A stretch of 64,000 bases of DNA, taken from the IMG/VR virus record IMGVR_UViG_3300042673_002246; one strand, given 5' to 3'. The notes under the pieces are model-generated. The model was given only the letters and a program-made list of their open reading frames with translations. It ran no database searches and had not been told where the DNA came from. The translations under genes were made by a program, and so were the position numbers. Within the stretch, counting starts at the first letter, position 1, and each line of letters starts with the position of its first letter. Source of the stretch: a virus. Positions 1-64,000 of this stretch are shown one piece after another.

Positions 1-144
1 TTCAGCGATAATTCCCATAAGTTCATCGTTGACAGAGTCATTTGCTTTTATCACTTCTGCGGCTTTGGAGATTATTGACCCACCTCTACCATGTTGGAGT
101 TTGCGAGCAATTGACTCAAGCTGTTCGATTATTTCATTAGCCAT
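1..144 (-). CDS. Hypothetical protein, N-terminal part (runs off window start)
   Basis: Translated by hand: ATG at 144, MANEIIEQLESIARKLQHG..., open to position 1; overlaps the stop of the upstream ORF. Confidence 0.55.
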   Translation of the reverse strand, partial: MANEIIEQLESIARKLQHGRGGSIISKAAEVIKANDSVNDELMGIIAE

Positions 145-292
145 TAGCGGCTTTCTTTTCGTCCAGAATTTTTCCGCATACAGAACAGAAGATTACACCG
201 CCTTTTTCGTTGCCAAGAAAGTGTTGCCAATTACCGCAGCGATGAGGCATGCGAGATGTCAGCCAAATCCAGAAGTATCTAATTTGTTCCAT
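137..292 (-). CDS. Small hypothetical protein (51 aa) with CxxC
   Basis: Hand translation MEQIRYFWIWLTSRMPHRCGNWQHF...FCSVCGKIL; coupled to neighbours in a minus-strand run. Confidence 0.45.
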   Translation of the reverse strand: MEQIRYFWIWLTSRMPHRCGNWQHFLGNEKGGVIFCSVCGKILDEKKAANG

Positions 293-554
293 CTTCCCCC
301 CAGTGTTGCTTGTCCAGCGTGGACATTAACTCATCGATTGCACGCCACAGCTCTGGCCAGTCTCTGCGGAGCTTGGCCATCATGCGCCTGTGTCGCCTCG
401 TATCATCGTCAATCCATGTGATTGCCATGCGAAATGCAAATACTTTATGCAATAGCTCATGGTATTTTTCCTCAAGGTCGTCATACGCGAACATCAGAAG
501 CTCATGTTCTGACTCAAACCCCTTGATTATGTTTTTCATTTTTTCTTTTTTCAT
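279..554 (-). CDS. Hypothetical phage protein
   Basis: 91-aa ORF with GAGGAGG RBS, same strand as neighbours. Confidence 0.65.
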   Translation of the reverse strand: MKKEKMKNIIKGFESEHELLMFAYDDLEEKYHELLHKVFAFRMAITWIDDDTRRHRRMMAKLRRDWPELWRAIDELMSTLDKQHWGEDGTN

Positions 555-566
555 TTTTCCTCCTCG

Positions 567-639
<73 letters not shown>

Positions 640-644
640 TTTGA

Positions 645-926
645 TTATAAATCTCTTGGCGGTATCGGTATTCCGCCTCCAGCCATTCTGAGGAATGTTT
701 TTTCGTCAATAACCTCAAACGACCATGCGTCTTGAGTGAATCCATTATTTATTTCGTGCGGTCTTCTGTCAATCAACGAAATCAGTCTGCACCTAGCGAT
801 ATTCCCGTCAATTTTAGTGTTTACGTACCATGTTTTTACTGGGTCTCTTGTTTGCCAAATAACATAAATGCAGTCATCGGTTTGGCCTGTTTTTGTTATT
901 TTTCCAATTGTCCCTTTTTGTGACAT
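645..926 (-). CDS. Hypothetical protein
   Basis: 93-aa ORF filling the gap in a minus-strand run. Confidence 0.55.
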   Translation of the reverse strand: MSQKGTIGKITKTGQTDDCIYVIWQTRDPVKTWYVNTKIDGNIARCRLISLIDRRPHEINNGFTQDAWSFEVIDEKTFLRMAGGGIPIPPRDL

Positions 927-939
927 GTTATTACCATTC

Positions 940-1329
940 TTATTTCTCGACTACTTTATATTTTGCATAGTGCAGACTTTTTTCAGCATACTCGGGATTT
1001 AGCGTTTTACGCCATCCGCCGATAGATTCCATGAGCACACCAGGCTGTCCTGTTGCCTCGCACGTGCGAGCCGCAATCTCCTCATGTTTGGTGATTATTT
1101 CACTAAGCCTGACTGGCTCATGACATGACTCCGACACCTCGATGTAATATCTCAACCCACCAAATTTTTGTTTCACTTGAAGGATTGTGTAATTTGGGTC
1201 TATCGCGAGAAGTTCTTTGTCGCAGTCAAGGACAATCTTGTACCACCCCTCATCGACGTCGATGTTCTTCCACCACCCATCTTTTATTCTTTGGGCTAGT
1301 TCTCTTATTTCTATGCTTATGTTGTTCAT
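940..1329 (-). CDS. Conserved phage hypothetical protein
   Basis: QVKQKFGGLRYY...RTCEATG.PG motif that recurs in phage hypotheticals. Confidence 0.7.
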   Translation of the reverse strand: MNNISIEIRELAQRIKDGWWKNIDVDEGWYKIVLDCDKELLAIDPNYTILQVKQKFGGLRYYIEVSESCHEPVRLSEIITKHEEIAARTCEATGQPGVLMESIGGWRKTLNPEYAEKSLHYAKYKVVEK

Positions 1330-1331
1330 AG

Positions 1332-1403
1332 TGGGAGCCGAGGGTCTCGAACCCTCCGCCTACTCGATGTAAACGAGTTGCTCTACCGCTGAGCTAGGCA
1401 CCC
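1332..1403 (-). tRNA. tRNA-Val(TAC)
   Basis: Cloverleaf, anticodon stem ACTCG/CGAGT, loop TTTACAT, TTCGAGA T-loop. Confidence 0.9.
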
Positions 1404-1419
1404 TGCGTGTTCACCTTAG

Positions 1420-1494
1420 TGCCCCTGGTTGGAATTGAACCAACGTGGACCGCTACGGTTTCTACACCTTATAAGAGTGAGCCGATACAGGGGC
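1420..1494 (-). ncRNA. Atypical tRNA-like RNA, anticodon TAT (Ile), lacking a canonical D-arm
   Basis: Perfect 7-bp acceptor stem GCCCCTG/CAGGGGC+A, perfect T-arm GTTGG-TTCAATT-CCAAC, loop CTTATAA; only 7 nt between acceptor and anticodon stems. Confidence 0.7.
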
Positions 1495-1499
1495 CAGTT

Positions 1500-1826
1500 T
1501 CACTTGAATAGCTCCACTGCCTCGGTTATTCGTTCACGCAAAGCACTCACGCTTCCAGACGACGACATTTTCCCTTGGAAAACACCTTTGTGGAAAAGAA
1601 GCAATGAAGGAATAGACATAATTTCGAAGTCCTTCGCTGTCGCCATATTGTCGTCTGTGTTGATTTTAACAAAATCTACTTTCTCACTGAATTCACCAGA
1701 TAGTTCATCAAGAATTGGGGAAAGTTTTAAGCACGGTCCGCACCATGGTGCCCAAAAATCTACAAGAACCAGCTTGTCTGATGAGTTGATAAATTCACTA
1801 AATGTTTGGTCGGTAAGTTCTAACAT
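1500..1826 (-). CDS. trxA: Thioredoxin
   Basis: VLVDFWAPWCGPC active site, 108 aa. Confidence 0.95.
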   Translation of the reverse strand: MLELTDQTFSEFINSSDKLVLVDFWAPWCGPCLKLSPILDELSGEFSEKVDFVKINTDDNMATAKDFEIMSIPSLLLFHKGVFQGKMSSSGSVSALRERITEAVELFK

Positions 1827-1836
1827 GATTTAAATA

Positions 1837-2295
1837 CTACTCCGTTTCATCGTAATTTTTGTCGTACATCATCTTAATTACATCTTCTGGGTAGATAAGA
1901 AAACCCTTTGCCGGGTTGTCATCTCCACCAAAATTTCTTTTTGTCTCAGGATTGAATTTATCAGGATGTTTCCTGAGAAAACGCTTTAGACGGGCTACCG
2001 ATATTATTACGAACGAACCGTCCATTGCGTAAATGTATACCCACCATTTTGCGGTTGTTACATTTATTCCGCTTGCTACCCAAACTTGCTCACCGTTTTC
2101 ATCACGCGCACCGCGTGGATTTTGTTGCGTTTCCACAACCATTCTGCCATTGCGATATCTATCGCTTTTTACTTCAAATTCCCCACCGGAGAGTGATTCA
2201 AGAAACTGAGAAATCAGTTTCTCTCCTTCCTGCCCATACGCCAGGTCGGATTTAAAATCAAATGTTCTAGCTGGTAAATCCCAAGAGTCTTTCAT
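1837..2295 (-). CDS. Conserved phage protein, PD-(D/E)xK nuclease-like
   Basis: DLAYGQEGE...FEVKSDR...G.MVVE pattern. Confidence 0.55.
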   Translation of the reverse strand: MKDSWDLPARTFDFKSDLAYGQEGEKLISQFLESLSGGEFEVKSDRYRNGRMVVETQQNPRGARDENGEQVWVASGINVTTAKWWVYIYAMDGSFVIISVARLKRFLRKHPDKFNPETKRNFGGDDNPAKGFLIYPEDVIKMMYDKNYDETE

Positions 2296-2337
2296 TCCTG
2301 AAAGAATACTAATTCAGCGATGGAATAACAACCGTTA

Positions 2338-2940
2338 CTACATTCTCCAGTTGGCTAATCCGCCCTTACTATTGTTCATAATGTAACGAGCCATCATTAA
2401 ATTGCAGTGCACTGTCTTAAGCCCTTGCATTCGGTTTTCGACAGCATTGTCCCCGCATACATTTTTTACTGCCGAGTACCAACTGGAATTGATTTGCAAC
2501 AATCCCGTATCGTATGAGCCGTCCTTGTTTAGAGCGTAGGTCATGTTGCCAGCGGCATCCCACTTCGCATTTTGTGCTTTCGGGCGACAACCCGACTCCC
2601 TCCACGCAATGTATGACCATGTTTGTATTGGGTAAAGACCATAAGCTTCGAAAACTGGCTCAAGCTTTGGGCAGCGCTTACTCGGGTCGCTTGGAACTTC
2701 TTTCCTGTGCCCCTCGTGGTCGCTTTTCACTGGTGGGAACTGCGGCAAGCTTCGCTTGGCCCTAAACCCTGGGTCGGCTTCCCTGACCTCTTGGTTTGCG
2801 GCCCACACCGGATTTTCAACTAACACCTCCTCAACCGATAAATTGACCGAAGTGTTTGCTGTTTCCGTTGTGTTTGTCGGAATTCCAACTCCAGCTATAA
2901 AAAGGAGTATAGAAAATCCCCATCCAATAAATGTGTTCAA
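2338..2940 (-). CDS. Secreted lytic transglycosylase-like (SLT/lysozyme fold) protein
   Basis: N-terminal hydrophobic signal; IAWRESGC catalytic Glu and DTGLLQIN motif; TTG start with AGGAG RBS. Confidence 0.8.
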   Translation of the reverse strand: MNTFIGWGFSILLFIAGVGIPTNTTETANTSVNLSVEEVLVENPVWAANQEVREADPGFRAKRSLPQFPPVKSDHEGHRKEVPSDPSKRCPKLEPVFEAYGLYPIQTWSYIAWRESGCRPKAQNAKWDAAGNMTYALNKDGSYDTGLLQINSSWYSAVKNVCGDNAVENRMQGLKTVHCNLMMARYIMNNSKGGLANWRM

Positions 2941-3031
2941 TTGCTTCTCCTGTTGTCGGCGGATAAGACGTGGCGTTTAGTAAAAAGCCAATATTTGGTT
3001 TGCTTTGGTCACCCCGCCAGGGGCACTATTA

Positions 3032-3040
3032 ATTATAACA
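3032..3040 (-). promoter_or_regulatory. Extended -10 promoter (TGTTATAAT) upstream of the transglycosylase
   Basis: Perfect TGnTATAAT about 90 nt before the start codon. Confidence 0.55.
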
Positions 3041-3094
3041 GTTTGATTACGCCAGCTGCAACCGCGTAGCAACCAATAAAAATAAGGGTTTTAT

Positions 3095-3328
3095 CTATTG
3101 AAAGTTATCTGGTCCAAGAATCTCAAAAACAGCAAGCACTTTACCCTGTGGCGTCGGACCGATAATAATTTCAAATTGCATTGACCGAAGTATCAGTTCG
3201 GCTATGTCTTCCGCTTGTCGTTTTGCGTCTGCAGCATCTTGCTCATCATTTTGTTTAACGGAAATATAATTTAAAATCACTTCCGCTAAATGGTCAATGA
3301 CCGTGAGTCTAGATACTGGTTCTGACAT
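3095..3328 (-). CDS. Hypothetical protein
   Basis: 77-aa ORF divergent from ssb. Confidence 0.5.
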   Translation of the reverse strand: MSEPVSRLTVIDHLAEVILNYISVKQNDEQDAADAKRQAEDIAELILRSMQFEIIIGPTPQGKVLAVFEILGPDNFQ

Positions 3329-3330
3329 GG

Positions 3331-3359
3331 TTGACAGGCTACACCAGTTGGGCTAGGGT
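3331..3359 (+). promoter_or_regulatory. SigA-type promoter for ssb
   Basis: TTGACA-17 bp-TAGGGT (TANNNT -10). Confidence 0.65.
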
Positions 3360-3390
3360 GACACGCAATATCAACCCAGTAGGAGAAGAA

Positions 3391-3873
3391 ATGAACCTAG
3401 CGCCAATAACAGTAATTGGGAACGTCACGGCGGACCCAGAGCTCACCTACACGCAAAGCGAGCAGGCCCGCCTGTCGTTTTCTGTAGCAGTTAACCACAT
3501 CTGGTACGACCAGAAAAACGAAAAGCAGGAAAAGGTCAGCTACCACAACGTAACAGCGTGGAGATACCTTGCTGAAAACACTGCACGAGTAATCGAAAAG
3601 GGCATCGGCGTCGTTGTTTATGGACGACTAGAGCAGCGCTCATATGATGACAAGGACGGCAACAAGCGTTCAATCACGGAGATTGTCGCAGAAGACATTG
3701 GCGTACTGACTCGCTCAATTGAGACGATTACTCGTCGTGTTGGAAAGAATTCTGGTGAGGGCCAGCCTCAGCAGTCTGGCTCGCGTCAGTCGTCTCAGCA
3801 GACTGGAGCACGTCGCGCGCGACCAGCAACCGCCGCAGTGGGCGCCCCATCGGACGAACCAGAGCCATTCTGA
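3391..3873 (+). CDS. ssb: Single-stranded DNA-binding protein
   Basis: ITVIGNVTADPEL...VVVYGRLEQRSY OB-fold, acidic DEPEPF tail; ATG at 3391 after AGGAG. Confidence 0.95.
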   Translation: MNLAPITVIGNVTADPELTYTQSEQARLSFSVAVNHIWYDQKNEKQEKVSYHNVTAWRYLAENTARVIEKGIGVVVYGRLEQRSYDDKDGNKRSITEIVAEDIGVLTRSIETITRRVGKNSGEGQPQQSGSRQSSQQTGARRARPATAAVGAPSDEPEPF

Positions 3874-3902
3874 GCCCAACCCCGAGATTCGGGGAAAAGT
3901 TT

Positions 3903-3950
3903 AAGCGCCTGTTAATTTGCGCCAGGGAGCGTAAAACAGGCGCTTTTTCT
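3903..3950 (+). terminator. Intrinsic terminator after ssb
   Basis: AAGCGCCTGTT...AACAGGCGCTT stem followed by TTTCT. Confidence 0.7.
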
Positions 3951-3964
3951 ATGCCCAAAATCAG

Positions 3965-4026
3965 TTTCTGACTCTAGAAAAAATAGTCAGAAAAAGGTTG
4001 CAATCTTAAAAATCAGACATTAAGTT
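3965..4026 (+). promoter_or_regulatory. Inverted repeat plus SigA-like promoter
   Basis: TTTCTGACT-N11-AGTCAGAAA (3965-3993), then TTGCAA-17-TAAGTT. Confidence 0.55.
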
Positions 4027-4062
4027 TGTTGCCACCTAGACCACAGCCAAGGAGGTAGTGGA

Positions 4063-4302
4063 ATGTCAGAATACAGCAAGCTCAAAGAAAAAGGAATGGG
4101 ACGCGGTCGTCCACGTCACACAGAAGAGCAGAAAGTTCAGTCAGCAGCATTGAATACAATGCGTCAGGAAGCACGTCGACGTGCGCATTTGGTTCTCAAA
4201 AGTCGTCATATCGATGAATATAACGATATCTACGAGGCTGAATTGGGCGCGATGCAGTCAACTGAAACTACATCACGTCGCGTAAAGCGCACGCGCAAAT
4301 AA
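4063..4302 (+). CDS. Small basic protein with AT-hook-like GRGRPR, likely DNA-binding
   Basis: GRGRPR motif, strong AAGGAGG RBS. Confidence 0.7.
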   Translation: MSEYSKLKEKGMGRGRPRHTEEQKVQSAALNTMRQEARRRAHLVLKSRHIDEYNDIYEAELGAMQSTETTSRRVKRTRK

Positions 4303-4323
4303 GTTTGAGCTGAGTTGGTGGGG

Positions 4324-4482
4324 CTAAATTTGCTCGTCCAACTCAGCTTTTCTTATTCTTTTTTCAGCGTTTGGACTAAGGTCAAGTAGAAACCTTCTTG
4401 CCCAGGTTCTTTTTTCGTTATCAGTCATTTCCCAGAAGTTCTCTGGCAACTTTTTAATTCGTTGAAGAGGTGCATCAGCCAT
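4324..4482 (-). CDS. Hypothetical protein
   Basis: Probable start MADAPLQ at 4482, coupled to the upstream stop. Confidence 0.5.
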   Translation of the reverse strand: MADAPLQRIKKLPENFWEMTDNEKRTWARRFLLDLSPNAEKRIRKAELDEQI

Positions 4483-4666
4483 TATCTTCTTCGCCTTTAT
4501 CGTCATTGACTAATTCGCCAGTTTTAAAACGCTTGTTTTTTGACATATGTTCCATGATTGCTACAAGGTCCATGTGGTTTTCATAACTTGATGTCCTCAT
4601 GCGGCCGTCAGCGTCTGCTATTTGGGCAAGCTGCTCTATCGATGCTTCAAATCCAGGTGTCGTCAT
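4475..4666 (-). CDS. Hypothetical protein
   Basis: 63-aa ORF abutting its neighbours. Confidence 0.55.
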   Translation of the reverse strand: MTTPGFEASIEQLAQIADADGRMRTSSYENHMDLVAIMEHMSKNKRFKTGELVNDDKGEEDNG

Positions 4667-4870
4667 TTATCTTCCATCCCTAATCTTGTTAATCCTAGTT
4701 GATGAATGTTTATGTGTTTTTTTCTTTGCTGAACCATACTCTATTTCTAGCCATTCATCAAAATCTTCGTACGCACCGGGGGTGTCCCTGATGTAGCGCT
4801 CGTACTCTTTAAGCAATTCGACGTATTCATCGTCGTCTTCATCAAATCTTCTACCCATAACTAAAATCAA
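4667..4870 (-). CDS. Hypothetical protein
   Basis: Acidic/basic small ORF in a coupled run (start may be 4858). Confidence 0.55.
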   Translation of the reverse strand: MILVMGRRFDEDDDEYVELLKEYERYIRDTPGAYEDFDEWLEIEYGSAKKKTHKHSSTRINKIRDGR

Positions 4871-5370
4871 TCAGCCTTCGATGACCTTGCGCGTTTTCCC
4901 GCAGATGAAGCGGCTTCTGTGTTTTTTACAAATTGTCGGCCAGAACGACTGCCTAATAGCTTTTTTCTATTTGTTGCTGCTCGCTGAGCTGGGGTAAGTC
5001 TTGACCACGCTTTTGCTGGGAGATATCTACGCATTCCACCAGGACGATTTGCTGGTTTTCCGTCTGATGTTCTCCATTTTTCTTTAGTCCATTTCTTTAG
5101 AGAGCGTTGACGTTTTTTAAGTCCACCCCTGTATCCGCCACCGGCTTTTTCATACTCAATGGCAAGTAGTTGGGCTTTACGCGCAGACCACTGTCCTGGT
5201 TTCCCGCCTTTTGAGCCGGCCATAATTCTGTTTTTTATTTTTTCGCGGAGTTGCGGTTTTGTGTAAGACATGTTTGCAGCCTTAGCCAAGATGACAGGAG
5301 CTTCGCCGACAAATGTATTGATTGACTCTTCCACCCACGCAGCTGTTGAATCTGAATTTCGCGTTCTCAT
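4867..5370 (-). CDS. Conserved basic phage protein (GQWSARKAQ / KWTKEKW family)
   Basis: YTKPQLREKIK...GGKPGQWSARKAQLL...SLKKWTKEKW...RYLP motifs recur in phage hypotheticals. Confidence 0.75.
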   Translation of the reverse strand: MRTRNSDSTAAWVEESINTFVGEAPVILAKAANMSYTKPQLREKIKNRIMAGSKGGKPGQWSARKAQLLAIEYEKAGGGYRGGLKKRQRSLKKWTKEKWRTSDGKPANRPGGMRRYLPAKAWSRLTPAQRAATNRKKLLGSRSGRQFVKNTEAASSAGKRARSSKAD

Positions 5371-5395
5371 ATCGATACCTATATTATTGCACTTT

Positions 5396-8300
5396 TTATG
5401 AAGATTTTTTCTTAGTGTTTTTTATGGGCAATCGTGGCTGTCCTTCATCGCCTGACTCAAAAGCAAGTAGGGCCTTTCTGAACCGTTCAATTGTTTCCCT
5501 AGTAATTGTTTGGCCGCCATCGCCGCCGGTATCAATAAAGGCAGGACTCAGGTCATCTGCCCCAGACTCGAGCAACTCCCACAGAACGTTCAGGTTGGTT
5601 ACGGCTTTTTGGTTTTCCTGCCCACCCAAATCCCTGGCTCGCGGAAGGAATTGCGCTGTTGGGTAAATATCGGTTACATCAAGATAAAGAGTTCCGTCAT
5701 CCACCCATCCGCCGATAGCGACTCTTTCTGCTCCATCCGATGGGTTGTTGAATACTTCAGGTCCGTGAAAGTCCAGCCATGCAACGAATGTGTCAATAAG
5801 TTCTTCTGTTGGCTCTCCATCCGGAGTGAAGTCTGCAGAAGCTGGAAAAATCATTCCTTTTTTATTTCTTGCTACTGCTATACCATTTTTTATGTCGTCC
5901 ATTGTGTCTAGCTCGACAGTAAAACCGCCTTGGAATCCTTTTTGCAGAGTCTTTCTTGCCAGTAGGCGTTTCTCTGGGGTTTCAGCATATTTGACCTCAA
6001 CCTGTGATGCTATTTGCCGTATCTGCTCTGGAGAGTACTTAACTCTTTTTTTCTTCACAGTAGCTCCAGATGAAAGGCGTGGCGCACTGCTTGAATTTCG
6101 TTCCTGAGATTTTTCTGCCAGATTTCCCCACGGTTCTGTATTGCCGTCAACAAACAGTATTGAATAAACATCTTCACGCAGTTTTTTATTTAGCGCATAT
6201 GTCTTCAACTTATCATTTGGGTGAAGTATCGCAACTACTGCCTCAGCAAATGCTTCAGCTTTATTTGTATTACCGTAAGAAGAGAGCGTCATCGGACTAT
6301 CTGTAACCGAATTTATGTCAACCCCGTCAGAGAATCTGGCCATCATGTCAGGATTCATAATTACATCGTTATACTCGGACGCAACCTGCAGCGCTTGCGC
6401 GTAACGCTTATCCTGAGGGTCACCAGAACCAAAATAATGGCGATTTTTTGGCTTGCCAGCTAGTTCGACGTCTTTTAGTGCTCGGAAATGCAACCAATGT
6501 CCCCACTCATGGGTTATGACTCCAGCTATTGATTTGTCAATAGTGTTATCACGGCTCGTTACGAGTCTCGTCGGGTCCATGGTCACGTTTTCGCGTGCTG
6601 TGTCTAGCGAATTTGATTCCCTGTCGATAATCAGTCTTCGGTTAAAGGATACGGAATTAAGGAATGGAGTTGTCCTGGCGCGAACATATGGGTCTTTTGA
6701 ACCGATTCCGCGAACACTCTTTATTTGTTCAAGTTTTGACGAAACCTGAGGCAAGCTTTCATACGCCCTCGAAGCATCAGCTGTTTGCATGTAGAAAACG
6801 GGAGCACCGTGTGTCTCAAATGCCCACTTTAGTTTTGGATTTGATTCGACAGCTTGCTCAACAGCGTTACGCACAGCTTCAACTGCTTCGGGGGAGAAAT
6901 CTATATCATCCCATGGATTGTTTTTAAAATACTCGTCATGGACGGCGTTGAATTTTTTTACGTATTCTTCAGAGTCTCGTCCTCCTGGCGCAAAATCATC
7001 AATAAGCATTTCAAAGTATTGCTCTTTTGATGTTGGGACGAGCAATTCAGACATTTGTCTTGGAGTCATGCCCTTTAGCCAGTTCGACTTGCTTCTGCGA
7101 ACATTTCCGCCAAGTTCACTTTGGTCTCCGTATTTATATTTTTTCAATTGATGCGCTTTTATATCTGGCTGATTCATTTTGAGTATTGGACGCTCGCCTC
7201 CAGACGAAAGACGGTTAGAGGTTCGTCTATTTTTCCTGCCACCACGCGATAGGAGGCGATTAACCACAGTCCTTGGAGCTGACTGCTGGCTCTTGCGCTT
7301 GATGTCACGCTTCATTAAAATAGTGACGCCTTCTCCGGCTCTAAATAGCTCATCGGCTTCTTCAAAATCAACAAGCTGTTCTGCTGTTGCATTTGTTTTG
7401 AATTTTCCGTTTTTTGATTTTTCGTAGAGCGATGTTATTCTCTTCTTTTCTTCGTCCGTAAACCAGTTTCGTGATGAATCATTTACCGCATTATCTATTA
7501 CTTCTATAAATTTTTGCTGCTCGCCCTGCGACGCCCATGTAAAGCCATTTCTAGCCCAGTGTGTTGCGCCCATATAGTCGCCTTGTTTCCCAGACTGAGC
7601 GGAAGCCAATATTGTTTCTGCATCAATCTCTCTGTAAACAGCCTCGTTTCTGGCGTTGAAAATGCTCGCTATTCCATTGCCTCGAGCTGGGGCACCGACG
7701 GATAGTGAATCATGGACAATTATCTTATTTCTTCCATTGATTACAATTGTTCTGATTGAATCAGCAATTACCAGTTGGCCTTCGTTTTGCCCTTTTTCGA
7801 AGTCCTCCATATCTCCAATTCCGTCCCAACGTTCCCGCCGTGGAATTCCTGCTTGAGTAAGTCGTTTTACCGCGTCCTTGTCTTTTGTTTCAATGGTGAA
7901 TTTCAAGCTCACGCTTGTGGATGGCCGCTTTTTCACGCCTTCCATAATTCCATCGACCCCAAGGGCTTCACTTGCTTCTTCGAATTCTTCTTCGTCCATT
8001 TTCTGTACGACGACGTCTGTCGGTGAAACAACAACATCAAATGTTCTACCAAGATTTATTTTTTCTCCGTTTGTTGCCGTGACTATAACGTCGTTTCTTG
8101 TCGTTATTTCACCAGAAAACATATCTTTCGCTGCTGACTTTATTGATTCTTTGAGGGCTTTTCTTTCTTCGCTATCCGCGAGAACCTCTTCTTCGAATAC
8201 ATCGTATTCAATACCCTGAATTTTCTGAAATGAGGAATATCTTGGGTCATCTTTGGTAATCCACTCATCTTCTTTTTGGAGTTCGTCATTCAGCATCAGC

Positions 8301-11300
8301 GCAGAGAAACTCTCTACTCCTGCTCGCTGTTCGTTTGATAGGTAATTTTCCTCACTTACGACTGAATCGTAAATTTTACCTGAAGACAAACCGCGTATTT
8401 CATTAATTCTTTCCAACAAGCGATTATCTTCATTGATGTCATATTCTTCTGCAAGAATTTTACGAATTTTTCGTGCGTAGTTGTATCTCCTTCTAAATAA
8501 AGCACGAAGTTGTTTATCTTTTTCTTCATCACTTCTTCTAAGTGAGTTCGTACTAATATCCCGTATTGAGTCATATGCCAAAATAGGATTGTGAACTTCT
8601 ATTTCATAAGAATAAGTTGTACGCGTATTGCCATCTCTGTCTTTGACTTCTTTTTGTATATCCCTGAGTACGTATCCAAATTCTTTAATTGAATCATCAT
8701 CGCTAATCGCTTGAAATAAAATCCCACTGTCAGGTTTGAGTGAGGTCTCAATCCGCCCGCCATCATATTCAACTGCAGCTTTTGGAAGTTTGAATGTTTT
8801 TGGCTGAATTGCTCCGTCTTGCCCAGATGACAAGGAGTTGCGTTTATCTGGGTCATAACCCCACTCGAGCCATGAGTCACCGTTGGTGTAGATGTCTTTT
8901 GCTTTGACGCGTTTTTTGATTATTTCATAGTCCCCACGAAGAACTCCCTCACCGTGCTCAACTGCATACTGTCGTACGGGGGTCACCCAGTCACCTGGAT
9001 TTATTGATACAAGCTCAGATTCTTCCTGATTGCGTAGAGCATCTAGCTCAGATGCAAGTTTGTCGTAATAGTCGCTGTGATGGAGGTTTGTTGATACACC
9101 ACGAGGTACCCGACCATATTGGAGAATGTATTTCTGCTGTTTTTCGAGTCTTAGTATTTGCTCATCCCTCGATATCGGAACAGCCCTATACACGGTCACA
9201 TCGGCATTCGGTTTATTTCTGAAACGACGAACCACATCTACTGCGGCTGCGTCAAAACTGTCATTACCCGTTCCGTAGTAGCGGATACTTGAGGAGGAAT
9301 AAACATCATCTGGGTAAACACCAGTCAAATTGTGAAGTGGTGCTCCAGAATCTGCATCTGGGGCCATATGCATTCCTCTGTAGTCGCCATCATCTCCAGA
9401 TGAAAGACGGCGATACTCAGCGACATCTTGTTCGAATTTATCTACCGCTGCTGCAAATTTTGCATTATTTGAATTGAACTTTGCATCCCTTTTGTCTTTG
9501 TCCAAAACGTCAGTTGACCAACCATTAATGATGGCTCCATCGATAATCGCCGACATGACAAGACCGGTTGCTTCAGCATCTGCATCTGCCGTATGGTGTT
9601 TTTCACCTAAATCAACATTGAGGTATTTGGTTATGGCGGCAAGTCCATTGGACGGCTTCTTGTTCCCGTCTGCATCAAGAACGAATGGGCCGTCGTCTGT
9701 TTCTGGCGTCCAACGAGGAAGGGCCATATCTGAAATTTCTTTAGTGTCTAGGTAGCCCTTGGGTCTCCATGTAATGCCTGATTGAGATAGTGCCAGTTCG
9801 AGGACGTCTTTGTCAAATGATGCGTTTTGTACGCCGAATATTGCATCATCTCCAGCAAACTCGGCAAGTCGTTCATGTGCCTTTTTGATAGATGTTTGGG
9901 TTTTTAACCACTCATCTGTCAGCGGATTGCCATCTATGTCCTTGAGGTTCGCGCGAGACCATTCACCAAGAGATTCTTCTGGGTCCATGAAAATATTGAT
10001 GCTGTCAATTATTTTTCCGTCTTTCATCTTCACAGCACCAAACTGTGTTGGTTGGCCATTGGAAGAAGGTTTGCGGAATTCATCAAATACCAGACCAGTC
10101 GTCTCGTAATCAAAGAAAATTATTTCTCGATTTTTGTACTTGTCCTTAAATTCCTGCCATGTTTTAGCATCGCCAAATTCTTGCTCTGCTCCGCCAATAA
10201 AAGCACCGTATGTTGGTTTTCTAGGATAAGAAGGCCTGTCTGAGCCGCTAGACAAACGCTTTGAGTAGTCAATCGGTTCGTTTATGTCAGCTAGAAGCTC
10301 ATCAATGTCTACATATCCCCTTTCATCATGCATTTTGACAATTCTTGGAGTCATCGCAAACAATATGTCGTCATAATCAGTCTGGCTGAAACCCTGAGGC
10401 TTCGAGAGTCCGGCAATCGGCTTGTTTTTTCCTAGTACTTGCCACTCCCCACCAGGACCAAGGATGTCGGTAATGTCATGACCCCATTTTCCTACACCAA
10501 ACCATGATGTGCCTCTACGATGTCGTGCTGTTGCTAAATCCTGCAACCATAATGTGCGTATTTCCTTTATCATCGAGGAAAAGGCTTCAGTTGGATATCT
10601 GTCGAGATATCCAGAATATTTTGTAGCAGCTTGATACAGACCAGAGTGAGTAGACATAAAGTTCTTGTCATCACCAAGTGCAGCCAATACCGACTGCATC
10701 TCTGATGCTGCTTTTTCTTCGACTCCTAGATTTAACTCGACCTCACTGATAATCCCGTCAAGATTAAATGCATTGCCTTTTCTGGCATTTATGTCAGATA
10801 TTCTCAGGCTGTCACCAACTTCCCAGCCTTTTGTAAATTTATCGTCAGAAGCAAATGCCACGTACGGACTACCAATGATGTTCGCAATAGCTCTAACTTC
10901 GTCTTGATTCTCAATTACTGAAGACTCATCATTTGCGCGAAGCTTTTGCAATAATGAGCGATATGCTTTGACTTTGACTGACGTTGAAGCAAAATCACGG
11001 CGTAAATTTCGTGACTGTGTCTCATTTAGCTCGCGTGTATTACCTAGTATCTGTCCAGAGCCAATTCCTCCACCTTTTGTGCGTTCAGGTATGAATATTC
11101 CATCATCTAGTTCTGCTACTCCATGATGAATAAAGTACGCGTTAGTTGGTGTTGGTGAAATAAAAAGGTTATCTTGTTCTTGCTGACTCAGAGACCTTAT
11201 CGAATCAGCTTCGCTTTTAAGAACTGCAATTTTTTCTTTTGGTATTTCTTCAACATCTAGAACATTTTGTTCATCTCGTATTTTTTTGCGATTTTCTTCA

Positions 11301-12013
11301 AATTCTTGAATTCGTAGGCTTTCTTCAGCAAGATAAAGTTTTTCTTTTGCTTCCGTAACCCTACTTGACAGGGCTTTTTTAATTTCGCTTTCCCGTTGCG
11401 CAGGGTCGTTAATGTTTCTACTATCGAGGTCTTGCTCGATGAGTGCTACGTGTTCTTCACGTGTTTGATTTGCTGGATTTATTCCAGGTTTATCAATATC
11501 GATGGTGTCGACTGGCTCGTTGCTTCTTGAATTACCGCTAAGAACGACACCGTTATCTTTTCCTGTCCAATTCCCGGACCGCTCTAATTCGGCAATTGCA
11601 GCCCTTAGCCCTTCAACTCTTTTACGAGCCACAGCAACTCTTTCTTCTACTGGGCTGGTTTGTTCTGTTGTGTTTGCCTGCCCAGAAGAGAGTCGCACGG
11701 CTTGTCGAACCGCCTGGGTTTCATCGTTTGTGCCTATAAACCTTGGACGCGTTGTGCCCTCATCGACCCACCCGTCTGCATCCGGGTCGAAATTACTGCC
11801 GGTTGGTTTTCTGCTTCCTGGCACCCCTCCTGTTGGAACATCAATGTCTCCACGACGACGCCTACGTCCGCCTCCAACATTTGGCCTATCAATAAGACGA
11901 CTGCCCACATACGAGGCAAGGCGACGACCAATGGCCTTGGTTTCCTGCTCTAGCTCTCTACCTTTTCGGGAAAGCTCAAACGGAATCTCAAATTCCTCAT
12001 CTGCGTTAGACAT
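5396..12013 (-). CDS. Giant polyvalent protein A (2205 aa): leader, unknown module, DEDDh exonuclease, ART-like, unknown, GNAT, zincin and C-terminal module, separated by 7 LSSG linkers
   Basis: Long ORF; FFDYETTG...QNASFD...HTADAD (DEDDh); VYRAVP...INPGDWVT...EWG; RGNGIAS...WARNGF (GNAT); HEWGH...EAFAE (zincin). Confidence 0.85.
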   Translation of the reverse strand: MSNADEEFEIPFELSRKGRELEQETKAIGRRLASYVGSRLIDRPNVGGGRRRRRGDIDVPTGGVPGSRKPTGSNFDPDADGWVDEGTTRPRFIGTNDETQAVRQAVRLSSGQANTTEQTSPVEERVAVARKRVEGLRAAIAELERSGNWTGKDNGVVLSGNSRSNEPVDTIDIDKPGINPANQTREEHVALIEQDLDSRNINDPAQRESEIKKALSSRVTEAKEKLYLAEESLRIQEFEENRKKIRDEQNVLDVEEIPKEKIAVLKSEADSIRSLSQQEQDNLFISPTPTNAYFIHHGVAELDDGIFIPERTKGGGIGSGQILGNTRELNETQSRNLRRDFASTSVKVKAYRSLLQKLRANDESSVIENQDEVRAIANIIGSPYVAFASDDKFTKGWEVGDSLRISDINARKGNAFNLDGIISEVELNLGVEEKAASEMQSVLAALGDDKNFMSTHSGLYQAATKYSGYLDRYPTEAFSSMIKEIRTLWLQDLATARHRRGTSWFGVGKWGHDITDILGPGGEWQVLGKNKPIAGLSKPQGFSQTDYDDILFAMTPRIVKMHDERGYVDIDELLADINEPIDYSKRLSSGSDRPSYPRKPTYGAFIGGAEQEFGDAKTWQEFKDKYKNREIIFFDYETTGLVFDEFRKPSSNGQPTQFGAVKMKDGKIIDSINIFMDPEESLGEWSRANLKDIDGNPLTDEWLKTQTSIKKAHERLAEFAGDDAIFGVQNASFDKDVLELALSQSGITWRPKGYLDTKEISDMALPRWTPETDDGPFVLDADGNKKPSNGLAAITKYLNVDLGEKHHTADADAEATGLVMSAIIDGAIINGWSTDVLDKDKRDAKFNSNNAKFAAAVDKFEQDVAEYRRLSSGDDGDYRGMHMAPDADSGAPLHNLTGVYPDDVYSSSSIRYYGTGNDSFDAAAVDVVRRFRNKPNADVTVYRAVPISRDEQILRLEKQQKYILQYGRVPRGVSTNLHHSDYYDKLASELDALRNQEESELVSINPGDWVTPVRQYAVEHGEGVLRGDYEIIKKRVKAKDIYTNGDSWLEWGYDPDKRNSLSSGQDGAIQPKTFKLPKAAVEYDGGRIETSLKPDSGILFQAISDDDSIKEFGYVLRDIQKEVKDRDGNTRTTYSYEIEVHNPILAYDSIRDISTNSLRRSDEEKDKQLRALFRRRYNYARKIRKILAEEYDINEDNRLLERINEIRGLSSGKIYDSVVSEENYLSNEQRAGVESFSALMLNDELQKEDEWITKDDPRYSSFQKIQGIEYDVFEEEVLADSEERKALKESIKSAAKDMFSGEITTRNDVIVTATNGEKINLGRTFDVVVSPTDVVVQKMDEEEFEEASEALGVDGIMEGVKKRPSTSVSLKFTIETKDKDAVKRLTQAGIPRRERWDGIGDMEDFEKGQNEGQLVIADSIRTIVINGRNKIIVHDSLSVGAPARGNGIASIFNARNEAVYREIDAETILASAQSGKQGDYMGATHWARNGFTWASQGEQQKFIEVIDNAVNDSSRNWFTDEEKKRITSLYEKSKNGKFKTNATAEQLVDFEEADELFRAGEGVTILMKRDIKRKSQQSAPRTVVNRLLSRGGRKNRRTSNRLSSGGERPILKMNQPDIKAHQLKKYKYGDQSELGGNVRRSKSNWLKGMTPRQMSELLVPTSKEQYFEMLIDDFAPGGRDSEEYVKKFNAVHDEYFKNNPWDDIDFSPEAVEAVRNAVEQAVESNPKLKWAFETHGAPVFYMQTADASRAYESLPQVSSKLEQIKSVRGIGSKDPYVRARTTPFLNSVSFNRRLIIDRESNSLDTARENVTMDPTRLVTSRDNTIDKSIAGVITHEWGHWLHFRALKDVELAGKPKNRHYFGSGDPQDKRYAQALQVASEYNDVIMNPDMMARFSDGVDINSVTDSPMTLSSYGNTNKAEAFAEAVVAILHPNDKLKTYALNKKLREDVYSILFVDGNTEPWGNLAEKSQERNSSSAPRLSSGATVKKKRVKYSPEQIRQIASQVEVKYAETPEKRLLARKTLQKGFQGGFTVELDTMDDIKNGIAVARNKKGMIFPASADFTPDGEPTEELIDTFVAWLDFHGPEVFNNPSDGAERVAIGGWVDDGTLYLDVTDIYPTAQFLPRARDLGGQENQKAVTNLNVLWELLESGADDLSPAFIDTGGDGGQTITRETIERFRKALLAFESGDEGQPRLPIKNTKKKSS
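9410..10243 (-). other. DnaQ-like DEDDh 3'-5' exonuclease module within protein A
   Basis: Exo I DYETTG, Exo II NASFD, Exo III HTADAD, bounded on both sides by RLSSG. Confidence 0.85.
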
Positions 12014-12074
12014 CTACAAAATGATACCACTTACATAAAACTCAATAAAAATGAATTTACGTGGTGTTAAGACT

Positions 12075-12437
12075 TTACTGAAGTCTTGTGTTGCATTTTG
12101 TGCAGGTTACGGACCATGGATACCGCTTAACCATACTTGGCGGGTGCTGGCAATCCAGGGCTCGTGTGGCGCGCTCGTTAAGGCAGTTTCGTATCCACGC
12201 AGAAAGGGATAGTTGCTCCTCGGATGAGGCTTGTTTCCAGCGCTCTCTTTCTGCTTCTGTGGTTCGGATGAGAACGGACTTATCGATTGGGGCGTCGTCT
12301 TCTTTTGCAACAGGAGCAATAGTTGGACTGATTGTGTCAGCAACTTTTTTCATTGCCGCCATCATATTTGAAGCGCTTATATCTTCACTCGTCAAAATCT
12401 TTATCTGCTTCTTCACCGTAATCCTCCTCGGATTCAT
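12075..12437 (-). CDS. Ribbon-helix-helix-like regulator with C-terminal Zn-ribbon
   Basis: VLIRTTEAERERWKQAS...SLSAWIRNCL plus C.H...C..C; true start may be near 12365. Confidence 0.6.
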   Translation of the reverse strand: MNPRRITVKKQIKILTSEDISASNMMAAMKKVADTISPTIAPVAKEDDAPIDKSVLIRTTEAERERWKQASSEEQLSLSAWIRNCLNERATRALDCQHPPSMVKRYPWSVTCTKCNTRLQ

Positions 12438-13071
12438 CCAGACCTGAAAGCTCGACTAATTCGGCATCAATTATGTCCGAACTATCTGTCCCTAGAAGAG
12501 ACTTTACTGTACTTTCGGGCAACACGCCGGATATAGCCATCAGTTCCAAAAGTTTTTTTGCTTCGGACTCTGGGTCAAAACCAATCGCCGGTCTTTCAAC
12601 TCCTGGCTGGCCGGCAATAACTGCTCGTATATTCGTATTGTTGTTGACATCCATTTGCACATTGACGTTCGTCTGTTCCATGCCAAGGAGTTTTGTCCTC
12701 CTGTCCATGATTGATAAAACCTGCTGAATAGCCTTGAGGTCTGGCTCAATTTGAATTTCCGTGCCATCCTCCTGAACCTCCCTGCGATGTTGCGTCATTG
12801 GCCAAATCGCCTGCTGTAGGTTGTCCAGCCGCTCGAGCTCAAGCCGAAGAACTTCGGGGTAAGCAAGAATTGCTTCCTTGTTCATTTTTTCCAATTGGCG
12901 CTGAACTGAACGAGTGACAGATGATGTGGATACCCCGAATCTTCTGGCTATTTCCTGCACTGACGTTCCAGCCTGGCGCATCTTAAAGATGCGTATATCG
13001 CGCTCGTTCAGAAATTCACGAGTCGTTATCGGCTTTGTTTTATCATCACTCATGTTGTTGTCTTCATCCAC
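12385..13071 (-). CDS. HTH protein, putative terminase small subunit
   Basis: N-terminal HTH (AGTSVQEIARRFGVS), then LELERLD.L and AIQQVLSIMDRRTKLLG helices typical of actinophage TerS-like proteins. Confidence 0.6.
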   Translation of the reverse strand: MDEDNNMSDDKTKPITTREFLNERDIRIFKMRQAGTSVQEIARRFGVSTSSVTRSVQRQLEKMNKEAILAYPEVLRLELERLDNLQQAIWPMTQHRREVQEDGTEIQIEPDLKAIQQVLSIMDRRTKLLGMEQTNVNVQMDVNNNTNIRAVIAGQPGVERPAIGFDPESEAKKLLELMAISGVLPESTVKSLLGTDSSDIIDAELVELSGLDESEEDYGEEADKDFDE

Positions 13072-14846
13072 TCTATCACTTCGAATGGGAAGCGTTTTCC
13101 GCGTTTCATCTTCAGCGGCCAGTGGCGTTCATCGCGAGCACCTCTAAAGTGCTTAACGTCATAGACGTAATCGCCACCAGCAGTTGGGTCTGGTTGCAGG
13201 GACAAGCCAAATTCTGGCCAGCGCGACCAAACTGCAGAACCGAATGGACGCAAATCCCTTGACGTAGAACTTGTACCAAGTGGGGCATGGTGCTCAATCC
13301 ATAGAGCGCAACCATAAACAACGCGAATTGTGTCCAAGTATTTAGCCACTTCAATGGCGATTGATTCAGAAGTTCTCCCACCTGGGTCAAGAAATGCCTT
13401 ATATAGCGGCCCTATCACGAGAAGCTGTGGCCTAACTTGGTCTAGCGCATCTTCAAGGATTGCCCTGTCTGCTGCCTTGAGCAAGTCCATTCCTGATGGT
13501 TTGGAAAGCAGGTGTGCGTCGATGCTGTCAGTTCCTGCGTGGGACATGGCCTGGAGAGCAATTGAGCGTGATGTTCTTCGGATGATTCGTTCTGGGTTTT
13601 CTAGGTCAACGGTAAGCGTTGTGATTCTTGGCATTTGCTGAAAAGAAAAAGGATTTATTCCAGCAGCCGTAAGAATTCCAACCTGACGTGCAAGCATGGT
13701 TTTACCAACACCTTCTGCGGCTACGACTATCACTCTTTCGCTTTTTTCTAATAACCCAGGAATAACCCATTCATATGTGTCGCCAGTGGTTTCACTAAGA
13801 AATTCATTCCACTGAACAAGACGACCAGTATCCAGAACAAAGGACACAGTTGAAGAAGCAATGATTAGATTGCTCTTTGCAATTTTTTGTTTTGCATTTA
13901 GGTCGGTTCGCGCAATCAGTTCGCTTAGCTTCTCAATTGCGGCATCTTCTGGAGTTTGGGGCGACTCAACTTCAACCTCTTCAAAATCAATTTGCTCAAA
14001 ATCTTGATTTTCCGCGTCCTCGAAAATTGGCAGCAATCCATCGATTGAGCCACCACTCGACATGTGGTCAGTAATATCCTTGTGTGATGGGCAAACCCAT
14101 GCCTGCGCGCTGCATCCAGCTGCAGAAAGTGTCTCCACTACTTCATTGGCGTGTTTTACCCCAATTTCATCATTGTCGGCGATGACCTCTACAACGGCTC
14201 CAGCCAGTGCCTCTGTGTGGATGTCGAGCCATTTACCAGCACCGCCAGGCATTGTTGTTGCAACAATCCCCATGTCAATGAGCGTGTTGGCATCCTTTTC
14301 CCCCTCAACAACCCAAATTGGCACACCATTTTTCTTGGCTTCAAGAACTGCTGGCAAATTGTAAAGAACTTTCGGCGTATCGCCGAGAGCATAAACCCAG
14401 CCATTTCGCCCATCTGGCTTTCTCTGACTGAATGACTTCTTGCCATTTTCATCGACGTATCTAACTTTTTGAAATAGCAACTGATGATTTTCATCAACAA
14501 AGTCATACGACTCGACAAAAGTCAACTTCGGTTTCTGTGTGGGTATTGGTTTTTTTTCTGTCTTTATTGGCTTGTCTGTTGCAGCATTTCTGATGACGGG
14601 TTTTGAATCCTGCGGCATTAAGTCCGAAACGCGCAAACCAACCGAACTGCAAATTTCATCAACATTGCACGACATTGCGCGGTGGCAAGTAACTAGAACA
14701 CGGCCGTCGTTCCCCTCCGAGACAGATAAGGACGGGTTTGAGTCGTCGTTTCTGCACGGACAGCGAGCAACCCATCCGGTGCTTGTTTTACGGACGCCAT
14801 CAAGCAGTCCGAGAAAATTTTCTACTGGGTCGGATATTTGGGTCAT
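13050..14846 (-). CDS. DNA primase-helicase (Zn-binding + TOPRIM + RecA/AAA helicase)
   Basis: ARCPC.NDD.NPSLSV...CH; VVEGEKDA and ADND TOPRIM motifs; Walker A AAEGVGKT. Confidence 0.9.
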   Translation of the reverse strand: MTQISDPVENFLGLLDGVRKTSTGWVARCPCRNDDSNPSLSVSEGNDGRVLVTCHRAMSCNVDEICSSVGLRVSDLMPQDSKPVIRNAATDKPIKTEKKPIPTQKPKLTFVESYDFVDENHQLLFQKVRYVDENGKKSFSQRKPDGRNGWVYALGDTPKVLYNLPAVLEAKKNGVPIWVVEGEKDANTLIDMGIVATTMPGGAGKWLDIHTEALAGAVVEVIADNDEIGVKHANEVVETLSAAGCSAQAWVCPSHKDITDHMSSGGSIDGLLPIFEDAENQDFEQIDFEEVEVESPQTPEDAAIEKLSELIARTDLNAKQKIAKSNLIIASSTVSFVLDTGRLVQWNEFLSETTGDTYEWVIPGLLEKSERVIVVAAEGVGKTMLARQVGILTAAGINPFSFQQMPRITTLTVDLENPERIIRRTSRSIALQAMSHAGTDSIDAHLLSKPSGMDLLKAADRAILEDALDQVRPQLLVIGPLYKAFLDPGGRTSESIAIEVAKYLDTIRVVYGCALWIEHHAPLGTSSTSRDLRPFGSAVWSRWPEFGLSLQPDPTAGGDYVYDVKHFRGARDERHWPLKMKRGKRFPFEVIEWMKTTT

Positions 14847-14850
14847 TTGG

Positions 14851-15219
14851 TCACTTGAGATTCATTCCTGGAATAAGAATTATCGGTTCACGCGGAACCA
14901 ATTGTATTTTCATTCTACGTCGCAAAGTCTTCCGTTGTCGCTCGGTTGTACCAGCCCAGATACCGTACTTTTCGTGGTAAATGCTGTATGCAAAACACTG
15001 TTCTATTTTTGCGCATTCATTGCAAATTTCAATAGCGAGCTTGGTGTTGTCTCGAGACTCGATATAGCTTTCCTTGAAATCATCGCTCTCTCGGTCAGCG
15101 TGTGGAAAGAAAATGTTTGGGCTGTAATTTTTGCATGCGCCATCAGTCGGCGGTCTATCCACTCGTACTGGAATTTCACTTTGCGTATATGGATAGCTTG
15201 GCACTGTTCCCCCAATCAT
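14851..15219 (-). CDS. whiB: WhiB-family Fe-S transcription factor
   Basis: AC...FFP...AIEICNEC....QC...YGIWAGTTERQR. Confidence 0.9.
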   Translation of the reverse strand: MIGGTVPSYPYTQSEIPVRVDRPPTDGACKNYSPNIFFPHADRESDDFKESYIESRDNTKLAIEICNECAKIEQCFAYSIYHEKYGIWAGTTERQRKTLRRRMKIQLVPREPIILIPGMNLK

Positions 15220-15244
15220 GAACTATAAATTGATGGGAGTGATG

Positions 15245-15655
15245 TTAGCGGGTGTCAACCAATCTTGTCACGTCTCTGGCGGAAAGAAATATTGTCGCAC
15301 TGCGAATAACCAGTTGACCAGATATATCTTCTGAAAGAACATCTACAGCGTCTACGGGAATCGAGAATCTTGTTGCTAGCGCGGCTCGCGTGCGTTCAAT
15401 TTTTACTTCGTCGTCAGCAAGGGCTTCATCTTCGGTTCTTATCACCCGAGGTCCGACGAGCGCGCGAATCTCACTGGCTTTTTGTTCAGCGCGCAAACAC
15501 CACGCACAAGCTAATTCTCCAGTTGATGCTGCACGTTTACGTATCTCAGTATGACCACATACTAGGACGTGATGATACGAAACATGACCCCAAGCACCGA
15601 CTCTTTTTATTTCGGCTATTTTGCGTCTTGGTGAGCGCCTACGCTCGGATGTCAT
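15245..15655 (-). CDS. Hypothetical protein with Zn-ribbon (CGH...CAWC)
   Basis: 136-aa ORF in a minus-strand run. Confidence 0.6.
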   Translation of the reverse strand: MTSERRRSPRRKIAEIKRVGAWGHVSYHHVLVCGHTEIRKRAASTGELACAWCLRAEQKASEIRALVGPRVIRTEDEALADDEVKIERTRAALATRFSIPVDAVDVLSEDISGQLVIRSATIFLSARDVTRLVDTR

Positions 15656-15673
15656 TAAGACTCGGTCTGAAAA

Positions 15674-15961
15674 TTATTTAAAAAGCTTTCGCAAGAAGCT
15701 CTTTAGCCAATTTTTTGCCTTAGTTGTATCGACTTCAACCTTGTCTGGAACTGACTGTTCAATTTTTTCTTCAATGGCATCCCATGCCTTCATGAATTCA
15801 TCTGTGTCAGCAAGATACGAGGAGGCAGAATCCTTTATCTTGACTGCAGCTTTCGATGCTGACGTCTTTTTCGCCGCAGGCTTTTTGGCTGCTGGCTTTT
15901 TCTTGGCCGGAGCCTTCTTAGCTGCGGCTTTTTTTGCTGTTGGTTTTTTGTTCGTTGTCAT
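15674..15961 (-). CDS. Histone H1-like Lys/Ala/Pro-rich protein
   Basis: Repeated (P)AAKK/PAKK units at the N-terminus. Confidence 0.7.
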   Translation of the reverse strand: MTTNKKPTAKKAAAKKAPAKKKPAAKKPAAKKTSASKAAVKIKDSASSYLADTDEFMKAWDAIEEKIEQSVPDKVEVDTTKAKNWLKSFLRKLFK

Positions 15962-16063
15962 GGAACAGACTCTAGTGCATAAATCGAGTCCGCGGTGAAA
16001 GGGGTATTTTATTCAAAAAACATATTTACGGTTCAACTTTTTAATAATGATTAGTATTTCGAT

Positions 16064-16702
16064 GTGGAGCAATACGTTGACGATTTCGGCAAGATGGCCT
16101 TAGCCCTGACGTCGGCCCAGTTGGCTAAAGATGTTGCCATTTCCGAGCACGGAATCGGAGAGGACGTGGCTACACACTTTCTTGGATGGTCTCCAAAGTA
16201 CTTAATGCTTATTGCCCAGATGAAGCAGTCTGTCACCAATCTCCCACACGAAATAAAATTTGAAAAGTGTAAAGAATTATGCGAGTTAATGCGAAAATAC
16301 TGGGGTATTGCGTCGCTGACGATGGTGGCTGAGGGGTACTGCTCCTACGACGCAGCACAGACCAAAGGGTCCAGTCTTGCAGCCGCATTCGTGGACAGGG
16401 ACAACTCTGTGTCTGAGTGCATAACGATAAGCCATGCCTCTATTGACGATTCAGACTCGGTAACGCCGGTTTCGATGGTCGCCGCACCATATTCCGTTTC
16501 AATAGGTAAAAAAGTTGATTGGGCAGAAATGCTCTTTTACCCAGAAAAAGCAGACAAATACCTAAAACAGGCGAAATATCCGCAGATGATAAGAAATTCG
16601 TTAATGGGGAACGTGGTCGATGAAGTGAGCCAGGGGCAAATCATGCGGGTTAGGGATGAAATAGACGAACTTGGCTTTTTAATTCAAGATTTTACTGTTT
16701 AA
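16064..16702 (+). CDS. Hypothetical protein
   Basis: 212-aa ORF. Confidence 0.65.
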   Translation: MEQYVDDFGKMALALTSAQLAKDVAISEHGIGEDVATHFLGWSPKYLMLIAQMKQSVTNLPHEIKFEKCKELCELMRKYWGIASLTMVAEGYCSYDAAQTKGSSLAAAFVDRDNSVSECITISHASIDDSDSVTPVSMVAAPYSVSIGKKVDWAEMLFYPEKADKYLKQAKYPQMIRNSLMGNVVDEVSQGQIMRVRDEIDELGFLIQDFTV

Positions 16703-16724
16703 ATATTAGGTATAATTAAATATT

Positions 16725-17054
16725 ATGGGAGCTTTTTACGATAGTCCTGCATTTGGAGACGGCTCCAAGGGGGAAGTAGAAATAATTGCAGGCGTAAAGA
16801 TTCACCGAGCGAGCCGTCAACCATGCCCAGTTTGTGGTCATCCGACCGGTGATTGTAGTGGAGAATCTGGGCCACCAAAAACTATTTTTGGTTACAACAC
16901 GAATTCATCACTAGATGACAATTTGACTTTTTATGTTGAAGAAGATTATGTTGAGGAACACGAAATAGCACCAGGCGTTACAACGAAAACAATAATTTAT
17001 CGAGCTGGACAACACATTCCATTAAATACAGCAAAAGAGCTCGGACTAATTTAA
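16725..17054 (+). CDS. Hypothetical protein with CPVCGHPTGDC motif
   Basis: 109-aa ORF; TATAAT at 16711-16716 just upstream (possibly leaderless). Confidence 0.65.
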   Translation: MGAFYDSPAFGDGSKGEVEIIAGVKIHRASRQPCPVCGHPTGDCSGESGPPKTIFGYNTNSSLDDNLTFYVEEDYVEEHEIAPGVTTKTIIYRAGQHIPLNTAKELGLI

Positions 17055-17152
17055 TTTTTTCCACGACGCTGGACCATTTCAGTATTTTTTTTTCGGCTAC
17101 ACTCTTTTCTCTTATACGCTCACCGCACCACACAGTAAGGAATTAAATTAAA

Positions 17153-19081
17153 ATGTCTATTCTTGACCCATCTTTCATCGCAAGTTACGCAGATAAAAAA
17201 ACACCATGGGGTTTCGGTGGTTTGGGCGAGGTTGTATACCTGCGCACATACAGCCGCCCAGTCGATGGAACTGGTCGCAATGAGACGTGGACCGAAACAA
17301 TTACCCGCGCAATTAATGGCGCAATTGAAATTGGCGTTCCATTTACGCCAGAGGAAGCAGAAAAGCTTTTTGACCACATGTTCAACCTGCGTTGCTCGCT
17401 TTCTGGGCGTGCTCTTTGGCAACTTGGCACACCGCTTGTCAAGAAGTTCAATGCAACTTCTTTGAATAATTGTTACTTCACAAATATTGAATCGATTGAA
17501 GATTTTGAATTGCTGTTTGAATACCTGATGCTGGGTGGCGGCGTTGGATTCTCGGTAGAGCGCTCGAAGATTCACGAGCTACCAAAAGTTAAGCCAGGCG
17601 TCGTCATCACTCACGAGCGGTCAAATGACGCAGACATTATCGTTCCTGACTCTCGTCAAGGATGGAAGCGACTCCTTCATGCAGTTCTTAAGTCATACTT
17701 TGATACTGGCAAGTCTTTTTCATACTCGACAATTTTAATTCGTGAATATGGCGCGCCATTGAAGACGTTCGGCGGTACCGCATCTGGTCCAGGCGCATTA
17801 ATTGACGGAGTTGCCGACATATGCAAGGTAATGCAGAATCGCGAGGGCAAGAAGCTTCGTTCAATTGACGTGCTCGACATTTGCAACATCATTGGTCGCA
17901 TCGTTGTTTCTGGTTCATCACGTCGTTCAGCACAGATTGCAATTGGTGACCCAGACGACGTTCTGTTTATTCGAGCAAAGAACTGGTCAACTGGCAGCGT
18001 TCCAGCGTGGCGTGCTAACTCCAACAACTCCATCTATGCAGATGCGTACGAAGAAATCATGACAGAACTCTGGAAGGGTTACGACGGCTCAGGCGAGCCA
18101 TACGGTCTTGTTAATCGCAAGCTTGCAAGGAATTATGGCCGACTAGGCGAAAGAATGGTCGACAATAGCATTGAGGGCTTCAATCCGTGTGCGGAAATTG
18201 CCCTCGCAGATGGCGAGTCATGCAATCTAGCCACAATATTTTTGCCAAATGTCGAATCACTTGAACAGCTAAAAGAAATATCAATGTTGCTATACAAGGT
18301 GCAGAAACAGATAACCAGGCTTGACTACCCATACGCAAAGACAACCGAGATTGTTCGCAAGAACGCAAGACTCGGCCAGAGCGTCACTGGAATCTTGCAG
18401 GTGGAGCAGGAAAAGATTGAGTGGCTTGATAAGGCGTATATAAATCTCCGTGAATTTGATAAAAAGTACTCGGCAGAAAATAATTGGCCAGAATCGGTTC
18501 GCCTTACAACAGTTCAGCCATCTGGTACCTTGGCGCTGCTCCCAGGCAACACGCCTGGTATACATCCAGGATTTGCGCAGTACTACATCCGACGTGTGCG
18601 CTTTGGTTCATCAGACCCATTGGTCGATGGTTGCCGTAAGCGCGGTTATAAAGTTCAGTGGGATATCGGAATTGACGGTCGCGAAGACCACACTAAATAT
18701 GTGGTTGATTTTCCGTGCGAATCGCCAGAGGGCGCAGTTCTTGCCGCAAGCATGACAGCAGTTGAGCAGCTTGAATGGGTGAAGAAGATGCAAACCGTAT
18801 GGGCAGACAACGCTGTGTCCGTAACCGTCTACTATCGCAAGGAAGAGCTCGATTCAATCAAAGAATGGTTATCCAAGAACTACGACAAGGGCGTCAAATC
18901 GGTGTCGTTTCTTTTGCACAGCGACCACAACTTCCCGCTTCCGCCATACGAAGAAATCACCAAAGAGGAATACCAAAAACTGATATCAAAAATAGATTTT
19001 TCAATTCCTTTGGTGCAAAATTCCTTTGACGGACTGCTTGCGCTTGATGATTGTGCTACTGGTGCTTGTCCTGTAAAGTAA
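17153..19081 (+). CDS. nrdJ: Class II (adenosylcobalamin-dependent) ribonucleotide reductase
   Basis: VYLRTYSR, SGRALWQLG, NNCYF, GFNPCAEI..CNL, TVQPSGT, C-terminal CATGACP; no nrdB nearby. Confidence 0.92.
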   Translation: MSILDPSFIASYADKKTPWGFGGLGEVVYLRTYSRPVDGTGRNETWTETITRAINGAIEIGVPFTPEEAEKLFDHMFNLRCSLSGRALWQLGTPLVKKFNATSLNNCYFTNIESIEDFELLFEYLMLGGGVGFSVERSKIHELPKVKPGVVITHERSNDADIIVPDSRQGWKRLLHAVLKSYFDTGKSFSYSTILIREYGAPLKTFGGTASGPGALIDGVADICKVMQNREGKKLRSIDVLDICNIIGRIVVSGSSRRSAQIAIGDPDDVLFIRAKNWSTGSVPAWRANSNNSIYADAYEEIMTELWKGYDGSGEPYGLVNRKLARNYGRLGERMVDNSIEGFNPCAEIALADGESCNLATIFLPNVESLEQLKEISMLLYKVQKQITRLDYPYAKTTEIVRKNARLGQSVTGILQVEQEKIEWLDKAYINLREFDKKYSAENNWPESVRLTTVQPSGTLALLPGNTPGIHPGFAQYYIRRVRFGSSDPLVDGCRKRGYKVQWDIGIDGREDHTKYVVDFPCESPEGAVLAASMTAVEQLEWVKKMQTVWADNAVSVTVYYRKEELDSIKEWLSKNYDKGVKSVSFLLHSDHNFPLPPYEEITKEEYQKLISKIDFSIPLVQNSFDGLLALDDCATGACPVK

Positions 19082-19093
19082 TAGGCCACGCAG

Positions 19094-19170
19094 GCGTTGG
19101 TAGCTCAATCGGATAGAGCAACAGACTTCTAATCTGTAGGTTGTAGGTTCGAGTCCTACCCGACGCGCCA
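19094..19170 (+). tRNA. tRNA-Arg(TCT)
   Basis: Cloverleaf, loop CTTCTAA, encoded CCA. Confidence 0.95.
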
Positions 19171-19185
19171 TCAAACACATCAATC

Positions 19186-19884
19186 ATGGAGGCTGCAATG
19201 GAAGTGAAAGAAAGAAAAATTGATGAGTTTGGGTTTGTGCGTCTAGACGCACATATGGCCGACGATATGTCGGTTGTCAATGCAGCACGTGTATCTTTTG
19301 CACGACACCAAGAGGAGCTTGATGAAGCAGCAAAAGGATTGATAAATTTCTTAATGCGCGAAAGACATGGCACTCCTTTTGAGCACAATGCATTTAGATT
19401 CCATATTAAGTGTCCAATATTTGTTGCTAGGGAATGGTTTAGGCACAGAATAGGTTCATTTAATGAATTTTCAGCTCGATACAGTATGGTCAACGATGAG
19501 TTTTTCGTTCCTGCAGAGCACGATGTGAGAACTCAGGTTGGAAAACCGGGCGCATACCACTTTGACCCCGTTGAAAAAGATGTCGCCGATAGAACTATTG
19601 AAAGAATTAAAAATATAAACGAAATGGCGTACGGCACCTACAAGGAATTGATTAATGACGGCGTTGCAAAAGAGCTTGCACGAACAGTTTTGCCAATGGG
19701 AATGTACACACAGTTTTATTGGACGGTAAATGCTCGCTCGTTAATGAATTTTTTATCTCTTCGTCTAGACAAGTCTGCACAGGTGGACATTCGCCGATAT
19801 GCAACATGTGTTGAAATTGTTTTGGCTCAAACTATGCCTGTCACGTATAAGGCATGGGTTGAAAATGGAATGGTATGTCCATAG
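19186..19884 (+). CDS. thyX: Flavin-dependent thymidylate synthase
   Basis: VVNAARVS, HGTPFEH, REWFRHRIGSFNEFSARY signature. Confidence 0.97.
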   Translation: MEAAMEVKERKIDEFGFVRLDAHMADDMSVVNAARVSFARHQEELDEAAKGLINFLMRERHGTPFEHNAFRFHIKCPIFVAREWFRHRIGSFNEFSARYSMVNDEFFVPAEHDVRTQVGKPGAYHFDPVEKDVADRTIERIKNINEMAYGTYKELINDGVAKELARTVLPMGMYTQFYWTVNARSLMNFLSLRLDKSAQVDIRRYATCVEIVLAQTMPVTYKAWVENGMVCP

Positions 19885-19916
19885 TTGATTGAAGGTGTAA
19901 AAATTAACCATATTTT

Positions 19917-19992
19917 TGGCGAGTAGCTCAGTTGGCAGAGCAAGGGACTGTTAATCCCTGGGTCGTAGGTTCGAGCCCTACCTCGCCAGCCA
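19917..19992 (+). tRNA. tRNA-Asn(GTT)
   Basis: Cloverleaf, loop CTGTTAA, encoded CCA. Confidence 0.95.
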
Positions 19993-20055
19993 TTATGTGG
20001 ATTATTTAATTGTTTCCGATAGGGTACATCTAAACCACAAATTTAAAGGAAAATC

Positions 20056-20832
20056 ATGAGAAACATGAAGAAGATAGTTGTAGTTGCCGCCCTTTTGTTT
20101 GCAACGCTCGGCTCTAGTGAGGCAACCGCTCAAGATTGCGGCGAATACACAGAAGCTCCATCATCATTGGCCCCCTCAATGATTACGATTATTGATACAG
20201 AAGTTGGAACCGATGCATATCAACGATTGGTTGCTTACAGTAATGGTGGGCACAAGGCTCTGGGAATGGCGATTGCTGGTTTCTATAACTACCTTGATAA
20301 GTGCCAGTACGTAGGCATTGGCATCGGAGACGGAAGTGGTGGTAATGGCTTTCGCCCGAATTACACACTAGCTATTTGGTACGAAGGTATTGATTTGTCC
20401 GTGGCTCGTTCTGCTATTTACTCCCTTATTGGAGCCAGCGCGAATCCAGTTGTGAGTAATGGTGATTGCAATATCTCATGTGACGGAACGACTGGTCGTC
20501 AGTTTGATGGCACCATTGCTACTTCCACCACTACGACGAACATTCCCGAGACGACCACCACTACGACGACAATTATTCCGCAAGTTATTGTGCCCGTTGC
20601 TCCTCCAAGGCCAGCAGAAGAATTAGATGTTGCTCCAGTTGAAGTACCAACAGTCCCAAGTGAAGCACCAGTAATCGTTGAAACAACGACAACCACCTCC
20701 CTTGCTTCCATGCAAGTAATTGAGTCTGTTTCATTGAGTGTTGCTACTGCAAACAAGGAAGTTGCCAGCAATAAGAAGACTTTGCCCCCTAAGAAGAAGG
20801 CAAAGAAGGTGGTTGTTCAGCGCCGAAAATAA
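20056..20832 (+). CDS. Secreted protein with Thr/Pro-rich stalk and basic tail
   Basis: Signal peptide ending ATA-Q, poly-Thr tracts, KKAKK C-terminus. Confidence 0.7.
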   Translation: MRNMKKIVVVAALLFATLGSSEATAQDCGEYTEAPSSLAPSMITIIDTEVGTDAYQRLVAYSNGGHKALGMAIAGFYNYLDKCQYVGIGIGDGSGGNGFRPNYTLAIWYEGIDLSVARSAIYSLIGASANPVVSNGDCNISCDGTTGRQFDGTIATSTTTTNIPETTTTTTTIIPQVIVPVAPPRPAEELDVAPVEVPTVPSEAPVIVETTTTTSLASMQVIESVSLSVATANKEVASNKKTLPPKKKAKKVVVQRRK

Positions 20833-20842
20833 CATAGGCGTC

Positions 20843-20932
20843 GGAGCGGTGGCAGAGAGGCTTATTGCACCTGTCTTGAAAACAGGAGTCCGTTTGCGCG
20901 GACCGGGGGTTCAAATCCCTCCCGCTCCTCCA
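20843..20932 (+). tRNA. tRNA-Ser(TGA)
   Basis: Cloverleaf with long variable arm, loop CTTGAAA, encoded CCA. Confidence 0.93.
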
Positions 20933-20938
20933 TATCCA

Positions 20939-21011
20939 GTCTGGGTAGCCCAATGGCAGAGGCACGGCGCTTAGGACGCCGCCAGTGAGAGTTCGAGTCT
21001 CTCTCCAGACA
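20939..21011 (+). tRNA. tRNA-Leu(TAG), short variable loop
   Basis: GTCTGGG/TCCAGAC acceptor, CGGCG-CTTAGGA-CGCCG anticodon arm, GAGAG-TTCGAGT-CTCTC T-arm. Confidence 0.85.
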
Positions 21012-21028
21012 CTATATTTTTAAGGGCT

Positions 21029-21100
21029 GCCCTTGTAGCTCAGTGGTAGAGCACCTCACTTGTAATGAGGTGGCCGTGGGTTCGACTCCCACCGAGGGCT
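21029..21100 (+). tRNA. tRNA-Thr(TGT)
   Basis: Cloverleaf, loop CTTGTAA. Confidence 0.93.
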
Positions 21101-21123
21101 CTACTTTTTGCTAGGTTCTATTT

Positions 21124-21906
21124 ATGTCCGTAAAAATCATCAAAAATGTCGATATCGGCAATATTCCGCCTACCCCGGCGATTCCGATTATTGATGATGC
21201 TCGGACCCCGGAAGCCACATCCAACCTTATTGAAATCGCTGGATTCCACGGATATCCAGTAAGTTACCGACAAGAACAGGGTGGGCGACTGATTCAGAAT
21301 ATTGTCCCTGTGCATAAAAACGAAAACCAACAAATATCTACGTCGTCAAAAGTTGAATTATATCTTCATACCGAGACGGCTTTTCACCCGTATAAGCCAA
21401 CACATGTAATTTTGATGTGTTTACGCGGCGACGAAACAGCACTGACAACATACTCCTCCCTTGACGACATAGTCTCCGAGCTTTCTGAAGAGCAGATAAA
21501 TGTTCTCCGAACTCCAAACTTCACAACTTCATTGGATGACAGCTTCATGATGGATGGGGAACCGGATTTTACTCTCGGAATAACTCCTCTTTCTCGCGAC
21601 AAAGCCGGCCATGATGTATTCACATTTGATTGGGCGTTAATGAGAGGTAAGACCACAGAAGCGCAATCGACTCTTTCCGCTGTTCGTGATGCAATATCAA
21701 AGACCACAAAAGAAGTGGCGCTCAAGTCTGGTGAAGTTATGGTTATAGACAACAGAGTTGCTGTACATGGCAGAAAGCCGTTTCAACCAAAATATGATGG
21801 GAGCGATAGGTGGGTGAAGCGAATCCTAACCATAGATAGACTTCCGCCAAGAAAATACATGGACGAACATGTAATTGATTTCGATTTTGAAGAGGAGGCG
21901 ATGTGA
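21124..21906 (+). CDS. Clavaminate synthase/AsnO-like Fe(II)/2-oxoglutarate oxygenase (TauD/TfdA fold)
   Basis: LHTETAFH (HxE facial triad), IDNRVAVHGR, DRWVKR. Confidence 0.85.
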   Translation: MSVKIIKNVDIGNIPPTPAIPIIDDARTPEATSNLIEIAGFHGYPVSYRQEQGGRLIQNIVPVHKNENQQISTSSKVELYLHTETAFHPYKPTHVILMCLRGDETALTTYSSLDDIVSELSEEQINVLRTPNFTTSLDDSFMMDGEPDFTLGITPLSRDKAGHDVFTFDWALMRGKTTEAQSTLSAVRDAISKTTKEVALKSGEVMVIDNRVAVHGRKPFQPKYDGSDRWVKRILTIDRLPPRKYMDEHVIDFDFEEEAM

Positions 21907-21964
21907 GCCTTAAAGAAATAGGTCTCTCCGAAGATTTCGATTTTTTGCGCACACGTTTTTCAGC

Positions 21965-22267
21965 ATGGACCAGAAGACTACGGGTTTATTAGTGCATCCA
22001 CAATATACCACTAGCATGTATCCAATAACGATAAGGCAATCTCGTTATGGTGGGACATATGAGGGCGGCGAGTGGTATGCGTATCACGGAGACATAGAGC
22101 TCGCACAGGGGTATTACGACTACATTGACGGCGATGACTGCGACGCTCTGGATTTTTGGGATTCGGACGACTCAAAATTTTTTGGTATTGGCGACACGCC
22201 GAACCAGGCACTCGAGGATATGTTGGACAGAAATCCAGTTATTCGTACATCTCCCGATTGGGAATAG
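21965..22267 (+). CDS. Conserved phage hypothetical protein
   Basis: YP.TIRQSRYGGTYEGGEW...GDTPNQAL motif. Confidence 0.65.
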   Translation: MDQKTTGLLVHPQYTTSMYPITIRQSRYGGTYEGGEWYAYHGDIELAQGYYDYIDGDDCDALDFWDSDDSKFFGIGDTPNQALEDMLDRNPVIRTSPDWE

Positions 22268-22369
22268 ACAGGTCTTTTCTCATTCTGAGAAATGTTTTTA
22301 GCATTACCGCGACTATTACCGGAGCAAATACAACTGCAGAAACAAACCGGCAGCCCTTCTTGATGTCAA

Positions 22370-22696
22370 TCACCTAAAATCACCACTCCCACTTATCGCC
22401 CCACGCTCTTTCCTGTCGGCAAGTTTCGCAAGATTCTCATGAGCTACATTATCCAGCGTGACATTTAGCTCAAGCGCTAATTGAGAAACATACCAAAGAA
22501 CATCCCCTAGCTCTGATGCTAATTCAAACCGCTTTTCTTCCGTCAGGTGTGAATCATAATCACGAATGACTTTCTTTAGTTTTCCCGCTACTTCCCCAGC
22601 CTCGGAGCAGAGACCAAGAGCTAAGTATTCGAGTGCTTTGCCCTTTGGGTAGATTGCAGTAGAGCTGGTTCGATGTTGGTAGTCGTTAAAATCCAT
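22370..22696 (-). CDS. mazG: MazG-like NTP pyrophosphohydrolase
   Basis: LGLCSEAGEVAGKLKK...ELGDVLWY...NLAKL..R..RG.I.GSGD. Confidence 0.9.
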   Translation of the reverse strand: MDFNDYQHRTSSTAIYPKGKALEYLALGLCSEAGEVAGKLKKVIRDYDSHLTEEKRFELASELGDVLWYVSQLALELNVTLDNVAHENLAKLADRKERGAISGSGDFR

Positions 22697-22772
22697 GATG
22701 GGGCCTATCTATTTTTATGATACTTAACTTTGTTGTATTCATTTTAGTGATTGCAATGCAATAATGATTGCC

Positions 22773-22925
22773 ATGACAGCACTAATAATACTTGGGTTTT
22801 TGGGCATTGTTGCCGGAATATTTCACCTTTTTCTAGTTAGGTCGGTAGACCAGTACACCGCCTATGGTCAGGGCGGCACATTCCGCGAGTGGAATGAATT
22901 CGAGCGACAGAAGCTCAATTTCTAG
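22773..22925 (+). CDS. Small membrane protein (50 aa)
   Basis: Hand translation MTALIILGFLGIVAGIFHLFLVRS... Confidence 0.45.
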   Translation: MTALIILGFLGIVAGIFHLFLVRSVDQYTAYGQGGTFREWNEFERQKLNF

Positions 22926-22926
22926 A

Positions 22927-23535
22927 CTACTTAACGTATATTCCAAGTCTTTCCAGCTCTGTGCCCTCATCGCTAATAAACCTATAACCATCTGGCTTTG
23001 GGTCTGGCTCGTCTTTCCATACAGGAATCATTGAATTGTTCCCATATGCAAAGTCCGGATTTTCTCGCAGGTGAATTTCGATTAGTTTGCCGCCAATAAA
23101 CTCGCAGTTGATTGTTCTGTACTGAAGCGGGATTAACCCTATGAACTGCGGCAGAGGGTGCCATTTATCTGTTTTTTCCCATTTGGTGAATCTCTGATAG
23201 GGGCGCTCTGAATGCTTTGTCCCAACTGTTTTGAGGATTGGCTGATATCCCTTGTAGTCGATGCTTAGATGTTCTCCCTCAAAAACCTCACACCAGAACT
23301 CGCCTGGATGAAGAAGTTCTGTGGTTTTTTCTTCTATGTATATTTTTCTTGCTTTTTCGCCCATACCCTCGATGTTCATCACGGGCTTCACGAAGTACTC
23401 ACCCGGCTTCGGAACGGGGGTTCCACGTGGGCCACAGATATGTCCGGAGAGCCTGGAAACAATTAACTTGTCAAATACCCAGAGGTGTTTTGGGTCGCAG
23501 TTAAGCCATGCTTTTGCTTCTAGTGATTGCTCCAC
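22927..23535 (-). CDS. Conserved phage protein, possibly ATP-grasp-like
   Basis: WVFDKL...CGP.G...VKPVMNIEGMG...FWCEVFEGEHLSIDY...NCEFIGGKLIEIHLRENPDF. Confidence 0.6.
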   Translation of the reverse strand: MEQSLEAKAWLNCDPKHLWVFDKLIVSRLSGHICGPRGTPVPKPGEYFVKPVMNIEGMGEKARKIYIEEKTTELLHPGEFWCEVFEGEHLSIDYKGYQPILKTVGTKHSERPYQRFTKWEKTDKWHPLPQFIGLIPLQYRTINCEFIGGKLIEIHLRENPDFAYGNNSMIPVWKDEPDPKPDGYRFISDEGTELERLGIYVK

Positions 23536-23537
23536 AT

Positions 23538-23783
23538 TTACGGCTCAATAAAGATGCACTCACCAGGGCACTCTTCGGCAGCTTCAATTACGTCAGATAG
23601 TCTTTCGTCTGCGAAAGAAGCCATTCCTTCCGCTCCTTCCGGGTTCCCCACAGCGGCCGCATAAATCTTGTCCCCTTCGCGCACATACGCAAGACCGTCT
23701 GGCATCATGTGAAAAACATCTGGGGCTATCTCTGCGCATAGTCCATCTCCAGTACATAGGTCTTGGTCAATCCATACTCTCAT
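23538..23783 (-). CDS. Single-cluster ferredoxin
   Basis: IDQDLCTGDGLCAEIAPDVF...AEECPGECI (CxxDxxC...CP). Confidence 0.92.
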   Translation of the reverse strand: MRVWIDQDLCTGDGLCAEIAPDVFHMMPDGLAYVREGDKIYAAAVGNPEGAEGMASFADERLSDVIEAAEECPGECIFIEP

Positions 23784-24112
23784 TGCGCAGTTTCTTGTCC
23801 GCAGTAAATCTTTGCTTCATGGAGAACTTCGAACCACTTCTCATCTATGTTCGCGCCGAATTGACTCAGTTCCATGAACAGTCGGTCACCAAGGCCCTTG
23901 TCTGACATGTCCTTAAACAATGCAAAGAACTCATGACTCTTCGTGCTTAGGTGTATATCCTTGCGCGTGAATGGATGTGTAATTCTTATGTGCGCAGCAT
24001 TAAGCATTGGAGTGCAAATGTTGTATTCAGAGTTTTTTGCAGTTGTAAATGCAATCTCTTCGCTGTTCTTTTCCTCACGAACAACTTTTTTCTTCGGGGG
24101 TGCTCCAGCCAT
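23780..24112 (-). CDS. Hypothetical protein
   Basis: 110-aa ORF, ATGA overlap with the ferredoxin. Confidence 0.6.
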   Translation of the reverse strand: MAGAPPKKKVVREEKNSEEIAFTTAKNSEYNICTPMLNAAHIRITHPFTRKDIHLSTKSHEFFALFKDMSDKGLGDRLFMELSQFGANIDEKWFEVLHEAKIYCGQETAQ

Positions 24113-24170
24113 TACTTATCCTCCGTAATCGGTCCGCCGGTAACCCATGCCCGGCATGATGTTTCACTTT

Positions 24171-24458
24171 TCACAGTTGCTCCTCGCTATCTGGGATGCC
24201 ATTGCCGTTTTTGTCTTCAGCATTTCTTCCAGTGGAAATCATCAGTCCTGCAAGTGTTCCAGTTATGAAAGTCGCGACGCTCGAAAGCACGCTAAAAAAC
24301 ATTTTATCGTTTTCTGCTTGAGCTCCTATCGGCTGCGTAACGAATACGAGAGCGTACAAAACACCTATAGTTGTTAGTGTTAAAACTGCAGCAAGTACGC
24401 ACCCAACAACAAACTTAAGACGAGCATCAAGGTCCGCTGGTGTGAGTCGTGGTTTCAT
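24171..24458 (-). CDS. Two-TM membrane protein (possible holin-like)
   Basis: Two hydrophobic helices, C-terminal DKNGNGIPD. Confidence 0.65.
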   Translation of the reverse strand: MKPRLTPADLDARLKFVVGCVLAAVLTLTTIGVLYALVFVTQPIGAQAENDKMFFSVLSSVATFITGTLAGLMISTGRNAEDKNGNGIPDSEEQL

Positions 24459-24478
24459 ATTTTAATTAACCCTCCTGA

Positions 24479-25009
24479 TTAATCAAGGTTGGAAAAAGAA
24501 CGGACTGGGCGCACAAAGTACAATTGGTCCTTACTAACGTTGTAGCCACTAGACCCACTAGCACCAAAAATCTGCACATGTGCGGTTTCGTATGTGAAGT
24601 TCATTCCTGGAACACCTTGGGTTGAACTCCAGTATGCGCTACCATCATCAAAGCCTCCAACCATGTCTCGATGGGCGTATAGCTGGGCCATCTCGTCATC
24701 GGAAGGCAGGAACCAATCTGTAAATCCATTCCATGAATAACTAGTGCAATATGCTGCTGCGCAGTTGTCCTTTGTATTTCCACTCATTGACGCAATAAGT
24801 TTTGTATTGCTTTCTCCTGTGCCAATTTTGTTTCCCGAAGCACCAGAATCTCCGTATCCAGAAGACCAGGGTATTTGGACGAAATCGGGATTTCTGCATG
24901 GACCTGCTTCAAACCACAAACCAGTAGTATTTCCATGTGTGGTCGGATTGATAAAAATAACTCCACCCGCAGGTCCTTTATCACCGATTCTTAAATGTTC
25001 TATTTTCAT
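24479..25009 (-). CDS. DUF1566/Lcl-like domain protein
   Basis: IGDKGPAGGVIF...GESNT...DWFLPS.DEM...YWSST...VRPVRSF; start placed at 25009 (ATGA overlap). Confidence 0.75.
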   Translation of the reverse strand: MKIEHLRIGDKGPAGGVIFINPTTHGNTTGLWFEAGPCRNPDFVQIPWSSGYGDSGASGNKIGTGESNTKLIASMSGNTKDNCAAAYCTSYSWNGFTDWFLPSDDEMAQLYAHRDMVGGFDDGSAYWSSTQGVPGMNFTYETAHVQIFGASGSSGYNVSKDQLYFVRPVRSFSNLD

Positions 25010-25224
25010 GGCGCCGTTGTTACCTCTGGTGAAATCGTATCTACGCTTATTTCGTTCGGGTCCCATCCAAGCAGCGTTTTTGTGCACGCTCCATCTACCT
25101 CGCATATTGGCGGCTTACATTCACTCTTGCCCCAGTTTTCAGGGTCTTGACATTCATATCGGTACTTACCGTCATAGCCGCAAGAAGCAATAAGAAGTGC
25201 AGAAACAAGAATTAACCTTTTCAT
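25006..25224 (-). CDS. Small lipoprotein
   Basis: Lipobox LIASC, YRYECQDPENW...C..P.C....C. Confidence 0.7.
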   Translation of the reverse strand: MKRLILVSALLIASCGYDGKYRYECQDPENWGKSECKPPICEVDGACTKTLLGWDPNEISVDTISPEVTTAP

Positions 25225-25622
25225 TTTGTCTTGAATTCATTCCAGGTTTTGTCACCCACACCAAAATATTCACGAGCAAAACCAGATTGGATAATGTCTT
25301 TGTTTAAACAAGCAGTTGTGGGGTCATCTATTTTGTCTGATGAGTAAATTCTTGCCAAAACTCTTCCATATTTATCATTTTTGTCTGGAATAGTGTTTAC
25401 AAAAACCCATTTATGACCATCAAGCCAGTCCTTGGTAAAAGACTTTGCCTTAAGCCCAAGTTCTTTTTCCTTGAGGTCTTTGGTGCGTGACTCTGGTGTA
25501 TTAACGCCATATAGACGAACACGAATTTTATGATGGACACTAAATCCAAGGTCAATCATTAGGTCGACCGTGTCTCCATCAACTACATTGAGTACCGTTG
25601 CCCCATACCAGAATCGTTCCAC
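25221..25622 (-). CDS. Thermonuclease (SNase-like)
   Basis: VVDGDTVD, RVRLYGVNTPESRT, DKYGRVLA. Confidence 0.9.
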   Translation of the reverse strand: MERFWYGATVLNVVDGDTVDLMIDLGFSVHHKIRVRLYGVNTPESRTKDLKEKELGLKAKSFTKDWLDGHKWVFVNTIPDKNDKYGRVLARIYSSDKIDDPTTACLNKDIIQSGFAREYFGVGDKTWNEFKTK

Positions 25623-25634
25623 GACAAGTTATCC

Positions 25635-27050
25635 CTACTTGCTGTTCTTTGGATTTAGGCGATTCATTATCGCATCTTGGCCCGGAAACTTGGGACCCAT
25701 AACGCGTCCTGTTTCTGGCTTCTTTTCTACTCGCGGACCTGGTGCGATTGTTGGTGGCTGTGGCCTATCAGCTCCTGGTCTTTTTGATGAAGGAGTTCCA
25801 GGATTTGGTTTTTGTCCTGGTGGGTACTTCTTTCCAGGACTCGGAATACGGTCTGCTGGCTTGCTTGGTTGAGGCCTACTTGGGCTTGGGTATCTGTCGG
25901 CTGGCTTGGTGTCTTTTGGCTCCGGTTTTTGCCCAGGAGGATACTTTTTCCCTGGACTTGGATATCTGTCGGCAGGCTTCTGGTCCCTTGGTTTGGATGG
26001 TGACGGCTTTTGCCCTGGTGGGTATTTCTTTGGCGGGTCTGGATACCTATCTGCAGGCTTCTGGTCACGTGGTTTTGAAGGAGATGGCTTCTGTCCCGGA
26101 GGTGATGATGGTCCCTTTGGAAGACCGTCAGCAGATGGCTTACCATCTGCCCCTCTTAGAACCTTGTCGAAAGCTGCTCTAGCTCTTGCACGAGCATCTC
26201 TTTCTTCCTTGCTTCTATCCTCAACACGTCGATTCATTTTTATTCCCTGAAGCTTTAGCTGCTGACGAACAAATTTTCTTCTCTGCGCTTCATAGTTCGC
26301 ATCGCTTGAGCGTTGATATGGTTTTCTTTGCTCTTGTGGAGTGCCATCGAAAATCATTCCATCGCTGTCGTGGTCTACGGCTTCCGCTGGATTTGTTCCG
26401 GTAGGAGCAGCGCCGCCAGCGCGTTGGCCAATTGACATTCCAAGAGCGGCTTTGTACTCATAATCTTCAAGTTCATCTGACTTCTTCTTTGAGTTTTGGT
26501 AACGCTCAAGAAGTCTTTTCCCTTTTGCAGCAAGCGCTGCTGCATCTTCCATATTTTTGGGAACTGGTTCCCCCCATGCTGCAGCAGAAAGAGCAAGTCT
26601 TGTTGCTCTTCCTTTTTCGTCTTTCATTGGTCCACGTGGGTTGGTGAAAAATCTAGTAAGGAATGAACCCTTGCGACGCATTTTTTCCGGTGTATCAGCT
26701 GGGCCTCTTACTCCTGGCTTTAGATTTGCGCCTTCTGTTCTCTTGAAGAACGCTCTACCAGCAGCTGTCAAACCACCCTTTGGGTCTTTGAGTGGTTTTT
26801 TCCCGCCCTTTGTTTTTATGTATTCAGGAATTGCCGAGATTTGTTCCTCGGATGGGAATTCGAATTGACCGACACGATTAGAACCGTAATACTCATCGAA
26901 TATCGGCATGAAATCTTCTGATTTAAGTTCGATTAGCGTTTCATCAATTAGCTGCTCGAGCTCATCTTGTTCTTGGATATTGTTCGCTATTTGCTCTAAT
27001 TCGGCAAAAAGCTCTTCATCGCTTTTGATTTGTGACATCGCATCTTCCAT
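25635..27050 (-). CDS. Head-region protein with conserved basic domain, DxDxDG motif and Pro/Lys-rich repeats
   Basis: PKGGLTAAGR...RRKGSFLTRF...ALSAAAW; DHDSDGMIFDGT; repeats. Confidence 0.75.
   Translation of the reverse strand: MEDAMSQIKSDEELFAELEQIANNIQEQDELEQLIDETLIELKSEDFMPIFDEYYGSNRVGQFEFPSEEQISAIPEYIKTKGGKKPLKDPKGGLTAAGRAFFKRTEGANLKPGVRGPADTPEKMRRKGSFLTRFFTNPRGPMKDEKGRATRLALSAAAWGEPVPKNMEDAAALAAKGKRLLERYQNSKKKSDELEDYEYKAALGMSIGQRAGGAAPTGTNPAEAVDHDSDGMIFDGTPQEQRKPYQRSSDANYEAQRRKFVRQQLKLQGIKMNRRVEDRSKEERDARARARAAFDKVLRGADGKPSADGLPKGPSSPPGQKPSPSKPRDQKPADRYPDPPKKYPPGQKPSPSKPRDQKPADRYPSPGKKYPPGQKPEPKDTKPADRYPSPSRPQPSKPADRIPSPGKKYPPGQKPNPGTPSSKRPGADRPQPPTIAPGPRVEKKPETGRVMGPKFPGQDAIMNRLNPKNSK
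25790..26105 (-). repeat. Imperfect tandem coding repeat (KKYPPGQKP...KPADRYP) x about 4
   Basis: Visible in the translation and as ~80-nt DNA repeats; boundaries approximate. Confidence 0.85.
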
Positions 27051-27080
27051 GGTTCAATTTTCGCACAGATATGAAACTAT

Positions 27081-27135
27081 AAAAGAAACAACCCCCGGTT
27101 TCACCGTTTTCACGATTACTCCCGGGGGTTATTTC
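27081..27135 (-). terminator. Intrinsic terminator after major capsid gene
   Basis: GAAATAACCCCCGG...CCGGGGGTTGTTTC followed by TTTT on the minus strand. Confidence 0.75.
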
Positions 27136-27167
27136 AACTCAAACTGGATAACCAGTTATTGGATTAA

Positions 27168-28517
27168 TCAGCTTGGCTCGTTGTCGAAGTCAACTTTGAC
27201 GAATGCTTCTGGACGCTTGACAGCAAGGGCGAGTCTCTGCTCGGCCAAGATGACGATTGCGTTGCGCACGAAGAAGTCTGAGTGCTGTTCCGAAATTCGG
27301 ATTGAAGCCTCTTCTCTGTCGTACAGCTGAGCACCGGTACCGAATGCACCGACCAGGGCTGTTCCCTCAGCGATTGCCGGGGTGTCAACGACTGGCATTC
27401 TCCAAACGCGTGGCTCGCCACCCATTGCCACTGACACAGCGACCAAGTACTGGCCGTTTGTATCCTTGGTCAATTCGATGTCTTCCCAGTCGTTCGGGTG
27501 CAACACGATGCCGGATGGCTCGTAGTAAGCAAGGAACGAGAGGGTTGCGGCACGACGAATTGCATCAGCCTTTGTGTCTGGAACTGGTGTGTCTGCACCG
27601 TCTGACCATGCGTACTCCTGAATGTTTGGAGTCTGAAGAACACCAAGAAGGTTTTCGCCAGTTCCATCGCCATTCAAAATCTGCGAGTCTTCTAGGAGAC
27701 GCAGACCGTACATGAGTTCGTTGTCGATGATTGAACGTAGCTGTGGCTCATCGGCGAGGACGTTGCGGTGTGCAGCTTCCCAGTGTGCCAATGTGCGAAC
27801 AGGAGCCTGCTCACCAACGAATGCGAACGATGACTGCGGCTTGATACCGAAGTTGCCACCAGAACGCTCAGCAACTGAAGATGCCGAGTTAACACCATGG
27901 CCAGCCTGAAGGGTTGTGAAACCGAGCTGACGGAAGTATTCGATTACTGCTGCAGATGTTCTGCGAACTGGGAACAGGTCGCGAACACGCTTTGTACGCA
28001 TTGGAGGAAGAACCATGGCATCGCGCTGAACGTTTCCGAAGCTGCCGAGGCGGCTGTCTGTAACTAGCGTTGTTGGCAATGCTGAGTAAACGTCCTTTAC
28101 GTTGTAAGCGGTCAATGAAGCAGCGACTTGCCATGGTGCAACCATGTTTGCGCCGTTACGGCCACCATTGAGTGTCTTGAACTCAGGTGACTCGATAAAC
28201 ATTTGACCGATTGACTTGATTTCGCGTGAGCTCAATTGACTGAGGTCTGCAGCTGCTGCAGCATAGCTTGAAGCTACTGCTTCTCCCTGTGGCTGTGATG
28301 ACCATGAGTCAACATCGCCCATTGTCTGAAGGTCAGCGAGCAGTGACTTAATTGACTTAATGTCCTGCATGTTCTTGTCGAATGCTGACTTCTGCTCAGA
28401 AGAAACAACTACTGTGCCTTCCTCGATTTTGAATGAGTCCGCAATGGCTTTATTGTCTGCCATTTTGGTGCGAAGAGCTGACTGCAGCTCTTCAATTCTT
28501 GCTTTGTCTTGTGACAT
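27168..28517 (-). CDS. HK97-fold major capsid protein with ~101-aa delta domain
   Basis: RVRDLFP, VRTLAHW, QILNGDGTGENLLG, IVLHPNDW, FVRNAIVILAEQRLALAVKRPEAFV. Confidence 0.96.
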   Translation of the reverse strand: MSQDKARIEELQSALRTKMADNKAIADSFKIEEGTVVVSSEQKSAFDKNMQDIKSIKSLLADLQTMGDVDSWSSQPQGEAVASSYAAAAADLSQLSSREIKSIGQMFIESPEFKTLNGGRNGANMVAPWQVAASLTAYNVKDVYSALPTTLVTDSRLGSFGNVQRDAMVLPPMRTKRVRDLFPVRRTSAAVIEYFRQLGFTTLQAGHGVNSASSVAERSGGNFGIKPQSSFAFVGEQAPVRTLAHWEAAHRNVLADEPQLRSIIDNELMYGLRLLEDSQILNGDGTGENLLGVLQTPNIQEYAWSDGADTPVPDTKADAIRRAATLSFLAYYEPSGIVLHPNDWEDIELTKDTNGQYLVAVSVAMGGEPRVWRMPVVDTPAIAEGTALVGAFGTGAQLYDREEASIRISEQHSDFFVRNAIVILAEQRLALAVKRPEAFVKVDFDNEPS

Positions 28518-28675
28518 GATTTGCTCCGTATTGGAATTTGAAGGGTTGAATTACTGCTTACGTCGTGGCTTAGGTAAGCACCCAGCCCTCGTAATATCAA
28601 AAATAACAGATGGTTTACATTCTTTAGTGCAACTAATAAAGTTTTATACAAAAGTGTGTAAATAGTAATTGCTAT

Positions 28676-29416
28676 TTATTTTTGACTGAGTTCCTCAGAA
28701 ATTGCGTGCTTTTTCTTTAGGTTGCTCTTGCCACCGGAACGAAAAACAGTACGAACGGCGTTCATTATTTCTCGGCTTCTGGTTCTCTCCGCATTTCTTC
28801 TTCCCAGCGAAGTTGAGCCGGTTCTATTTGCGTAATCGGTCATATTTGTGCAAGGCATCCAAACTGTTCTTCCGTTTTTGCTAACTCTCCTGCTTACGCC
28901 AATGCAACCGATTTGCCTAGCTCTTGACCGAGCTGAGTCTGGGTCCATGAACACATCTGTGTCATCTTCCCTTACGTATTGAGGGCCCTGAAGAGCTTTG
29001 CCGCTTACCGGGACACAGTTTGGGACCATGCTCCCATTTTTCCCAGGTTTCATTCCAACCTGTTTGTATCCAGGCCAACATGGACTGGATTCCGCTTTTC
29101 CAGCAAAATTCCCAGACACCAATCCACCGCCGTCGATTGTTTCTATTCCTCGAATCGGCATCTCGTTCAAGTTTTCCCAATTATCTATTCTTCGTTTTTT
29201 CTTTTTCTTTCCAGTGCTTCTTCCGGCAGCTTTTCTTTCTCCGGCAACAACGGTTCTCCATTTACTTGTTTCAGCAATATCTGATAGACGCTCAAGCTCA
29301 CCCATTGATGCACATGGCATCCAGTTGCCATCTTTATCCTTGTGCGCCCCAAAGCAACCCATTTCACGCGCAATTGCAAGTGCGTCAAGCTTCTTGACCA
29401 AGTCTGGTTTTTTCAT
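28676..29416 (-). CDS. Cys-motif head-region protein
   Basis: Two copies of AR.[MI]GC.G...WMPC plus CWPGYKQVGMK...VPNCVP. Confidence 0.7.
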   Translation of the reverse strand: MKKPDLVKKLDALAIAREMGCFGAHKDKDGNWMPCASMGELERLSDIAETSKWRTVVAGERKAAGRSTGKKKKKRRIDNWENLNEMPIRGIETIDGGGLVSGNFAGKAESSPCWPGYKQVGMKPGKNGSMVPNCVPVSGKALQGPQYVREDDTDVFMDPDSARSRARQIGCIGVSRRVSKNGRTVWMPCTNMTDYANRTGSTSLGRRNAERTRSREIMNAVRTVFRSGGKSNLKKKHAISEELSQK

Positions 29417-30156
29417 ATCTTCCTGCCAAGTTTTGACTGCAGTGCAGCGATGAGTCTTTGATTTCCCTCTGGGACTATTGGCTCGCGCTTTGATTCAACA
29501 AGGAATTCAGCGTGCCTATTTGCGCGCCGTGAAGGTGATTCTGGATTTGCCGTTTTTTCGGCAACGTGTGCTCTCACTATTGCTTTTTGTCCGATTCTTT
29601 CAACTATCCGATTGATTGCAATAGACGCAAGACTATTAGCCTCTCTTGAAATTAGTTGTCCAGATTTTTTATCAAATCCAATTTTTTGATTATTTTTTAT
29701 AGAACTAAATACTTCTGAGCGCCTAGCTGAAGATGAGAACAACCTTGCCTTGAAGTCAACTATGTTGATTTTTTCAATAGGGCTCTTGAATTTATCAATC
29801 CCCCTGCTAGACGGGGAACGAAATCCATTGGTTTTTGTCTCTGATGGAAATCTTGAAGCGTTCAGTATTTTCTTCTGTGATGTCACGATTGGGGTAGATG
29901 GAACGATTACTTCTGGAGAATCAAAATTTATTCCATCAACTATTCTCTGTACCGAAGAGTTAATTTCCTTGAAATCAGTTGCAACAAATCCAGCAGGAAG
30001 TGATTTTGTTGCGTACGACTCACGCGAAACAACACCATCTATTAGGCTGTTTCCGAATTCGGTTAGTGATTTAACAATAAACTTTGAATCATCATCAATA
30101 GCTATGGCATGCGGCATATTGCGCAGCGCATCTTTTATTATGGAAATACGTTTCAC
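29413..30156 (-). CDS. Hypothetical head-region protein
   Basis: 247-aa ORF, coupled on both sides. Confidence 0.65.
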   Translation of the reverse strand: MKRISIIKDALRNMPHAIAIDDDSKFIVKSLTEFGNSLIDGVVSRESYATKSLPAGFVATDFKEINSSVQRIVDGINFDSPEVIVPSTPIVTSQKKILNASRFPSETKTNGFRSPSSRGIDKFKSPIEKINIVDFKARLFSSSARRSEVFSSIKNNQKIGFDKKSGQLISREANSLASIAINRIVERIGQKAIVRAHVAEKTANPESPSRRANRHAEFLVESKREPIVPEGNQRLIAALQSKLGRKI

Positions 30157-32204
30157 TTGCCACCTCCGGAAATGAGACTTCGAAGTACTTGTTTTTGATT
30201 TTGTAGTACGTCAAGTCTTGAATTGAACAGTTTAGAAATAATGTTTAAGTGAATTTTTTCCCCATCAGACATCCCATACCCATTCATGTCGGATACAAAT
30301 TTTTTTGAGTTAAAACTTCTTGCCCGATTAATCATTTGTGACAAAAGTTTCATAAAAAGAACTCTTTGCTCTGCTCTTAGTTTTTGATAATAGTCAGAAT
30401 ATGCTGGAGTGAGTTGTGCGCCATAAAAATCATTGAGACGCATCTTCATTCTTTTTGTTATTTCTATTTTTGAGAGGTCAATCAATCCTGATGTGGTGTT
30501 ATCTGCCAATACCGCCCTGGTTCCATCAGCTGTATCTATTGGATAAATTGAGGATGCTGGTCTTGAGCGCTGGTCTGTCAAGAAGTCGCTTACAAGCATT
30601 CTTGCAACATCCGCAATATCAAGGTTTTCAAATTTTTGATTCGGGTTGAATACGCCACCAGGCACAGCAGACTCCACGTCCTGTCTCAGATACATTCTTT
30701 TATCGTTTGGTTTTCCAACAAATATCACATCCGGAGACTCCATGCCCAGATGCTGCTGGAGGTCTGACGCAAATCTCTCCGCTAGGTGCTGATAGTTTTT
30801 TGGCTTTTCGTAAACGAAATACTTTTGAGCCCCAGACTCAACCGCTGATATTGAATTTGATATTTTCTCCTTGCGGACTAATTGTTGATTTGCTAGAAGT
30901 TTTGCGAGAACGATAGGTGTAATTCGTGAAAAACTACCTCCGTCTGCAATGAAACTTATTGCATCATCAAGATTGTTTATTAGCTTTCCTCTCCCGGAAA
31001 GTGAAACCGTAGTTCGCGAGGTGCCCTGTTCTTCTTTTGGCAATTTCTGTAGTTTTCGCTTACCAAATAGCTTCTTTGCCCAGGCTGTTGTCCCATCAAT
31101 TATTTCATTAGGATTTTTGATTCCATCAAACGATTCGGAATACTGAATACCATCGCCTATTTCGTCGGCAACATTTCTCAGCCTTGCTCCTGGGTCTTTG
31201 CTGTTATTTATTTTTTGTGCTGAATTGACTACTCTTCCAAGTTTTCTTCTCTCGCCAACAGAGAGATTTCTGGCCTTAGACAGGCTTATTGTTGAACCAC
31301 CAGGTAGAACATAAATCAAACTTTTAATTCCAGTATTGGAAAGAAGTCCAAGCTCTTCTCCGCCGAGGTCGGATGAAGAAAGAGTCGACATAAGGTAGTA
31401 GGCGCCTTCCATGTCCCTGTTATCCGGGATAGCTCTCAGCACCTTCGTTGGAACTACTGGTTCCAGAACGAATCCATCACGCCTAACCATTCTCCTGGCT
31501 TTAGTGTTGGACGACAGGTTGAATTGACCGATTTCTTTTATGAGCGCTTTCACCTTGTCTGATGACGCTCTTCTGTTTTCGTTTCCAACGCGGGTAATTT
31601 GTGGTTTCCTGCTTGCAATAAGAGAGCTGTCGATTGGTCCGCCAGTAACAGTGCGACCCTGAACAGTGGATGGAAGTCCTGATGTGCCAGCTCCTCGTAT
31701 TGCTCTAATTGTTGCTCCGAGAGCGGAAGGAATATCAAAAAGTTTTGCACCGCACGTAGAAAGTCTGTTGTCAGTGAATCGCCCGCCGTACTGGTACCCT
31801 TCCGGACACCTGTAACCACGATTCTGACCCGGCCTTGAGCCACCCCTGCTCCCACCAAATCCAGGAGTTATTGTTCTGTATGTTGCAGAACGAATAGGGG
31901 AACGAATTGGTCCTGTATCTCCTGGCAGAAATGTGCTGAGCAATGTGCTTCCGAGTTGGCGGCCAAATTTTGCCTTAGTGCTCATGATTCCATTTGAATC
32001 AATTTTATGCTTTCTCCTGGTATTGCCATTAAGACGCGACAGGGCCTTATACTCAACAATCTTTTGACTGATTGCTCCACGCCCGCGAATAAAGTCAAAC
32101 TTTGACTTAGTGTCCAAATCAGAAAGAATAACTCTCGTTACGATACGAGAAGTTGACTCCGGACAGCAGTATTCTGTATCGCTATTAACCACAGCACTCC
32201 TCAT
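30153..32204 (-). CDS. Head-region protein (683 aa) with RCPxG...FTD...C motif and degenerate HipA/PI3-4-kinase-like C-terminus
   Basis: RCPEGYQYGGRFTDNRLSTCG; HLAERFASDLQQHLGMESP...SDFLTDQRSR...LADN. Confidence 0.65.
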   Translation of the reverse strand: MRSAVVNSDTEYCCPESTSRIVTRVILSDLDTKSKFDFIRGRGAISQKIVEYKALSRLNGNTRRKHKIDSNGIMSTKAKFGRQLGSTLLSTFLPGDTGPIRSPIRSATYRTITPGFGGSRGGSRPGQNRGYRCPEGYQYGGRFTDNRLSTCGAKLFDIPSALGATIRAIRGAGTSGLPSTVQGRTVTGGPIDSSLIASRKPQITRVGNENRRASSDKVKALIKEIGQFNLSSNTKARRMVRRDGFVLEPVVPTKVLRAIPDNRDMEGAYYLMSTLSSSDLGGEELGLLSNTGIKSLIYVLPGGSTISLSKARNLSVGERRKLGRVVNSAQKINNSKDPGARLRNVADEIGDGIQYSESFDGIKNPNEIIDGTTAWAKKLFGKRKLQKLPKEEQGTSRTTVSLSGRGKLINNLDDAISFIADGGSFSRITPIVLAKLLANQQLVRKEKISNSISAVESGAQKYFVYEKPKNYQHLAERFASDLQQHLGMESPDVIFVGKPNDKRMYLRQDVESAVPGGVFNPNQKFENLDIADVARMLVSDFLTDQRSRPASSIYPIDTADGTRAVLADNTTSGLIDLSKIEITKRMKMRLNDFYGAQLTPAYSDYYQKLRAEQRVLFMKLLSQMINRARSFNSKKFVSDMNGYGMSDGEKIHLNIISKLFNSRLDVLQNQKQVLRSLISGGGK

Positions 32205-32829
32205 CGAGTGATTTCTTTTTTACAACACTCTTCGACACTGTGCTGCCTGTTTCGTCCTCGCCTTCAATCTCCCAGTTTTTATCTTCTCTCAAAAAGTCCA
32301 TAAACTTTGGCTCCATTTCACAGAAGTCGCGCAAAACAAGAAACGCGTGCTTGTAGTCATCTTCAGTTACAACTTCAATTCCTTTTGATTCCTGTTGAAC
32401 AAAGTCGTGAAAAAACACGTCGTCAAAAATTGCGTCTTTTTTTGCCCCTCTAACAAGATTTGCTGGCTTTGCGTTGCTTGCCAGCCTTCTGGCAAATTGT
32501 GCATCAGTCCAGTTGGTCAGCTTGCGAATCTTCTTTTTGCAGTTCTTCATTCCTGGATGGTGGCATCCTTCATTTGGCCATAAACCAGTTGTTTCATGAT
32601 GAAGCCATGCGCAAATATTGTTCAGCGGATACAGTTCTGGGTGATTCGCTAAAATCACTCTGCATCTCCTGAACCCGCCTGGTTTTTTCATGATTGGACG
32701 CCAGTAGCGAAGTAGGCGCTCTAGGTTCCCTCGACGCGGTCCATATCCACGAAGAATATCGCCGGTGACAATCTCCTGAGGGAGTAGCCCTCCTAGTGGG
32801 TCGGCTTTTATTTCGTCTTCGTTAGACAT
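32185..32829 (-). CDS. Conserved actinophage head-region protein
   Basis: GNLERLLRYW...PGGFRRC...CAWLHHETTGLWP motif. Confidence 0.7.
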   Translation of the reverse strand: MSNEDEIKADPLGGLLPQEIVTGDILRGYGPRRGNLERLLRYWRPIMKKPGGFRRCRVILANHPELYPLNNICAWLHHETTGLWPNEGCHHPGMKNCKKKIRKLTNWTDAQFARRLASNAKPANLVRGAKKDAIFDDVFFHDFVQQESKGIEVVTEDDYKHAFLVLRDFCEMEPKFMDFLREDKNWEIEGEDETGSTVSKSVVKKKSLDEECCG

Positions 32830-33334
32830 CGTTGTTATCCTCCAATTGGCGCAAAATATTCATTGCGTTCCAGGCGTCGTCGCGCTGTTGCAGCGATTTA
32901 AATGAATAAATATCCCTCTCAGACTTTACCATTCCTCCGCAGCAACTAGTTTGAACTTGAACAACATCAGTCTTTGTGTTTAAAAACTCCTGAATGCGGT
33001 CAGATTTTTGTTTAAGCGATTTTTGTTTTTTACCCAATTTTGAAACAACATTTAGACCGTCAAGCATTTTTTTGTCTATTGGCTTAGTTTTTAAAATAAA
33101 TGTGTCGTACCATGAACCCTTGGTTGGATTTTGTGGTGAATCCCAAAGAAATCGTAAAAATCTTGACGAGCGGTTCTTTCTGACGCCGATTGCTTTTGCT
33201 GCAAAAGAGAAAAAGTACACGAATACGGCACTTCCGTCCGGACGAACAACTGCACCATCTTTGGAATTTTTATTCGCGTCGATTATGTAATAAATACGGT
33301 CTTGGCCTACTGAACCAGCCAATACAGCTTTCAT
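32822..33334 (-). CDS. Hypothetical protein
   Basis: 170-aa coupled ORF. Confidence 0.6.
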   Translation of the reverse strand: MKAVLAGSVGQDRIYYIIDANKNSKDGAVVRPDGSAVFVYFFSFAAKAIGVRKNRSSRFLRFLWDSPQNPTKGSWYDTFILKTKPIDKKMLDGLNVVSKLGKKQKSLKQKSDRIQEFLNTKTDVVQVQTSCCGGMVKSERDIYSFKSLQQRDDAWNAMNILRQLEDNNDV

Positions 33335-36300
33335 AGCATTGCTCCGCTTCTAGTCACAAGGCTAGGACTTTTCTCTTTTCTCATCTCTTCAAGAAGCTTT
33401 TTGGCGTTTTCTGCAATCTCGCGCATTATTTTTTCCCTAAGGACTGTCTCTATGTCGTCGGAGCGCTTTGCTGCTGCACTATAGCTCCTGGCATCAAAAA
33501 GATTAATTCCTTCTGGGTGAGCTATCCCTACATTATCAAAACCAAGTTTTTTATATTCATCTTGTATTTTTTTTGCAGCTCTATAGTTTCTTAATTTTTG
33601 CATGCTTTGCGTATTCATTTTGCTTCCAGAGTTAATTGAGTAAAAATACTCAATCTCTTCTTGTGAGAATCCTGCCGAACGAAGCCGCTCAGCAATCGAG
33701 CGATTATTGACTACGTCAGAAATATCTTCTTTGCCAGAATTTTCAGATAGTCGGGAGAATGGGTAGTTGATTTTCTCAACTTCATCCTTATCAAAACCGC
33801 CAAGAATTTGTGCTTCGAATACATCCCTGTCCACCCCTTGACCCAAGCTGCCAGGAGTTGGGAATTTGCCATCTCTATCTCTTCCACTATTTACGGAAGA
33901 GAAATCATCCGACATGCCAGCACCGAGAAGATTTAACGTTGATACTAGATTTCTGCTTCTCGAACCTGGGCTGCTACCACCGATATAAGCATCAACGATG
34001 TCATCACGGTTCATTGAGTTTAATGCAACCGGTCTGTGGCCGGTGCTTAACGAATCACCCTTACCATATGCAACTCTGTTCGATACATTTGGCTTGAGTA
34101 CAACTTCTATGTCGCCGAATGCGGTAAGTCCATCACCGACAATATCTTCGTCCATGATTTCAAAATTTGCATCCATGTCAATATTGCCTGAATTGTTTTG
34201 CAATACTTGATTTTGTTTTGCCTTTTTATATGAATTGTGAACAAGATATCCACTTACTGGCCTCAATTCATTTGGAATATCAGAAGATAGACCGATTGAT
34301 GATTGATAGTCTTTGGCAAAATTAATTGCGGACATTCCGATTCTCTGCGAGGAAGTGGCGTCAGTATCTCCGTCCGACATTTTCCCTGTTAGGACCTGCC
34401 TGCGCGTCCTTGACAAAACCCCACGCGTACGATTGTTATTGCGTGTTTCTGAAACATTCTTCATAAATGCCCTAAACCCATCGGCAAATGAGTTTTGTAG
34501 TTTTTTTCTGTTACTCACTGGTTTTCTTGGTCCTGAGTAATCGCCAAGTTTTTCCATCGCGCGCATGGCTGTGTTTTTGTCTATCGCTCCACTTCTTTGG
34601 AGCTCCCTGACAGCGACAAGAGCCAGGTCTTGATTTCCAGCAGCAGCAATTTGGTTTGCCACCTTTGCTATATCTTCTGATGTCCCACCGTTTCCAAAGA
34701 CGCTCATTGCCGCAATCGCCTGGACCATGTCTCCGCGCTCGGATTTTTCTACTCCGGCTTTTGTTAGCGCGCTAACTGCTCTTGCATTTGCATTTCTATC
34801 GTTTCTAGCTCGGTTCGCGGCACTTGTCATGTCTCTTCCAGAGCTGAACCATGTCCTTCGCGCAGCTGCCCTACCTGTGATTTCATCAGAATCGTCTGGT
34901 AGGACTATTCTGCGATTGGAACGCAACGACTGTCTTGTGGTGACTGCTTTTTTGTAGTCCGGACGTGCTGTGTATCCGACGGCACCAACCTTGATGAAGT
35001 CACCTCGCTCATAGAGCTCGTCGGCCATGTCTGAAATATTCGTCTTTAGGTCTTCTGCAACTTTCGCAATTTCCGAGTCGCTGATTTCAGCAATATCTCC
35101 CTTTTGCCAAGCATTTTCTGCACCAAGTCTTGCTTCTTTGATTCCATATACTTCCTGAAAAGCTCTGCCAAGTGTAAGGCCCTCAACGATGTCGGTTTGC
35201 ACTTCGTTAACATTTAGTGGAACCTGCAATTCATCACCTAAGCCAAGATTCGCTACGTTTATTCCTGCCCATCTGTGATGTCCATCCAAAATGTATTTAT
35301 CCATTGTTGCGAGTATCGGCGAACTGAACCACTGCTTATTGATTTCTTCAAGGAAGCGCCGTCTGAACTCATCGGACTTTCTATCAAGACCTTCTTGCTC
35401 TAGTTGGTCTGCGATTTCAAGTGCTTTTTTGGTTATTCCATCTGCCATGCCAGACACCTTTGATGCGACAAGCTGCTGCTGCGACGGAGCATACTCGTTT
35501 GCGGGGACTGTTTTTTTACGTACGGATGGACCAGTAGACGGGTCTTCTGGTGTAAGTGTTTCATTTAGGAATTGAATGAATTCACCCTCAAGATTCACCT
35601 CGGTGTTATTCCAATCCGTGTTCGAGTAGAACCAATTAAGTTCATCCTCTGACATTGGGTTCGATGATGGTTTGTTTTTCATTGGATGACGTTTTTTTAG
35701 GGATGCGTATCTTTCACTATCCTCAGTAGACAGTCCAGATGCAGGTTCCCATTTCCCATCGGCTTTACCATTTTTTAACATCCGTATGGCAATTGTGTTT
35801 GCGCCTTTTGTTCTTCCGTTTGTCTGGGGCATCTTTTCTCTATCTATGCCGATATGGCCAGAACACAGCAGATTTTGCATTGCATCATAAAGCCCACATA
35901 GGTCAGCCTGGTAGCTGTCGACATAGTCTTTTTTCATTTTGTTTACAAAATCTTTTGATGAGATATCGATGCCTGGATTGTTTGAAAGCACATCAGCTTC
36001 GTATGCTTTCTTGAAGTTCAACCATCTTTCGTTATTCTGCTCAATATGGGTCAAGGCGCTTTTCTGCACTGCCTTCTCTAGCTTTGCCTGAGCGCTAGCG
36101 GTAAGTGTTAGGTCTGCATCTTTTACAATCACGTGATGGCCGAGTGACATAAGCGCCAACGCTGTCGGTACGTCTTCGGCAATGTATGTATTTCTGTGAT
36201 TTGCGCTAATTGCCTTCCTTGTTGAGCGGACCAGTGATTTACCAAAAACCTTTGATATCTCGTCAGTAGTCATGTCATCGACGTTTTTTCCACCAGCAAC

Positions 36301-39300
36301 AACTTTGTCGAAAATGTCTGCCGCTTTTGCGGCTACCTCATCTTCCAGTTTCGCCCTACTTTCTAATTCCTCTACCGAGCTGATACGTCCACTAGACAGA
36401 CGTCCGCGCCTGTCGTTTGGTGCCATTCTTGAAAGTCGTTCTGTTCTTCTTGAGGTGGATGGAGCACCAGGACGAACTCCGCCAGAACGAACAACCCCAT
36501 TTTCCGACAACGAACTAATATCTTCGTCACGCATTCTCACTCGAACTCGTCTGTCGAAAGAACTGTGCATTTTAAATGCAGCATTTTCAATCAACTGTGC
36601 TATCTGTTCATCTGAGTACCTTCGAAGAGCTTCTGCAACATTTGAGTCGAGCATGTCTGATGCAATGTCGTCATACTCTTTTGAACCATTACCATTGAGG
36701 ATTGAGCGCAGCTCACGCATATCAGACGAAAGCTGCTTTCTCCGCGAAGACCGTCTTTCCTCTCTGGAGAGAGTTGGTCCAAAATGTGTAGACCCAGAAG
36801 AAAGTCGTCTTGATGGGGCTTCGCCGAAGGTTGACCCAAAATCTGCAACTGAATCAATTATCTCAGCGCTTGTCTCGTCTATATCTGCAGATTCTCTTTC
36901 TGTTGAGTCTGGCCTCGATATGCCGAGTTTGCTTCTTCTTATTATTTCTTTATCGGCAACTTCTCTAATTTTCTTAGAGTTTCCCTGTCGCCATATGGCG
37001 TCATCGGTTCCAGAGCTGATTCCGTCAACAAGGGCATCAAGTACATCAACGGTGTCTTTCTGTCTTACAATTTCAGCTCTTATCGTTCCATCTTTGTCGC
37101 GACTAATGATTCTCAGTTTCCCTGGAGGTGCGACGAACTTTTGCTCATCATCTTTTTCGGCATTTGGAAAGACTCCGCGATTTCCTTCTGCAACACTAAT
37201 GATTATTTTCCTCTTTACGCGGCCCGTTTCCTTATCTGTCCCCCGAGGTGATGATGTCGGTTTAGAGCGAGATGTGAGTACACGTCCAGAAATGAAATTA
37301 TCTACATTTATTTCATCCCCAACCTTTTTCCCCTTTACTTCTACTGCTGGGAAGTCGGATACAACCTCAAATTCAAATGGCGAATCTATCGACGACGAAT
37401 CAATTGCTTCCATTGTTGGGATGAGTATGTTGCGCACCTGTTCAGACAGCGAACCCTCGTCCTTGCGCCTCGGGTCTACGGCAAGGCCAAGACGGTTGAG
37501 GCGAGCATTTCTTGCATTCATCGCCCTACCTACAACAGTTTGCTTTTCCGGAGTTAACATCTGCGCTATTTCTGGGGCTACGAAATCATCCATCTCTCGG
37601 ATTGCAGCAGCTTGTTCTTTGGTTATCTTTCGACGCAGGCGCGCTTTCTCTCGTTTCGCATTGTCTATAGCTTCTTTTTGCGATTTAAATTTCTTTATTT
37701 TCTTAGGTTTTGGTTTGAGTAATTCATCTACCTTGCCATTAAACTCCCTACCGGCCCTTGCTGTTGCACGCGAATCACCACTCTCTGCAATTCGTGAAAT
37801 GTATTCAGAACGGAGAATTGAGCGCTCCTCCATTAATTCTTGAACTTCCGGGTCGTCTTCTAGCCTGTCTTTAACCAGGACGTCAATATCAGCGGCACGG
37901 CGAATCAGTTGATTTTCTGATTTTGTTTTTGCTGAAGATGTTATGTCATCAATTCTTTTTGCTTTAGCAAATGCTTTTATTTCTTCGTCATCCACCATTC
38001 CTGCATCACGTCTTGTTTTTTCGACTACCCTGTCGAATCTCGATGCCTCACCCTTTGCTCCAACTCCGAATTTTTTCCTCCACTCAGAACGCGAATCAGA
38101 GTACATTTTCTCGTAGTAGTCAAGTATTTTTTGACCTTCTTCAATTTTCTTGCTGAGGTCAGCCACTTTCTCTGTTCGCTCTGTTATTGATTCCTCTGTT
38201 GCATCTTCTGGTAGTTCAGAAAGCCCATTGAGCTCATTCGTAAAATTATCCAGTTGTGCGCGTATGTCTCTTCTTTGGGCATCAACCAGTGCAGCTTGTT
38301 GGAACATCTCTTCTTCATCGAGTTCCGAATAGAATTTTTTAAATTCTTTAAGTTTTTCCCGTCTTTCCTCTATTGTTCGTTTTTCAATGTCTCCGGACAT
38401 TTCATCGATTTCTTCATCGGAAAGGCGGTCTGCAGAAGAGCTGGAAGTCGGCCTGAATGTAGTACTTTCCAGTATTGCTCGTTCTTCTGCATCAATATCT
38501 GCGCGCTCGGCAGAAAGCCTGCTTCGCTCAACGTCATCCATCCACTCCAATGCTGCGTCTACGTCATCTCCGAAAATAAGTCCCTGTTCGCGTAGTGCAT
38601 GTAGTTCTGCACCAACCTCAAGACCCCATATTTCGCTGCCTTCTGTATATTCGGTTGGGTACTTGCCAGCAAGAAATGCAGCCACTTCACTGCGCTTTAA
38701 TGCATCTGACATATTTTTCAGGTCCAAGCCATCATTGGAATCCATCATCAAATCCATAACATCACCGCTTGTTAGATTTGTCAACAATCCTCCACGCTCT
38801 TCATCGAAATCAACAGTGACAATACGGTTTCCGACAAACGTCATCGCACCAGTTCTCTTGTCTTGTTTGTACTGAGGGATTTCAATTTTTCCGCCGTTAT
38901 CGATAGCTTTGCGAAGAATTTTTTGAATGAATGCCTGGCTTTGAATTCCGTGTGAAAACTCATGAAAAGCAATATGTTTAGTAAATGACCTCGGCCCGTC
39001 TACAAGCCCTGCCATGTGGCGTGCTGCATATTCGGAATTTATTAAGAAGTCTGCTACTGCGCTCTTCGCCTCTGAGTCACTGACAACCCCAACAGCAGAT
39101 ACGGCAAGTCGTTCATCTGCACGCATGTCTGGCAGCATCGATTCCTGGTTTGTCATGATGCGCTCTAGGTTTACGTGCATTACTCCACGTATTCCACCAG
39201 CACCTGGCCTCATGCTTCCGTGAACCGCAGTTCCTGCTTCGTCATTAGTGAAGAAATTGTATTCAATTCGGTCGAAAAATTTAGCGGTTCCTGGTTTTGT

Positions 39301-40707
39301 TTTGTACAGATGCAAAGCTGTTTCAAAATATGCTCGCTCTGTTTCGTAATATCTCTTAATGTCAGCTTCAATTAAGCGCTCTTGTTCTGGCTTGGTCAGC
39401 GCTTTCCAGTTAGCCACCTTCTGCAGGCGGGCTGTTATGTACCTGCGAACCTCGTCTGGTCTCATTCTGGACATATCGCCCATTCCAGAAACATTCGATA
39501 CGTTTAGGTCCCAACCATCTCTGCCGCCCGTTGCGACGAACAGCTCATTTAGCTTTTCTACTGCCTCGAATACGTCGGCATTTACTGCTCGTGCAGCATC
39601 GCTTCTGTCAACACCCAATTCGCTATACAGTTGCGAAACGCTTTCATCGAACTTGATAGCCGCATCCTGGGCATTTATCAGTCCGTTTCTAAAAAGTCGC
39701 TGACCTGGCTCAACGTCAACCGTACGCCAATCTGGGGAATCTAGTCTTTCTCCAGTTATCTCGTCGTAATACGGGCTTCTTGCCATTCTGACCGGAGCCC
39801 ACGGAACATTTGAATCCCACTCATTGTTTTTTATAAAGTTAAGTAGTGTTCTTACTCCGTTTGTAAAACCACCAAGCTCCCCTGATTCCTGCATCTCTTT
39901 TGCCTTACGCGCAGCAAAGCGAGAGAATCTCGACGCGCTAAAACCAAAACAGTTGGTTCCGAACATGTCCGTAAATTGGTTTGCAGCAGGGGTTCCCGGA
40001 GGGCATCTGAATTTGTTTAGCTCGTCACGGACTACGCCGAATCGAGCAGCAGCTCGCGCAATGAGATTTCCACCAGGAACACGAGAAGAGAGAGGTCTGC
40101 CAGGGAGGCGTTTTTTTTCTAGTCCGTTTTCTTTTTCTGTTAGTTCACGTAGTTTGGCTCGTCGCTCATCGAATGACATGCCTGCAGTAATAGAGAATCC
40201 ATCTATTTCTTCTGCCGATTCCTGGATTACATCATCTGTTTTTGCATTTACTTTAAATTTTGTAAGTTTTATTTGCGGTTTGCGATTAAGCTCAAAAAGC
40301 ATTTCGTCGAGATTTTTGAAATTCCCAGTTGTCGGCTCAATCCACCCAATGTTTGGCATGGTGTCCATGCCATTTTTGCTTTCGTATGATGGACTAAGTA
40401 CAAACCTTTTTCCTGGCTCCCACTTCGCTGCAGTTTCCCATCTGTGACCAAATTCGTCGGACTGAACGCCAGGTCTAGTGTCTCCAGTGAATTCACGTTT
40501 CTTATTGTCGGTATCTTCGTATGTTTGGCGATTTTCGCCAAGAGCTTTTACTGCGATATCGGCAATAAGTCTTTCCTGTTTGGCTGATTCAATAACTGAA
40601 GCCTTGAAAGTAAGAGCCTTTTTATCAACGTCACCAATAGTGCGCGCAGGCGCCAGCATGCGACGCGATACAACTACTCGTTCCTTGTCGGTGAAATCAC
40701 CCGTCAT
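33331..40707 (-). CDS. Giant polyvalent protein B (2458 aa): RCP motif, zincin, degenerate VIP2-like ART, ParB/Srx-like and DUF3626-like modules
   Basis: RCPPGTPAANQFTD; HEFSH...EVGAE; ILDGHHRWA; RPVSGYL...FGDIEVVLK...GDSL...EAQILGG; three [LF]SSG linkers. Confidence 0.8.
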   Translation of the reverse strand: MTGDFTDKERVVVSRRMLAPARTIGDVDKKALTFKASVIESAKQERLIADIAVKALGENRQTYEDTDNKKREFTGDTRPGVQSDEFGHRWETAAKWEPGKRFVLSPSYESKNGMDTMPNIGWIEPTTGNFKNLDEMLFELNRKPQIKLTKFKVNAKTDDVIQESAEEIDGFSITAGMSFDERRAKLRELTEKENGLEKKRLPGRPLSSRVPGGNLIARAAARFGVVRDELNKFRCPPGTPAANQFTDMFGTNCFGFSASRFSRFAARKAKEMQESGELGGFTNGVRTLLNFIKNNEWDSNVPWAPVRMARSPYYDEITGERLDSPDWRTVDVEPGQRLFRNGLINAQDAAIKFDESVSQLYSELGVDRSDAARAVNADVFEAVEKLNELFVATGGRDGWDLNVSNVSGMGDMSRMRPDEVRRYITARLQKVANWKALTKPEQERLIEADIKRYYETERAYFETALHLYKTKPGTAKFFDRIEYNFFTNDEAGTAVHGSMRPGAGGIRGVMHVNLERIMTNQESMLPDMRADERLAVSAVGVVSDSEAKSAVADFLINSEYAARHMAGLVDGPRSFTKHIAFHEFSHGIQSQAFIQKILRKAIDNGGKIEIPQYKQDKRTGAMTFVGNRIVTVDFDEERGGLLTNLTSGDVMDLMMDSNDGLDLKNMSDALKRSEVAAFLAGKYPTEYTEGSEIWGLEVGAELHALREQGLIFGDDVDAALEWMDDVERSRLSAERADIDAEERAILESTTFRPTSSSSADRLSDEEIDEMSGDIEKRTIEERREKLKEFKKFYSELDEEEMFQQAALVDAQRRDIRAQLDNFTNELNGLSELPEDATEESITERTEKVADLSKKIEEGQKILDYYEKMYSDSRSEWRKKFGVGAKGEASRFDRVVEKTRRDAGMVDDEEIKAFAKAKRIDDITSSAKTKSENQLIRRAADIDVLVKDRLEDDPEVQELMEERSILRSEYISRIAESGDSRATARAGREFNGKVDELLKPKPKKIKKFKSQKEAIDNAKREKARLRRKITKEQAAAIREMDDFVAPEIAQMLTPEKQTVVGRAMNARNARLNRLGLAVDPRRKDEGSLSEQVRNILIPTMEAIDSSSIDSPFEFEVVSDFPAVEVKGKKVGDEINVDNFISGRVLTSRSKPTSSPRGTDKETGRVKRKIIISVAEGNRGVFPNAEKDDEQKFVAPPGKLRIISRDKDGTIRAEIVRQKDTVDVLDALVDGISSGTDDAIWRQGNSKKIREVADKEIIRRSKLGISRPDSTERESADIDETSAEIIDSVADFGSTFGEAPSRRLSSGSTHFGPTLSREERRSSRRKQLSSDMRELRSILNGNGSKEYDDIASDMLDSNVAEALRRYSDEQIAQLIENAAFKMHSSFDRRVRVRMRDEDISSLSENGVVRSGGVRPGAPSTSRRTERLSRMAPNDRRGRLSSGRISSVEELESRAKLEDEVAAKAADIFDKVVAGGKNVDDMTTDEISKVFGKSLVRSTRKAISANHRNTYIAEDVPTALALMSLGHHVIVKDADLTLTASAQAKLEKAVQKSALTHIEQNNERWLNFKKAYEADVLSNNPGIDISSKDFVNKMKKDYVDSYQADLCGLYDAMQNLLCSGHIGIDREKMPQTNGRTKGANTIAIRMLKNGKADGKWEPASGLSTEDSERYASLKKRHPMKNKPSSNPMSEDELNWFYSNTDWNNTEVNLEGEFIQFLNETLTPEDPSTGPSVRKKTVPANEYAPSQQQLVASKVSGMADGITKKALEIADQLEQEGLDRKSDEFRRRFLEEINKQWFSSPILATMDKYILDGHHRWAGINVANLGLGDELQVPLNVNEVQTDIVEGLTLGRAFQEVYGIKEARLGAENAWQKGDIAEISDSEIAKVAEDLKTNISDMADELYERGDFIKVGAVGYTARPDYKKAVTTRQSLRSNRRIVLPDDSDEITGRAAARRTWFSSGRDMTSAANRARNDRNANARAVSALTKAGVEKSERGDMVQAIAAMSVFGNGGTSEDIAKVANQIAAAGNQDLALVAVRELQRSGAIDKNTAMRAMEKLGDYSGPRKPVSNRKKLQNSFADGFRAFMKNVSETRNNNRTRGVLSRTRRQVLTGKMSDGDTDATSSQRIGMSAINFAKDYQSSIGLSSDIPNELRPVSGYLVHNSYKKAKQNQVLQNNSGNIDMDANFEIMDEDIVGDGLTAFGDIEVVLKPNVSNRVAYGKGDSLSTGHRPVALNSMNRDDIVDAYIGGSSPGSRSRNLVSTLNLLGAGMSDDFSSVNSGRDRDGKFPTPGSLGQGVDRDVFEAQILGGFDKDEVEKINYPFSRLSENSGKEDISDVVNNRSIAERLRSAGFSQEEIEYFYSINSGSKMNTQSMQKLRNYRAAKKIQDEYKKLGFDNVGIAHPEGINLFDARSYSAAAKRSDDIETVLREKIMREIAENAKKLLEEMRKEKSPSLVTRSGAML

Positions 40708-40724
40708 TGCGGGTTGCCTTTTTG

Positions 40725-42347
40725 TTAGAGATTGTCGATTTGCTCTTCGAGCAGCTGAAACTCAACCAGTGAGGCGAGGAAGTTTGCATCATTTGGCACC
40801 TCATTCTTTTCTGAAGCACCAGCAATCCAGTTTGCTGGAATCAAGCTTTCGAGCTTCAGAGCCCGCGCCCGCTTCATGATGTGCTTCTTCGCTGCTTCTT
40901 TATCCTTGGCGCGACCAAATGCCTGAATTGCATTGCGCAAATCAGCTTCGGTAACAATTGGGTATGAACCGTCCGGAAGAGCCATGCCTTCTTTTGCAAG
41001 GTCCATTCGTCGTTCTTCGTTGAAAGCACGCTTCAAGGCAAGCTCTGCTGCTTCTGCTTCAATTGCTTCAGCTTCATCTTGCTCGTATCTGTCGTATCCC
41101 AGAACCTCTCCATCGAGGGCAACGAAAACATCGTATGACTTCCCGTCGAATCCTTCGATTTCAACTGCGTACGAATCAAATCCTTCGAATACGTCTGGCT
41201 CAACAGCCACGACATGTCCATCGAATGATTTTACTGCGATTTCTGCAGCTTCAGTGAAGTCAATCAACTTGTACTCAGACGCCTCTGATTTTTGCTCAAA
41301 TTCATTTACGTCAAGTTTGTGGAAACCCATAACTTCAGCAGTTGTTCCGTCAATGAATATTTCCTTGACATCTCCACTCTTTGTTTGCACATCAACCACA
41401 AACATGTCCGCATCTGCAGAATAGCCAGAGTCGATAACACGACCATTGAACATCTGTTCAGCAAGTCCTTCAACATGAAGGATTCCTGGCATTCCTTTTT
41501 CCGCAATGCATCCACCTGGGCAGTCATCGCATACTGGGGCCGAGCCAGCATAAGCCTTGCGCTCCAGGGAGCAGACGTAACCTGACGCACCAATGTCCGA
41601 TGGCTTTATGCCCATCGACTTAATACGTGTTTCACGGAGGGCATCCCAGTATTCATTACCGGCATCAAAAGACTTTTCCTCAGTATCTTCTTCTTCGTCT
41701 TCGTCCATTTCTTCTTCGTCTTCTGCGCCCTCTTCGGCTTCTTCTTCCATGTCCATGTCTTCTTCTTCCATGTCCATGTCTTCTTCGTCTTCTTCGTCTT
41801 CTTCGTCTTCGTCCATTTCGTCTTCTGACATATCCATGTCTTCAGCCTTGAACTTACGGCGTCCCTTTGGACCCATTCCGTACATTTTTTCGGATTCAGA
41901 ATCCATCTCTTCCTCGTCTGCGTCAGTGTCGAGGTTTTCGTCATCTTCTTCGTCCATGTCGTCCATTTCTGGTTCGACATCTTCTTGCATCTCTGGAACC
42001 ATGCGCTTTTTGGCCATTGACTCTTCTTCGTCTTCGGCCATTTCCTCGTCATCCATTTCTGCGTACATTTCTTTCATGGATGGTTTCTTCTTTTTCTTCT
42101 TGTTGCGAGAAACCATGTCCTCTGACATTTCTGGCATCATGTCTTCTGTCATATCTTCCGACATGACGCTTTTCCCATCCAATCCCGAAACTGGAACCAT
42201 CTTCATTTCAACTGGTACCGCGCCGCATTTGGCGCAAATTTTTGCGCCCTTGACAAATCCGCACTCGCCAGAAGCAAGTCCTTTCGCGCACTTCAGCACG
42301 TCTCCGTCGCTGTCGATGCTGACATTAACCTTCTCGTCGTAGCTCAT
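40725..42347 (-). CDS. Acidic head-region protein (scaffold-like) with Cys clusters and PepSY-like repeats
   Basis: Asp/Glu/Met tract; EAAEIAVKSFDGHVVAVE..YAVEI PepSY-like; C-terminal ALPDGSYPI...DLRNAIQAFGRAKD. Confidence 0.7.
   Translation of the reverse strand: MSYDEKVNVSIDSDGDVLKCAKGLASGECGFVKGAKICAKCGAVPVEMKMVPVSGLDGKSVMSEDMTEDMMPEMSEDMVSRNKKKKKKPSMKEMYAEMDDEEMAEDEEESMAKKRMVPEMQEDVEPEMDDMDEEDDENLDTDADEEEMDSESEKMYGMGPKGRRKFKAEDMDMSEDEMDEDEEDEEDEEDMDMEEEDMDMEEEAEEGAEDEEEMDEDEEEDTEEKSFDAGNEYWDALRETRIKSMGIKPSDIGASGYVCSLERKAYAGSAPVCDDCPGGCIAEKGMPGILHVEGLAEQMFNGRVIDSGYSADADMFVVDVQTKSGDVKEIFIDGTTAEVMGFHKLDVNEFEQKSEASEYKLIDFTEAAEIAVKSFDGHVVAVEPDVFEGFDSYAVEIEGFDGKSYDVFVALDGEVLGYDRYEQDEAEAIEAEAAELALKRAFNEERRMDLAKEGMALPDGSYPIVTEADLRNAIQAFGRAKDKEAAKKHIMKRARALKLESLIPANWIAGASEKNEVPNDANFLASLVEFQLLEEQIDNL
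41690..42070 (-). repeat. Low-complexity Asp/Glu/Met coding tract
   Basis: (TCTTCGTCT)n-like repeats encoding DEDEEDEEDMDMEE; boundaries approximate. Confidence 0.85.
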
Positions 42348-42489
42348 AGAACTCCTGTTTGTGCAGGAAAATGACCGGTCTGGACATTAACCATTAAATT
42401 GTGCTCTAAATTATAACGTATCATGTCGCAGCAGCGTGAATTAGCAACATTAACTAATTTCTGCAAATTTATTTACTACTGCAATATTC

Positions 42490-45400
42490 CTATTCTTTTG
42501 TTCCTGATTTGCCGAACATGGTTCGACCTTCTTCTTGAAGTCTCTTACGTGCGTTTTCTAATTGCTCTTTACTGAAAATGTCCTCAATTGTGTGGCTTGT
42601 GCCAAATATTTCATTGAAACGATTGACCACATCCTGAAGCTCGTTGGATGAGTATCTTGGCTCATCACCCTTAATCTTGCTGAAAGTCTTGCCGCGTGTT
42701 TTTGCTGCATTGTTTAGAAGAACGGAAAGATTGCTCGTACCAAGGATGTATTCCTTATTTCTCTTGGTGTTTCCACCAGAACCCTTCTGGGTGTTTGATA
42801 TGAACTCAACCATCGCCTCGGCAACATTTGCCTTGCTTGCGCGAAGTTCACCGTCAAGCTTTTGACCATTTTCTGGCCAAACGCTTTCCGCATTCTCAAT
42901 CATCCCTGTCCGAATCATCTCCTGGATTGCTGCAACTGGCACTCCGTCACTTTCCCATGACTTCCTGTCTTTCGGATTGGTCAAACCGACATCATCCATC
43001 CCGAATGACCGCTTCATTCTTTCTCTTAGCTGAGCCATCCATTCGTCTCTGTCAAGACCAAGATTTTCGATGAGATTATCCAACTTGAAATCTCTTCTTG
43101 ATGTCTTTGCGCCAGCTGGGTTTGTTTCATTGACCGTCGGTGCTGGTGCTTCTGGAACAAAGTCTGGCATTCCCTCGTAAATAAGGTCAGCCTCGGCAGA
43201 AGCTTCGCCATCAGCGTCTTCTGGGTTTGGCGTAAATCTTCCAGTTGCCCTAAATTTTGCCACTGGGTCGACTTCTCCAAGAGTGGAGTATTCATCTGAA
43301 GAAATGATTTGATTTTCTTCCCTGTCGGCCCAGAACGGATATGCGTCTTTCCCAAATGTTTCAATGATGAATCTGTCGCGCATATTGGCTCTACCGAGAT
43401 TTTCGGCAAAACGTTGAGCTGACGACATCTTCTCCACGCCCGGCTCGTCTGAAGTTACTGGCGAGAACAATCTCCATCCACCAAATTCAGGTCTATTGCC
43501 GAGTTCTGCAACGAGGAATCTGACGGCATTGTGGGATATTCCAGAATCATCATCAGAAATCCTCTTTGCATCCTCTGGCGATAAATTTAGCAATCTTGAA
43601 AGGTCGGTGTTGGAAATTGGTTCCGACTTGGTCCACTTTACATCAGCAATTGTGTTGTCTGGATTTCTGACAACATCAAACTCAGTTGGAATTCTGATTG
43701 ATTCCTTCAGGCTCTTTACTGGAAGCATCCATGTATCTGCATCTGGATTCGAAAGATTTTCATTCCCAGATACGCGACCGATAGTTACTTGTGGTCGACG
43801 CTTCATTGCGGCGGCAGCCTTATCCAGGCCCTCATTTATCTGTCGTCTGCGCTCTTTTACTGTTCCGGACTTACTTGACGTATCTAGCGTTATTCCGCGT
43901 TTTCTAAAACCATCCCAGAATCTTCTGGCAAACGCGAATGACTCTCCAGTCTTTGAGCCTCTAATTGCAGCAAGATTTGTAGCATTGATATTGTCCGCAT
44001 AAGTGGACCCGCTACTCATTCTTCGTGCTTTTCTGTCAGCGCGATTTGAACTGTTTACTGAACGTGGCCCACCAACTGCTGCTGTCCGTTCTGGCGCTTG
44101 GACTCCTGGCGTTTCTGGTGCTGAGGTTTCTGTAGTGGCCTGTCGCTCAACATCTCCGCCACGAAGTCTTGCTCGTCTTGCCGACCTGTTGGTCCCAGTT
44201 CCTGGAACTGCTGTTTCAGGTACGCTATTTACGCGACCGCTTGAAAGTATCTCTCTTGCGCCATCAGGGAATACTTGCTCACCATCTCCAAATGGGTTCC
44301 AAAATCCAGAAGGAGCCTGCTGCTCCTCGGTTAGGAACTTTTCAATATATTCAAAACCCTTTGGATTTTTCTTTGGGTCGATAATCCATGACGTTGCCTC
44401 AGACAACTGAATGCGCTTTTTTGCGCGAGTCATCATGACGTAAATAAGGTTTTCCATTTCACGACTTATGTCATTCCCTGGAAGTATCGAACCATCGTCT
44501 TCAAACTTTGGCTGGAAGAAATCGTCTCCGGCAACCACGTTGTCGAATTCCAAACCTTTGGCTGCGTGTGTTGTTAAGAACGATGCATCAACTTCTGGCT
44601 CGTTTGCTGAGTCAGTTATCATTCTTCCAACAAGGCTGAGGAGCAATCCAGTCTCTTCTGGATTATCTCCCTTTATTCTTACAGCGTCATATGCTGGTGC
44701 ATTCGATGAGCCAGCCTTACGTGGTACGTACTGCTTTTCTATTGTGACTTTTCCTTCCAGATTGAGGTCTTTAATCATTTTCTCAATCCGGCGTCGCATC
44801 ATAGGCTTTTCGCCGTTCTTGTCACCTGTGTACTGAATTTTTCCTGCTGCGTCCCTGAACTGGTAGACATCAATTATTCCTTCACCGGAAATAATTACTC
44901 CATTCTCCCATTTCCCATCTGCACCAAGACTTTCGGTATCCAGTTTCCAGAAAACTTCTCTGCTTGGTGTCTGGCCGGTTGGGTTCGGGATGATGTTAAA
45001 TCGCTTATCACGATTCATCTTGTACGCACCCTTGGCTCCACCGCCGCCTTTACCTGCTTTTTGTTTTCCGAGAGCAATTAGTTCCTCACCAGAAACCGTC
45101 GAAGAACTTCCATCTATATTCTTGAATGGGTCAACATCGAGTGGTTCTTCTATTTCTCGTATTCTTGCTCTAGTTAAGACCTCGCCAGTTTGTGGGTCCC
45201 TTCGACCTAGCAATCTGTTTAGCCAGTCAAGTGGGGAAAGTTGATTTCCTTCTGCGTCTCGAACCTGCAAAAGCTTGAGCATTGAACCCAGTTGACCATA
45301 GGATGATTTTTGACCTGCGCGTTTTCTGATTTCCTCCATTGTCCACGCATTGCCAATAATCTTTGATTCGCGTGGTCGTGTCCCAACAGGACGGAGGACA

Positions 45401-48400
45401 AACTGATAGTGGCGTAGGAATTCAACCATGTCTCTGTATTTTTCGGCAGGCAATCCAACGATTTTGTCTGGATGCGCTCCGATGAATTCCAAGGCAGCTG
45501 TAAGGGTGTTTTTGTTTGAATAAGAAATATATGCCCACGTACCATCTGCGCTTGTTGGTATCTGACGGTAGAGGATTCCTTCCGATTCTGGAACGATGTA
45601 ACCACGAGCCTTGTCCAGTAGCTCATTTCTCTCTTTTTCTGGCATATCTGCCAGTGACTGTCCGTCTGGACCAGAAATTCCGTATTTCTTTTGTATTGAA
45701 TCAAGTTTCTTACGCAAATCATTTCCGGTGAGTGTTCCAAGATTGAAGTCATGAGAAACCACATCCTGAAGTCGGCCAAACAACTTGTAGTCCGCAGAAA
45801 CCTCATCAATCCCATTCTGCCTGTCGGTCATGTTTCCACGACCAAGCATCAAGTTTCCAAGGAACGCAACTGTCTTTCCGTATCTGAATGAGTCAGTCAA
45901 CGTCAAGTTGAAATCTGGATTGAGTCGAGCGAATGAGTCAGATGAACCACGGAATCCATAAATTGATTGCCGTGGGTCACCGACCATGACTATTGCAAGA
46001 TTATTATTCGCAATATTGTCTTCAATCACCTTTTGGAGAACTGGGTTTACGTCCTGAGCTTCGTCAAAGAAGAAAGTCGAAATGGGCTTATCTTCCGTTG
46101 CATATCGGCGACGCAATCCGGCGCGTGCTCCACCACCTGTGTAGACATAATCCACACCATCAACTTGGACTATTGAGCCTGGGTCAAGTTTTTTGTCCTG
46201 TGCTCTTGCATCTTTCACTTTTCTTGTGCCGTGACCAACCATTCCAGCGTCTGTACGCAGATTTGGTTTTTGCATAGCCCAAATCTTTACTTGCTGGTCG
46301 TAGTTGGGCAGCACATTGCTCTTCGGGTCGAGCGTGTCAGACCACATTTTGAGTGCTAGGTCAACCCACTCTTGTGGTATCTGGTCGAATGCTGTTTCGG
46401 CAGGGTCGATTGGGTCGCCAGACTCGGCAAGTTGCTTATTTCTTTCAATTTCGTGTGGACGAAGCTTGAAATGTTTTTCACTAAGCGCATCATCATCACT
46501 CTGTGAATAACGAGTAAGGGCGTTGATGAGAACAAGACCATAATCGTCAGCAGTCAGCTCCACCCCTTCGTGGGTAAGTCCGTCTGGGTATTTCGTGCCG
46601 AAATCGTAGTGTCTCGCTACGTCGCGACCACCGCTTTCTGTTTCAAACGAAACGTATCCCAAAGTTCTGAATCCAGCTTTTTTCAATCCTGTTGTATCGA
46701 CAGTTTTTCCACCATATCCCTCTGCAGACGTTTGTCTTGTTGATTTAGGGTTTGCTGATGAGTAGTACTCGTTGCCGGCGCCAATGCCTATCTTTTTTAG
46801 TTTCTCTTTGAACTCTGGAGAAATTCCTGGCCTGTCTTCGAGCAATAGGGACCAGTATGCCAATTGGTTAATCGAAGAGCTTCCTGTGTTGTCAGGCATT
46901 CTACGTGCTGCTTCTGCAGCATTTTTCTTATTGAATGTTATGTAATAAAACTGTGACTCCGGAGATTCCTTGGCCATACGAATAACAGATTGTTCAACTG
47001 TGGTGGTTTTACCTGCTCCGGCTCCTGCGCGAACAGCAGCCAATCCACCTTCACCAGTTTTTGTGAAGTGTGCAACTGTGTCCATAACGTCTTTTTGTTC
47101 ATCAGTCGGCTCAAACTTCATTCCAAACATTTCCATGAACGAACCCTCAGTTCGCTCAATCTTGCGCTTAGGGTCCTTGGCGCCAACAATTGGTCCGCGG
47201 CCAGAAGAAAGACGCTTGTTAATTTGGTTATACGTGTTGCCTTCTTCGTCCTTGATAACGAATCCGGTTATGCCGCTTGAAAGACGATTATTCTCGTAGT
47301 CCTCAAGGATAGTTTTTACTGCAGATGGACCTTGTCCACGAACACGCACGCGTTGACGTACTTTGTTTTCTGGTGTTGGTGTGCCGACAACTGGCTTTTT
47401 CTTTGGAATTGGGATAGTGATTCGACCAACGATTGGCGCTTCAATTGTGTAGTCTTCTTTACCCTTGCGTTCGCTGTCTGGAACACCAGCGCGCTTGCGC
47501 AGCGTTGCTGACTTATTCATAATGTAGTCAACAGCCTGCTGTCCGCCTTCAATTGCACGACGGATTGAGCTTGGGTCGTCCTGCAGTGCTTTGCGCCAGA
47601 ACGCTAGGTACTGAATATGGTCTTCGCGTATTTGAGGCTCTACACCGAGGAATCCCATCGCAAATGAAGCACCGATTTCTGCGATGAGTTCTTCAAATGC
47701 GTATTTCTTTCTCTGTTCTGGGGTGCCCTTCATTCTGCCGCTTAGGTCCCTCTTTAGTCGCGATGGATGGGCTGTCCAGTGAATAATTTCATGCAGAACT
47801 GTTCCATAGAAAGCAATTGGTTCAATAAAGTTCTCAAATGGAGGAACATTTATCGTGTCGTCGTTTGGGTCGTAGAATGCGCTGACTCCCTGTTCCTTGT
47901 ATCTAGGACCAATTTCTTTGATTACATTTTCAATGTCTTCAAGTCGTTGTGCCGCATCAAGTTTTTCTGTTTCTTTGACTTCGTAGACCCATGCTGGCAG
48001 TCCGTCCATTTGGTCGGCGTTGAATACTGTTTCAATTTTGAAACCCTTTTCACCAGTACGAATTCCGTCATCATTTTTTATGTCAAACGGAACGAGGATA
48101 TTGACACCAAGTTCTCCTGGTTTTGGTTTTGCTTTCTTATTCAACTCACGCCACTGCGAACGTCCAGCCCAACGATTTGTTTTGTATTTGCGCTTTGATG
48201 CGACCTGGGAAAGAATCAATTGATTCATGCCTTGATAAATACGATTTCTTCTTGTTGGATTTCGACCGTACAACTCTGGCGAGCGCCAAGGCACTTGCCA
48301 CTGGCCAGCTTTGCTTGGGTCCTTTAATATCTCATCAAGCGCAGCAATAATTGCTTCACCCATTTGCTGGTACATGTCTTTAATACGAGCTGCATCTGCT

Positions 48401-51354
48401 TCTTGATTTTCATCTTTTCCAGATGACAGTGTCTGGCCATCCCTGTATTCCCAGAGTGGTCCTAAGTAGTCTTGCTTTTCACGACGAGTGCGCTTGTTTT
48501 CTGGCTTTTTTAGGAAATTCTCAAATCCACTAGAAAGTCTTGGCGCGCTCTCGGCAGCACGCGATGCACTGCCTCTTCGAATCTCGGACATGTATCTTTG
48601 TTCTGCCTGGCGCACCTCCGTTCTTGTTACACCAAGTTTTTTGGCCATATCCTCAATGGATACGCCATTCATACGCTCTTCGTAAATATCCTGGTCTGTA
48701 TAGTCTTCTGGGTTCTTTTCTGGTGGAGCGATTTTCCCTCGTTTTGGACGTGGCATTTCTTCGCCGAGGAAATCTCTAATAATTCTGTCGTATGTATCAG
48801 TTCCGCTCTCATCGAATGGAAGGTTGTCGTCGCCGTAGGGATTATCTGGGTCGAAATCGTCATCGAGCGCAGGAAGTCTTCCGGATGAGAGTTTTCTATC
48901 TGGCTTGTTTGGGCTTGCACCGTCGAACCCATATGAGTTCATCCAGCGAGCAAGAGCCTCTTTATCGTTTGGGTCCCATGTTCCAGTTGACGGGCGACGC
49001 TCATAGACTTCGCTGCGTAGCGCACTATCAAGTCCTTTAAGAAACTGGCTCTCGCCGTCTTCGCCAACATAATTTTTATTCTTGTCCTTTTTGTCTTTTC
49101 CAGCAAAATACTTATTTGTTGCATCGAGGTATGTGCCTAGTGTGCGAACAAAATCGTAATACCACTCTTGATACGCCTGTCCGCTCTTTGCTTTTTCGTT
49201 GAATTTTGCTGGGCGCTTCTTATCGTCGCCTTGCCATGCTCTTCTTGCTTGGTTGTACCCAAGCTCGCGCCCTCTTAAGAACTCTGCGGAACGTGTATTG
49301 TCTGTTTGGTAGCGAGGCACTTCTTCCCAGCCGAAGCCCTTATCAACCCATTCCTGTGCAGTCTTGTCAAATGCTTCTCGTCTTGCCTGTTCATCTGGTG
49401 CGACACCAAACTTACTCTCGGTTTCTTTTCCAAGACCGTGACGTGAAGTATTAAATCGTGAGCGTTTCTCAGCTCCAGAAGAGAAGGGTTTTGACGGTGT
49501 TGCCGGTTTTGCATCTTGCACGCCGACGAAGCGGGGTCGTGTTGTTCCTTCATCTACCCAGCCATCGTTGTCGGGGTCGAAGTCGCTCCCCGTTGGTCGT
49601 CGATTTCCTGGTGTTCCGCCGGTTGGCATGTCAATGTCGCCACGGCGATTTCTTCTGTCTCGACGGCCACCGATTGATGGTCTGTCAATGAGTCTGCTGC
49701 CAACGTAGCTTCCTAGTCTTCGGCCAATCGCTTTTGACTCAAACTCAGAGCTATCTAGAAATTTTTTTTTTATGTTTTCCAGAGCGTTATCGACTGCTTC
49801 AATAAAATCTAAACTAACCCCGGATTTGAGAACGATTCCATCAATATCCACTTCTGCATCAACCATGTAGTAATCGAGAATTGGGTCAATTTCTTGCTTG
49901 ACACGGAACGCGTCATTTGGGTGAAGCGGAATGCAGTATTGCTCATCGAATGAGTTGTCATCTTTGCCAAATTCAGAAAGTGATTTAAATTTGCTACGCT
50001 TCTTTTTTCTCCTACCTACCGCTCCGCGAAGCATGGCCATGACAAACTCGCCAGGGTACTTAACTTCTAGGTCTTCAATAGCTTCATCGAAATTTGCGTC
50101 TTCTTCAATTTCGTATTCTTTTTTAGCAATTCCATCGACATTGACAACGCCTTTTGGAATTACTGCAAAACGACATTTGCCTTCTGGTTCGATGTCCATA
50201 TCAACAATCTTGCATGACCCATCATTTTGGAAGAACACGCAATTTGCACACTTGACCCCGATTGATGCGATGGGATTTTCTGAAGCCGGTTTATATCCAG
50301 CCCACACACCATCTTTGTCTTCGTTGAACTTGCCGTGGCGTTTTACAATTTTTAGCAAAGCGTCACGCAGGTCCGCTTCCTCTTTATCGAGGTTGTTCTT
50401 ATCTATTGGCTTGTTATTGCCCTCTTCGTACTGAACTGCAGGGAGCGGAACAACAACAACACCCTCCATGCCTGGCTTGACAGCTATTGGCATTGATGGC
50501 ATCTGCTGTGGGCGGACCATTCTTCTTGGCTCATTTGGCGGAACCATCATTGGTGCTGTTTGTGGTGCGGACGGTCTCTGCATCACTATTTCTTCTGGCG
50601 GGCCGAACATCATTCGACCACCCGTTCGACTCCAGCCACACTTGAATCTCTTAACTGAACCGTCAGCCACACGACGAGCAAATGTCAGATTTTCGTCGTC
50701 CATTTCCATGAGCGATATTTTTGCGCCAAGCATTCCTGAGAGTTGCTTTTCAATTTCCAACTTGTTCGGCTTTTCATCATCCATCATCATGACGGAGCTA
50801 TCTTCGCCGTATGGGTCATCTGTCTTCACGGAAATTGTGCCAGTCAGTTGATTGGCTCCATGAAGAACTGGAGACACTTCATAAAGCTCCAACTCGTAAA
50901 TTACGTTTGCCTGAGACTTTTGGTCATACTGTGCGCGCAGGGTTTTATATCCAATCGACCATTCTTGTTCTTCTCCAAAGAAAGCAACCATCGTGAAAGC
51001 TTCGCGGCCCTTTTCTGACTGAAGATTAAATTGAACTTTTGCAAATAATCCGCCGATTCCAGCAATCTTCATTTTTAGTGGTAGGCGTGGGTCAGACGGT
51101 GGCACCTCGTAAATTTCGAGTACTTTGCCGATTGGGTCATTCCAGTTATGGCCCCACACAACACGCGGCTTGCGGCGCTGAAGACTCTTCGTAAAAGCAC
51201 CACTTGCGCAAATATCACCAACAGAGTCTTTATTGCCGATTCCAGCTACAAAGCACTCAACAATTCCTTGCATCTCATCGAGATTGACGGAGCCGGCTTT
51301 CTGTGAAGCGGAGCCAAGGGATGTCGACTTGTATTCAAAGTGGTCAGTGGTCAT
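42490..51354 (-). CDS. Giant protein C (2954 aa): HK97-type prohead protease fused to HiPIP-like motif, shared leader, ArdC-like antirestriction module and UvrD-like SF1 helicase
   Basis: GNKDSVGD...WGHNW..PIG...WSIGY...LYEVSPVLHGAN (protease); YQGMN, LHEIIHWT, YAFEELIAEIGA (ArdC); AGAGAGKTT, DEAQD, VGDPRQSIYGFRG, SFRYG, THAAKGLEFD, YVMMTRAK (UvrD); 8 xSSG linkers. Confidence 0.9.
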   Translation of the reverse strand: MTTDHFEYKSTSLGSASQKAGSVNLDEMQGIVECFVAGIGNKDSVGDICASGAFTKSLQRRKPRVVWGHNWNDPIGKVLEIYEVPPSDPRLPLKMKIAGIGGLFAKVQFNLQSEKGREAFTMVAFFGEEQEWSIGYKTLRAQYDQKSQANVIYELELYEVSPVLHGANQLTGTISVKTDDPYGEDSSVMMMDDEKPNKLEIEKQLSGMLGAKISLMEMDDENLTFARRVADGSVKRFKCGWSRTGGRMMFGPPEEIVMQRPSAPQTAPMMVPPNEPRRMVRPQQMPSMPIAVKPGMEGVVVVPLPAVQYEEGNNKPIDKNNLDKEEADLRDALLKIVKRHGKFNEDKDGVWAGYKPASENPIASIGVKCANCVFFQNDGSCKIVDMDIEPEGKCRFAVIPKGVVNVDGIAKKEYEIEEDANFDEAIEDLEVKYPGEFVMAMLRGAVGRRKKKRSKFKSLSEFGKDDNSFDEQYCIPLHPNDAFRVKQEIDPILDYYMVDAEVDIDGIVLKSGVSLDFIEAVDNALENIKKKFLDSSEFESKAIGRRLGSYVGSRLIDRPSIGGRRDRRNRRGDIDMPTGGTPGNRRPTGSDFDPDNDGWVDEGTTRPRFVGVQDAKPATPSKPFSSGAEKRSRFNTSRHGLGKETESKFGVAPDEQARREAFDKTAQEWVDKGFGWEEVPRYQTDNTRSAEFLRGRELGYNQARRAWQGDDKKRPAKFNEKAKSGQAYQEWYYDFVRTLGTYLDATNKYFAGKDKKDKNKNYVGEDGESQFLKGLDSALRSEVYERRPSTGTWDPNDKEALARWMNSYGFDGASPNKPDRKLSSGRLPALDDDFDPDNPYGDDNLPFDESGTDTYDRIIRDFLGEEMPRPKRGKIAPPEKNPEDYTDQDIYEERMNGVSIEDMAKKLGVTRTEVRQAEQRYMSEIRRGSASRAAESAPRLSSGFENFLKKPENKRTRREKQDYLGPLWEYRDGQTLSSGKDENQEADAARIKDMYQQMGEAIIAALDEILKDPSKAGQWQVPWRSPELYGRNPTRRNRIYQGMNQLILSQVASKRKYKTNRWAGRSQWRELNKKAKPKPGELGVNILVPFDIKNDDGIRTGEKGFKIETVFNADQMDGLPAWVYEVKETEKLDAAQRLEDIENVIKEIGPRYKEQGVSAFYDPNDDTINVPPFENFIEPIAFYGTVLHEIIHWTAHPSRLKRDLSGRMKGTPEQRKKYAFEELIAEIGASFAMGFLGVEPQIREDHIQYLAFWRKALQDDPSSIRRAIEGGQQAVDYIMNKSATLRKRAGVPDSERKGKEDYTIEAPIVGRITIPIPKKKPVVGTPTPENKVRQRVRVRGQGPSAVKTILEDYENNRLSSGITGFVIKDEEGNTYNQINKRLSSGRGPIVGAKDPKRKIERTEGSFMEMFGMKFEPTDEQKDVMDTVAHFTKTGEGGLAAVRAGAGAGKTTTVEQSVIRMAKESPESQFYYITFNKKNAAEAARRMPDNTGSSSINQLAYWSLLLEDRPGISPEFKEKLKKIGIGAGNEYYSSANPKSTRQTSAEGYGGKTVDTTGLKKAGFRTLGYVSFETESGGRDVARHYDFGTKYPDGLTHEGVELTADDYGLVLINALTRYSQSDDDALSEKHFKLRPHEIERNKQLAESGDPIDPAETAFDQIPQEWVDLALKMWSDTLDPKSNVLPNYDQQVKIWAMQKPNLRTDAGMVGHGTRKVKDARAQDKKLDPGSIVQVDGVDYVYTGGGARAGLRRRYATEDKPISTFFFDEAQDVNPVLQKVIEDNIANNNLAIVMVGDPRQSIYGFRGSSDSFARLNPDFNLTLTDSFRYGKTVAFLGNLMLGRGNMTDRQNGIDEVSADYKLFGRLQDVVSHDFNLGTLTGNDLRKKLDSIQKKYGISGPDGQSLADMPEKERNELLDKARGYIVPESEGILYRQIPTSADGTWAYISYSNKNTLTAALEFIGAHPDKIVGLPAEKYRDMVEFLRHYQFVLRPVGTRPRESKIIGNAWTMEEIRKRAGQKSSYGQLGSMLKLLQVRDAEGNQLSPLDWLNRLLGRRDPQTGEVLTRARIREIEEPLDVDPFKNIDGSSSTVSGEELIALGKQKAGKGGGGAKGAYKMNRDKRFNIIPNPTGQTPSREVFWKLDTESLGADGKWENGVIISGEGIIDVYQFRDAAGKIQYTGDKNGEKPMMRRRIEKMIKDLNLEGKVTIEKQYVPRKAGSSNAPAYDAVRIKGDNPEETGLLLSLVGRMITDSANEPEVDASFLTTHAAKGLEFDNVVAGDDFFQPKFEDDGSILPGNDISREMENLIYVMMTRAKKRIQLSEATSWIIDPKKNPKGFEYIEKFLTEEQQAPSGFWNPFGDGEQVFPDGAREILSSGRVNSVPETAVPGTGTNRSARRARLRGGDVERQATTETSAPETPGVQAPERTAAVGGPRSVNSSNRADRKARRMSSGSTYADNINATNLAAIRGSKTGESFAFARRFWDGFRKRGITLDTSSKSGTVKERRRQINEGLDKAAAAMKRRPQVTIGRVSGNENLSNPDADTWMLPVKSLKESIRIPTEFDVVRNPDNTIADVKWTKSEPISNTDLSRLLNLSPEDAKRISDDDSGISHNAVRFLVAELGNRPEFGGWRLFSPVTSDEPGVEKMSSAQRFAENLGRANMRDRFIIETFGKDAYPFWADREENQIISSDEYSTLGEVDPVAKFRATGRFTPNPEDADGEASAEADLIYEGMPDFVPEAPAPTVNETNPAGAKTSRRDFKLDNLIENLGLDRDEWMAQLRERMKRSFGMDDVGLTNPKDRKSWESDGVPVAAIQEMIRTGMIENAESVWPENGQKLDGELRASKANVAEAMVEFISNTQKGSGGNTKRNKEYILGTSNLSVLLNNAAKTRGKTFSKIKGDEPRYSSNELQDVVNRFNEIFGTSHTIEDIFSKEQLENARKRLQEEGRTMFGKSGTKE
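44251..47199 (-). other. UvrD/Rep-like helicase module in protein C
   Basis: Major SF1 motifs present, bounded by RLSSG and ILSSG. Confidence 0.9.
47287..48417 (-). other. ArdC-like ssDNA-binding/zincin antirestriction module in protein C
   Basis: W..PW...N...Y.G.N, VFNADQ, HEIIH, EELIAE; bounded by TLSSG and RLSSG. Confidence 0.88.
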
Positions 51355-51460
51355 TTAATTCGCTTTCACTAAGACTCAATAGATAATAAACGACCAGATA
51401 AATCTGCAGTGCAAGTATTGAGAATTGCTTTTCTTTTACAGAAACTATTTAGTGAAATAG

Positions 51461-53527
51461 TTAGAACTGAGCGAAGTTCCAGGCTCGGCGTGTCTCTTCT
51501 TCAGCAATTTCGACATGTTCTTTTGCAAGAAGATTTGCATACATTTCAATTAGCTCTTGTCTGAAGGATGAAAATCTTCGCTCTTCGTCAGAATAAACAA
51601 ACGATTTAAGCATTATTTCATTGATATTAAAGGCTGTCTGCTCATTTATTTTTTTGATATTTGCAACGTGTGAATCAACAGCTCTCAAGAAATCTAGAGG
51701 CGGTATAGCTCTTGGCGACAAACCCTTTACATGCATTCTTTCGCGTTTTGATTCATGCGAGTCATTGATAATCGCGGAAACAACTGGCTTTAGGTCATCT
51801 TCAAATTGCTTATTCCATGAGTCAATCGAGAGTATTGAATCGATGTCAAGCGTTCCAGCCATGAGCCCTTTTCTTGCCTTGCTTCCACCAGACTTTTCCA
51901 GTACAACTCGTTGCTGTCTTTCCAGAATTCTCTCAATTCCTCGTGAAAGTATTTCCGACCAACGCTCAATTGAAGTTTCTGTTCTGTCTTCGACAGCTGG
52001 CTCAGCTGATTTGTACTGCATCTCGCCGCTTTCTGCGGTGAGCGCTCCAGGTGGAGTTGGTGCAGCTCCAGTTTGTAATGCGGCTGCTTCTGGCGGGAGT
52101 GTACTTTGAGCAAGCTCGCCTGTTTGTGCAACCTCGGCCATTGCACCCTGCATCGTGTTCGGGTCAAGGGGGATATTTTCCATCGGTGGGGCCTGACCTG
52201 GCATTGGCGGCATTCCAGGAATTGGTGGCATACCGGGAGCTCCAGGCATACCTGGGGCTGCACCAGGGACCATTGCAGCGTTCTCGTCCATCTTCTTCTT
52301 TGTATTCGCAATCGGAATTAAGTTTGGATTAGCGAGGAGTGAGTCAGCAAGGTCGGACTCAACTTCTTTTCTTGAGGAACCAATTCGGTATTCGTTTCCG
52401 CTTATCAATCCAGCCTGAAACTCTGTAAGCAAATATCTATCGCGCTCTTGCTTGTACAACTGAAGAATTGGAACTTCGCTCGTATCGAAGTCGACATAGT
52501 TTTTATCGTCCAACTCATCAAGTGCTCGCGCAATCGGTTCTAGGTGCGGCAACATTGTTTCCATCCAGAAGACACGTATTTCTTCCGCAGCATTGCTGAA
52601 TGTTCTTCCAGCTGCGTTTCCTATTACTGATTCCGGCACACCGAATGCAGCAAGAATTTCTTCTTTCGTAACTTGGCGCATCTGGATATACGCGGCATCG
52701 CGCGGGCTCGCTGATGTGTCAACAAAATCAACGCCATCGTCTGCTGCGATTACTGTTGTATGTCCAGTCTTGGATAGGTTGCCACGGAACCTGCTCTTTA
52801 ATTCTTCTTTATCGTCTTCATCTATTTCTCCACGGACTACAAGCAAGCCGCCAGGACGGCCGTCATTAAGGAGATAGTTTCTGTTGTAGAGCTTCGCAAG
52901 ATTTTCAATTTCAATAGCTACACCAGCAGCCTCGAGCGGAGTAAGTGACAGATATGGGTCAAGTGGGTGTGGACGGCGAATCCAGCAAACATCTTCTGGC
53001 TTAAGTATTACCTTTTCTCCGTAGGGCATGGCAACTTCATAGCCGGAAACAAATGTTTTCGGATGAGGGATTGGCGCCGTTGCCTGTGGTGGTAGAAGAT
53101 TAAGGGCGATTATTCCGCCGTCTCTTCCGCGTATTTTCTCAATAAATGCTCCGCGCGTACCAAGAAGAAGCTGTGCAGAAAGCCTATATCTAAAGATAAA
53201 ACTATTTTCCCCAACGTTGGCTCTTGTGTTTAGTAGCTCGAGCAACGTGGAGCGATTTGCTTCTTTACCAACTATTATCTCGCCCTTGTTGGAATTATCT
53301 TTTCGAAGAATCACTGGCAGTCGTGCCTGATTACCGGCAATTGCATCAATACACCTGTTTACCCAGGTGATTTTGGACATGCCCTCGCGATATGCGCGTT
53401 CAATGTCCCATGAATCTCGATATGGTTTATGTACAAGACCTGGGTTTGCCGAAATTGGTGCACCAAAGGCAATCTGCTTTGAGTCAGACGACTTGAGTGA
53501 TTTATCTTTTGGAGAGTTCCAGCCCAT
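51461..53527 (-). CDS. Portal protein (HK97-like) with Pro-rich linker and C-terminal extension
   Basis: WVNRCIDAIA, GAFIEK.R, LTPLEAA, NDGRPGGLL, EILAAFGVPES.IG, NEYR. Confidence 0.92.
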   Translation of the reverse strand: MGWNSPKDKSLKSSDSKQIAFGAPISANPGLVHKPYRDSWDIERAYREGMSKITWVNRCIDAIAGNQARLPVILRKDNSNKGEIIVGKEANRSTLLELLNTRANVGENSFIFRYRLSAQLLLGTRGAFIEKIRGRDGGIIALNLLPPQATAPIPHPKTFVSGYEVAMPYGEKVILKPEDVCWIRRPHPLDPYLSLTPLEAAGVAIEIENLAKLYNRNYLLNDGRPGGLLVVRGEIDEDDKEELKSRFRGNLSKTGHTTVIAADDGVDFVDTSASPRDAAYIQMRQVTKEEILAAFGVPESVIGNAAGRTFSNAAEEIRVFWMETMLPHLEPIARALDELDDKNYVDFDTSEVPILQLYKQERDRYLLTEFQAGLISGNEYRIGSSRKEVESDLADSLLANPNLIPIANTKKKMDENAAMVPGAAPGMPGAPGMPPIPGMPPMPGQAPPMENIPLDPNTMQGAMAEVAQTGELAQSTLPPEAAALQTGAAPTPPGALTAESGEMQYKSAEPAVEDRTETSIERWSEILSRGIERILERQQRVVLEKSGGSKARKGLMAGTLDIDSILSIDSWNKQFEDDLKPVVSAIINDSHESKRERMHVKGLSPRAIPPLDFLRAVDSHVANIKKINEQTAFNINEIMLKSFVYSDEERRFSSFRQELIEMYANLLAKEHVEIAEEETRRAWNFAQF

Positions 53528-53534
53528 ATTTTAT

Positions 53535-53735
53535 TTACTCAAGCCCTAATAGAAATCCGAATATTCCACAACCGATACCAGCAACAATCAAACCGACGGG
53601 CATGGCAATGAGACCAGCACCAATACTTGTTAATAGTATAAACGAAACCATGAATAAATTAGCGAAAGTACGCCTGTTGTACACTGTCTTTGCCCTGGAA
53701 CTGACTTTATTAACTGCTTCTTTTAATTTGGGCAT
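53535..53735 (-). CDS. Small two-TM membrane protein upstream of portal
   Basis: MPKLKEAV...; hydrophobic helices; start placed at 53735. Confidence 0.6.
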   Translation of the reverse strand: MPKLKEAVNKVSSRAKTVYNRRTFANLFMVSFILLTSIGAGLIAMPVGLIVAGIGCGIFGFLLGLE

Positions 53736-53797
53736 ATAAGATACAGTAGCGCATAATTTACGATTGTCCGTGGACAAGAAGACGCCGAGATATTTAC

Positions 53798-55111
53798 ATG
53801 ACACAAAAACCGAATTGGGCTGAAGTTCTCGAATATCTGCAACCCAAGATGCCTCCCTTCTGCCCAGAAGAGCCATCAATAAACCAAAGAGTTTTTTTAA
53901 GAACTAATTCAATAGAAGCCCTATTTGGTGGTGCAGCAGGTGGTGGAAAGTCAAGCGCTTTGCTAATGGCTGCTCTCCAGTATGTAGATGTGCCTGGGTA
54001 TTCGGCCATTCTTTTCCGTAGAACTTTCGCTGACCTTTCGCTTCCCGGAGCCCTGATGGACCGCTTTAAGTCCTGGATGTCCAACTACGATGATGTGCAT
54101 TGGAATGCAAATAGCTTCATCGCCACTTTCCCATCTGGCGCCCGCATTTCATTCGGGTATCTAAATAATGCCAATGACTATTTACGCTATAAAGGCTCGG
54201 AATTTCAGTTCATTGGAATGGACGAAGTAACCGAAATCCGTGAATCTGATTATCGATACCTATTCTCCCGTTTGCGTCGCCCTGCGAGCGGACCAATTTC
54301 TCAAGTGCCATTAAGAATGCGTTCAGCATCAAACCCTGCTCCCAACTGGGTTAGACAGAGATTCATTGTTGAGGGTCGTCAGGAAAACCGCATTTTCGTT
54401 CCATCTAAGTTGACCGACAACCCAGGAATTGACGCTGAATCGTACCGACAGGCCCTTGCTGCACTTGACCCCGTGGAAAGACGTCGCCTAGAAATGGGCG
54501 ACTGGTGGTCGACAACGCTCGGAACTCTTTTTGAAAGAACTTCATTTATTATTATCGACCCAGAAGAAATCCCTGAAATCAAAAGTTCTGCCCGTGTTGT
54601 TAGATTTTGGGACCTTGCTGCCACCGAACCATCCCAGAGCAACCCGAATCCAGACTATACGGTCGGAACGTTGATGATGTTTGACGGCGGTGTTGCCTAC
54701 ATTCTGGATGTAAAACGAGCACGAGTAAAAGGTGAAAAAGTAGAGCAGCTGATTGCCCAGACAGCTCAGGAAGATGGTCTGGGAGTATCAATACGAATGG
54801 AACAAGAACCAGGTTCGTCGGGTAAAGCACTTGCCGACCAATATGCCAGGTATGTGGTTCCTGGGTACGATTTTGGGGCAATACGTTCTACTGGAGACAA
54901 AGAAACTCGCGCACGGCCATTCGCCGCCGCTGCAGCCAACGGAAATGTACGTATTATTCGTGCACCTTGGCTGACTGCATGGATGGATGAATTTTCATCT
55001 TTCCCCGAAGCCTGCGACCACGACGACCAGGTCGACTCAGCTGTCGGAGCATTTACGTTTTTAACTGGCCTGGGGTTGCCACAGAGAAAGCGTGTCTCTA
55101 TACTGATTTAG
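53798..55111 (+). CDS. terL: Terminase large subunit
   Basis: FGGAAGGGKS Walker A, FIGMDEVT Walker B, SASNP, RFWDLAAT, HDDQVDS nuclease motifs. Confidence 0.95.
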   Translation: MTQKPNWAEVLEYLQPKMPPFCPEEPSINQRVFLRTNSIEALFGGAAGGGKSSALLMAALQYVDVPGYSAILFRRTFADLSLPGALMDRFKSWMSNYDDVHWNANSFIATFPSGARISFGYLNNANDYLRYKGSEFQFIGMDEVTEIRESDYRYLFSRLRRPASGPISQVPLRMRSASNPAPNWVRQRFIVEGRQENRIFVPSKLTDNPGIDAESYRQALAALDPVERRRLEMGDWWSTTLGTLFERTSFIIIDPEEIPEIKSSARVVRFWDLAATEPSQSNPNPDYTVGTLMMFDGGVAYILDVKRARVKGEKVEQLIAQTAQEDGLGVSIRMEQEPGSSGKALADQYARYVVPGYDFGAIRSTGDKETRARPFAAAAANGNVRIIRAPWLTAWMDEFSSFPEACDHDDQVDSAVGAFTFLTGLGLPQRKRVSILI

Positions 55112-55150
55112 TAATTACTTAAACTACTACTGAATTAAAGGGGCAATAAA

Positions 55151-55654
55151 ATGAATGCTGTAGAAAAGATAGAGCAGATTCGCGCACTGATTACCGAACT
55201 GGATTCAGAACTTCAGTCCATTGCTGACTCTGATGTTGAGATTCCAATTGCTTGTGGAATTTTGGCAGACATCAATTTCCTTAAGCGAGACCTAACTTTT
55301 GTTTATGACGGGTACGCACACCTTGTTGGCAAAATCATGGGGTCAACTGAATCAATCAAATTGGACAACGGCGCAGAAATCGAGAAGAAATCTTCATACG
55401 ACAGAAAGTCGTGGGACCACAAGGCGCTTGCTTCTGCGGTTTCGGACAAGTTGGTGAAGATGTCCATTGACATGGATACCGGCGAAGTACTGAAGTCACC
55501 ACGAGAAATAGCCATGGATATGGTTACGTATTGTGCTCCGTCATATTGGCGAGTGAAAGAGTTGAACAAGATTGGAATCAATCCAGACAATTATTGCGAA
55601 GTTGGCGAACTGAAGACTAGCATTATTGTCCGTAAGCCAAAAGATTCCGAATAA
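55151..55654 (+). CDS. Conserved actinophage hypothetical protein
   Basis: RKSWDH...DTGEV...YWRVKEL.KIGINPD.YCE. Confidence 0.7.
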   Translation: MNAVEKIEQIRALITELDSELQSIADSDVEIPIACGILADINFLKRDLTFVYDGYAHLVGKIMGSTESIKLDNGAEIEKKSSYDRKSWDHKALASAVSDKLVKMSIDMDTGEVLKSPREIAMDMVTYCAPSYWRVKELNKIGINPDNYCEVGELKTSIIVRKPKDSE

Positions 55655-55684
55655 ATACACCACCAACAAGGGATACAAAACATC

Positions 55685-56401
55685 ATGGAACAAAATCAAG
55701 TAAAAGACGCTTCATCAATCATGAAGGAACTGTATGCGCAGTTCCCACAAGAATCAGAACGCACAATCGTCAAGAGCGGCGTATCACTTGTTTACTTGCC
55801 AATCAGCGAAGTAATCAATCGACTAAACAAGGTTCTCGGCGTGGAGGGCTGGTCATTTGAAATTATTTCAGTTCGTCGCGACGAAATTGACCAAGACGAA
55901 TTGGTAGCACACGTTGCGCTTACTGCAGAGATTGGCGACAAGCGAGTGGTTAAACATGGATTTGGTGGCTCAAACGTAAAGCGCGCTAAGAGCAATCAAA
56001 AGCCAGTTGACCTTGGAAATGACTTTAAGGGCGCGGTTTCTGATGCGTTAAAGAAGGCTGCCCAACAATTGGGAGTCGGTCTCTATCTTGCTCGCTCGGT
56101 TGACGCTATGGACGCCGAAGACGCAATTCTTCTTGATGCATCAGATGATGGTTTTGCGCGTATTCCAGAACAGGTTCCAACACCTGCGCTTTCTGAGCTT
56201 GAGGAAAAATGGAATACTTTCATCGATATCACCAAGGGGCTGAAGAAAGAACAGAAGGAAGAGTTGAACTCGTTCTGGTCAACCCACTCTGGAGGCCGAC
56301 CAAAGCCGACGAAGTCAAGTGCCACAATCGAGGACTTGCAAGCACTCATCACAGAGGCATTGCGAATTCAGTTTGGTGGGCAGTATGTCACTAATTCCTG
56401 A
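55685..56401 (+). CDS. Rad52/Sak-like single-strand annealing protein
   Basis: LVYL...VINRLNKVLG..GWSF...KGAVSDALKKAAQQLGVGLYL. Confidence 0.88.
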   Translation: MEQNQVKDASSIMKELYAQFPQESERTIVKSGVSLVYLPISEVINRLNKVLGVEGWSFEIISVRRDEIDQDELVAHVALTAEIGDKRVVKHGFGGSNVKRAKSNQKPVDLGNDFKGAVSDALKKAAQQLGVGLYLARSVDAMDAEDAILLDASDDGFARIPEQVPTPALSELEEKWNTFIDITKGLKKEQKEELNSFWSTHSGGRPKPTKSSATIEDLQALITEALRIQFGGQYVTNS

Positions 56402-57167
56402 TGGTGGATTTGTCGCTCCAGAGTTTCTATCCCCATCATCACTGGGAACGTTCAGGCAGTGTCCGCAAAAATTTAAGTACAGCAAAATAGATGGTCTCCA
56501 TGACCCAAGTGGCCAAGAAGCAATTCTTGGAAATTTCGTTCACGACGTACTTGAAGATTTGTACAAACTTCCGCCAGAACTTAGAACTCTTGAGCAGGCA
56601 AAAGACCTTGCTCGCAACCAATGGGCGAATAAATGGTCGGCAGAAGCTTCGTCGGTAATTCACTCAGAGAAAGAACTCAACAGATTTCGTTGGGCTGCTT
56701 GGTGGTGTATTGAGAATCTTTGGCTAATTGAGGACCCGACTACCGTTTCTCCTTTTAGTATGGAGTCTTACGTTCGCGGAGATATAGGCGGAGTAAAAAT
56801 TCATGGATTCATCGACAGGCTAAGCGTTAATGGAAATAGCGCAAAAGTTAGTGACTACAAAACAGGGAAGACTCCAAAGAAAAATTATCTATCCGACAAA
56901 TTTTTTCAGTTGATTGTCTACACTCAACTTTTGTCTAGCCTAGACATAGATGTTGACCAAAAGTCCGTTGAACTCCTCTATTTAAAAGACGGAGTGAAGT
57001 TTGAAAAAGATGTTTCACTGGATGACATTAAATCAACCGTTGAGTCAATTCAATCGACAAAACAGGAAATTGACAAATGTTGTAAGACCGGTGAATTTGT
57101 TGCCAATAAATCTATTCTTTGCAATTGGTGTGGCTTCAAGGGAATCTGCCCTGCGTGGAATAATTAA
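56385..57167 (+). CDS. RecB/Cas4-like PD-(D/E)xK exonuclease
   Basis: LSPSSL..F.QCP, GNFVH, GFIDRL, DYKTGK, QL..Y, CNWC....ICP; ATG at 56385. Confidence 0.9.
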   Translation: MSLIPDGGFVAPEFLSPSSLGTFRQCPQKFKYSKIDGLHDPSGQEAILGNFVHDVLEDLYKLPPELRTLEQAKDLARNQWANKWSAEASSVIHSEKELNRFRWAAWWCIENLWLIEDPTTVSPFSMESYVRGDIGGVKIHGFIDRLSVNGNSAKVSDYKTGKTPKKNYLSDKFFQLIVYTQLLSSLDIDVDQKSVELLYLKDGVKFEKDVSLDDIKSTVESIQSTKQEIDKCCKTGEFVANKSILCNWCGFKGICPAWNN

Positions 57168-57185
57168 AAAATCAAGGAGAAGATA

Positions 57186-57698
57186 ATGCAAGTTTTAAAC
57201 GATGATTCATTTGCAAGAATGGTTGCGGAAGAGGTGAAGAATAAGCTCTCCCCAACGCATAAGCAGGTTCTTCTAGAAAAAGAAAACTGGGGAAGATGGA
57301 AAGATGCCCTTTTAGCATTGTCCGACAACCTCCAAAATCAAATCGACAATATCGAATCAGATGCCGAATCAGACAATCTTCGTTATTCCTCGCTTGGGCC
57401 AGCTGGCTCCAAGTTAAGTCGAGAAGCAATATCTTATTACGACACGAAAGCAACTCGCGTTAAGCGGTTTAAGTTTCATGTAGACAAGCGTCTTGACGAA
57501 GTCATGAACATGATTGAAACCGGCGCAGAAATACAGACCGATGGATGGGACCAGGTTGAATTTCTTCGAAGGGCAATCGTCACTCATCGCACCCTTATGC
57601 GTTCATTTGACCTTGAAGATACCGCCATCGATAGGGCTCTGTGGTCTACACTTGACAATAAGTGGCTATTCGATTCCGTCACTAGCGATAATTTGTAA
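57186..57698 (+). CDS. Hypothetical protein
   Basis: 170 aa, AAGGAG RBS. Confidence 0.7.
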   Translation: MQVLNDDSFARMVAEEVKNKLSPTHKQVLLEKENWGRWKDALLALSDNLQNQIDNIESDAESDNLRYSSLGPAGSKLSREAISYYDTKATRVKRFKFHVDKRLDEVMNMIETGAEIQTDGWDQVEFLRRAIVTHRTLMRSFDLEDTAIDRALWSTLDNKWLFDSVTSDNL

Positions 57699-57762
57699 TA
57701 AAGCCACACTTAATGTGCCCAGCAGGGAGATTCACGCTCTAAACATGTAATAGGAGATTCGT

Positions 57763-58140
57763 ATGCTTCGTCGTAAAAAGCCATTGAAGCGCACGCCGAT
57801 AAAGCGTTCAGCAACAAAAGCAAAGCCGCGAAAAGCAATTCGCAAACGAAGCAAAAAAATGTCTGATACATATGTGGAGCGCCGAAAGCTTGTTGAGAAA
57901 GTTCTTCAAGAAAGACCGCTGTGTGAAGCATGCAAAATATTTGCTACACACGACGGAAAAATAACTTTCAATCACCATCTAAGCAGAGACCTGCATGAAG
58001 TTATTCGTCGCTCACAGGGCGGTTCGATTCTGGACGAAGAAAATATCCTGGCTGTATGCAGGCCTTGTCACGCAAGAATTAACGCCAACCCGCAGCTTGC
58101 ATTCGACCTTGGTTTAGCCAAGCATGGATGGGAACGCTAG
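57763..58140 (+). CDS. HNH endonuclease
   Basis: CEAC...DLHEVIRRSQGGS...N...VCRPCH. Confidence 0.85.
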   Translation: MLRRKKPLKRTPIKRSATKAKPRKAIRKRSKKMSDTYVERRKLVEKVLQERPLCEACKIFATHDGKITFNHHLSRDLHEVIRRSQGGSILDEENILAVCRPCHARINANPQLAFDLGLAKHGWER

Positions 58141-58757
58141 TTTTCTACAGAACCAATTCTTGGGGCAACCCTTTTGCTTCCTGCCCAGGCATCTCTGAGG
58201 GATTCCCCATCATTCGTAGTCACATCTCCGCCATTAAGAAATTGTCCGTAACCTCCAGAAACAATAACCAAATCAGCAACACCGAATAGGGCCAGCGTTA
58301 TTCTCTTGCGACGCCATTTTTCTTCTACGAATATTTGTTGTATTTTTGAATCTTGCTTAAACCATTGCAAAAACCCAACACGCTGAGAGCGTCCGAGAAA
58401 TTTTTTGTTTATTAAGTCACTTTCCATAACTATTGTTCCGGATGGGAAATCATCTCCGAATAATGCATAGATAAACATCATTGGTATTGCTGGACCGTTC
58501 GGATGTGGACGCGGCGCATCTTTCACTACATACCAAAGAGGAGGGGTAATCCCGATAATGTCTTCGTCTTTCCAGTTTATGAAAAGATTATTTTCTGAGT
58601 CTAGAGACCCATACCAAACCGATTCAGCGCTAGTAGGTTTATCTTTAGAAACAACAGTGGAAGGACGCTCAAACTCCTCCGTCGAGAAAGCATGAACTTC
58701 CGCCCATCTGTTGTTTAATTTGCCTGATTCCCAAAACCAAAGTTGCTTAAAAGGCAT
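58137..58757 (-). CDS. Hypothetical protein with C-terminal GNAT-like motif
   Basis: IQQIFVEEKWRRKRIT.AL resembles the acetyl-CoA-binding motif A. Confidence 0.55.
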   Translation of the reverse strand: MPFKQLWFWESGKLNNRWAEVHAFSTEEFERPSTVVSKDKPTSAESVWYGSLDSENNLFINWKDEDIIGITPPLWYVVKDAPRPHPNGPAIPMMFIYALFGDDFPSGTIVMESDLINKKFLGRSQRVGFLQWFKQDSKIQQIFVEEKWRRKRITLALFGVADLVIVSGGYGQFLNGGDVTTNDGESLRDAWAGSKRVAPRIGSVEN

Positions 58758-58766
58758 TAGGCTAGG

Positions 58767-59459
58767 TTAGTCGTTCCACCAATCAACCCATGGCTTTTGT
58801 GTAGCAGAAACAGCATCTTCACCAGACATACCAGTGTATGCAATCGAGATGATGACCTTTGCGTCATTCTCGTAGTCGTCCCAGTTGCCATCGACGTTGT
58901 AGACGAACATCTGGAGGAATTCGTCGGTATTCATAACCGCAGCATCTGCGAGGTACGTCCGTTCATTCCACTCTTCTTCGCTCCAATTGGAGTTTGTAGC
59001 GCGTGATTTTTCAATAGGTGATGCAGCAGTACTTCTAAGGCTCATTGCATTTCCTCCGAAACCGCCACCCTCTGTGCAGAATGCACCAATTCTTCCAGCG
59101 GCATCGTCTGGATTGCCAAGCCACATTGTTGGCTTAAGTTCTTCGTTTATGCTCTGGCTGTAGCCAAGGTCTTCAAATGCGTACAATATGTCGTTTGGGT
59201 TGTCGTAAATGCTGTGTTGAGTCTTGGAATTCTTTGCTTTATAAGCCGCAAGAGCCAAAACTCTGTCAGTTGTCTCAATGTCCAAAGTTGTCTCATCACC
59301 CTGCCAGAAACCAGCCGTGTTGCCGTAAATCGCTTGTGTGGTGAACCAGATTGATACAATCTTGACTCTGAATGGGAATGACACATTCAAAAAAGATGGG
59401 TCGCTGATTTTTACGGTCCAATCGTAGTTAACTATGGATGGTGCGATAATTCCGGACAT
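58767..59459 (-). CDS. Hypothetical protein
   Basis: 230 aa, AAGGAG RBS. Confidence 0.65.
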   Translation of the reverse strand: MSGIIAPSIVNYDWTVKISDPSFLNVSFPFRVKIVSIWFTTQAIYGNTAGFWQGDETTLDIETTDRVLALAAYKAKNSKTQHSIYDNPNDILYAFEDLGYSQSINEELKPTMWLGNPDDAAGRIGAFCTEGGGFGGNAMSLRSTAASPIEKSRATNSNWSEEEWNERTYLADAAVMNTDEFLQMFVYNVDGNWDDYENDAKVIISIAYTGMSGEDAVSATQKPWVDWWND

Positions 59460-59559
59460 GTTTTCTCCTTCGAGTAGTTAAACAGCTTACTACAGATATT
59501 CTTTTTTAAAAGTTTATTATTAACACTTTCAGTATTTATTACGGGTGTAATGTAGTAAT

Positions 59560-59624
59560 CCTTAGGACCGTTATAGGTGCGAGGGCCGGGTGCACAGGGC
59601 AACGTGCGGCACCCGGTTCTTGCA
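59560..59624 (+). ncRNA. Putative small structured RNA (two hairpins)
   Basis: 16-bp stem TGCGAGGGCCGGGTGC/GCACCCGGTTCTTGCA with three G-U pairs; GC-rich island in AT-rich intergenic DNA. Confidence 0.45.
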
Positions 59625-59723
59625 TGTTCAAAATTAAACAAATTAATTTTTAATTGGTTTACTAATCAGTATTTATTTTTAGTGTTACGATTTTTTCATC
59701 TAGCCAACATCTACTCTTAGCGA

Positions 59724-59846
59724 GAGAAAGGCAGGTGGTCAAAGGTCTAGTAGCGCGAGCTACGGCAAAACTACGCCAGACGTAAAACCACCAGCGCCAG
59801 TAGCACCCGCCGGACAGGCTAGAAGTTCGGCGGGTCTTTGCTTTTT
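59724..59846 (+). ncRNA. Putative multibranch ncRNA or riboswitch-like leader with intrinsic terminator
   Basis: GGTGGT/ACCACC, GTCT/AGAC, GTAGC-GCGA-GCTAC, GGC-N8-GCC, then ACCCGCCGGA/TTCGGCGGGT and a T-rich tail; TACTCT -10 at 59712. Confidence 0.55.
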
Positions 59847-59863
59847 AGGTTAATGTCTACTAA

Positions 59864-60400
59864 GTGAATATTCTTTCGCTCGACTTATCCCTAACGTCCA
59901 CTGGTTATTGCCACAATGGCGAAACCGGAGTTATATCTGTCGACAAAACTGGACCGCATCGTTTGTGGTTGATAAAACGCAAAGTTGAAGACCTAATCAT
60001 TGAATTCTCGATTGACGTTGTTGCCATGGAGGGGTATTCGTTTGCTTCCAGGAATTCTCAGGCACATTCAATTGGTGAACTTGGTGGTGTGATTCGTCTC
60101 TTGCTTTGGGAATTGGGCAGGCCAGTAGTCGTGATTCCCCCAACATGTAGAGCAAAATTTGCAACAGGAAAAGGCAATGCTTCTAAAAATGAAGTAATTT
60201 CTTCCATATCTGCAAAAACAGGACTAGTGTGGTCAAACCCTGGTGCAGATGATAAATGCGACGCTTGGATTATGGAAGAGATGGTTCTGGCTCGCCTTGG
60301 GAGTCCTAGATTTGACTGGCCAGCCACGCACGTATCTGGTCTAGAGAAAGTAGATTGGACGCTACTAAATGCCTACATTGAACAGCTTGGAGAGAAATGA
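59864..60400 (+). CDS. ruvC: RuvC-like Holliday junction resolvase
   Basis: ILSLDLSLTSTG, VAMEGYSF, ELGGV, KFATGKGNASK, DDKCDA. Confidence 0.88.
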   Translation: MNILSLDLSLTSTGYCHNGETGVISVDKTGPHRLWLIKRKVEDLIIEFSIDVVAMEGYSFASRNSQAHSIGELGGVIRLLLWELGRPVVVIPPTCRAKFATGKGNASKNEVISSISAKTGLVWSNPGADDKCDAWIMEEMVLARLGSPRFDWPATHVSGLEKVDWTLLNAYIEQLGEK

Positions 60401-60732
60401 GAAATAACCCAATAAGCCAAGTCGAGATTGAACAAGAGCTGCTTCGCTTGATGGACAAGCTCGAGACCGAAACTGAGCAGTTCGAAACGCTCGCAATGGA
60501 TTGTGCAAAAAAAGAAGCGCTTTATAAGTCAAATTGGGCCAAGGAATATCTTTCTGCTAAAGGCTCAATCAAAGAGCGTGAAGCATGGGCTGATTACAAA
60601 ATGGACCAGCAGAATTTCGAGTACAAGTGTGCCGAGGCGCTGGTGAAGTCAAAGCGTGAGTCGCTTCTGTCTATTCGTGCTTCAATGGATGCAATCCGAA
60701 CACTCAATGCAAATGTCAGGACACAGGTTTAA
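60397..60732 (+). CDS. Coiled-coil protein (possibly UvsY-like recombination mediator)
   Basis: Helical; SIKEREAWA...DAIRTLNANVR C-terminal pattern. Confidence 0.5.
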   Translation: MRNNPISQVEIEQELLRLMDKLETETEQFETLAMDCAKKEALYKSNWAKEYLSAKGSIKEREAWADYKMDQQNFEYKCAEALVKSKRESLLSIRASMDAIRTLNANVRTQV

Positions 60733-60735
60733 CTT

Positions 60736-61584
60736 ATGGCTAATGGAATACATGAATCGCTTCTTTCGCTTGCGGTAGATATCGACACGCTTTTCCCGCT
60801 TGACAACAATCCGCGGCGAGGCAATGTTGAAGCAATCATGTCGTCGTATGCAGAATTTGGCCAAATCAAACCTATCGTTGTGCGCCCAAACGGAGATGGA
60901 ACATCAACCGTTATTGCGGGAAATCATCAATTTGAAGCCGCAAAGCGTCTCGGGTGGGACAAGATTGCAGCAGTTGAATATGATGTGGACGACAAGCGAG
61001 CAATTGCATTCGCATTAGCAGACAACAGAACCATGGAGCTCGGATATACCGAGCCAGAATTGCTTAATGATTTTGTCTTAGAAATTAGTGATTACTACCC
61101 AGAGTTAATGGATGGACTTGGCTGGGATGAATTTGATATTGCTGAAATAGAACAAAAATCGATACGTGAAAACCACCAGGTGGTTGACAGCGGAGAATAT
61201 AGGCCACCTGTAATCGTCAATCCAAATGCGTCGTTTGATAATCCAGATGATTTGGTTGATGATGAAGAAGATTCTCCAGCATCAATCCAGCCAAGACAAT
61301 CTGTAGACATGAATACAGTAGAGGTAACCAAAACACGAGATGGTCAGCATCTTTCAGCAAAGGGCGGGGTAGACCAGCGCGATGCTGCTATTCGCGGTTC
61401 AACCACTGTTTCACCCTCGTCTGCTCCGCAGGCAGTTGTTCAGTACACACTTGTTTTTGATTCACCACAACAGCAATCTCGTTGGTATGACTTCATTAGG
61501 TGGTTGCGCTCTGACCCAGGTATAGATGGCTCAACAACGGCAGAAAGACTGATGAACTTCATTGATGAACACTGCGAGATTTGA
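60736..61584 (+). CDS. ParB/Srx-like N-terminal domain protein
   Basis: NNPRRG, FGQIKPIVV, VIAGNH..EAAK.LGW, ALADNR. Confidence 0.88.
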   Translation: MANGIHESLLSLAVDIDTLFPLDNNPRRGNVEAIMSSYAEFGQIKPIVVRPNGDGTSTVIAGNHQFEAAKRLGWDKIAAVEYDVDDKRAIAFALADNRTMELGYTEPELLNDFVLEISDYYPELMDGLGWDEFDIAEIEQKSIRENHQVVDSGEYRPPVIVNPNASFDNPDDLVDDEEDSPASIQPRQSVDMNTVEVTKTRDGQHLSAKGGVDQRDAAIRGSTTVSPSSAPQAVVQYTLVFDSPQQQSRWYDFIRWLRSDPGIDGSTTAERLMNFIDEHCEI

Positions 61585-61593
61585 TAGTTAATA

Positions 61594-62736
61594 ATGACTA
61601 GACAGCGACTCTTTTTGGATATGAGCTGTGTTGATGCAGCACGTGAACGCATTCGTCACGTATACGACACGTTCGACACCGTTTGTGTGCAGTTCTCCGG
61701 AGGAAAAGACTCAACAGCGGTTCTGTATCTTGCAAAAGAAATCCACGAAGAGCGCGGGCTTGGTCCAGTGAAGGTGATTTTTCGTGACGAAGAAATGGTT
61801 AGTCCTGCAGTAGTCAAATATGTAGAACAAGTTCGAAATTATGACTGGGTCGATATGGAGTGGTATTGCTTACCATATCCAGCAGAAGTTTGGGTTCTTG
61901 GGCACAGAATAACGACGCTGCTATGGAGTGACCAGAGACGAAAACAGGACCGTCTTGTCAGGGAGATTCCACCATGGGCAATTACTGGAAAACACTTTGG
62001 GTTGAATCACGATGTATCGCTGCCAGAGCAGACCGATTACTACACAATGCAGGGAAAGAAGGGAAACGTTGCTTTTCTAACTGGGGTTCGCGCCAGCGAA
62101 TCAATGGTTCGTTACCGCTCAATTGTCCAAAAGCTTCATGAAAATTACATCGTTACGCCATACAAACTGAAGCGCGGCATACCACTAAAGTTTGCAAAAA
62201 TAATTTATGACTGGAACACAAACGATGTATTTAAATTTATAATCGAGGAACACGGCGCAGATTACTGTGAATACTATGACCTAGCTGTTGCTACGGGTAG
62301 CAACACAAGAATAGGAATACCGCTACACGCCACGGCAATCAGACGGATAGGTGATGTGATTGCAACAGAGCCAGAGTTCTACGACCGTCTTTATGAATGC
62401 TTCCCATACATTGATGCTCAGCGTAGAGTGTGGCCGGAGTACGACGTAGAAAAAGTTATCGCCTCTTATGCCAAAGACGGATTTGCTGGTGCCTCGGCCT
62501 TTATTGATAAATACCTAGTTGGCTCACGCAGGCAGATGGAGGCGCGAGTCTTCGTTTCTAAGTTTCGCAAAAAACACCTAACCGACCCGCATGGTTACCC
62601 GGTTGCTTGGCTCATAAGGAACTTGATGCTTAACGAAATTGACGTAAACTCACCAACACCAGTCGGGCCAAGAACAAAAGCCCACACCATACGAACAGCG
62701 GAGCTAGAACAGGAACTTTACGGCGATGGCTATTAA
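61594..62736 (+). CDS. PAPS-reductase-family (IbrA/YbdN-like) protein
   Basis: AARERIR, VQFSGGKDS PP-loop, FRDEE, GVRASES..R, IYDW...DV. Confidence 0.88.
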   Translation: MTRQRLFLDMSCVDAARERIRHVYDTFDTVCVQFSGGKDSTAVLYLAKEIHEERGLGPVKVIFRDEEMVSPAVVKYVEQVRNYDWVDMEWYCLPYPAEVWVLGHRITTLLWSDQRRKQDRLVREIPPWAITGKHFGLNHDVSLPEQTDYYTMQGKKGNVAFLTGVRASESMVRYRSIVQKLHENYIVTPYKLKRGIPLKFAKIIYDWNTNDVFKFIIEEHGADYCEYYDLAVATGSNTRIGIPLHATAIRRIGDVIATEPEFYDRLYECFPYIDAQRRVWPEYDVEKVIASYAKDGFAGASAFIDKYLVGSRRQMEARVFVSKFRKKHLTDPHGYPVAWLIRNLMLNEIDVNSPTPVGPRTKAHTIRTAELEQELYGDGY

Positions 62737-63283
62737 TATTGAATATGTAGATATGGACTTGCTCGTGGTTCCAAGTTGGCGCGCAACATATGTCCTCAGA
62801 CCAGAACTTCTTATCATTTCTGGCTCACTTATGGAGTTTGGTTTCATTCAACCAATTCATGTAAGGCGCTCGTCTAATGAAATAATTGATGGTTCTGAAA
62901 GATTTCTTCTTGCAAGCAATATTGACGATATATATGAACAACTTGACGGAAAGATTCCAGTTGTTTTTCATGACGTTAACCAAATAGATGCAATGATTAT
63001 GCATTTGCGCCTTAATCGTGGGCGCTCAACTGTTGTGGCTGCAAAAACATCGGAAATAATTAGAAAAGCAAAACGCTCCGGAGACTACAGAGATAGCGAC
63101 TTTAATGAGTTACTTTCAATGAGAAACGAAGAGCTTTCATTAATGCTTGACGGAAGTGTCCTAAAAGCAAGGAAAATAAAAGAACATAATTACGCCAAAG
63201 CATGGGTTCCAATAGAGGCTCCATCGTCTCTTCCGGTATCGGACAAGATGGTTATTGAATCTCCGCCAAATCCTGACAGATAA
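62726..63283 (+). CDS. ParB-like (IbrB/YbdM-like) protein
   Basis: S..EFGFIQPI.V...EIIDGSER...HLRLNRGR; follows the IbrA-like gene with overlap. Confidence 0.75.
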   Translation: MAINIEYVDMDLLVVPSWRATYVLRPELLIISGSLMEFGFIQPIHVRRSSNEIIDGSERFLLASNIDDIYEQLDGKIPVVFHDVNQIDAMIMHLRLNRGRSTVVAAKTSEIIRKAKRSGDYRDSDFNELLSMRNEELSLMLDGSVLKARKIKEHNYAKAWVPIEAPSSLPVSDKMVIESPPNPDR

Positions 63284-63328
63284 AGAACATTTTTTTCTGC
63301 TATATTTTTATAGAGCTTAAGGAGCAAC

Positions 63329-64000
63329 ATGCCTGGTGTACGGTACGGCCCTGACATTTCTGATGACGCCGCATATATTCTGAATCAAATTGTCAGCCTC
63401 CAAGATGTCGAGGCTGACCTCAAGCGTCGTGGGCGAAAACTTAACGACCGTGACTCGAAGACTTTGGCACGAAACGTAAAAGCAGCTCAAACATTTTTTG
63501 GTGTAAGTGCTGCAGACATAAAGAAACGAAAATTCGGTGACATGGGAACACTGGCTCAGTATTCCATGGAGGGAATCAATCTCTCTCGCCGCAAGAGGGG
63601 GGCCAACGGTAAATGGGTTTACACAAAATCGAAGCGTGTAAAACTTGCAAAAGACAAAGATGGAATTGCGAAACGTACAGTTGCTGAAGAGCACGTAAAA
63701 TACAGAGGAGCGAATCCAGGCCGCACGTTTATTAGTGCTAGCGAGGACAAGGCAATTCGCAAAAAACTTGACCCAGTTGGTGGTGGAACATACCTTGGAA
63801 GGACGAGTCCAAGAAAATTTATGGATGCGCAAAAACGCTTCTATGACCGGATGTCAAAAAAAGGCGCAGTATCTTACGGTAACCAACCGGCAAGAAAAAT
63901 ACGCGGTCAGGACGACCTGGATAAAGTCAATATAGCCAAGCAATATGGCAAAAGCATCCGTCCAAGAATGACAACCTCACGTCCTGGCGGAAGAAGAAAA
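63329..64000 (+). CDS. Basic hypothetical protein, partial (runs off window end)
   Basis: AAGGAG RBS, ATG at 63329, MPGVRYGPDISDDAAY..., no stop for 224 codons (hand-read). Confidence 0.75.
   Translation, partial: MPGVRYGPDISDDAAYILNQIVSLQDVEADLKRRGRKLNDRDSKTLARNVKAAQTFFGVSAADIKKRKFGDMGTLAQYSMEGINLSRRKRGANGKWVYTKSKRVKLAKDKDGIAKRTVAEEHVKYRGANPGRTFISASEDKAIRKKLDPVGGGTYLGRTSPRKFMDAQKRFYDRMSKKGAVSYGNQPARKIRGQDDLDKVNIAKQYGKSIRPRMTTSRPGGRRK

Follow-up and report, generated by a model that had tools for sequence, protein, structure and literature searches.

A conserved, lineage-variable peptide at the domain borders of giant phage proteins, probably a cleavage code

Three giant proteins (A, B, and C) of an uncultured tailed double-stranded DNA phage carry a short peptide, most often RLSSG, and the data support the view that it marks the borders of domains as a signal conserved at the protein level. 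The peptide is placed in linkers, is conserved in homologues, differs in concert among the giant proteins of other lineages, and bounds modules that have been shuffled among proteins. The most economical reading of this pattern is that the peptide is probably a cleavage code, with a single protease of the phage as its reader.

The genome is 133,891 bp long, and the window analyzed here is a stretch of 64,000 nucleotides. A, B, and C are all minus-strand ORFs (Table 1), and the order on one strand is portal, C, a 540-amino-acid (aa) protein, B, and major capsid protein (MCP), with TerL divergent. Like polyvalent proteins, the giants are phage encoded among late and virion genes, and C and A combine several unrelated effector-type domains per chain. 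C contains S78, ArdC-N, MPTase-PolyVal (PF18818, E value of 2.2e-33, C 1140-1267), and UvrD domains, while A contains RNase_T and modules without an assigned fold. The only cargo domains identified by Pfam are ArdC-N/MPTase, UvrD, and the DEDDh exonuclease. The ART-like, GNAT, and ParB labels given in the preliminary description could not be confirmed. Pfam and PDB profile searches returned nothing for A 871-1060 (ART-like) or A 1210-1601 (GNAT), for which the ESM Atlas gave weak leads (ART 0.76 and GNAT 0.88, respectively), and the ParB-like module of B has no Pfam match, its label deriving from the invariant DGHHR. The A zincin module has a weak Peptidase_Mx match (E value of 0.014), and for the C-terminal domain of C, Foldseek found no PDB structure at E≤0.001. 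A MAFFT alignment of A 560-1650 plus fragments misaligned shuffled cassettes and was excluded from folding. tblastn searches of A, B, and C against cultured phages gave single-domain matches or nothing, which means that no cultured relative encodes these giant proteins.

Table 1. Features of proteins A, B, and C and of two context genes (window coordinates; residue numbers are those of the protein)
Feature	Coordinates	Strand	Residues and remarks
Protein A	5396..12013	-	2205 aa; leader, 7 sites, 8 modules
Leader-like module of A	11708..11950	-	22-102
Site A108, RLSSG	11681..11695	-	
Site A587, RLSSG	10244..10258	-	
DEDDh (RNase_T) exonuclease	9566..10120	-	A 632-816; Pfam
Site A870, RLSSG	9395..9409	-	
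Site A1061, SLSSG	8822..8836	-	
Site A1209, GLSSG	8378..8392	-	
Site A1602, RLSSG	7199..7213	-	
HEWGH zincin motif of A	6497..6511	-	1835-1839, in module 1603-1979
Site A1980, RLSSG	6065..6079	-	Kept in 17/17 homologues
MCP	27168..28517	-	Context; no site, no delta domain detected
Protein B	33331..40707	-	2458 aa; N-terminal core without sites, then 3 sites
B core without sites	36805..40707	-	1-1301
HEFSH zincin motif of B	38950..38964	-	582-586, inside site-free core
Site B1302, RLSSG	36793..36807	-	Conserved within indel-rich linker; 30/37 homologues
Site B1437, RLSSG	36388..36402	-	27/30 homologues
DGHHR, invariant	35272..35286	-	B 1808-1812; ParB/Srx-like signature, module 1437-1954
Site B1954, WFSSG	34837..34851	-	12/12 homologues
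Protein C	42490..51354	-	2954 aa; S78 protease first, site-free N-terminal 623 aa, 8 sites plus cargo
Peptidase_S78 (HK97-type prohead protease)	50833..51264	-	C 31-174; Pfam 38 bits, cut-off 21; phrog_80 1e-25
Leader-like module of C	49498..49746	-	537-619; first site follows at 624
Site C624, PFSSG	49474..49488	-	pLDDT<50; 56/64 homologues
Site C822, KLSSG	48880..48894	-	pLDDT<50; 31/35 homologues
Site C940, RLSSG	48526..48540	-	Adjoins low-confidence stretch; 26/55 homologues
Site C976, TLSSG	48418..48432	-	Directly before ArdC-N; 75/75 homologues
ArdC-N plus MPTase-PolyVal zincin	47554..48381	-	C 992-1267; HEIIH at 1188; Pfam 1.2e-12, 2.2e-33
Site C1358, RLSSG	47272..47286	-	Twin of C1382, 24-aa spacer; pLDDT<50; 10/51 homologues
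Site C1382, RLSSG	47200..47214	-	Before UvrD; 48/50 homologues
UvrD-type SF1 helicase	44398..47118	-	C 1413-2319
Site C2370, ILSSG	44236..44250	-	pLDDT<50
Site C2446, RMSSG	44008..44022	-	pLDDT<50; coincides with HSP boundary of conserved C-terminal domain
C-terminal domain of C	42490..43992	-	~500 aa; at extreme C terminus in most C-type proteins
Portal protein	51461..53527	-	Context; weak near-match RRFSSF, residue 652, PSSM 7.0

The preliminary description had listed 18 copies of x-[LFM]-S-S-G, and every copy was found at the position given for it in A, B, or C. RLSSG accounts for 10 of the 18 copies and LSSG for 15. The copies are written in different codons (CTC, TTG, CTT, or CTG for Leu, TCN or AGY for Ser, and all four for Gly), which rules out a DNA-level repeat or recombination site and agrees with the earlier view that the motif is conserved as protein. 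The motif is also enriched. Amino acid composition predicts 0.41 copies of [LFM]SSG in the 7,617 aa of A, B, and C together, where 18 were observed, and the maximum among 2,000 shuffles of these proteins was 4; the remaining 156 ORFs (33,896 aa) contain 4 copies (Fisher P = 1.9e-10, odds ratio of 20). A position-specific scoring matrix (PSSM) built from homologue sites was scanned over the whole genome, and the 18 sites top the ranking, all with scores of 12.0 or more. The local consensus in this phage is [RKSG]-[LFM]-[SA]-S-G. Two further peptides were rejected as sites. One, GISSG (B residue 1230; 37009-37023), would be a nineteenth SSG, but only 2 of 38 homologues keep it. The other, KGLASGE, begins at residue 24 in a Cys-rich part of the 540-aa protein (40725-42347); it is unconserved in relatives and was attributed to chance.

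In the predicted structure of C, six of the eight sites fall in stretches with pLDDT<50, and the other two are in coil at domain edges. Hydrophobicity falls around the sites, the motif of B persists within linkers rich in indels, and the flanks of conserved sites are only 15 to 40% identical while the motif is kept; S-S-G of C976 is invariant among 45 aligned sequences. Twin sites in the giants enclose spacers of 24 and 36 aa. The set of 211 homologous giant proteins contains 1,763 copies of the motif compared to 72.8 expected. As in polyproteins, the motif is a short consensus repeated in linkers at the borders of the predicted products.

Several modules are enclosed by a pair of sites, as had been proposed: the exonuclease (A587/A870), ArdC-N plus MPTase (C976/C1358), UvrD (C1382/C2370), and the zincin of A (A1602/A1980). 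This does not extend to the zincin of B, whose HEFSH at residue 582 sits in the 1,301-aa site-free N terminus. The idea that domains are swapped in as cassettes is supported: cassettes are shuffled between and within proteins, and their ends coincide with the motif. In A, 67% of homology breakpoints are no more than 15 aa from a site, compared to 10% at random, and cassettes in homologues have been reordered, transferred between protein types, or lost exactly from site to site. For example, the C-type protein P0117 carries the whole A cassette 588-870 between motifs at residues 3136 and 3418. The motif is present in more than 200 homologues, among which cassettes have been exchanged.

Other lineages have GLASG, GL[RKA]S, GMRS, SGKMS, or GSKSTT in place of LSSG (GLASG in contig L083, GSKSTT in L084, GMRS in three giants of L085, and GL[RKA]S in G001). 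All of the giants in one genome change dialect together, so that, as in polyproteins, a dialect is common to all putative substrates of a genome. These concerted changes point to one trans-acting reader per genome. Each dialect retains a Ser, in many cases with a basic residue nearby, and the pattern common to all of them is G-x-x-S or [LM]-x-S.

The preliminary description had limited the motif to three head-associated proteins, a limit that does not hold. A putative tape measure protein encoded outside the window is also marked: 6 of 10 relatives have a site close to residue 36, and all 10 have one at ∼568 to 603. The residue preceding the motif in the tape measure follows the dialect of the C-type protein of the same contig, a comparison that among the other dialects covered the GL[RKA]S lineage only. 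The putative substrates are therefore not confined to the head.

The motif could also be left uncut and serve as a docking site, a site of Ser modification (phosphorylation or glycosylation), or a handle by which a chaperone holds the proteins or by which they are threaded through the tail during ejection. The Ser present in each dialect, often with a basic residue nearby, is consistent with this, as is the location in disordered segments, which often carry modification sites, and the motif marks precisely those proteins that are expected to be ejected, the tape measure included. We nevertheless consider an uncut motif unlikely. There is one copy per domain border, the twins enclose short spacers, cassette ends match the motif to the residue, and the same proteins have built-in proteases. 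Furthermore, a generic hinge would need no concerted, genome-wide change of dialect.

Cleavage by a host protease, in which case dialects would track hosts, appears very improbable. Staphylococcus Prp would be a model, as it cleaves both capsid and scaffold proteins in phage 80alpha; a host enzyme in the cytoplasm could access the giants and the tape measure alike, and the code is so far tied to no phage protease. However, close relatives (portal proteins 60 to 73% identical and S78 domains 76 to 86% identical) use very different peptides, which fits poorly with an enzyme that is conserved among hosts, and cutting in the producing cell would separate the cargo from its leader before packaging.

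Among phage-encoded readers, the S78 prohead protease of C has several points in its favor. The genome encodes this protease with intact catalytic residues (H69, S133, and H165, invariant in 48 homologues), and S78 would cut the giants while the head assembles or afterward, much as T4 gp21 and SPN3US gp245 process internal head proteins. In ∼120 homologues the largest substrate carries S78 as a fused domain, and in L084 and L086 S78 is encoded adjacently, upstream. The protease-scaffold part of C (623 aa) is free of sites. In L086, where the protease is a separate protein of 797 aa, that protein has the motif of its lineage, GRMS-T, at residue 534. The leader of A (residues 1 to 108) ends at a site, as the T4 capsid-targeting sequence does, and the leader-like module of C is 69 to 71% identical to the A N terminus. 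Assemblin cleaves V/L-x-A↓S, in which a hydrophobic P3 and a small P1 recall the phage dialects; given the pattern common to the dialects, a constant small P1 could suit an unchanged S1 pocket. Prohead proteases also have strong experimental precedent for such processing (PMC10052503).

Against S78, the segments around its three catalytic residues are identical in the LSSG, GLASG, GSKSTT, SGKMS, and GLRS lineages. The head assembly proteins that a head protease must process are unmarked: the PSSM scan found no good site in the MCP, in the 246- and 247-aa ORFs (scaffold candidates), or in C 1-623, and the best portal match scored 7.0. The L086 protease protein is the sole exception to the rule that the motif does not mark MCP, scaffold, portal, or protease. 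The tape measure, with its conserved, dialect-following sites, is outside the prohead. Together, the constant S78 segments, the unmarked MCP and portal, and a marked protein that is not of the head make S78 a less likely reader, and we regard it as a somewhat unlikely one. A complex prediction of the S78 domain with C 1340-1400, which contains two sites, gave no answer (score of 0.00) and counts neither for nor against S78.

We tentatively favor a zincin metallopeptidase acting in trans as the reader, an explanation that as a whole we would place short of even odds, with the HEFSH core of B as the best candidate. A, B, and C each have one HExxH, and nearly every A- or B-type homologue has exactly one. 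The B zincin lies in a conserved core without sites and is itself only 20 to 33% identical between dialects, although this faster divergence may merely reflect generally faster evolution of B. Self-processing in cis by a protein's own zincin is ruled out, since HExxH is absent from 20 of 119 C-type proteins, of which 18 retain 5 to 12 sites, and only a trans-acting zincin fits these. Several points stand against a zincin. The zincins of A, B, and C are not related to one another, two of the three belong to the swappable cargo, and no B-type zincin was found in the 2,128-aa ORF of L086. A packaged zincin would meet the same difficulty of access to the tape measure as S78, unless cutting took place before assembly or after ejection. 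All experimentally shown motif-directed processing of packaged phage proteins is by prohead proteases (T4, phiKZ, and SPN3US; PMC10052503). In favor of a zincin, processing of polyvalent proteins by zincins was predicted by Iyer et al. in 2017 (PMC5512222).

In the favored mechanism, a single phage endopeptidase acting in trans would recognize the short linear peptide, both in the disordered linkers of the three giants and at its two positions in the putative tape measure, and would cut the chains to domain-sized products. The reader would most likely be a zincin within the giants, with the HEFSH domain in B 1-1301 as the best candidate, and the S78 part of C would act mainly as a capsid-loading anchor. 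The marked proteins are all expected to exit the virion with the DNA, which suggests that cutting is probably not limited to prohead maturation and may follow ejection. We infer cleavage, its timing, the scissile bond, and the protease from the sequence pattern; likewise, the cargo would be delivered by the virion and may counter host defenses. The earlier proposal that RLSSG is a protease site releasing effectors was therefore right about the conserved border signal and the cassettes, while its preference for the prohead protease as reader is not favored here.

Literature searches with LSSG, RLSSG, and the cleavage of polyvalent proteins found no published description, in agreement with the preliminary description, which knew of none. 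The polyvalent proteins of Iyer, Burroughs, Anand, de Souza, and Aravind (2017, PMC5512222) are likewise giant, mix ArdC-N, MPTase zincin, helicase, nuclease, and conflict domains, and are encoded beside virion genes, with processing by built-in peptidases predicted. No cleavage motif was given there, whereas here a defined peptide stands at every joint, is common to the giants and tape measure of a genome, varies by dialect, and bounds shuffled cassettes. In the systems of T4 (internal proteins and Alt with gp21), phiKZ (gp175), and SPN3US (gp245), one phage protease reads a short consensus in many packaged proteins, and N-terminal propeptides are capsid-targeting signals, which the common leader of A and C ending at the first site resembles (PMC10052503). 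These proteases belong to a different family (T4-type) from S78 and cleave after Glu, and their motif is also on MCP, portal, and protease, with head proteins as the only substrates (PMC10052503). In the present phage, neither the MCP nor the portal is marked but the tape measure is, and the putative substrates are multienzyme chains with up to 8 sites (up to 22 in relatives).

The polyproteins of RNA viruses and retroviruses (3C, NS3, and PR sites) are also similar in that a repeated short consensus bounds the products, the protease is encoded inside, and spacer peptides lie between twin sites. Protease and site coevolve in those viruses and may do so here. They differ in that the phage is a tailed double-stranded DNA virus whose chains hold accessory cargo of highly variable module content rather than a replication or structural core. 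Stx phage phi24B, which is unrelated, has a 2,811-aa polyvalent protein, gp47, with a metallopeptidase domain; it was detected in virions by proteomics and proposed as an ejection protein, and no junction motif or processing was reported (bioRxiv 10.64898/2026.04.10.717836).

Iyer et al. (2017) left open how polyvalent proteins are activated, and a defined junction peptide makes this question directly testable. Used as a parser, the code divides more than 200 giant proteins at ∼1,760 sites into units of domain size (median, 157 aa). The units, many without a known fold, provide a catalogue of candidates for injected effectors and anti-defense proteins. The marking of the tape measure connects the processing of head cargo with that of a tail protein, and the concerted changes of dialect would be a rare case of protease-site coevolution in double-stranded DNA phages. 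A broader proposal, possible but rather unlikely, is that in a large family of uncultured freshwater phages all that is injected is organized as polyproteins: swappable effector cassettes would be concatenated into giant carriers by the lineage-specific code, which marks the tape measure as well, and a codelivered protease would cut them only after ejection, with site and reader codiversifying. Dialects would then possibly let a phage evade interference from its host or cross-cutting from its relatives.

All 18 copies of the junction motif x-[LFM]-S-S-G (mostly RLSSG) that the preliminary description had counted in the giant proteins A, B and C were recovered in place, and they are indeed encoded by differing codons. 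The composition of the three proteins predicts 0.41 copies, and the maximum in 2,000 shuffles was 4. The other 33,896 aa of the proteome contain 4 copies (Fisher p = 1.9e-10). In a genome scan with a PSSM built from homologue sites, the 18 sites ranked first, each scoring at least 12.0 versus 7.0 for the best, weak match in the portal; C up to residue 623, the MCP and the small ORFs of the head module yielded no good site. GISSG at B1230, which would be a nineteenth SSG, falls outside the code, is not conserved and was rejected. Two proteins encoded outside the window have near-threshold matches (table).

The window belongs to a single virus contig of 133,891 bp (GC ~45%) from a myovirus-type phage. 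Its MCP shares 46-49% identity with the MCPs of Brevibacterium phage Cantare and of Gordonia phages, which makes an actinobacterial host plausible. The minus strand encodes, in order, the portal, C, an acidic protein, B, five ORFs and the MCP, with TerL divergent from this run; A is set apart and adjoins a primase gene. The acidic protein has an N-terminal cysteine cluster (C-x7-C...C-x2-C) and no family match, and its gene invariably lies between the C-type and B-type giants; the counterparts in the related contigs L083, L084 and L085 are 494, 609 and 569 aa long with DEEE-rich runs. Auxiliary genes encode a PAPS-reductase-like protein and a ribonucleotide reductase.

Coordinates of the features discussed, in window numbering (values above 64,000 lie outside the window in the same genome)
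Feature	Coordinates	Strand	Remarks
A	5396-12013	minus	2205 aa
Leader-like module, A 22-102	11708-11950	minus
Ribonucleotide reductase	17153-19081		phrog_367, 6e-138
DUF6321 protein	25635-27050		471 aa, beside MCP
MCP	27168-28517	minus
B	33331-40707	minus	2458 aa
Acidic protein	40725-42347	minus	540 aa
C	42490-51354	minus	2954 aa
C-terminal domain, C 2455-2954	42490-43992	minus
Leader-like module, C 537-619	49498-49746	minus
Four-Cys cluster, C 368-395	50170-50253	minus
Portal	51461-53527	minus
PAPS-reductase-like protein	61594-62736		phrog_2302, 9e-75
Putative tape measure	69359-74071	plus	1570 aa; L087:3818-8530
Protein with SFSSGE at residue 117	79538-80749		403 aa
Protein with MFSSGA at residue 48	98988-99788		266 aa

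C-type proteins combine a constant N-terminal part, from protease to leader, with a constant C-terminal domain of ~500 aa and variable cargo between. In C, a Peptidase_S78 domain (residues 31-174) is followed by a conserved four-Cys, zinc-ribbon-like cluster, the leader, ArdC-N with MPTase-PolyVal (992-1267) and, at 1413-2319, a UvrD helicase. One clade has a junction site, V-LSSG-S at ~408, directly after the four-Cys cluster. The C-terminal domain, at the extreme C terminus of most C-type proteins, has a confidently predicted fold (pLDDT ~90) that matched nothing in the PDB by Foldseek. A and C share the leader-like 80-aa module at 69-71% identity, and 41 C-type homologues have it too; its core is DxDxDG..EGT, and the first junction site comes next. 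A weak echo of this core, DHDSDGMIFDGT, occurs in the DUF6321 protein, and in contig L086 DUF6321 is fused to the S78 protein. An RNase_T exonuclease occupies residues 632-816 of A, no Pfam or PHROG entry matches B, and the ART, GNAT and ParB labels are putative.

The sites lie a median of 157 aa apart, with twin copies flanking spacers of 24 and 36 aa, and hydrophobic content falls from 0.28 to ~0.1 beside them. In AlphaFold models covering C 600-1450 and 2240-2954, the motif falls at predicted domain boundaries: 6 of the 8 C sites are within or at the edge of stretches with pLDDT below 50, and C976 and C1382 are in coil immediately ahead of ArdC-N and UvrD, respectively. Among homologues no more than 85% identical, retention is high (C976, 75/75; C1382, 48/50; C624, 56/64; B1437, 27/30; B1302, 30/37; A1980, 17/17), with only 15-40% identity in the 24 flanking residues. 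In the B alignment, LSSG/FSSG at 1302 and 1437 is the sole conserved element in long, indel-rich, otherwise unalignable segments.

The proposal that domains are swapped as cassettes was borne out. Of the BLAST breakpoints (HSP ends), 67% for A (10% at random) and 36% for C (6% at random) are no more than 15 aa from a site. Modules 588-870, 871-1060 and 1210-1601 of A vary in order and position among homologues; the exonuclease cassette recurs, 59% identical, at 3137-3416 of P0117, a C-type protein whose motifs at 3136 and 3418 flank it, and precisely the A module enclosed by sites 1061 and 1209 is missing from one close relative.

The same linker joins different cargo in the giants of related phages, all known from metagenomic fragments: 211 metagenomic giant homologues contain 1,763 copies of [LFM][SA]SG (72.8 expected), and a single protein can hold as many as 22. 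Some lineages use another peptide, or dialect, and within a contig one peptide is common to all giants. These are GLASG(G) in the C-type and B-type proteins of L083; GSKSTT in the two giants of L084, which encodes S78 on its own in a 468-aa gene; GMRS in three giants of L085 (6, 4 and 8 copies); SGKMS in L086, including one copy in a separate 797-aa S78 protein; and GL[RKA]S in G001. Because unrelated carriers switch dialect in concert, the sequences point to one trans-acting reader, the protease presumed to cut the motif, in each genome. Every dialect contains G-x-x-S or [LM]-x-S, which would suit a small P1 (serine protease) or a hydrophobic P1' (zincin) alike, so that sequence by itself does not pick the reader.

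The preliminary description placed the motif in three giant head-associated proteins; it is there, but it is not confined to them. A 1570-aa protein encoded downstream of the sheath, tube and a chaperone-sized ORF, its C terminus weakly matching M15 peptidase, is probably the tape measure, judged by position and size. The motif appears in it as RRFASGR (residue 36) and as SRLASGG/KGLASGL (570 and 589). The site near 36 is retained in 6 of 10 relatives, and all 10 have at least one copy at 568-603, shifting in position within a low-complexity stretch. The residue preceding the motif matches the dialect that the contig's own C-type protein uses: R[FLM][AS]SG in RLSSG lineages and [SA]L[SA]SG in SLSSG lineages. 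The tape measure of the GL[RKA]S lineage has GLAS at 597.

We consider it probable, from sequence comparison, that the motif marks polyprotein cleavage sites, because there is one copy per domain border, twin copies surround short spacers, cassette ends are exact, proteases are built into the carriers and dialects are genome specific. That it is left uncut and serves modification or docking is unlikely. As reader we tentatively favor a zincin, as proposed for polyvalent proteins by Iyer et al. (PMC5512222), which would act in trans on the predicted sites. A, B and C have one HExxH each, nearly all A- and B-type homologues have exactly one, and the B zincin, part of a 1301-aa core that is conserved and free of sites, shows only 20-33% identity between dialects. 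Self-processing in cis by a carrier's own zincin is excluded, since 18 C-type proteins without any HExxH retain 5-12 sites. The S78 protease is a more doubtful reader. In its favor, it adjoins the main substrate or is fused to it, the precedent is strong, with nine head proteins cut at a motif by SPN3US gp245 (PMC10052503), and the leader common to A and C ends at the first site, as in the T4 capsid-targeting sequence. However, five dialects have identical S78 segments around H69, S133 and H165, the MCP and portal are unmarked, and the putative tape measure does not belong to the prohead. In one C-type clade (P0054-P0064), V-FASG-P at residue 186, ~10 residues past the S78 domain end, could be a self-release site, although the peptide is a relaxed variant of the clade's KLSSG dialect. 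A host protease is a very improbable reader.

Polyvalent proteins are already known, and so is head cargo processed by proteases. The literature searched, in line with the earlier statement that no description of the motif was known, yielded no defined junction peptide for polyvalent proteins, no dialects and no such tape-measure marking. The marked proteins are all expected to exit the virion; if a co-delivered protease cut them after ejection, that would explain how it gains access to the putative tape measure.

Follow-up and report, generated by a model that had tools for sequence, protein, structure and literature searches.

A 64,000-nt stretch of DNA from an uncultured phage (IMG/VR record IMGVR_UViG_3300042673_002246; hereafter the window) encodes two giant polyproteins, termed A and C, that share a leader segment of about 70 residues. 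At 70–85 residues, this leader appears to be the constant header of a family of polyvalent-type proteins, giant phage polyproteins that carry cargo. We favour, tentatively and with somewhat less than even confidence, the reading that it is a cleavable header that couples these cargo polyproteins to the procapsid. The docking, cleavage, virion location and delivery that make up this reading are steps that we infer.

Leader copies in proteins A and C

Protein A is a polyprotein of 2205 aa (positions 5396–12013, minus strand) that carries the leader, an RNase_T-type exonuclease domain (residues 632–816; Pfam PF00929) and seven L-S-S-G sites, compared with 0.065 expected from its composition. Protein C (2954 aa; 42490–51354, minus strand) has eight x-SSG sites. 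Its domains comprise an S78 prohead protease (Peptidase_S78, residues 31–174; 50833–51264, minus strand; PF04586, E 2.3e-9), the leader (541–611), an ArdC-N domain (992–1108; PF08401, E 1.2e-12), an MPTase-PolyVal zincin (1140–1267; PF18818, E 2.2e-33) and a UvrD-type helicase (UvrD domains in Pfam). The protease domain matches the head maturation protease family phrog_80 (E 6e-27) and is 42% identical over 163 aa to the protease of Brevibacterium phage Cantare; residues 180–640 of C have no similarity to the C-terminal half of that enzyme. The gene for C directly follows the portal gene, and a very acidic protein of 540 aa is its neighbour. A is encoded outside the head operon; its gene shares a strand with the capsid gene and lies downstream of it by approximately 15 kb, and C is 38 kb away. 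Genes including those for A, C and the capsid protein showed no common promoter motif in their upstream regions, and the window contains no copy of the 9-mer that forms the core of the early-region motif.

When A and C were compared by BLASTP, the leader was the sole strong match (A 22–102 versus C 537–619; 57 of 83 positions identical, 69%, E 3e-25), with all other segments at E > 0.04. The leader copy of A spans K26–G94 (11732–11938, minus strand), and that of C spans K541–G611 (49522–49734, minus strand), or 49522–49740 with its E539-S-K541 junction; these coordinates agree exactly with those first proposed. The two copies had been described as near-identical. The match is indeed strong, with 58 of 71 aligned core residues in common, but the description overstates an identity of about 80% for the protein and only 58% for the DNA. 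The many synonymous changes that were also described are present: an 89-codon alignment has 61 identical residues, 41 of them encoded by different codons, and synonymous sites are saturated (pS, the fraction that differ, is 0.91). Together, the low DNA identity and the codon differences indicate that the duplication is old and that purifying selection on the pair has been strong. The same synonymous divergence excludes a recent DNA copy and an assembly artefact as sources of the pair.

In A, a predicted basic helix is followed by an Arg run, the stretch P-T-G-G-x-P-G-x-R-x-P-T-G-S, the loop D-x-D-x-D-G-W-x-D-E-G-T and a terminal P-R-F-I-G. Alignment of 34 sequences reveals 13 invariant and 10 near-invariant columns, the former including D76, D78, D80 and G81. 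No match was made by either copy in Pfam (E ≤ 1), by residues 1–600 of A in PHROGs, by residues 1–115 of A in a tblastn search of 50,697 cultured-phage records, or, usably, by the leader in an ESM Atlas feature search. An AlphaFold2 (AF2) model of A 1–125 has a pLDDT of 59 and is confident (~80) only over residues ~61–95, most of the leader being predicted as disordered, and Foldseek found no match for this model in the PDB at E ≤ 0.001. For C 1–640, a model built from a 10-sequence alignment (mean pLDDT 45) is too low in confidence to inform docking between leader and protease. Prediction of a complex between the leader (A 20–100) and the full capsid protein scored 0.00, which we count neither for nor against binding.

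The loop had been called EF-hand-like. The resemblance is limited to its D-x-D-x-D-G pattern: positions 1–6 and the hydrophobic position 8 of the 12-residue EF-hand loop (D-x-D-x-D-G-x-I-x-x-x-E) fit, but position 12 is Thr rather than Glu, and there is no EF-hand match in Pfam at E ≤ 1. The only matches to the leader profile outside its own family are PF11617 repeat proteins, aligned on the D-x-D-x-D-G part. These MopE-type repeats resemble the leader in having D-x-D-x-D-G followed by hydrophobic and acidic residues. In contrast to EF-hand and PF11617 loops, which come paired or repeated, the leader has a single loop with Thr at position 12.

The composition of the leader raises another possible role. 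As a peptide of 80 residues it would carry a net charge of +5 (pI 11), with +6 and the Arg run within the first 32 residues, and predicted cleavage sites lie on both flanks, at E-x-K and at the first x-SSG. Cuts at both sites might free a basic internal peptide that neutralizes DNA charge in the head, and the neighbouring 471-aa protein is likewise basic, with Pro/Lys-rich repeats. We consider this highly improbable. Conservation is position-specific (Pro, Gly, Asp, Trp and P-T-G-G) rather than just compositional, and a peptide whose copy number is tied to that of huge cargo proteins would supply little charge. Nor would DNA condensation explain the co-variation, within genomes, of the non-basic half of the leader (see below).

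Distribution and architecture of the leader family

The original prediction held the leader to be portable, and a profile survey of its carriers was run. Among 1.84 billion (1.84e9) representative proteins, the profile found 45 matches (38 below 1e-10), approximately 40 of which are giant phage proteins; nearly all the matched proteins are 600–6526 aa in length. The leader is N-terminal in about 35 clusters (residues ~22–100), where it lies behind a conserved acidic prefix, and internal in about six (residues ~540–625), where it lies behind a fused S78 prohead protease. Across some 40 protein clusters it is a unit bounded by E-x-K and x-SSG that stands either at the N terminus of unlinked polyproteins or after a protease, in agreement with the portability proposed. 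A weak profile match within the window at 517–705 (E 0.009) was rejected as chance; its open reading frame overlies a tRNA-Met at 566–639.

Both borders of the unit recur. Upstream, P1 is Lys in all 34 sequences and P3 is Glu in 27 of them. Downstream, [LFMIV]-[ST]-S-G occurs 0–50 aa (median 15) past the leader in 37 of 40 proteins. The two copies in the window are placed as had been predicted, each preceded by E-x-K (E24-T-K26 in A, E539-S-K541 in C) and each ahead of the first x-SSG, which is L108-S-S-G111 in A (11681–11692, minus strand), the downstream boundary of the leader, and F624-S-S-G in C (49474–49485, minus strand). The leader segment comes first in 40 of 40 proteins, whereas families of cargo cassettes occupy ordinal positions 2–13. 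A header for trafficking or packaging would be expected to show this layout, with a constant leader ahead of cargo in variable order.

Leader copies also co-vary within genomes. The best C-type match of an A-type leader is that of its own genome in four of five genomes, and the true A/C pairing outscores all other 119 permutations. This signal resides in the C-terminal half of the leader, where 35 of 35 and 33 of 35 residues agree but no more than 17 and 19 codons do; copies from one genome have lineage-specific residues in common. The pattern fits a scenario in which both copies match one partner. Gene conversion alone can also yield concerted evolution, and the leader, mostly disordered by prediction, might be a conserved spacer without a function of its own, inherited with the polyprotein scaffold and kept alike by occasional conversion. 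That reading is extremely improbable given that 80–100% of residues are kept despite saturated synonymous sites, that the position of the leader is fixed in every protein while everything downstream is shuffled, and that its alignment contains the invariant and near-invariant columns noted above.

The distribution has exceptions. One genome (G002) combines a classic A-type leader with a C-type copy whose C-terminal half is divergent, and in two complete genomes from this capsid clade the profile detects no leader. The capsid protein has more than 2600 relatives, and the clade consists of uncultured phages of 134–170 kb.

Predicted processing and candidate roles of the leader

The E-x-K motif also occurs in the capsid protein, where the junction E99-I-K101/S-I-G104 (28206–28223, minus strand) ends a scaffold-like N-terminal domain of 101 residues. 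R-E-[IV]-K-[ST]-[IL]-G is kept in most of 81 capsid proteins of the clade, and Cantare has E-A-K-S-L-G. The scaffold domain of the HK97 capsid protein is 103 residues long (PMC10275583), which the clade junction at residue 101 matches. The strict junction motif occurs seven times in the six frames of the window, six of them in A, C or genes of the head operon. Because the motif matches the conserved boundary of the capsid scaffold domain, the E-x-K upstream of the leader is probably a prohead-protease site.

Under the header reading, the leader would act during head assembly, docking its polyprotein onto a partner in the procapsid that is specific to the lineage; the candidates are the scaffold domain of the capsid protein, the portal and the very acidic 540-aa protein next to C. 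The docking surface would be the basic helix with its Arg run together with the small P-T-G-G/D-x-D-x-D-G-W loop. The S78 prohead protease would then cut at E-x-K/A-I-G, the same motif as at the end of the capsid scaffold domain; this cut would strip the acidic prefix from A and, in C, part the protease-containing portion from the cargo. The cassettes that follow the first x-SSG, among them exonuclease, ArdC/zincin and helicase, would stay in the head and be delivered with the DNA.

We count in favour of this reading the purifying selection, the distribution, the match between E-x-K and the capsid junction, the x-SSG border, the first place of the leader, the concerted evolution and the precedents described below, including the header domains of polyvalent proteins (PMC5512222). 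Against it we count the location of A outside the head operon, the fusion of C to a protease, which makes a packaging tag there look redundant, and protein B (33331–40707), which has three LSSG sites and lies in the head operon without a leader. The separately conserved acidic prefix of A-type proteins, the divergent C-type half in G002, the two genomes of the clade in which the profile detects no leader and the restriction of AF2 confidence to residues ~61–95 also weigh against it.

Alternatively, the leader may be an ejection or pilot header that is unneeded for loading. After the E-x-K cut, products derived from A and C are predicted to begin with the same residues, which would explain the retention of a leader in the protease-fused C, and the leader, as the mature N terminus of the cargo, might position it at the portal or DNA so that it exits first or with the genome. 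In such an arrangement the header would remain on the cargo until the first x-SSG cut. A comparable protein is SPP1 gp7, which binds the portal and accompanies the DNA during delivery. This MuF-family protein is described in PMC5512222 as a structural head component of phages with portal–terminase packaging, and zincin domains, such as those embedded in these polyproteins, are proposed there to release domains. A role in ejection nevertheless seems unlikely. If the prohead protease cuts x-SSG, the leader would be detached before ejection, and no recognizable portal-binding or DNA-binding domain is present in the leader (Pfam, E ≤ 1). Its predictions on distribution and co-variation are identical to those of the packaging reading.

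The acidic prefix of A-type proteins provides another candidate signal. In A it comprises M1–K26 (11936–12013, minus strand; net charge –4) and ends in E-T-K, and throughout the N-terminal class it is conserved as (E/D)-F-x-I-P-F-E-E-S-R-R-G ... E-x-K over 23–26 aa. Being N-terminal and ending at the predicted cut, it has the layout of the T4 signal (PMC9024508), which by analogy makes it as good a candidate as the leader for the actual targeting element. A fuller version, in which the prefix is the true capsid-targeting propeptide and the leader a recognition or processing exosite that presents E-x-K, and perhaps x-SSG, to proteases, gains from the observation that the leader starts exactly at P1′ and that its first residues are its most conserved part in divergent genomes. 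We judge that version improbable: the prefix is absent from C-type proteins, no leader is present in the capsid protein or the other head proteins that bear E-x-K, which implies that cleavage there needs none, and B has LSSG sites without a leader. A role on the P′ side would also leave the invariant Trp, Asp and Gly of the C-terminal half unexplained.

A further link to the protease system comes from the 471-aa DUF6321 protein, in which the D-x-D-x-D-G...D-G-T core had been noted to recur. The core is found there at residues 226–237 (26340–26375), within a mini-leader-like element (E198-Y-K200/A-A-L-G ... D226-H-D-S-D-G-M-I-F-D-G-T237; 26340–26459, minus strand), although its relatedness to the leader is weak. 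The leader profile scored this protein at E 2.1, which is not significant, among the 786 open reading frames of the window, and with divergent leader variants from related genomes it was the third-best match in the window at E of about 6e-4, without composition correction. Longer homologues of the mini-leader region are mostly fused to S78 proteases, and the S78-DUF6321 proteins of relatives have a similarly placed K/A junction and basic stretch, followed by a D-x-D-x-D-G loop. We count them in favour of the header reading as a connection to the protease system; the connection is one of pattern and position, with no significant scores, and the best E among 120 such proteins was 0.005, so that homology between the leader and those protease tails is not established. 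A more speculative and rather unlikely extension is that the docking module began as a prohead protease tail and was then copied to unlinked genes. With the x-SSG joints it would form a plug-in delivery system able to load and inject any cassette, co-evolving with one lineage-specific receptor and using the D-x-D-x-D-G-W loop as a metal-dependent latch. A word-based search for short leader-bearing proteins returned only three matches and is uninformative on an ancestral C-terminal tail.

Relation to known packaging signals and polyvalent proteins

Two phage systems with prohead proteases resemble the header reading in part. In HK97 gp4, both the enzyme and fused reporters are brought into proheads by a C-terminal segment that follows the S78-type protease domain. 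The leader and its look-alikes are also located downstream of S78 domains, but have no sequence similarity to the gp4 tail; here the segment is internal, is followed by cargo and occurs on protease-less genes as well. T4 gp21 cleaves at L/I-x-E, whereas the protease here is of the S78 type, with E-x-K as its probable site. The targeting sequence of T4 IPIII is a short, portable N-terminal element with a prohead-protease site, and the unrelated cargo behind it travels in the head and reaches the host (described in part in PMC9024508). However, the T4 signal, of ~10 residues, precedes the cut and is lost to the protease, while the leader of 70 residues follows its predicted cut and would remain part of the product; the A-type prefix alone would be lost. 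The two have no sequence similarity.

The P1 antirestriction protein DarB, a multi-enzyme protein of 250 kDa, requires only its first 30 residues for encapsidation, and no common signal was found by the authors among the Dar proteins (PMC9024508). A and C are also giant multi-enzyme proteins with a constant header, N-terminal or post-protease; they differ from DarB in that there is no sequence relation and in that the leader recurs in two to three proteins of one phage and in ~40 protein clusters. By analogy, the leader may be a new sequence family that works like the capsid-targeting signals of T4 or of P1 DarB.

Polyvalent proteins, as set out by Iyer et al. (2017; PMC5512222), use header domains such as MuF and ArdC-N. 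As in the examples there, C joins ArdC-N, an MPTase-PolyVal zincin and a helicase in one chain beside late genes, in this case directly after the portal gene, and it follows the idea of one header with many conflict domains freed by embedded peptidases. Both proteins are multi-domain (PF08401, PF18818 and UvrD in C; PF00929 in A). Unlike those proteins, neither A nor C contains MuF (at E ≤ 0.01 the Phage_Mu_F profile matched neither them nor B or the portal protein), and the header is instead an unannotated basic element of 70 residues. A term search of PMC5512222 found neither fusion to an S78 prohead protease nor regular x-SSG punctuation.

Conceptually, the leader extends known capsid-targeting signals and polyvalent proteins and founds no new class. 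With a tag of 70 residues, defined predicted cut sites and several proteins per phage, its role is directly testable, and it may serve as a tool for packaging foreign proteins into capsids. Should the leader serve as a header for loading or delivery, it would define how the heads of a large clade come to hold megadalton amounts of enzymes, among them an exonuclease, antirestriction ArdC/zincin, a helicase, an acetyltransferase and many unknown cassettes, and it would provide a sequence rule for virion-delivered effectors encoded far from head genes.

The leader in proteins A and C

The record that holds the window comprises 133,891 bases. Genes in the window include those for the large terminase (53798-55111, plus strand), the portal protein (51461-53527, minus strand; PF04860, E 1e-51) and an HK97-type major capsid protein (27168-28517, minus strand; PF05065, E 2.5e-41), together with ribonucleotide reductase, a primase-helicase and seven tRNAs (Met, Val, Arg, Asn, Ser, Leu and Thr; 566-639, 1331-1403 and 19094-21101). 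No cultured phage has a capsid protein more than 49% identical to this one, with Brevibacterium phage Cantare and Gordonia phages coming closest; metagenomes contain over 2600 relatives of it, many on contigs of 134-170 kb.

Three very long proteins are encoded on the minus strand. Protein C (2954 aa; 42490-51354), directly after the portal gene, begins with a Peptidase_S78 prohead protease (first 180 residues, 42% identity to the Cantare protease), beyond which lie ArdC-N, an MPTase-PolyVal zincin and a UvrD-type helicase. Protein B (2458 aa; 33331-40707), between C and the capsid gene, is without a Pfam match and has three LSSG sites yet no leader. Protein A (2205 aa; 5396-12013), 38 kb from C, contains an RNase_T-type exonuclease. 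An extended -10-like box, T-G-G-T-A-T-C-A-T, lies 5′ of A (12014-12040, minus strand) and ends 7 nt before the ATG; transcription of A from such a promoter of its own would be leaderless. Related genes of the A type also have a stop codon right before the ATG.

The original prediction described a near-identical element of about 70 residues in A and C, and nucleotides 11732-11938 and 49522-49734 indeed encode A K26-G94 and C K541-G611. This is the single significant A-C similarity detected by BLASTP (A 22-102 vs C 537-619; 57/83 identical, E 3e-25), and 58 of 71 core residues are identical. DNA identity is just 58%, and the many synonymous changes that had been claimed are borne out, with different codons used for 41 of 61 identical residues. 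Differences affect a proportion of 0.91 of synonymous and 0.16 of non-synonymous sites. The pair is therefore an old duplication whose peptide has been kept by selection, not a recent copy. That the leader has no function of its own is extremely improbable.

A family of leader-bearing polyproteins

The survey of carriers proposed earlier used a profile built from 12 sequences (the window and related viral contigs). A search of 1.84 billion representative proteins yielded 45 matches, 38 of them below 1e-10, and about 40 are true members, nearly all very long proteins (up to 6526 aa); short members may be contig-end fragments. The remaining weak matches are PF11617 metal-binding-motif repeat proteins, aligned only over the D-x-D-x-D-G part. 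Within the window, an ORF overlying tRNA-Met gave a chance match to the profile. Neither Pfam nor PHROG contains a family matching the leader, and there is no match among 50,697 cultured-phage records and no look-alike in Atlas. The observation is real and extends to a protein module that is well defined and unannotated.

Across 34 aligned sequences, 13 leader columns are invariant (K26, P44, G63, G66, D76, D78, D80, G81, W82, E85, G86, P90 and G94) and ten more nearly so. The element runs from the junction E-x-K / [A/S]-[I/L]-G through a basic stretch ending D-R-P (a helix at 25-40 in the AF2 model, at low confidence), an Arg-rich run and P-T-G-G-x-P-G-x-R-x-P-T-G-S to the loop D-x-D-x-D-G-W-x-D-E-G-T, with P-x-[F/W]-[V/I]-G at its end. 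In that model, pLDDT near 80 is confined to residues 61-95. The suggestion that the loop might bind calcium is based on the D-x-D-x-D-G pattern alone. The leader segment carries a net charge of +5 (pI 11); that it is a freed DNA-neutralising peptide is very unlikely.

Two architectures were found. In about 35 A-type proteins the leader occupies residues ~22-100 and is preceded by a conserved acidic prefix, (E/D)-F-x-I-P-F-E-E-S-R-R-G ... E-x-K, which has a net charge of -4 in A. It is decidedly unlikely that the actual signal is this prefix, with the leader serving for processing or recognition. In about six C-type proteins the leader lies at ~540-625 and the S78 protease at the protein start. 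Action at ejection, not loading, would account for the leader retained in protease-fused C; we regard this as unlikely.

In genomes with both types, the C-terminal half shows lineage-specific states common to both copies: 35/35 residues and 17 codons are identical in one genome, 33/35 residues and 19 codons in a second, and in a third (G001) both copies have a quite different C-terminal half. The true A-C pairing of five genomes outscores all other 119 permutations, and the best C-type match of the A-type leader is from its own genome in four of the five, a small sample in which G002 is the counter-example. Such pairing is unexpected under independent divergence since an old duplication, so the copies are kept alike, via a shared partner or old conversion events followed by selection.

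Putative cleavage motifs at the leader borders

As first described, E-x-K precedes the leader and the first x-SSG follows it in A and C alike. At the upstream border, all 34 leader sequences have Lys at P1, and 27 of them have Glu at P3. The same motif occurs at capsid residue 101 as R-E-[IV]-K-[ST]-[IL]-G, conserved in most of 81 clade members. The counterpart of this junction is the end of the 103-residue HK97 scaffold domain (PMC10275583). In the Cantare capsid protein it reads E-A-K-S-L-G. The HK97 protease cuts after Lys103, at that scaffold-domain end. Across the six reading frames of the window there are seven copies of the strict motif, six of them within A, C, the capsid protein and a further two products of the head operon. 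From the conserved P1 and P3, the capsid motif and this concentration, we infer that E-x-K would be the S78 protease site.

Downstream, 37 of 40 family members have [LFMIV]-[ST]-S-G at 0-50 residues past the leader (median 15), and LSSG is about 100-fold over-represented (seven in A and six in C vs 0.07 expected). A search of the capsid protein found no SSG, so an activity distinct from the scaffold-removing event probably cleaves the x-SSG sites, possibly that of the embedded zincins.

A conserved F-E-Y-K / [S/T] opens the protease-fused proteins (C residues 5-9; 51328-51342, minus strand), and its F6, Y8 and K9 vary little or not at all among 10 sequences; the Cantare protease opens with Q-Y-K / G. 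This suggests that the S78 protease also trims its own N-terminus.

Possibly related elements and the proposed role of the leader

Two complete genomes of the capsid clade gave no match to the leader profile, and their protease proteins have merely 831-871 aa; G004, the one of the two that was scanned, has no LSSG-rich giants. Its protease protein holds at ~524-565 an E-Q-K / A-I-A-R junction, a basic stretch and a D-G-D-G-D-G-F loop, with a DUF6321 domain before and a Pro-rich region after. The window's 471-aa protein (25635-27050, minus strand), directly after the capsid gene, has the same architecture: DUF6321 (88-159), E-Y-K / A-A-L-G, D-H-D-S-D-G-M-I-F-D-G-T and Pro-rich repeats. These repeats are basic, Pro/Lys-rich and of the S-P-x-K kind (residues 201-471, net +28).

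The D-x-D-x-D-G core that had been claimed for the 471-aa protein is present, but its relation to the classic profile is not significant (E 2.1), nor is that of S78 protease tails (best E 0.005); divergent leader variants do match this protein (E about 6e-4). Peptidase_S78 is fused to about 100 of the best 120 longer homologues of residues 60-260 of the 471-aa protein, and 31 of the 120 have a comparable K/A junction, basic stretch and D-x-D-x-D-G element. Other fusion partners among the longer homologues are ferritin (PF00210) and sigma-70 region 4 domains. The link of the leader with the 471-aa protein and protease tails is suggestive. Elements with this pattern are a property of the clade's protease and head-assembly proteins.

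Head-operon domains are split and fused differently among relatives. A 246-aa protein 5′ of the capsid gene (28676-29416, minus strand) has a Cys-containing DUF3721-like motif, C-W-x-G-Y-K-Q-V-G-M-K ... P-N-C-V-P, which in G004 is part of the protease protein (residues ~185-215). An HTH-like cassette in C (residues 887-934; 48553-48696, minus strand) shares 52% identity with residues 654-701 of the G004 protease protein (871 aa), and several related protease proteins have Sigma70_r4 Pfam domains; a sigma-like factor carried in the head is possible.

Splitting 40 family proteins at x-SSG gave 290 segments, which were clustered. The leader segment is first in 40/40, whereas cargo families, including an exonuclease and a GNAT acetyltransferase among those matched by Pfam, vary in ordinal position from 2 to 13. 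Polyvalent proteins with a header domain follow the same constant-header, variable-cargo logic (PMC5512222), although their MuF domain is absent from A and C. Directly after C is encoded a very acidic 540-aa protein (40725-42347, minus strand; 154 Asp+Glu, net charge -96), with E-x-K/S motifs past its acidic stretch; it may serve as a scaffold-like core protein, or it is an attractive candidate partner for the basic leaders.

The packaging or ejection tag first proposed is a reasonable hypothesis that fits the architecture. Our tentative preference is that the leader may be a cleavage-delimited header, of a new sequence family, that links cargo polyproteins to the inside of the procapsid. It would work like the T4 and P1 DarB capsid-targeting signals (PMC9024508), but the leader family is separate from them. 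The kind of system is already known, whereas the leader module and its arrangement are new.

What the first reader, a model, noticed from the sequence alone, without database searches (positions are those of the whole stretch)
42490..51354. Prohead protease fused to ArdC antirestriction domain and UvrD helicase
Seen: the first ~180 aa are an HK97-type maturation protease located next to portal, yet the ORF is 2954 aa and carries an ArdC-like module and an SF1 helicase with its major motifs intact. Established: the protease is co-assembled inside the procapsid, and ArdC protects incoming ssDNA of conjugative plasmids from restriction. Inference: the fusion guarantees encapsidation of DNA-protecting and unwinding enzymes for ejection with the genome.
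Basis: partly seen in the sequence, partly recalled or inferred. Interest (0 to 1): 0.85.

Follow-up and report, generated by a model that had tools for sequence, protein, structure and literature searches.

The report
Protease-led phage cargo polyprotein
An uncultured 134-kb tailed phage fuses its head-maturation protease to an anti-restriction enzyme, a DNA helicase and several unknown modules in one 2954-residue protein, with a short repeated tag at every module joint and a slippery run of ten A's at the protease/cargo junction, so it probably ships and cuts a polyprotein much as retroviruses do, though no cut or packaging has been measured.

Summary
ORF 42490-51354(-) is one intact 2954-aa frame with an S78 prohead protease (res 20-222), a full-length ArdC (977-1358) and a UvrD-type SF1 helicase (1383-2370), directly after the portal gene. 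It is not an assembly chimera: more than 100 protein clusters and at least 592 IMG/VR contigs carry the same protease-first architecture.

- **Tag at module joints.** [L/F/M]-S-S-G occurs 8 times here (0.14 expected), always at module borders. It also occurs in two other giant proteins of this genome. Across 89 relatives, 4 of 870 tags lie inside known domains (228 expected).
- **Slippery run.** The only homopolymer of 10 or more bases in the 134-kb genome is an A10 at codons 528-531. It is conserved in 47 of 53 distinct relatives, and some have A9 with the cargo out of frame.
- **Shared leader.** An 83-aa leader is shared with giant A.

Best reading: a slippage-dosed, capsid-loaded, protease-cut cargo polyprotein. 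This is a variant of the "polyvalent proteins". Which protease cuts is open, because a conserved zincin motif in giant B is a rival. Packaging and cleavage are inferred, not shown.

This scan has already reported the same family on other genomes. I found no paper describing it.

The parts
42490..51354 (-). Whole ORF, 2954 aa: protease-led cargo polyprotein (protein C, P0001)
50689..51297 (-). Prohead (capsid maturation) protease domain, res 20-222 (Pfam S78 31-174). H69, S133 and H165 are invariant in 43 relatives.
   Evidence: 40% identity to Gordonia phage maturation proteases; T4 gp21 5JBL Z 9.4, herpesvirus proteases Z 5-6.6
49774..50688 (-). Conserved middle region, res 223-527. It contains a cystatin/NTF2-like alpha+beta domain (~190-260), a 4-Cys motif (CANC at 369) and a helical/alpha-beta part (400-532). 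It is a possible scaffold or procapsid-anchoring part of the short form.
   Evidence: no Pfam match
49762..49771 (-). A10 slippery run (T10 on the + strand) at codons 528-531 (I-K-K-K-F). Adding one A gives a stop after 7 codons and losing one A gives a stop after 5.
49498..49746 (-). Leader segment, res 537-619, 71% identical to res 22-102 of giant A. It is basic and Gly/Pro-rich with a DPDxDGWVDEGT loop, and the model is disordered here.
49474..49485 (-). Tag 1, F-S-S-G at res 624-627 (end of the conserved N-terminal unit)
48889..49482 (-). Cargo module 1, res 625-822, no known family
48880..48891 (-). Tag 2, L-S-S-G at res 822-825
48535..48888 (-). Cargo module 2, res 823-940, with a weak helix-turn-helix / sigma-70 region-4-like signal (sub-threshold). 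Relatives carry PF04545 at this kind of position.
48526..48537 (-). Tag 3, L-S-S-G at res 940-943
48418..48429 (-). Tag 4, L-S-S-G at res 976-979, 16 residues before the ArdC-N match
47281..48426 (-). ArdC module, res 977-1358: ArdC-N ssDNA-binding domain (992-1108) plus zincin MPTase-PolyVal (1140-1267, HEIIH at 1188)
47272..47283 (-). Tag 5, L-S-S-G at res 1358-1361
47200..47211 (-). Tag 6, L-S-S-G at res 1382-1385
44245..47208 (-). UvrD/Rep-type SF1 helicase module, res 1383-2370, with large insertions and no tag inside
44236..44247 (-). Tag 7, L-S-S-G at res 2370-2373
44008..44019 (-). Tag 8, M-S-S-G at res 2446-2449
42493..44016 (-). C-terminal cargo module, res 2447-2954, no known family
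5396..12013 (-). Giant A, 2205 aa. It has the same leader at res 22-102 (window 11708-11950) and 7 tags, and carries an RNase_T exonuclease, a ParB C-terminal domain and a HEWGH motif.
33331..40707 (-). Giant B, 2458 aa, with 3 clear tags after res 1301. Its N-terminal core carries an invariant HExxHxxQ ... E..AEL motif (H582), conserved in the positional homologues of five lineages.
40725..42347 (-). Acidic 540-aa protein (E/D/M-rich, scaffold-like) between C and B, with G-L-A-S-G at res ~24. Positional homologues are 459-550 aa.
51461..53527 (-). Portal protein, directly upstream
27168..28517 (-). Major capsid protein (phrog_10, E 4e-59), with no tag and no delta-domain part

Best explanation
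Protein C is the head-maturation protease of an uncultured ~134-kb tailed phage, extended by a string of cargo modules that are loaded into the procapsid and later enter the host with the DNA. The cargo order is two unknown or HTH-like modules, a complete ArdC, an SF1 helicase and a 508-aa unknown module. The proposed mechanism has four steps, with shown and inferred parts marked. (1) SHOWN: a conserved A10 run sits at codons 528-531, and a shift of one base in either direction stops translation within 5-7 codons. INFERRED: RNA-polymerase slippage, or -1 ribosomal slippage on A_AAA_AAA, gives two products from one gene. One is a ~531-534-aa protease plus middle region, and the other is the full 2954-aa protease-cargo chain. 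Their ratio would set the cargo dose per head, in the way Gag and Gag-Pol are dosed. (2) INFERRED: the N-terminal unit takes the chain into the assembling procapsid. The 83-aa leader that follows the run, shared with giant A, is a cargo-loading signal that works in trans for A. (3) SHOWN: [L/F/M]-S-S-G tags lie only at module joints here and in relatives, recur in giants A and B, and change with lineage in step in the protease protein and its neighbouring giant. INFERRED: the tags are cleavage sites that release each module as a separate protein inside the head. I favour the fused S78 protease as the cutter, by analogy with assemblin-type cutting before Ser, but a zincin is a live rival. (4) INFERRED from established ArdC and polyvalent-protein biology: on infection the free ArdC, helicase and other modules are ejected with the genome and protect or process the incoming DNA.
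For: Real gene under purifying selection along its full length. Domain identities and head-operon position. Architecture: 112 related clusters of 1865-4926 aa, and the protease is N-terminal in all 104 that carry it. At least 592 IMG/VR contigs encode relatives, and 634 representatives match at E<=1e-30 with lengths from ~180 to 5358 aa. Tags in this protein: 8 against 0.14 expected. Tags in this genome: 18 in the three giants against 7 in all other ORFs of 60 aa or more. LSSG is the commonest 4-mer in nearly every relative, at 4-21 copies, and a logo of 868 sites gives [R/K/S]-L-S-S-G-[R/A/K]. Only 4 of 870 tags lie inside protease, ArdC or helicase stretches, against 228 expected. A tag lies a median 7.5 aa before ArdC in 80 of 81 relatives and 18 aa before the helicase in 57 of 57, with none inside the helicase. 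Lineage-specific variants (GFASRG, GLASR, GMRS, GLRSG) replace LSSG in other branches. The neighbouring giant of the same genome uses the same variant: GMRS x14 and x8 in L003, GLAS x15 and x3 in L002. Tag type follows the protease tree, which is consistent but not independent evidence. The slippery run is the only homopolymer of 10 or more in 133,891 bp. It sits at the same nucleotide in relatives of 87% and ~60% identity. An A9-A11 run is present in 47 of 53 distinct loci, with stops within 4-9 codons in both shifted frames. Three loci have A9, with the protease ORF ending at 536-548 aa and the cargo open in the -1 frame for at least 2549 codons in L071 (471 and 537 codons to the contig end in L062 and L056). 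Runs of 9 A or T are selected against in bacterial genes unless they are used for expression (PMC1088944). The leader is 59/83 identical to the N-terminus of giant A, and in both proteins it lies just before the first tag. Precedent for virion-packaged polyvalent proteins with ArdC, MPTase and helicase domains comes from PMC5512222. Precedent for prohead proteases cutting ejected head proteins at a consensus motif comes from SPN3US and T4 (abstracts).
Against: No direct evidence of packaging, cleavage, slippage or ejection. The MCP and portal carry no tag, so the tags are not the usual capsid-maturation sites. S78 proteases with known sites, such as HK97, cut after Lys (own knowledge). Invariant K9, K177 and K541 suggest a different, Lys-type site for the fused protease. 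Giant B and all its positional homologues carry an invariant HExxHxxQ motif. Proteins C and A also carry HExxH, so a zincin could be the tag protease. The nearest cultured phages (Gordonia Chidiebere-like) have an ordinary 452-aa protease and no tag enrichment, so nothing can be transferred from a studied system. A9 versus A10 between assemblies of one phage (L056 against L037-L040) could be homopolymer sequencing error.
Confidence: 0.6

Rival explanations
1. The tags are cleavage sites, but they are cut by a zinc metallopeptidase rather than by the fused S78 protease. Candidates are the conserved HExxHxxQ domain of giant B, the ArdC-type MPTase of C, or the HEWGH module of A. The S78 protease would cut only Lys-type sites such as those at K9, K177 and K541.
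For: An invariant H-E-x-x-H-x-x-Q plus a downstream E..AEL block is present in giant B and its positional homologues in five lineages. Iyer et al. propose MPTase autoprocessing of polyvalent proteins. A fixed hydrophobic residue (L/F/M) in the tag fits a zincin P1' preference (own knowledge). K9, K177 and K541 are invariant. An earlier follow-up on another genome reached the same suspicion (e1-5645154).
Against: Twenty-two of 23 protease-led polyproteins without a Pfam MPTase hit have no HExxH at all, and 16 of the 23 still carry 7-16 tags, so a cis zincin is not needed. B's domain has no significant family match, shows no profile similarity to MPTase-PolyVal and gave no usable fold. The invariant Ser that follows a small or basic residue resembles assemblin-type A|S and HK97 K|S cutting (own knowledge).
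Confidence: 0.25
2. The polyprotein is made and cut in the cytoplasm and the cargo is not packaged. The fusion only couples expression of late DNA-handling enzymes to head genes, and ArdC and the helicase act on replicating or packaging DNA in the producing cell.
For: There is no direct packaging evidence. Giant A lies among replication genes (primase-helicase at 13050-14846). Helicases and exonucleases have obvious intracellular roles.
Against: Prohead proteases are normally active only inside assembled procapsids (established for HK97 and T4; own knowledge). The protease-first order is universal in 104 relatives. The gene sits between the portal and the scaffold-like gene in every locus examined. 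ArdC acts on incoming DNA in recipients, and phage polyvalent proteins map to virion genes.
Confidence: 0.12
3. The tags are not cleavage sites but conserved flexible linkers or docking motifs, and the protein works as one intact giant, as the N4 virion RNA polymerase does.
For: No cleavage has been observed. N4 vRNAP with an MPTase domain is packaged unprocessed.
Against: A plain linker needs no invariant four-residue core that is kept while its flanks diverge. It also would not be shared in trans by other giants of the same genome and switched lineage by lineage. The tags lie a fixed short distance before domain starts. The excised ArdC segment matches the size of free-standing ArdC.
Confidence: 0.1
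4. The long ORF is an assembly chimera or a decaying pseudogene.
For: None found.
Against: Independent assemblies from ENA, JGI, Logan and IMG/VR hold the same architecture. Synonymous changes outnumber amino-acid changes three to one and there is no stop across 2954 codons.
Confidence: 0.01

Closest known systems
Polyvalent proteins of phages and conjugative elements (Iyer, Burroughs, Anand, de Souza, Aravind 2017, PMC5512222)
   Same: Many effector domains in one polypeptide. ArdC-N plus MPTase-PolyVal and helicase hubs. Encoded among virion genes. Predicted to be packaged and delivered with the DNA, with proteolytic release of domains proposed.
   Different: That paper reports assemblin-like peptidases as rare and always C-terminal, names MuF and portal fusions as the packaging handle, and names the MPTase as the processing enzyme. 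Here the prohead protease is N-terminal in every member. A short conserved tag marks each joint and is shared in trans by other giants. A slippery A-run sits at the protease/cargo junction. None of these three features is described there.
Prohead-protease-processed internal and ejection proteins: T4 gp21 with IPI-III/Alt and their capsid-targeting sequences; phiKZ/SPN3US gp175/gp245 with ejection proteins
   Same: Cargo is loaded into the procapsid by a short targeting segment. A head protease cuts many head proteins at a consensus motif. The products are ejected into the host (abstracts; own knowledge of T4).
   Different: In those phages the protease and each cargo protein are separate genes with one or a few sites. 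The motifs end in Glu (L/I-x-E, A/S/G-x-E). There is no covalent protease-cargo chain, no 8-21 site polyprotein and no slippage site.
Retroviral Gag / Gag-Pro-Pol
   Same: A structural or protease-bearing N-terminal product and a longer enzyme-carrying product come from one locus through a slippery site. The long form is co-assembled into the particle and cut by the particle's own protease at recurrent sites.
   Different: This is analogy only, not homology. This is a dsDNA tailed phage and the slippery element is a homopolymer A-run. In this genome the long form is the in-frame one. Nothing has been measured.
Plasmid R388 ArdC (PDB 6SNA/6I89)
   Same: The ArdC module aligns over residues 8-295 of 305 (E 1.4e-34), with HExxH and the EELIAE block kept.
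   Different: Here it is one tag-delimited module inside a phage head polyprotein, not a free plasmid protein exported through a type IV secretion system.
Capsid maturation protease of Gordonia phage Chidiebere gp34 and relatives (nearest cultured)
   Same: 40% identity over residues 1-178.
   Different: It is a 452-aa stand-alone protease next to the MCP, with no cargo and no tag enrichment in its head genes.

Membership tests
HK97-type prohead protease (Pfam Peptidase_S78; assemblin-like fold) | Significant match to the family profile | tested here: met
   PF04586 38 bits against a cut-off of 21. phrog_80 E 1e-25. 40% identity to annotated maturation proteases.
HK97-type prohead protease (Pfam Peptidase_S78; assemblin-like fold) | Assemblin / gp21-like fold | tested here: met
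   T4 gp21 5JBL Z 9.4, rmsd 3.4 over 125 residues, model residues 23-166. Herpesvirus proteases Z 4.9-6.6. The model pLDDT is only 65-78 in this domain, and Foldseek alone was weak.
HK97-type prohead protease (Pfam Peptidase_S78; assemblin-like fold) | Conserved catalytic His and Ser | tested here: inconclusive
   H69, S133 and H165 are invariant in 43 relatives. Residue-by-residue equivalence to the catalytic residues of solved proteases was not checked.
HK97-type prohead protease (Pfam Peptidase_S78; assemblin-like fold) | Encoded in the head module next to portal and scaffold | tested here: met
   The portal is directly upstream and the acidic scaffold-like gene directly downstream, here and in five relatives.
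HK97-type prohead protease (Pfam Peptidase_S78; assemblin-like fold) | Proteolytic activity inside the procapsid | not testable with these tools
   Needs expression or virion work.
ArdC anti-restriction protein | ArdC-N ssDNA-binding domain plus C-terminal zincin with HExxH | tested here: met
   PF08401 48.5 bits and PF18818 115 bits. Near full-length alignment to 6SNA. HEIIH at 1188.
ArdC anti-restriction protein | Protects incoming DNA from restriction | not testable with these tools
   Needs an anti-restriction assay of residues 977-1358.
UvrD/Rep-type SF1 helicase | N- and C-terminal UvrD domains with Walker A, DEAQ and motif III | tested here: met
   PF00580, PF13245 and PF13361 above cut-off. 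Motifs at 1444, 1764 and 1792.
Polyvalent proteins (Iyer et al. 2017) | Two or more disparate effector domains in one polypeptide of a phage or conjugative element, with hub domains such as MPTase and ArdC-N | tested here: met
Polyvalent proteins (Iyer et al. 2017) | Linkage to virion (late) genes | tested here: met
Polyvalent proteins (Iyer et al. 2017) | Assemblin-like peptidase, where present, at the C-terminus | tested here: not met
   N-terminal in all 104 protease-bearing relatives. This is a descriptive trait in the paper, not a definition.
Programmed slippage site (transcriptional, A/T run of 9 or more; or -1 ribosomal on A_AAA_AAA) | Homopolymer of 9 or more in a coding region, conserved against synonymous drift | tested here: met
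   A10 here, unique in the genome. 47 of 53 distinct relatives carry A9-A11 at the same junction.
Programmed slippage site (transcriptional, A/T run of 9 or more; or -1 ribosomal on A_AAA_AAA) | Both registers occur in nature and each shifted frame gives a defined product | tested here: met
   In-frame A10/A11 in most loci. A9 with out-of-frame cargo in L056, L062 and L071. Stops within 4-9 codons.
Programmed slippage site (transcriptional, A/T run of 9 or more; or -1 ribosomal on A_AAA_AAA) | Heterogeneous mRNA or two protein products observed | not testable with these tools
Protease-cut virion cargo (T4 IP / phiKZ-SPN3US type) | Recurrent consensus motif at processing positions in several head proteins | tested here: met
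Protease-cut virion cargo (T4 IP / phiKZ-SPN3US type) | Cleavage products and presence in virions | not testable with these tools
   Needs virion mass spectrometry.

The most novel reading that the evidence does not exclude
A large uncultured clade of dsDNA tailed phages uses a retrovirus-like strategy. One locus gives a bare head protease/scaffold and, through a conserved slippery A-run, a protease-cargo polyprotein. The long form is co-assembled into the procapsid and cut at a lineage-specific four-residue code. The same code, together with a portable 83-aa leader, lets further giant proteins be loaded in trans. The result would be a modular, swappable delivery system for anti-defence and DNA-handling enzymes, with up to 21 modules and over 5000 aa per chain.
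Probability: 0.45. Interest if true: 0.85.

Novelty: new variant of a known kind. Interest (0 to 1): 0.72.

Why it matters
If it holds, this is a programmable cargo-loading system in phage heads built from three parts: a handle (protease unit and leader), a dosing device (slippery run) and a cutting code (tag).

- It would explain how these phages carry hundreds of kilodaltons of anti-restriction and DNA-processing enzymes into the host.
- It would assign a role to many giant unannotated ORFs in viromes. At least 592 IMG/VR contigs and 634 representative clusters are involved.
- It would provide a catalogue of tag-delimited modules of unknown function that are likely first-minute anti-defence effectors.
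- It would provide a natural design for loading foreign proteins into phage capsids.
- It extends the polyprotein/Gag-Pol logic, so far a hallmark of RNA and reverse-transcribing viruses, to tailed dsDNA phages.

Tried and rejected
**Similarity to cultured phages.**
- A megablast of the gene against 50,697 phage records found no match.
- tblastn of the whole protein covered at most 14% of it in any cultured phage, and only single modules matched.

**Structure and family searches on parts of protein C.**
- A PDB sequence search of residues 1-640 found nothing.
- Foldseek on the 640-aa model found nothing at E<=0.001. The protease fold came out only in the VIA second look.
- Pfam on the inter-tag segments 175-624, 625-822, 941-990, 1290-1420, 2320-2446 and 2447-2954 found nothing.
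- The atlas search of the C-terminal module gave no usable hit.
- The atlas search of the acidic 540-aa protein found only unnamed viral clusters.

**Giants A and B.**
- Giant B has no Pfam, PHROG or PDB sequence match.
- The profile comparison of B's HExxH region with the ArdC zincin gave probability 0.1.
- Pfam on that region gave only sub-threshold metallopeptidase hints.
- Its AlphaFold model had pLDDT 43 and was not used.
- Giants B and C, and A and B, share no similar segment apart from the tags.

**Other checks.**
- Gordonia phage Chidiebere head genes show no tag enrichment.
- Complex prediction was not used. The partner of the leader is unknown, and an enzyme-substrate pair is a poor use of that tool.
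- Literature searches for this architecture found only Iyer et al. 2017 and the T4/SPN3US processing papers.
- The protease tree against tag type is a quick, unfinished tree. It shows clustering that shared ancestry alone would also give, so I do not count it as independent evidence.
Full report
**1. The observation**

The window holds one uninterrupted ORF on the minus strand, 42490..51354, of 2954 aa.

Pfam places these domains, all above the curated cut-offs:
- Peptidase_S78 at residues 31-174
- ArdcN at 992-1108
- MPTase-PolyVal at 1140-1267
- UvrD-helicase/AAA_19 at 1438-1805
- UvrD_C at 2259-2319

PHROGs agrees: head maturation protease 20-222, anti-restriction protein 991-1285 and DNA helicase.

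The protease part is 40% identical over residues 1-178 to annotated capsid maturation proteases of cultured Gordonia phages. An AlphaFold model of residues 1-640 aligns best with the T4 gp21 prohead protease (5JBL, Z 9.4, rmsd 3.4 over 125 residues). The next matches are herpesvirus proteases at Z 4.9-6.6. H69, S133 and H165 are invariant in 43 relatives.

The ArdC part aligns with almost the whole of plasmid R388 ArdC (6SNA residues 8-295 of 305, E 1.4e-34), with HExxH intact. The helicase keeps Walker A, DEAQD and motif III.

The gene lies directly after the portal gene, with the large terminase divergent beyond it.

**2. Not an artefact**

The genome is a single 133,891-bp contig.

A word-indexed search found 112 related clusters of 1865-4926 aa from ENA, JGI, Logan and NCBI. 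Most carry S78 + ArdC-N + MPTase + UvrD. The protease is N-terminal in all 104 that have it. IMG/VR holds at least 592 contigs that encode a relative. A full HMM scan of 1.84 billion representatives gave 634 hits at E<=1e-30, with lengths from ~180 to 5358 aa.

An independent assembly (L005) carries an 87%-identical 2951-aa ORF in the same context. It differs by 1185 synonymous-only codons, 364 amino-acid changes and 7 gap columns, with no stop. That means purifying selection along the whole frame.

No cultured phage in 50,697 records covers more than 14% of the protein. The nearest cultured protease, Gordonia phage Chidiebere gp34, is an ordinary 452-aa protein beside the major capsid protein.

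**3. Surroundings**

All genes of the head module are on the minus strand, in this order:
- portal (51461-53527)
- protein C (this ORF)
- an acidic, E/D/M-rich 540-aa protein (40725-42347), probably a scaffold
- giant B, 2458 aa (33331-40707)
- five small or medium ORFs
- the major capsid protein (27168-28517, phrog_10 E 4e-59)

The order TerL / portal / protease-polyprotein / acidic ~460-550-aa protein / giant is kept in five diverse relatives.

A third giant, A (5396-12013, 2205 aa), carries an RNase_T-type exonuclease and a ParB C-terminal domain.

**4. A tag at every joint**

All eight S-S-G tripeptides of protein C are preceded by L, F or M. The expected number of such tags is 0.14. They lie at residues 624, 822, 940, 976, 1358, 1382, 2370 and 2446, always outside the recognised domains. 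They cut the chain into pieces of 623, 198, 118, 36, 382, 24, 988, 76 and 508 residues. The 382-residue piece is the ArdC and the 988-residue piece is the helicase.

The same tag occurs 7 times in giant A and 3 clear times in giant B. In the rest of the genome it occurs 7 times, in all other ORFs of 60 aa or more taken together, which is about the chance level.

In relatives:
- LSSG is the commonest four-residue word in nearly every protein, at 4-21 copies.
- 868 sites give the logo [R/K/S]-L-S-S-G-[R/A/K] in polar, linker-like flanks.
- Of 870 tags in 89 proteins, 4 lie inside protease, ArdC or helicase stretches, where 228 would be expected by chance. The sequences are related, so the exact probability is not meaningful, but the contrast is.
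- A tag sits a median 7.5 residues before the ArdC start in 80 of 81 proteins.
- A tag sits a median 18 residues before the helicase start in 57 of 57 proteins. None lies inside the ~1050-aa helicase.

In other branches of the family the recurrent word is different: GFASRG, GLASR, GMRS or GLRSG. The neighbouring giant of the same genome uses the same variant, with GMRS 14 and 8 times in L003 and GLAS 15 and 3 times in L002. The general form is x-[L/F/M]-[S/A/R]-S.

A motif that marks domain starts, is shared in trans within a genome and changes lineage by lineage behaves like the recognition site of a genome-encoded protease. That it is cut is an inference. No cut has been seen.

**5. Which protease?**

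The fused S78 protease is the one domain common to all members. Twenty-two of 23 members without a Pfam MPTase hit lack any HExxH, and 16 of the 23 still carry 7-16 tags. So a zincin in cis is not required. The constant Ser after a small or basic residue recalls assemblin (A|S) and HK97 (K|S) cutting. That point rests on my own knowledge and was not tested.

However, giant B and all five positional homologues share an invariant H-E-x-x-H-x-x-Q and a downstream E..AEL block. A and C also carry HExxH. B's region has no significant family or profile match and gave no usable fold, so it is a candidate zincin and nothing more.

The only invariant residues outside the protease domain include K177 and K541, and K9 is also invariant. 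This fits a second, Lys-type site noted by first-stage readers.

I therefore keep 'tags cut by a zincin' as a serious rival, at about 0.25.

**6. A slippery run at the junction**

This lead came from earlier notes of this scan, and I tested it here.

In this genome:
- Codons 528-531 (I-K-K-K-F) are written with ten A's (window 49762-49771).
- It is the only A-run of 7 or more in the 8865-nt gene, and the only homopolymer of 10 or more in the whole genome.
- One extra A gives a stop after 7 codons. One fewer gives a stop after 5.

In relatives:
- The run sits at exactly the same nucleotide in the 87%-identical relative, despite 40% of codons differing, and also in a ~60%-identical one.
- Among 53 distinct IMG/VR loci with enough sequence, 47 have A9-A11 at this junction (37 A10, 7 A11, 3 A9). 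It is usually the only such run in the gene, and both shifted frames stop within 4-9 codons.
- In three loci the run is A9. There the protease ORF ends at 536-548 aa, and the cargo continues in the -1 frame, open for at least 2549 codons in L071 (471 and 537 codons to the contig end in L062 and L056). In those genomes the fusion can be made only by slippage.

Runs of nine A or T are selected against in bacterial genes unless they are used for expression (PMC1088944).

The likely outcome is two products: a ~531-534-aa protease plus middle region, and the full protease-cargo chain. Whether RNA polymerase or the ribosome slips (A_AAA_AAA is also a -1 site), and in what ratio, is unknown. One phage appears with A9 in one assembly and A10 in others (L056 against L037-L040). 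That may be homopolymer sequencing error or real variation.

**7. A shared leader**

Residues 537-619 of C begin 6 codons after the run. They are 71% identical (59/83, E 3e-28) to residues 22-102 of giant A. In both proteins the first tag follows within a few residues.

The segment is found at the same place in 46 relatives, including a homologue of A. It is basic, Gly/Pro-rich and predicted disordered. Giant B lacks it.

The simplest reading is a portable cargo-loading signal. Its partner is unknown.

**8. Mechanism, with what is shown and what is inferred**

Shown:
- the domain content
- the head-operon position
- the family-wide protease-first order
- the tag statistics and positions
- the trans-sharing and lineage switching of the tag
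- the conserved slippery run in both registers
- the shared leader

Inferred:
- Slippage doses a short and a long product.
- The long product and giant A are loaded into the procapsid.
- A phage protease cuts at the tags and frees ArdC, the helicase and the other modules inside the head.
- The free modules enter the host with the DNA, where ArdC would counter restriction and the helicase would process the incoming genome.

I put the whole chain at about 0.6. Taken separately, I put packaging at about 0.75, tags as cleavage sites at about 0.75, S78 as the cutter at about 0.45, and functional slippage at about 0.65.

**9. Comparison with what is known**

The closest described class is the polyvalent proteins of Iyer et al. 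2017. It shares the domain repertoire, the virion-gene linkage and the predicted delivery with the DNA. That paper reports assemblin-like peptidases as rare and always C-terminal. It proposes MuF and portal fusions and MPTase autoprocessing. It describes no joint tag and no slippage site.

Functionally the nearest systems are T4 (gp21, internal proteins with capsid-targeting sequences) and phiKZ/SPN3US (gp175/gp245 cutting many ejection proteins at a consensus motif). In those phages the protease and the cargo are separate genes.

The Gag/Gag-Pol parallel is an analogy of logic only.

I found no paper on this family in five literature searches.

The scan itself has already reported the same family on other genomes, with similar conclusions. 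My tests here are independent of those notes, except for the slippage, leader and second-protease leads, which I took from them and then checked.

**10. Verdict**

The finding is real and its domain reading is correct.

It is a new variant of a known kind. It is widespread in viromes, absent from cultured phages and from the literature I could search, and directly testable by expression and virion proteomics.

Noticed in passing
window 5396-12013 (-), giant A: A 2205-aa protein among replication genes, with the same leader (res 22-102) and 7 tags. Its modules include an RNase_T/PolC-type exonuclease (632-816), a ParB C-terminal domain (1002-1059) and a HEWGH motif at 1835.
   Followed up: partly
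window 33331-40707 (-), giant B, motif at res 582-589 (about 38941-38964): Invariant H-E-x-x-H-x-x-Q plus a downstream E..AEL block in B and its positional homologues of five lineages. It is a candidate zincin with no family match and no usable fold.
   Followed up: partly
window 40725-42347 (-): A 540-aa protein with a ~170-residue E/D/M-rich acidic stretch, Cys pairs at both ends and G-L-A-S-G at res ~24. It is probably the scaffold, and relatives have 459-550-aa counterparts rich in EEEE/EDEE.
   Followed up: partly
P0001 residues 9, 177, 541 (window about 51328-51330, 50824-50826, 49732-49734): K9, K177 and K541 are invariant in 43 relatives, while almost nothing else outside the protease core is. 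The contexts are FEYK|S, ISVK|T and FESK|A, and giant A has ETK|A before its leader. This may be a second, Lys-type processing site, as first-stage notes suggested.
   Followed up: partly
P0001 residues ~369-395 (window about 50170-50250): A conserved four-Cys motif (C-x-x-C ... C ... C) in the middle region. It has no Pfam match and a model pLDDT of 60-78.
   Followed up: no
L056 versus L037-L040 (IMG/VR): Loci with identical first 300 residues carry A9 in one assembly (protease ORF ends at 536 aa, cargo out of frame) and A10 in four others (2967-aa fusion). This is either homopolymer error or real run-length variation in the phage population.
   Followed up: partly
window 51396-51407: The intergenic stretch between portal and protein C contains AGATAAATCTGC (read on the + strand). 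This is the motif that another first-stage note calls an early promoter element. Here it lies antisense to the head genes.
   Followed up: no
window 25635-27050 (-), 471-aa ORF after the MCP: It carries a D-x-D-x-D-G...DGT loop like the one in the shared leader of A and C. PHROG matches are to unknown-function families only.
   Followed up: no
relatives P0073, P0075, P0077, P0098-P0101, P0029, P0034 and others: Cargo repertoire varies widely behind the same protease unit. It includes sigma-70 region 4 (PF04545), pentapeptide repeats (PF00805), arrays of winged-helix/HTH domains, KTSC (PF13619), extra DEAD/ResIII helicases and RNase_T (precomputed Pfam lists).
   Followed up: no
NC_071005.1 (Gordonia phage Chidiebere), L004 6263-11914: Between the portal and the head protease this cultured phage encodes an RNA ligase, a VIP2-like ADP-ribosyltransferase, a 971-aa HTH protein and a second 'head maturation protease' as separate genes. 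This may be an unfused counterpart of head cargo.
   Followed up: no
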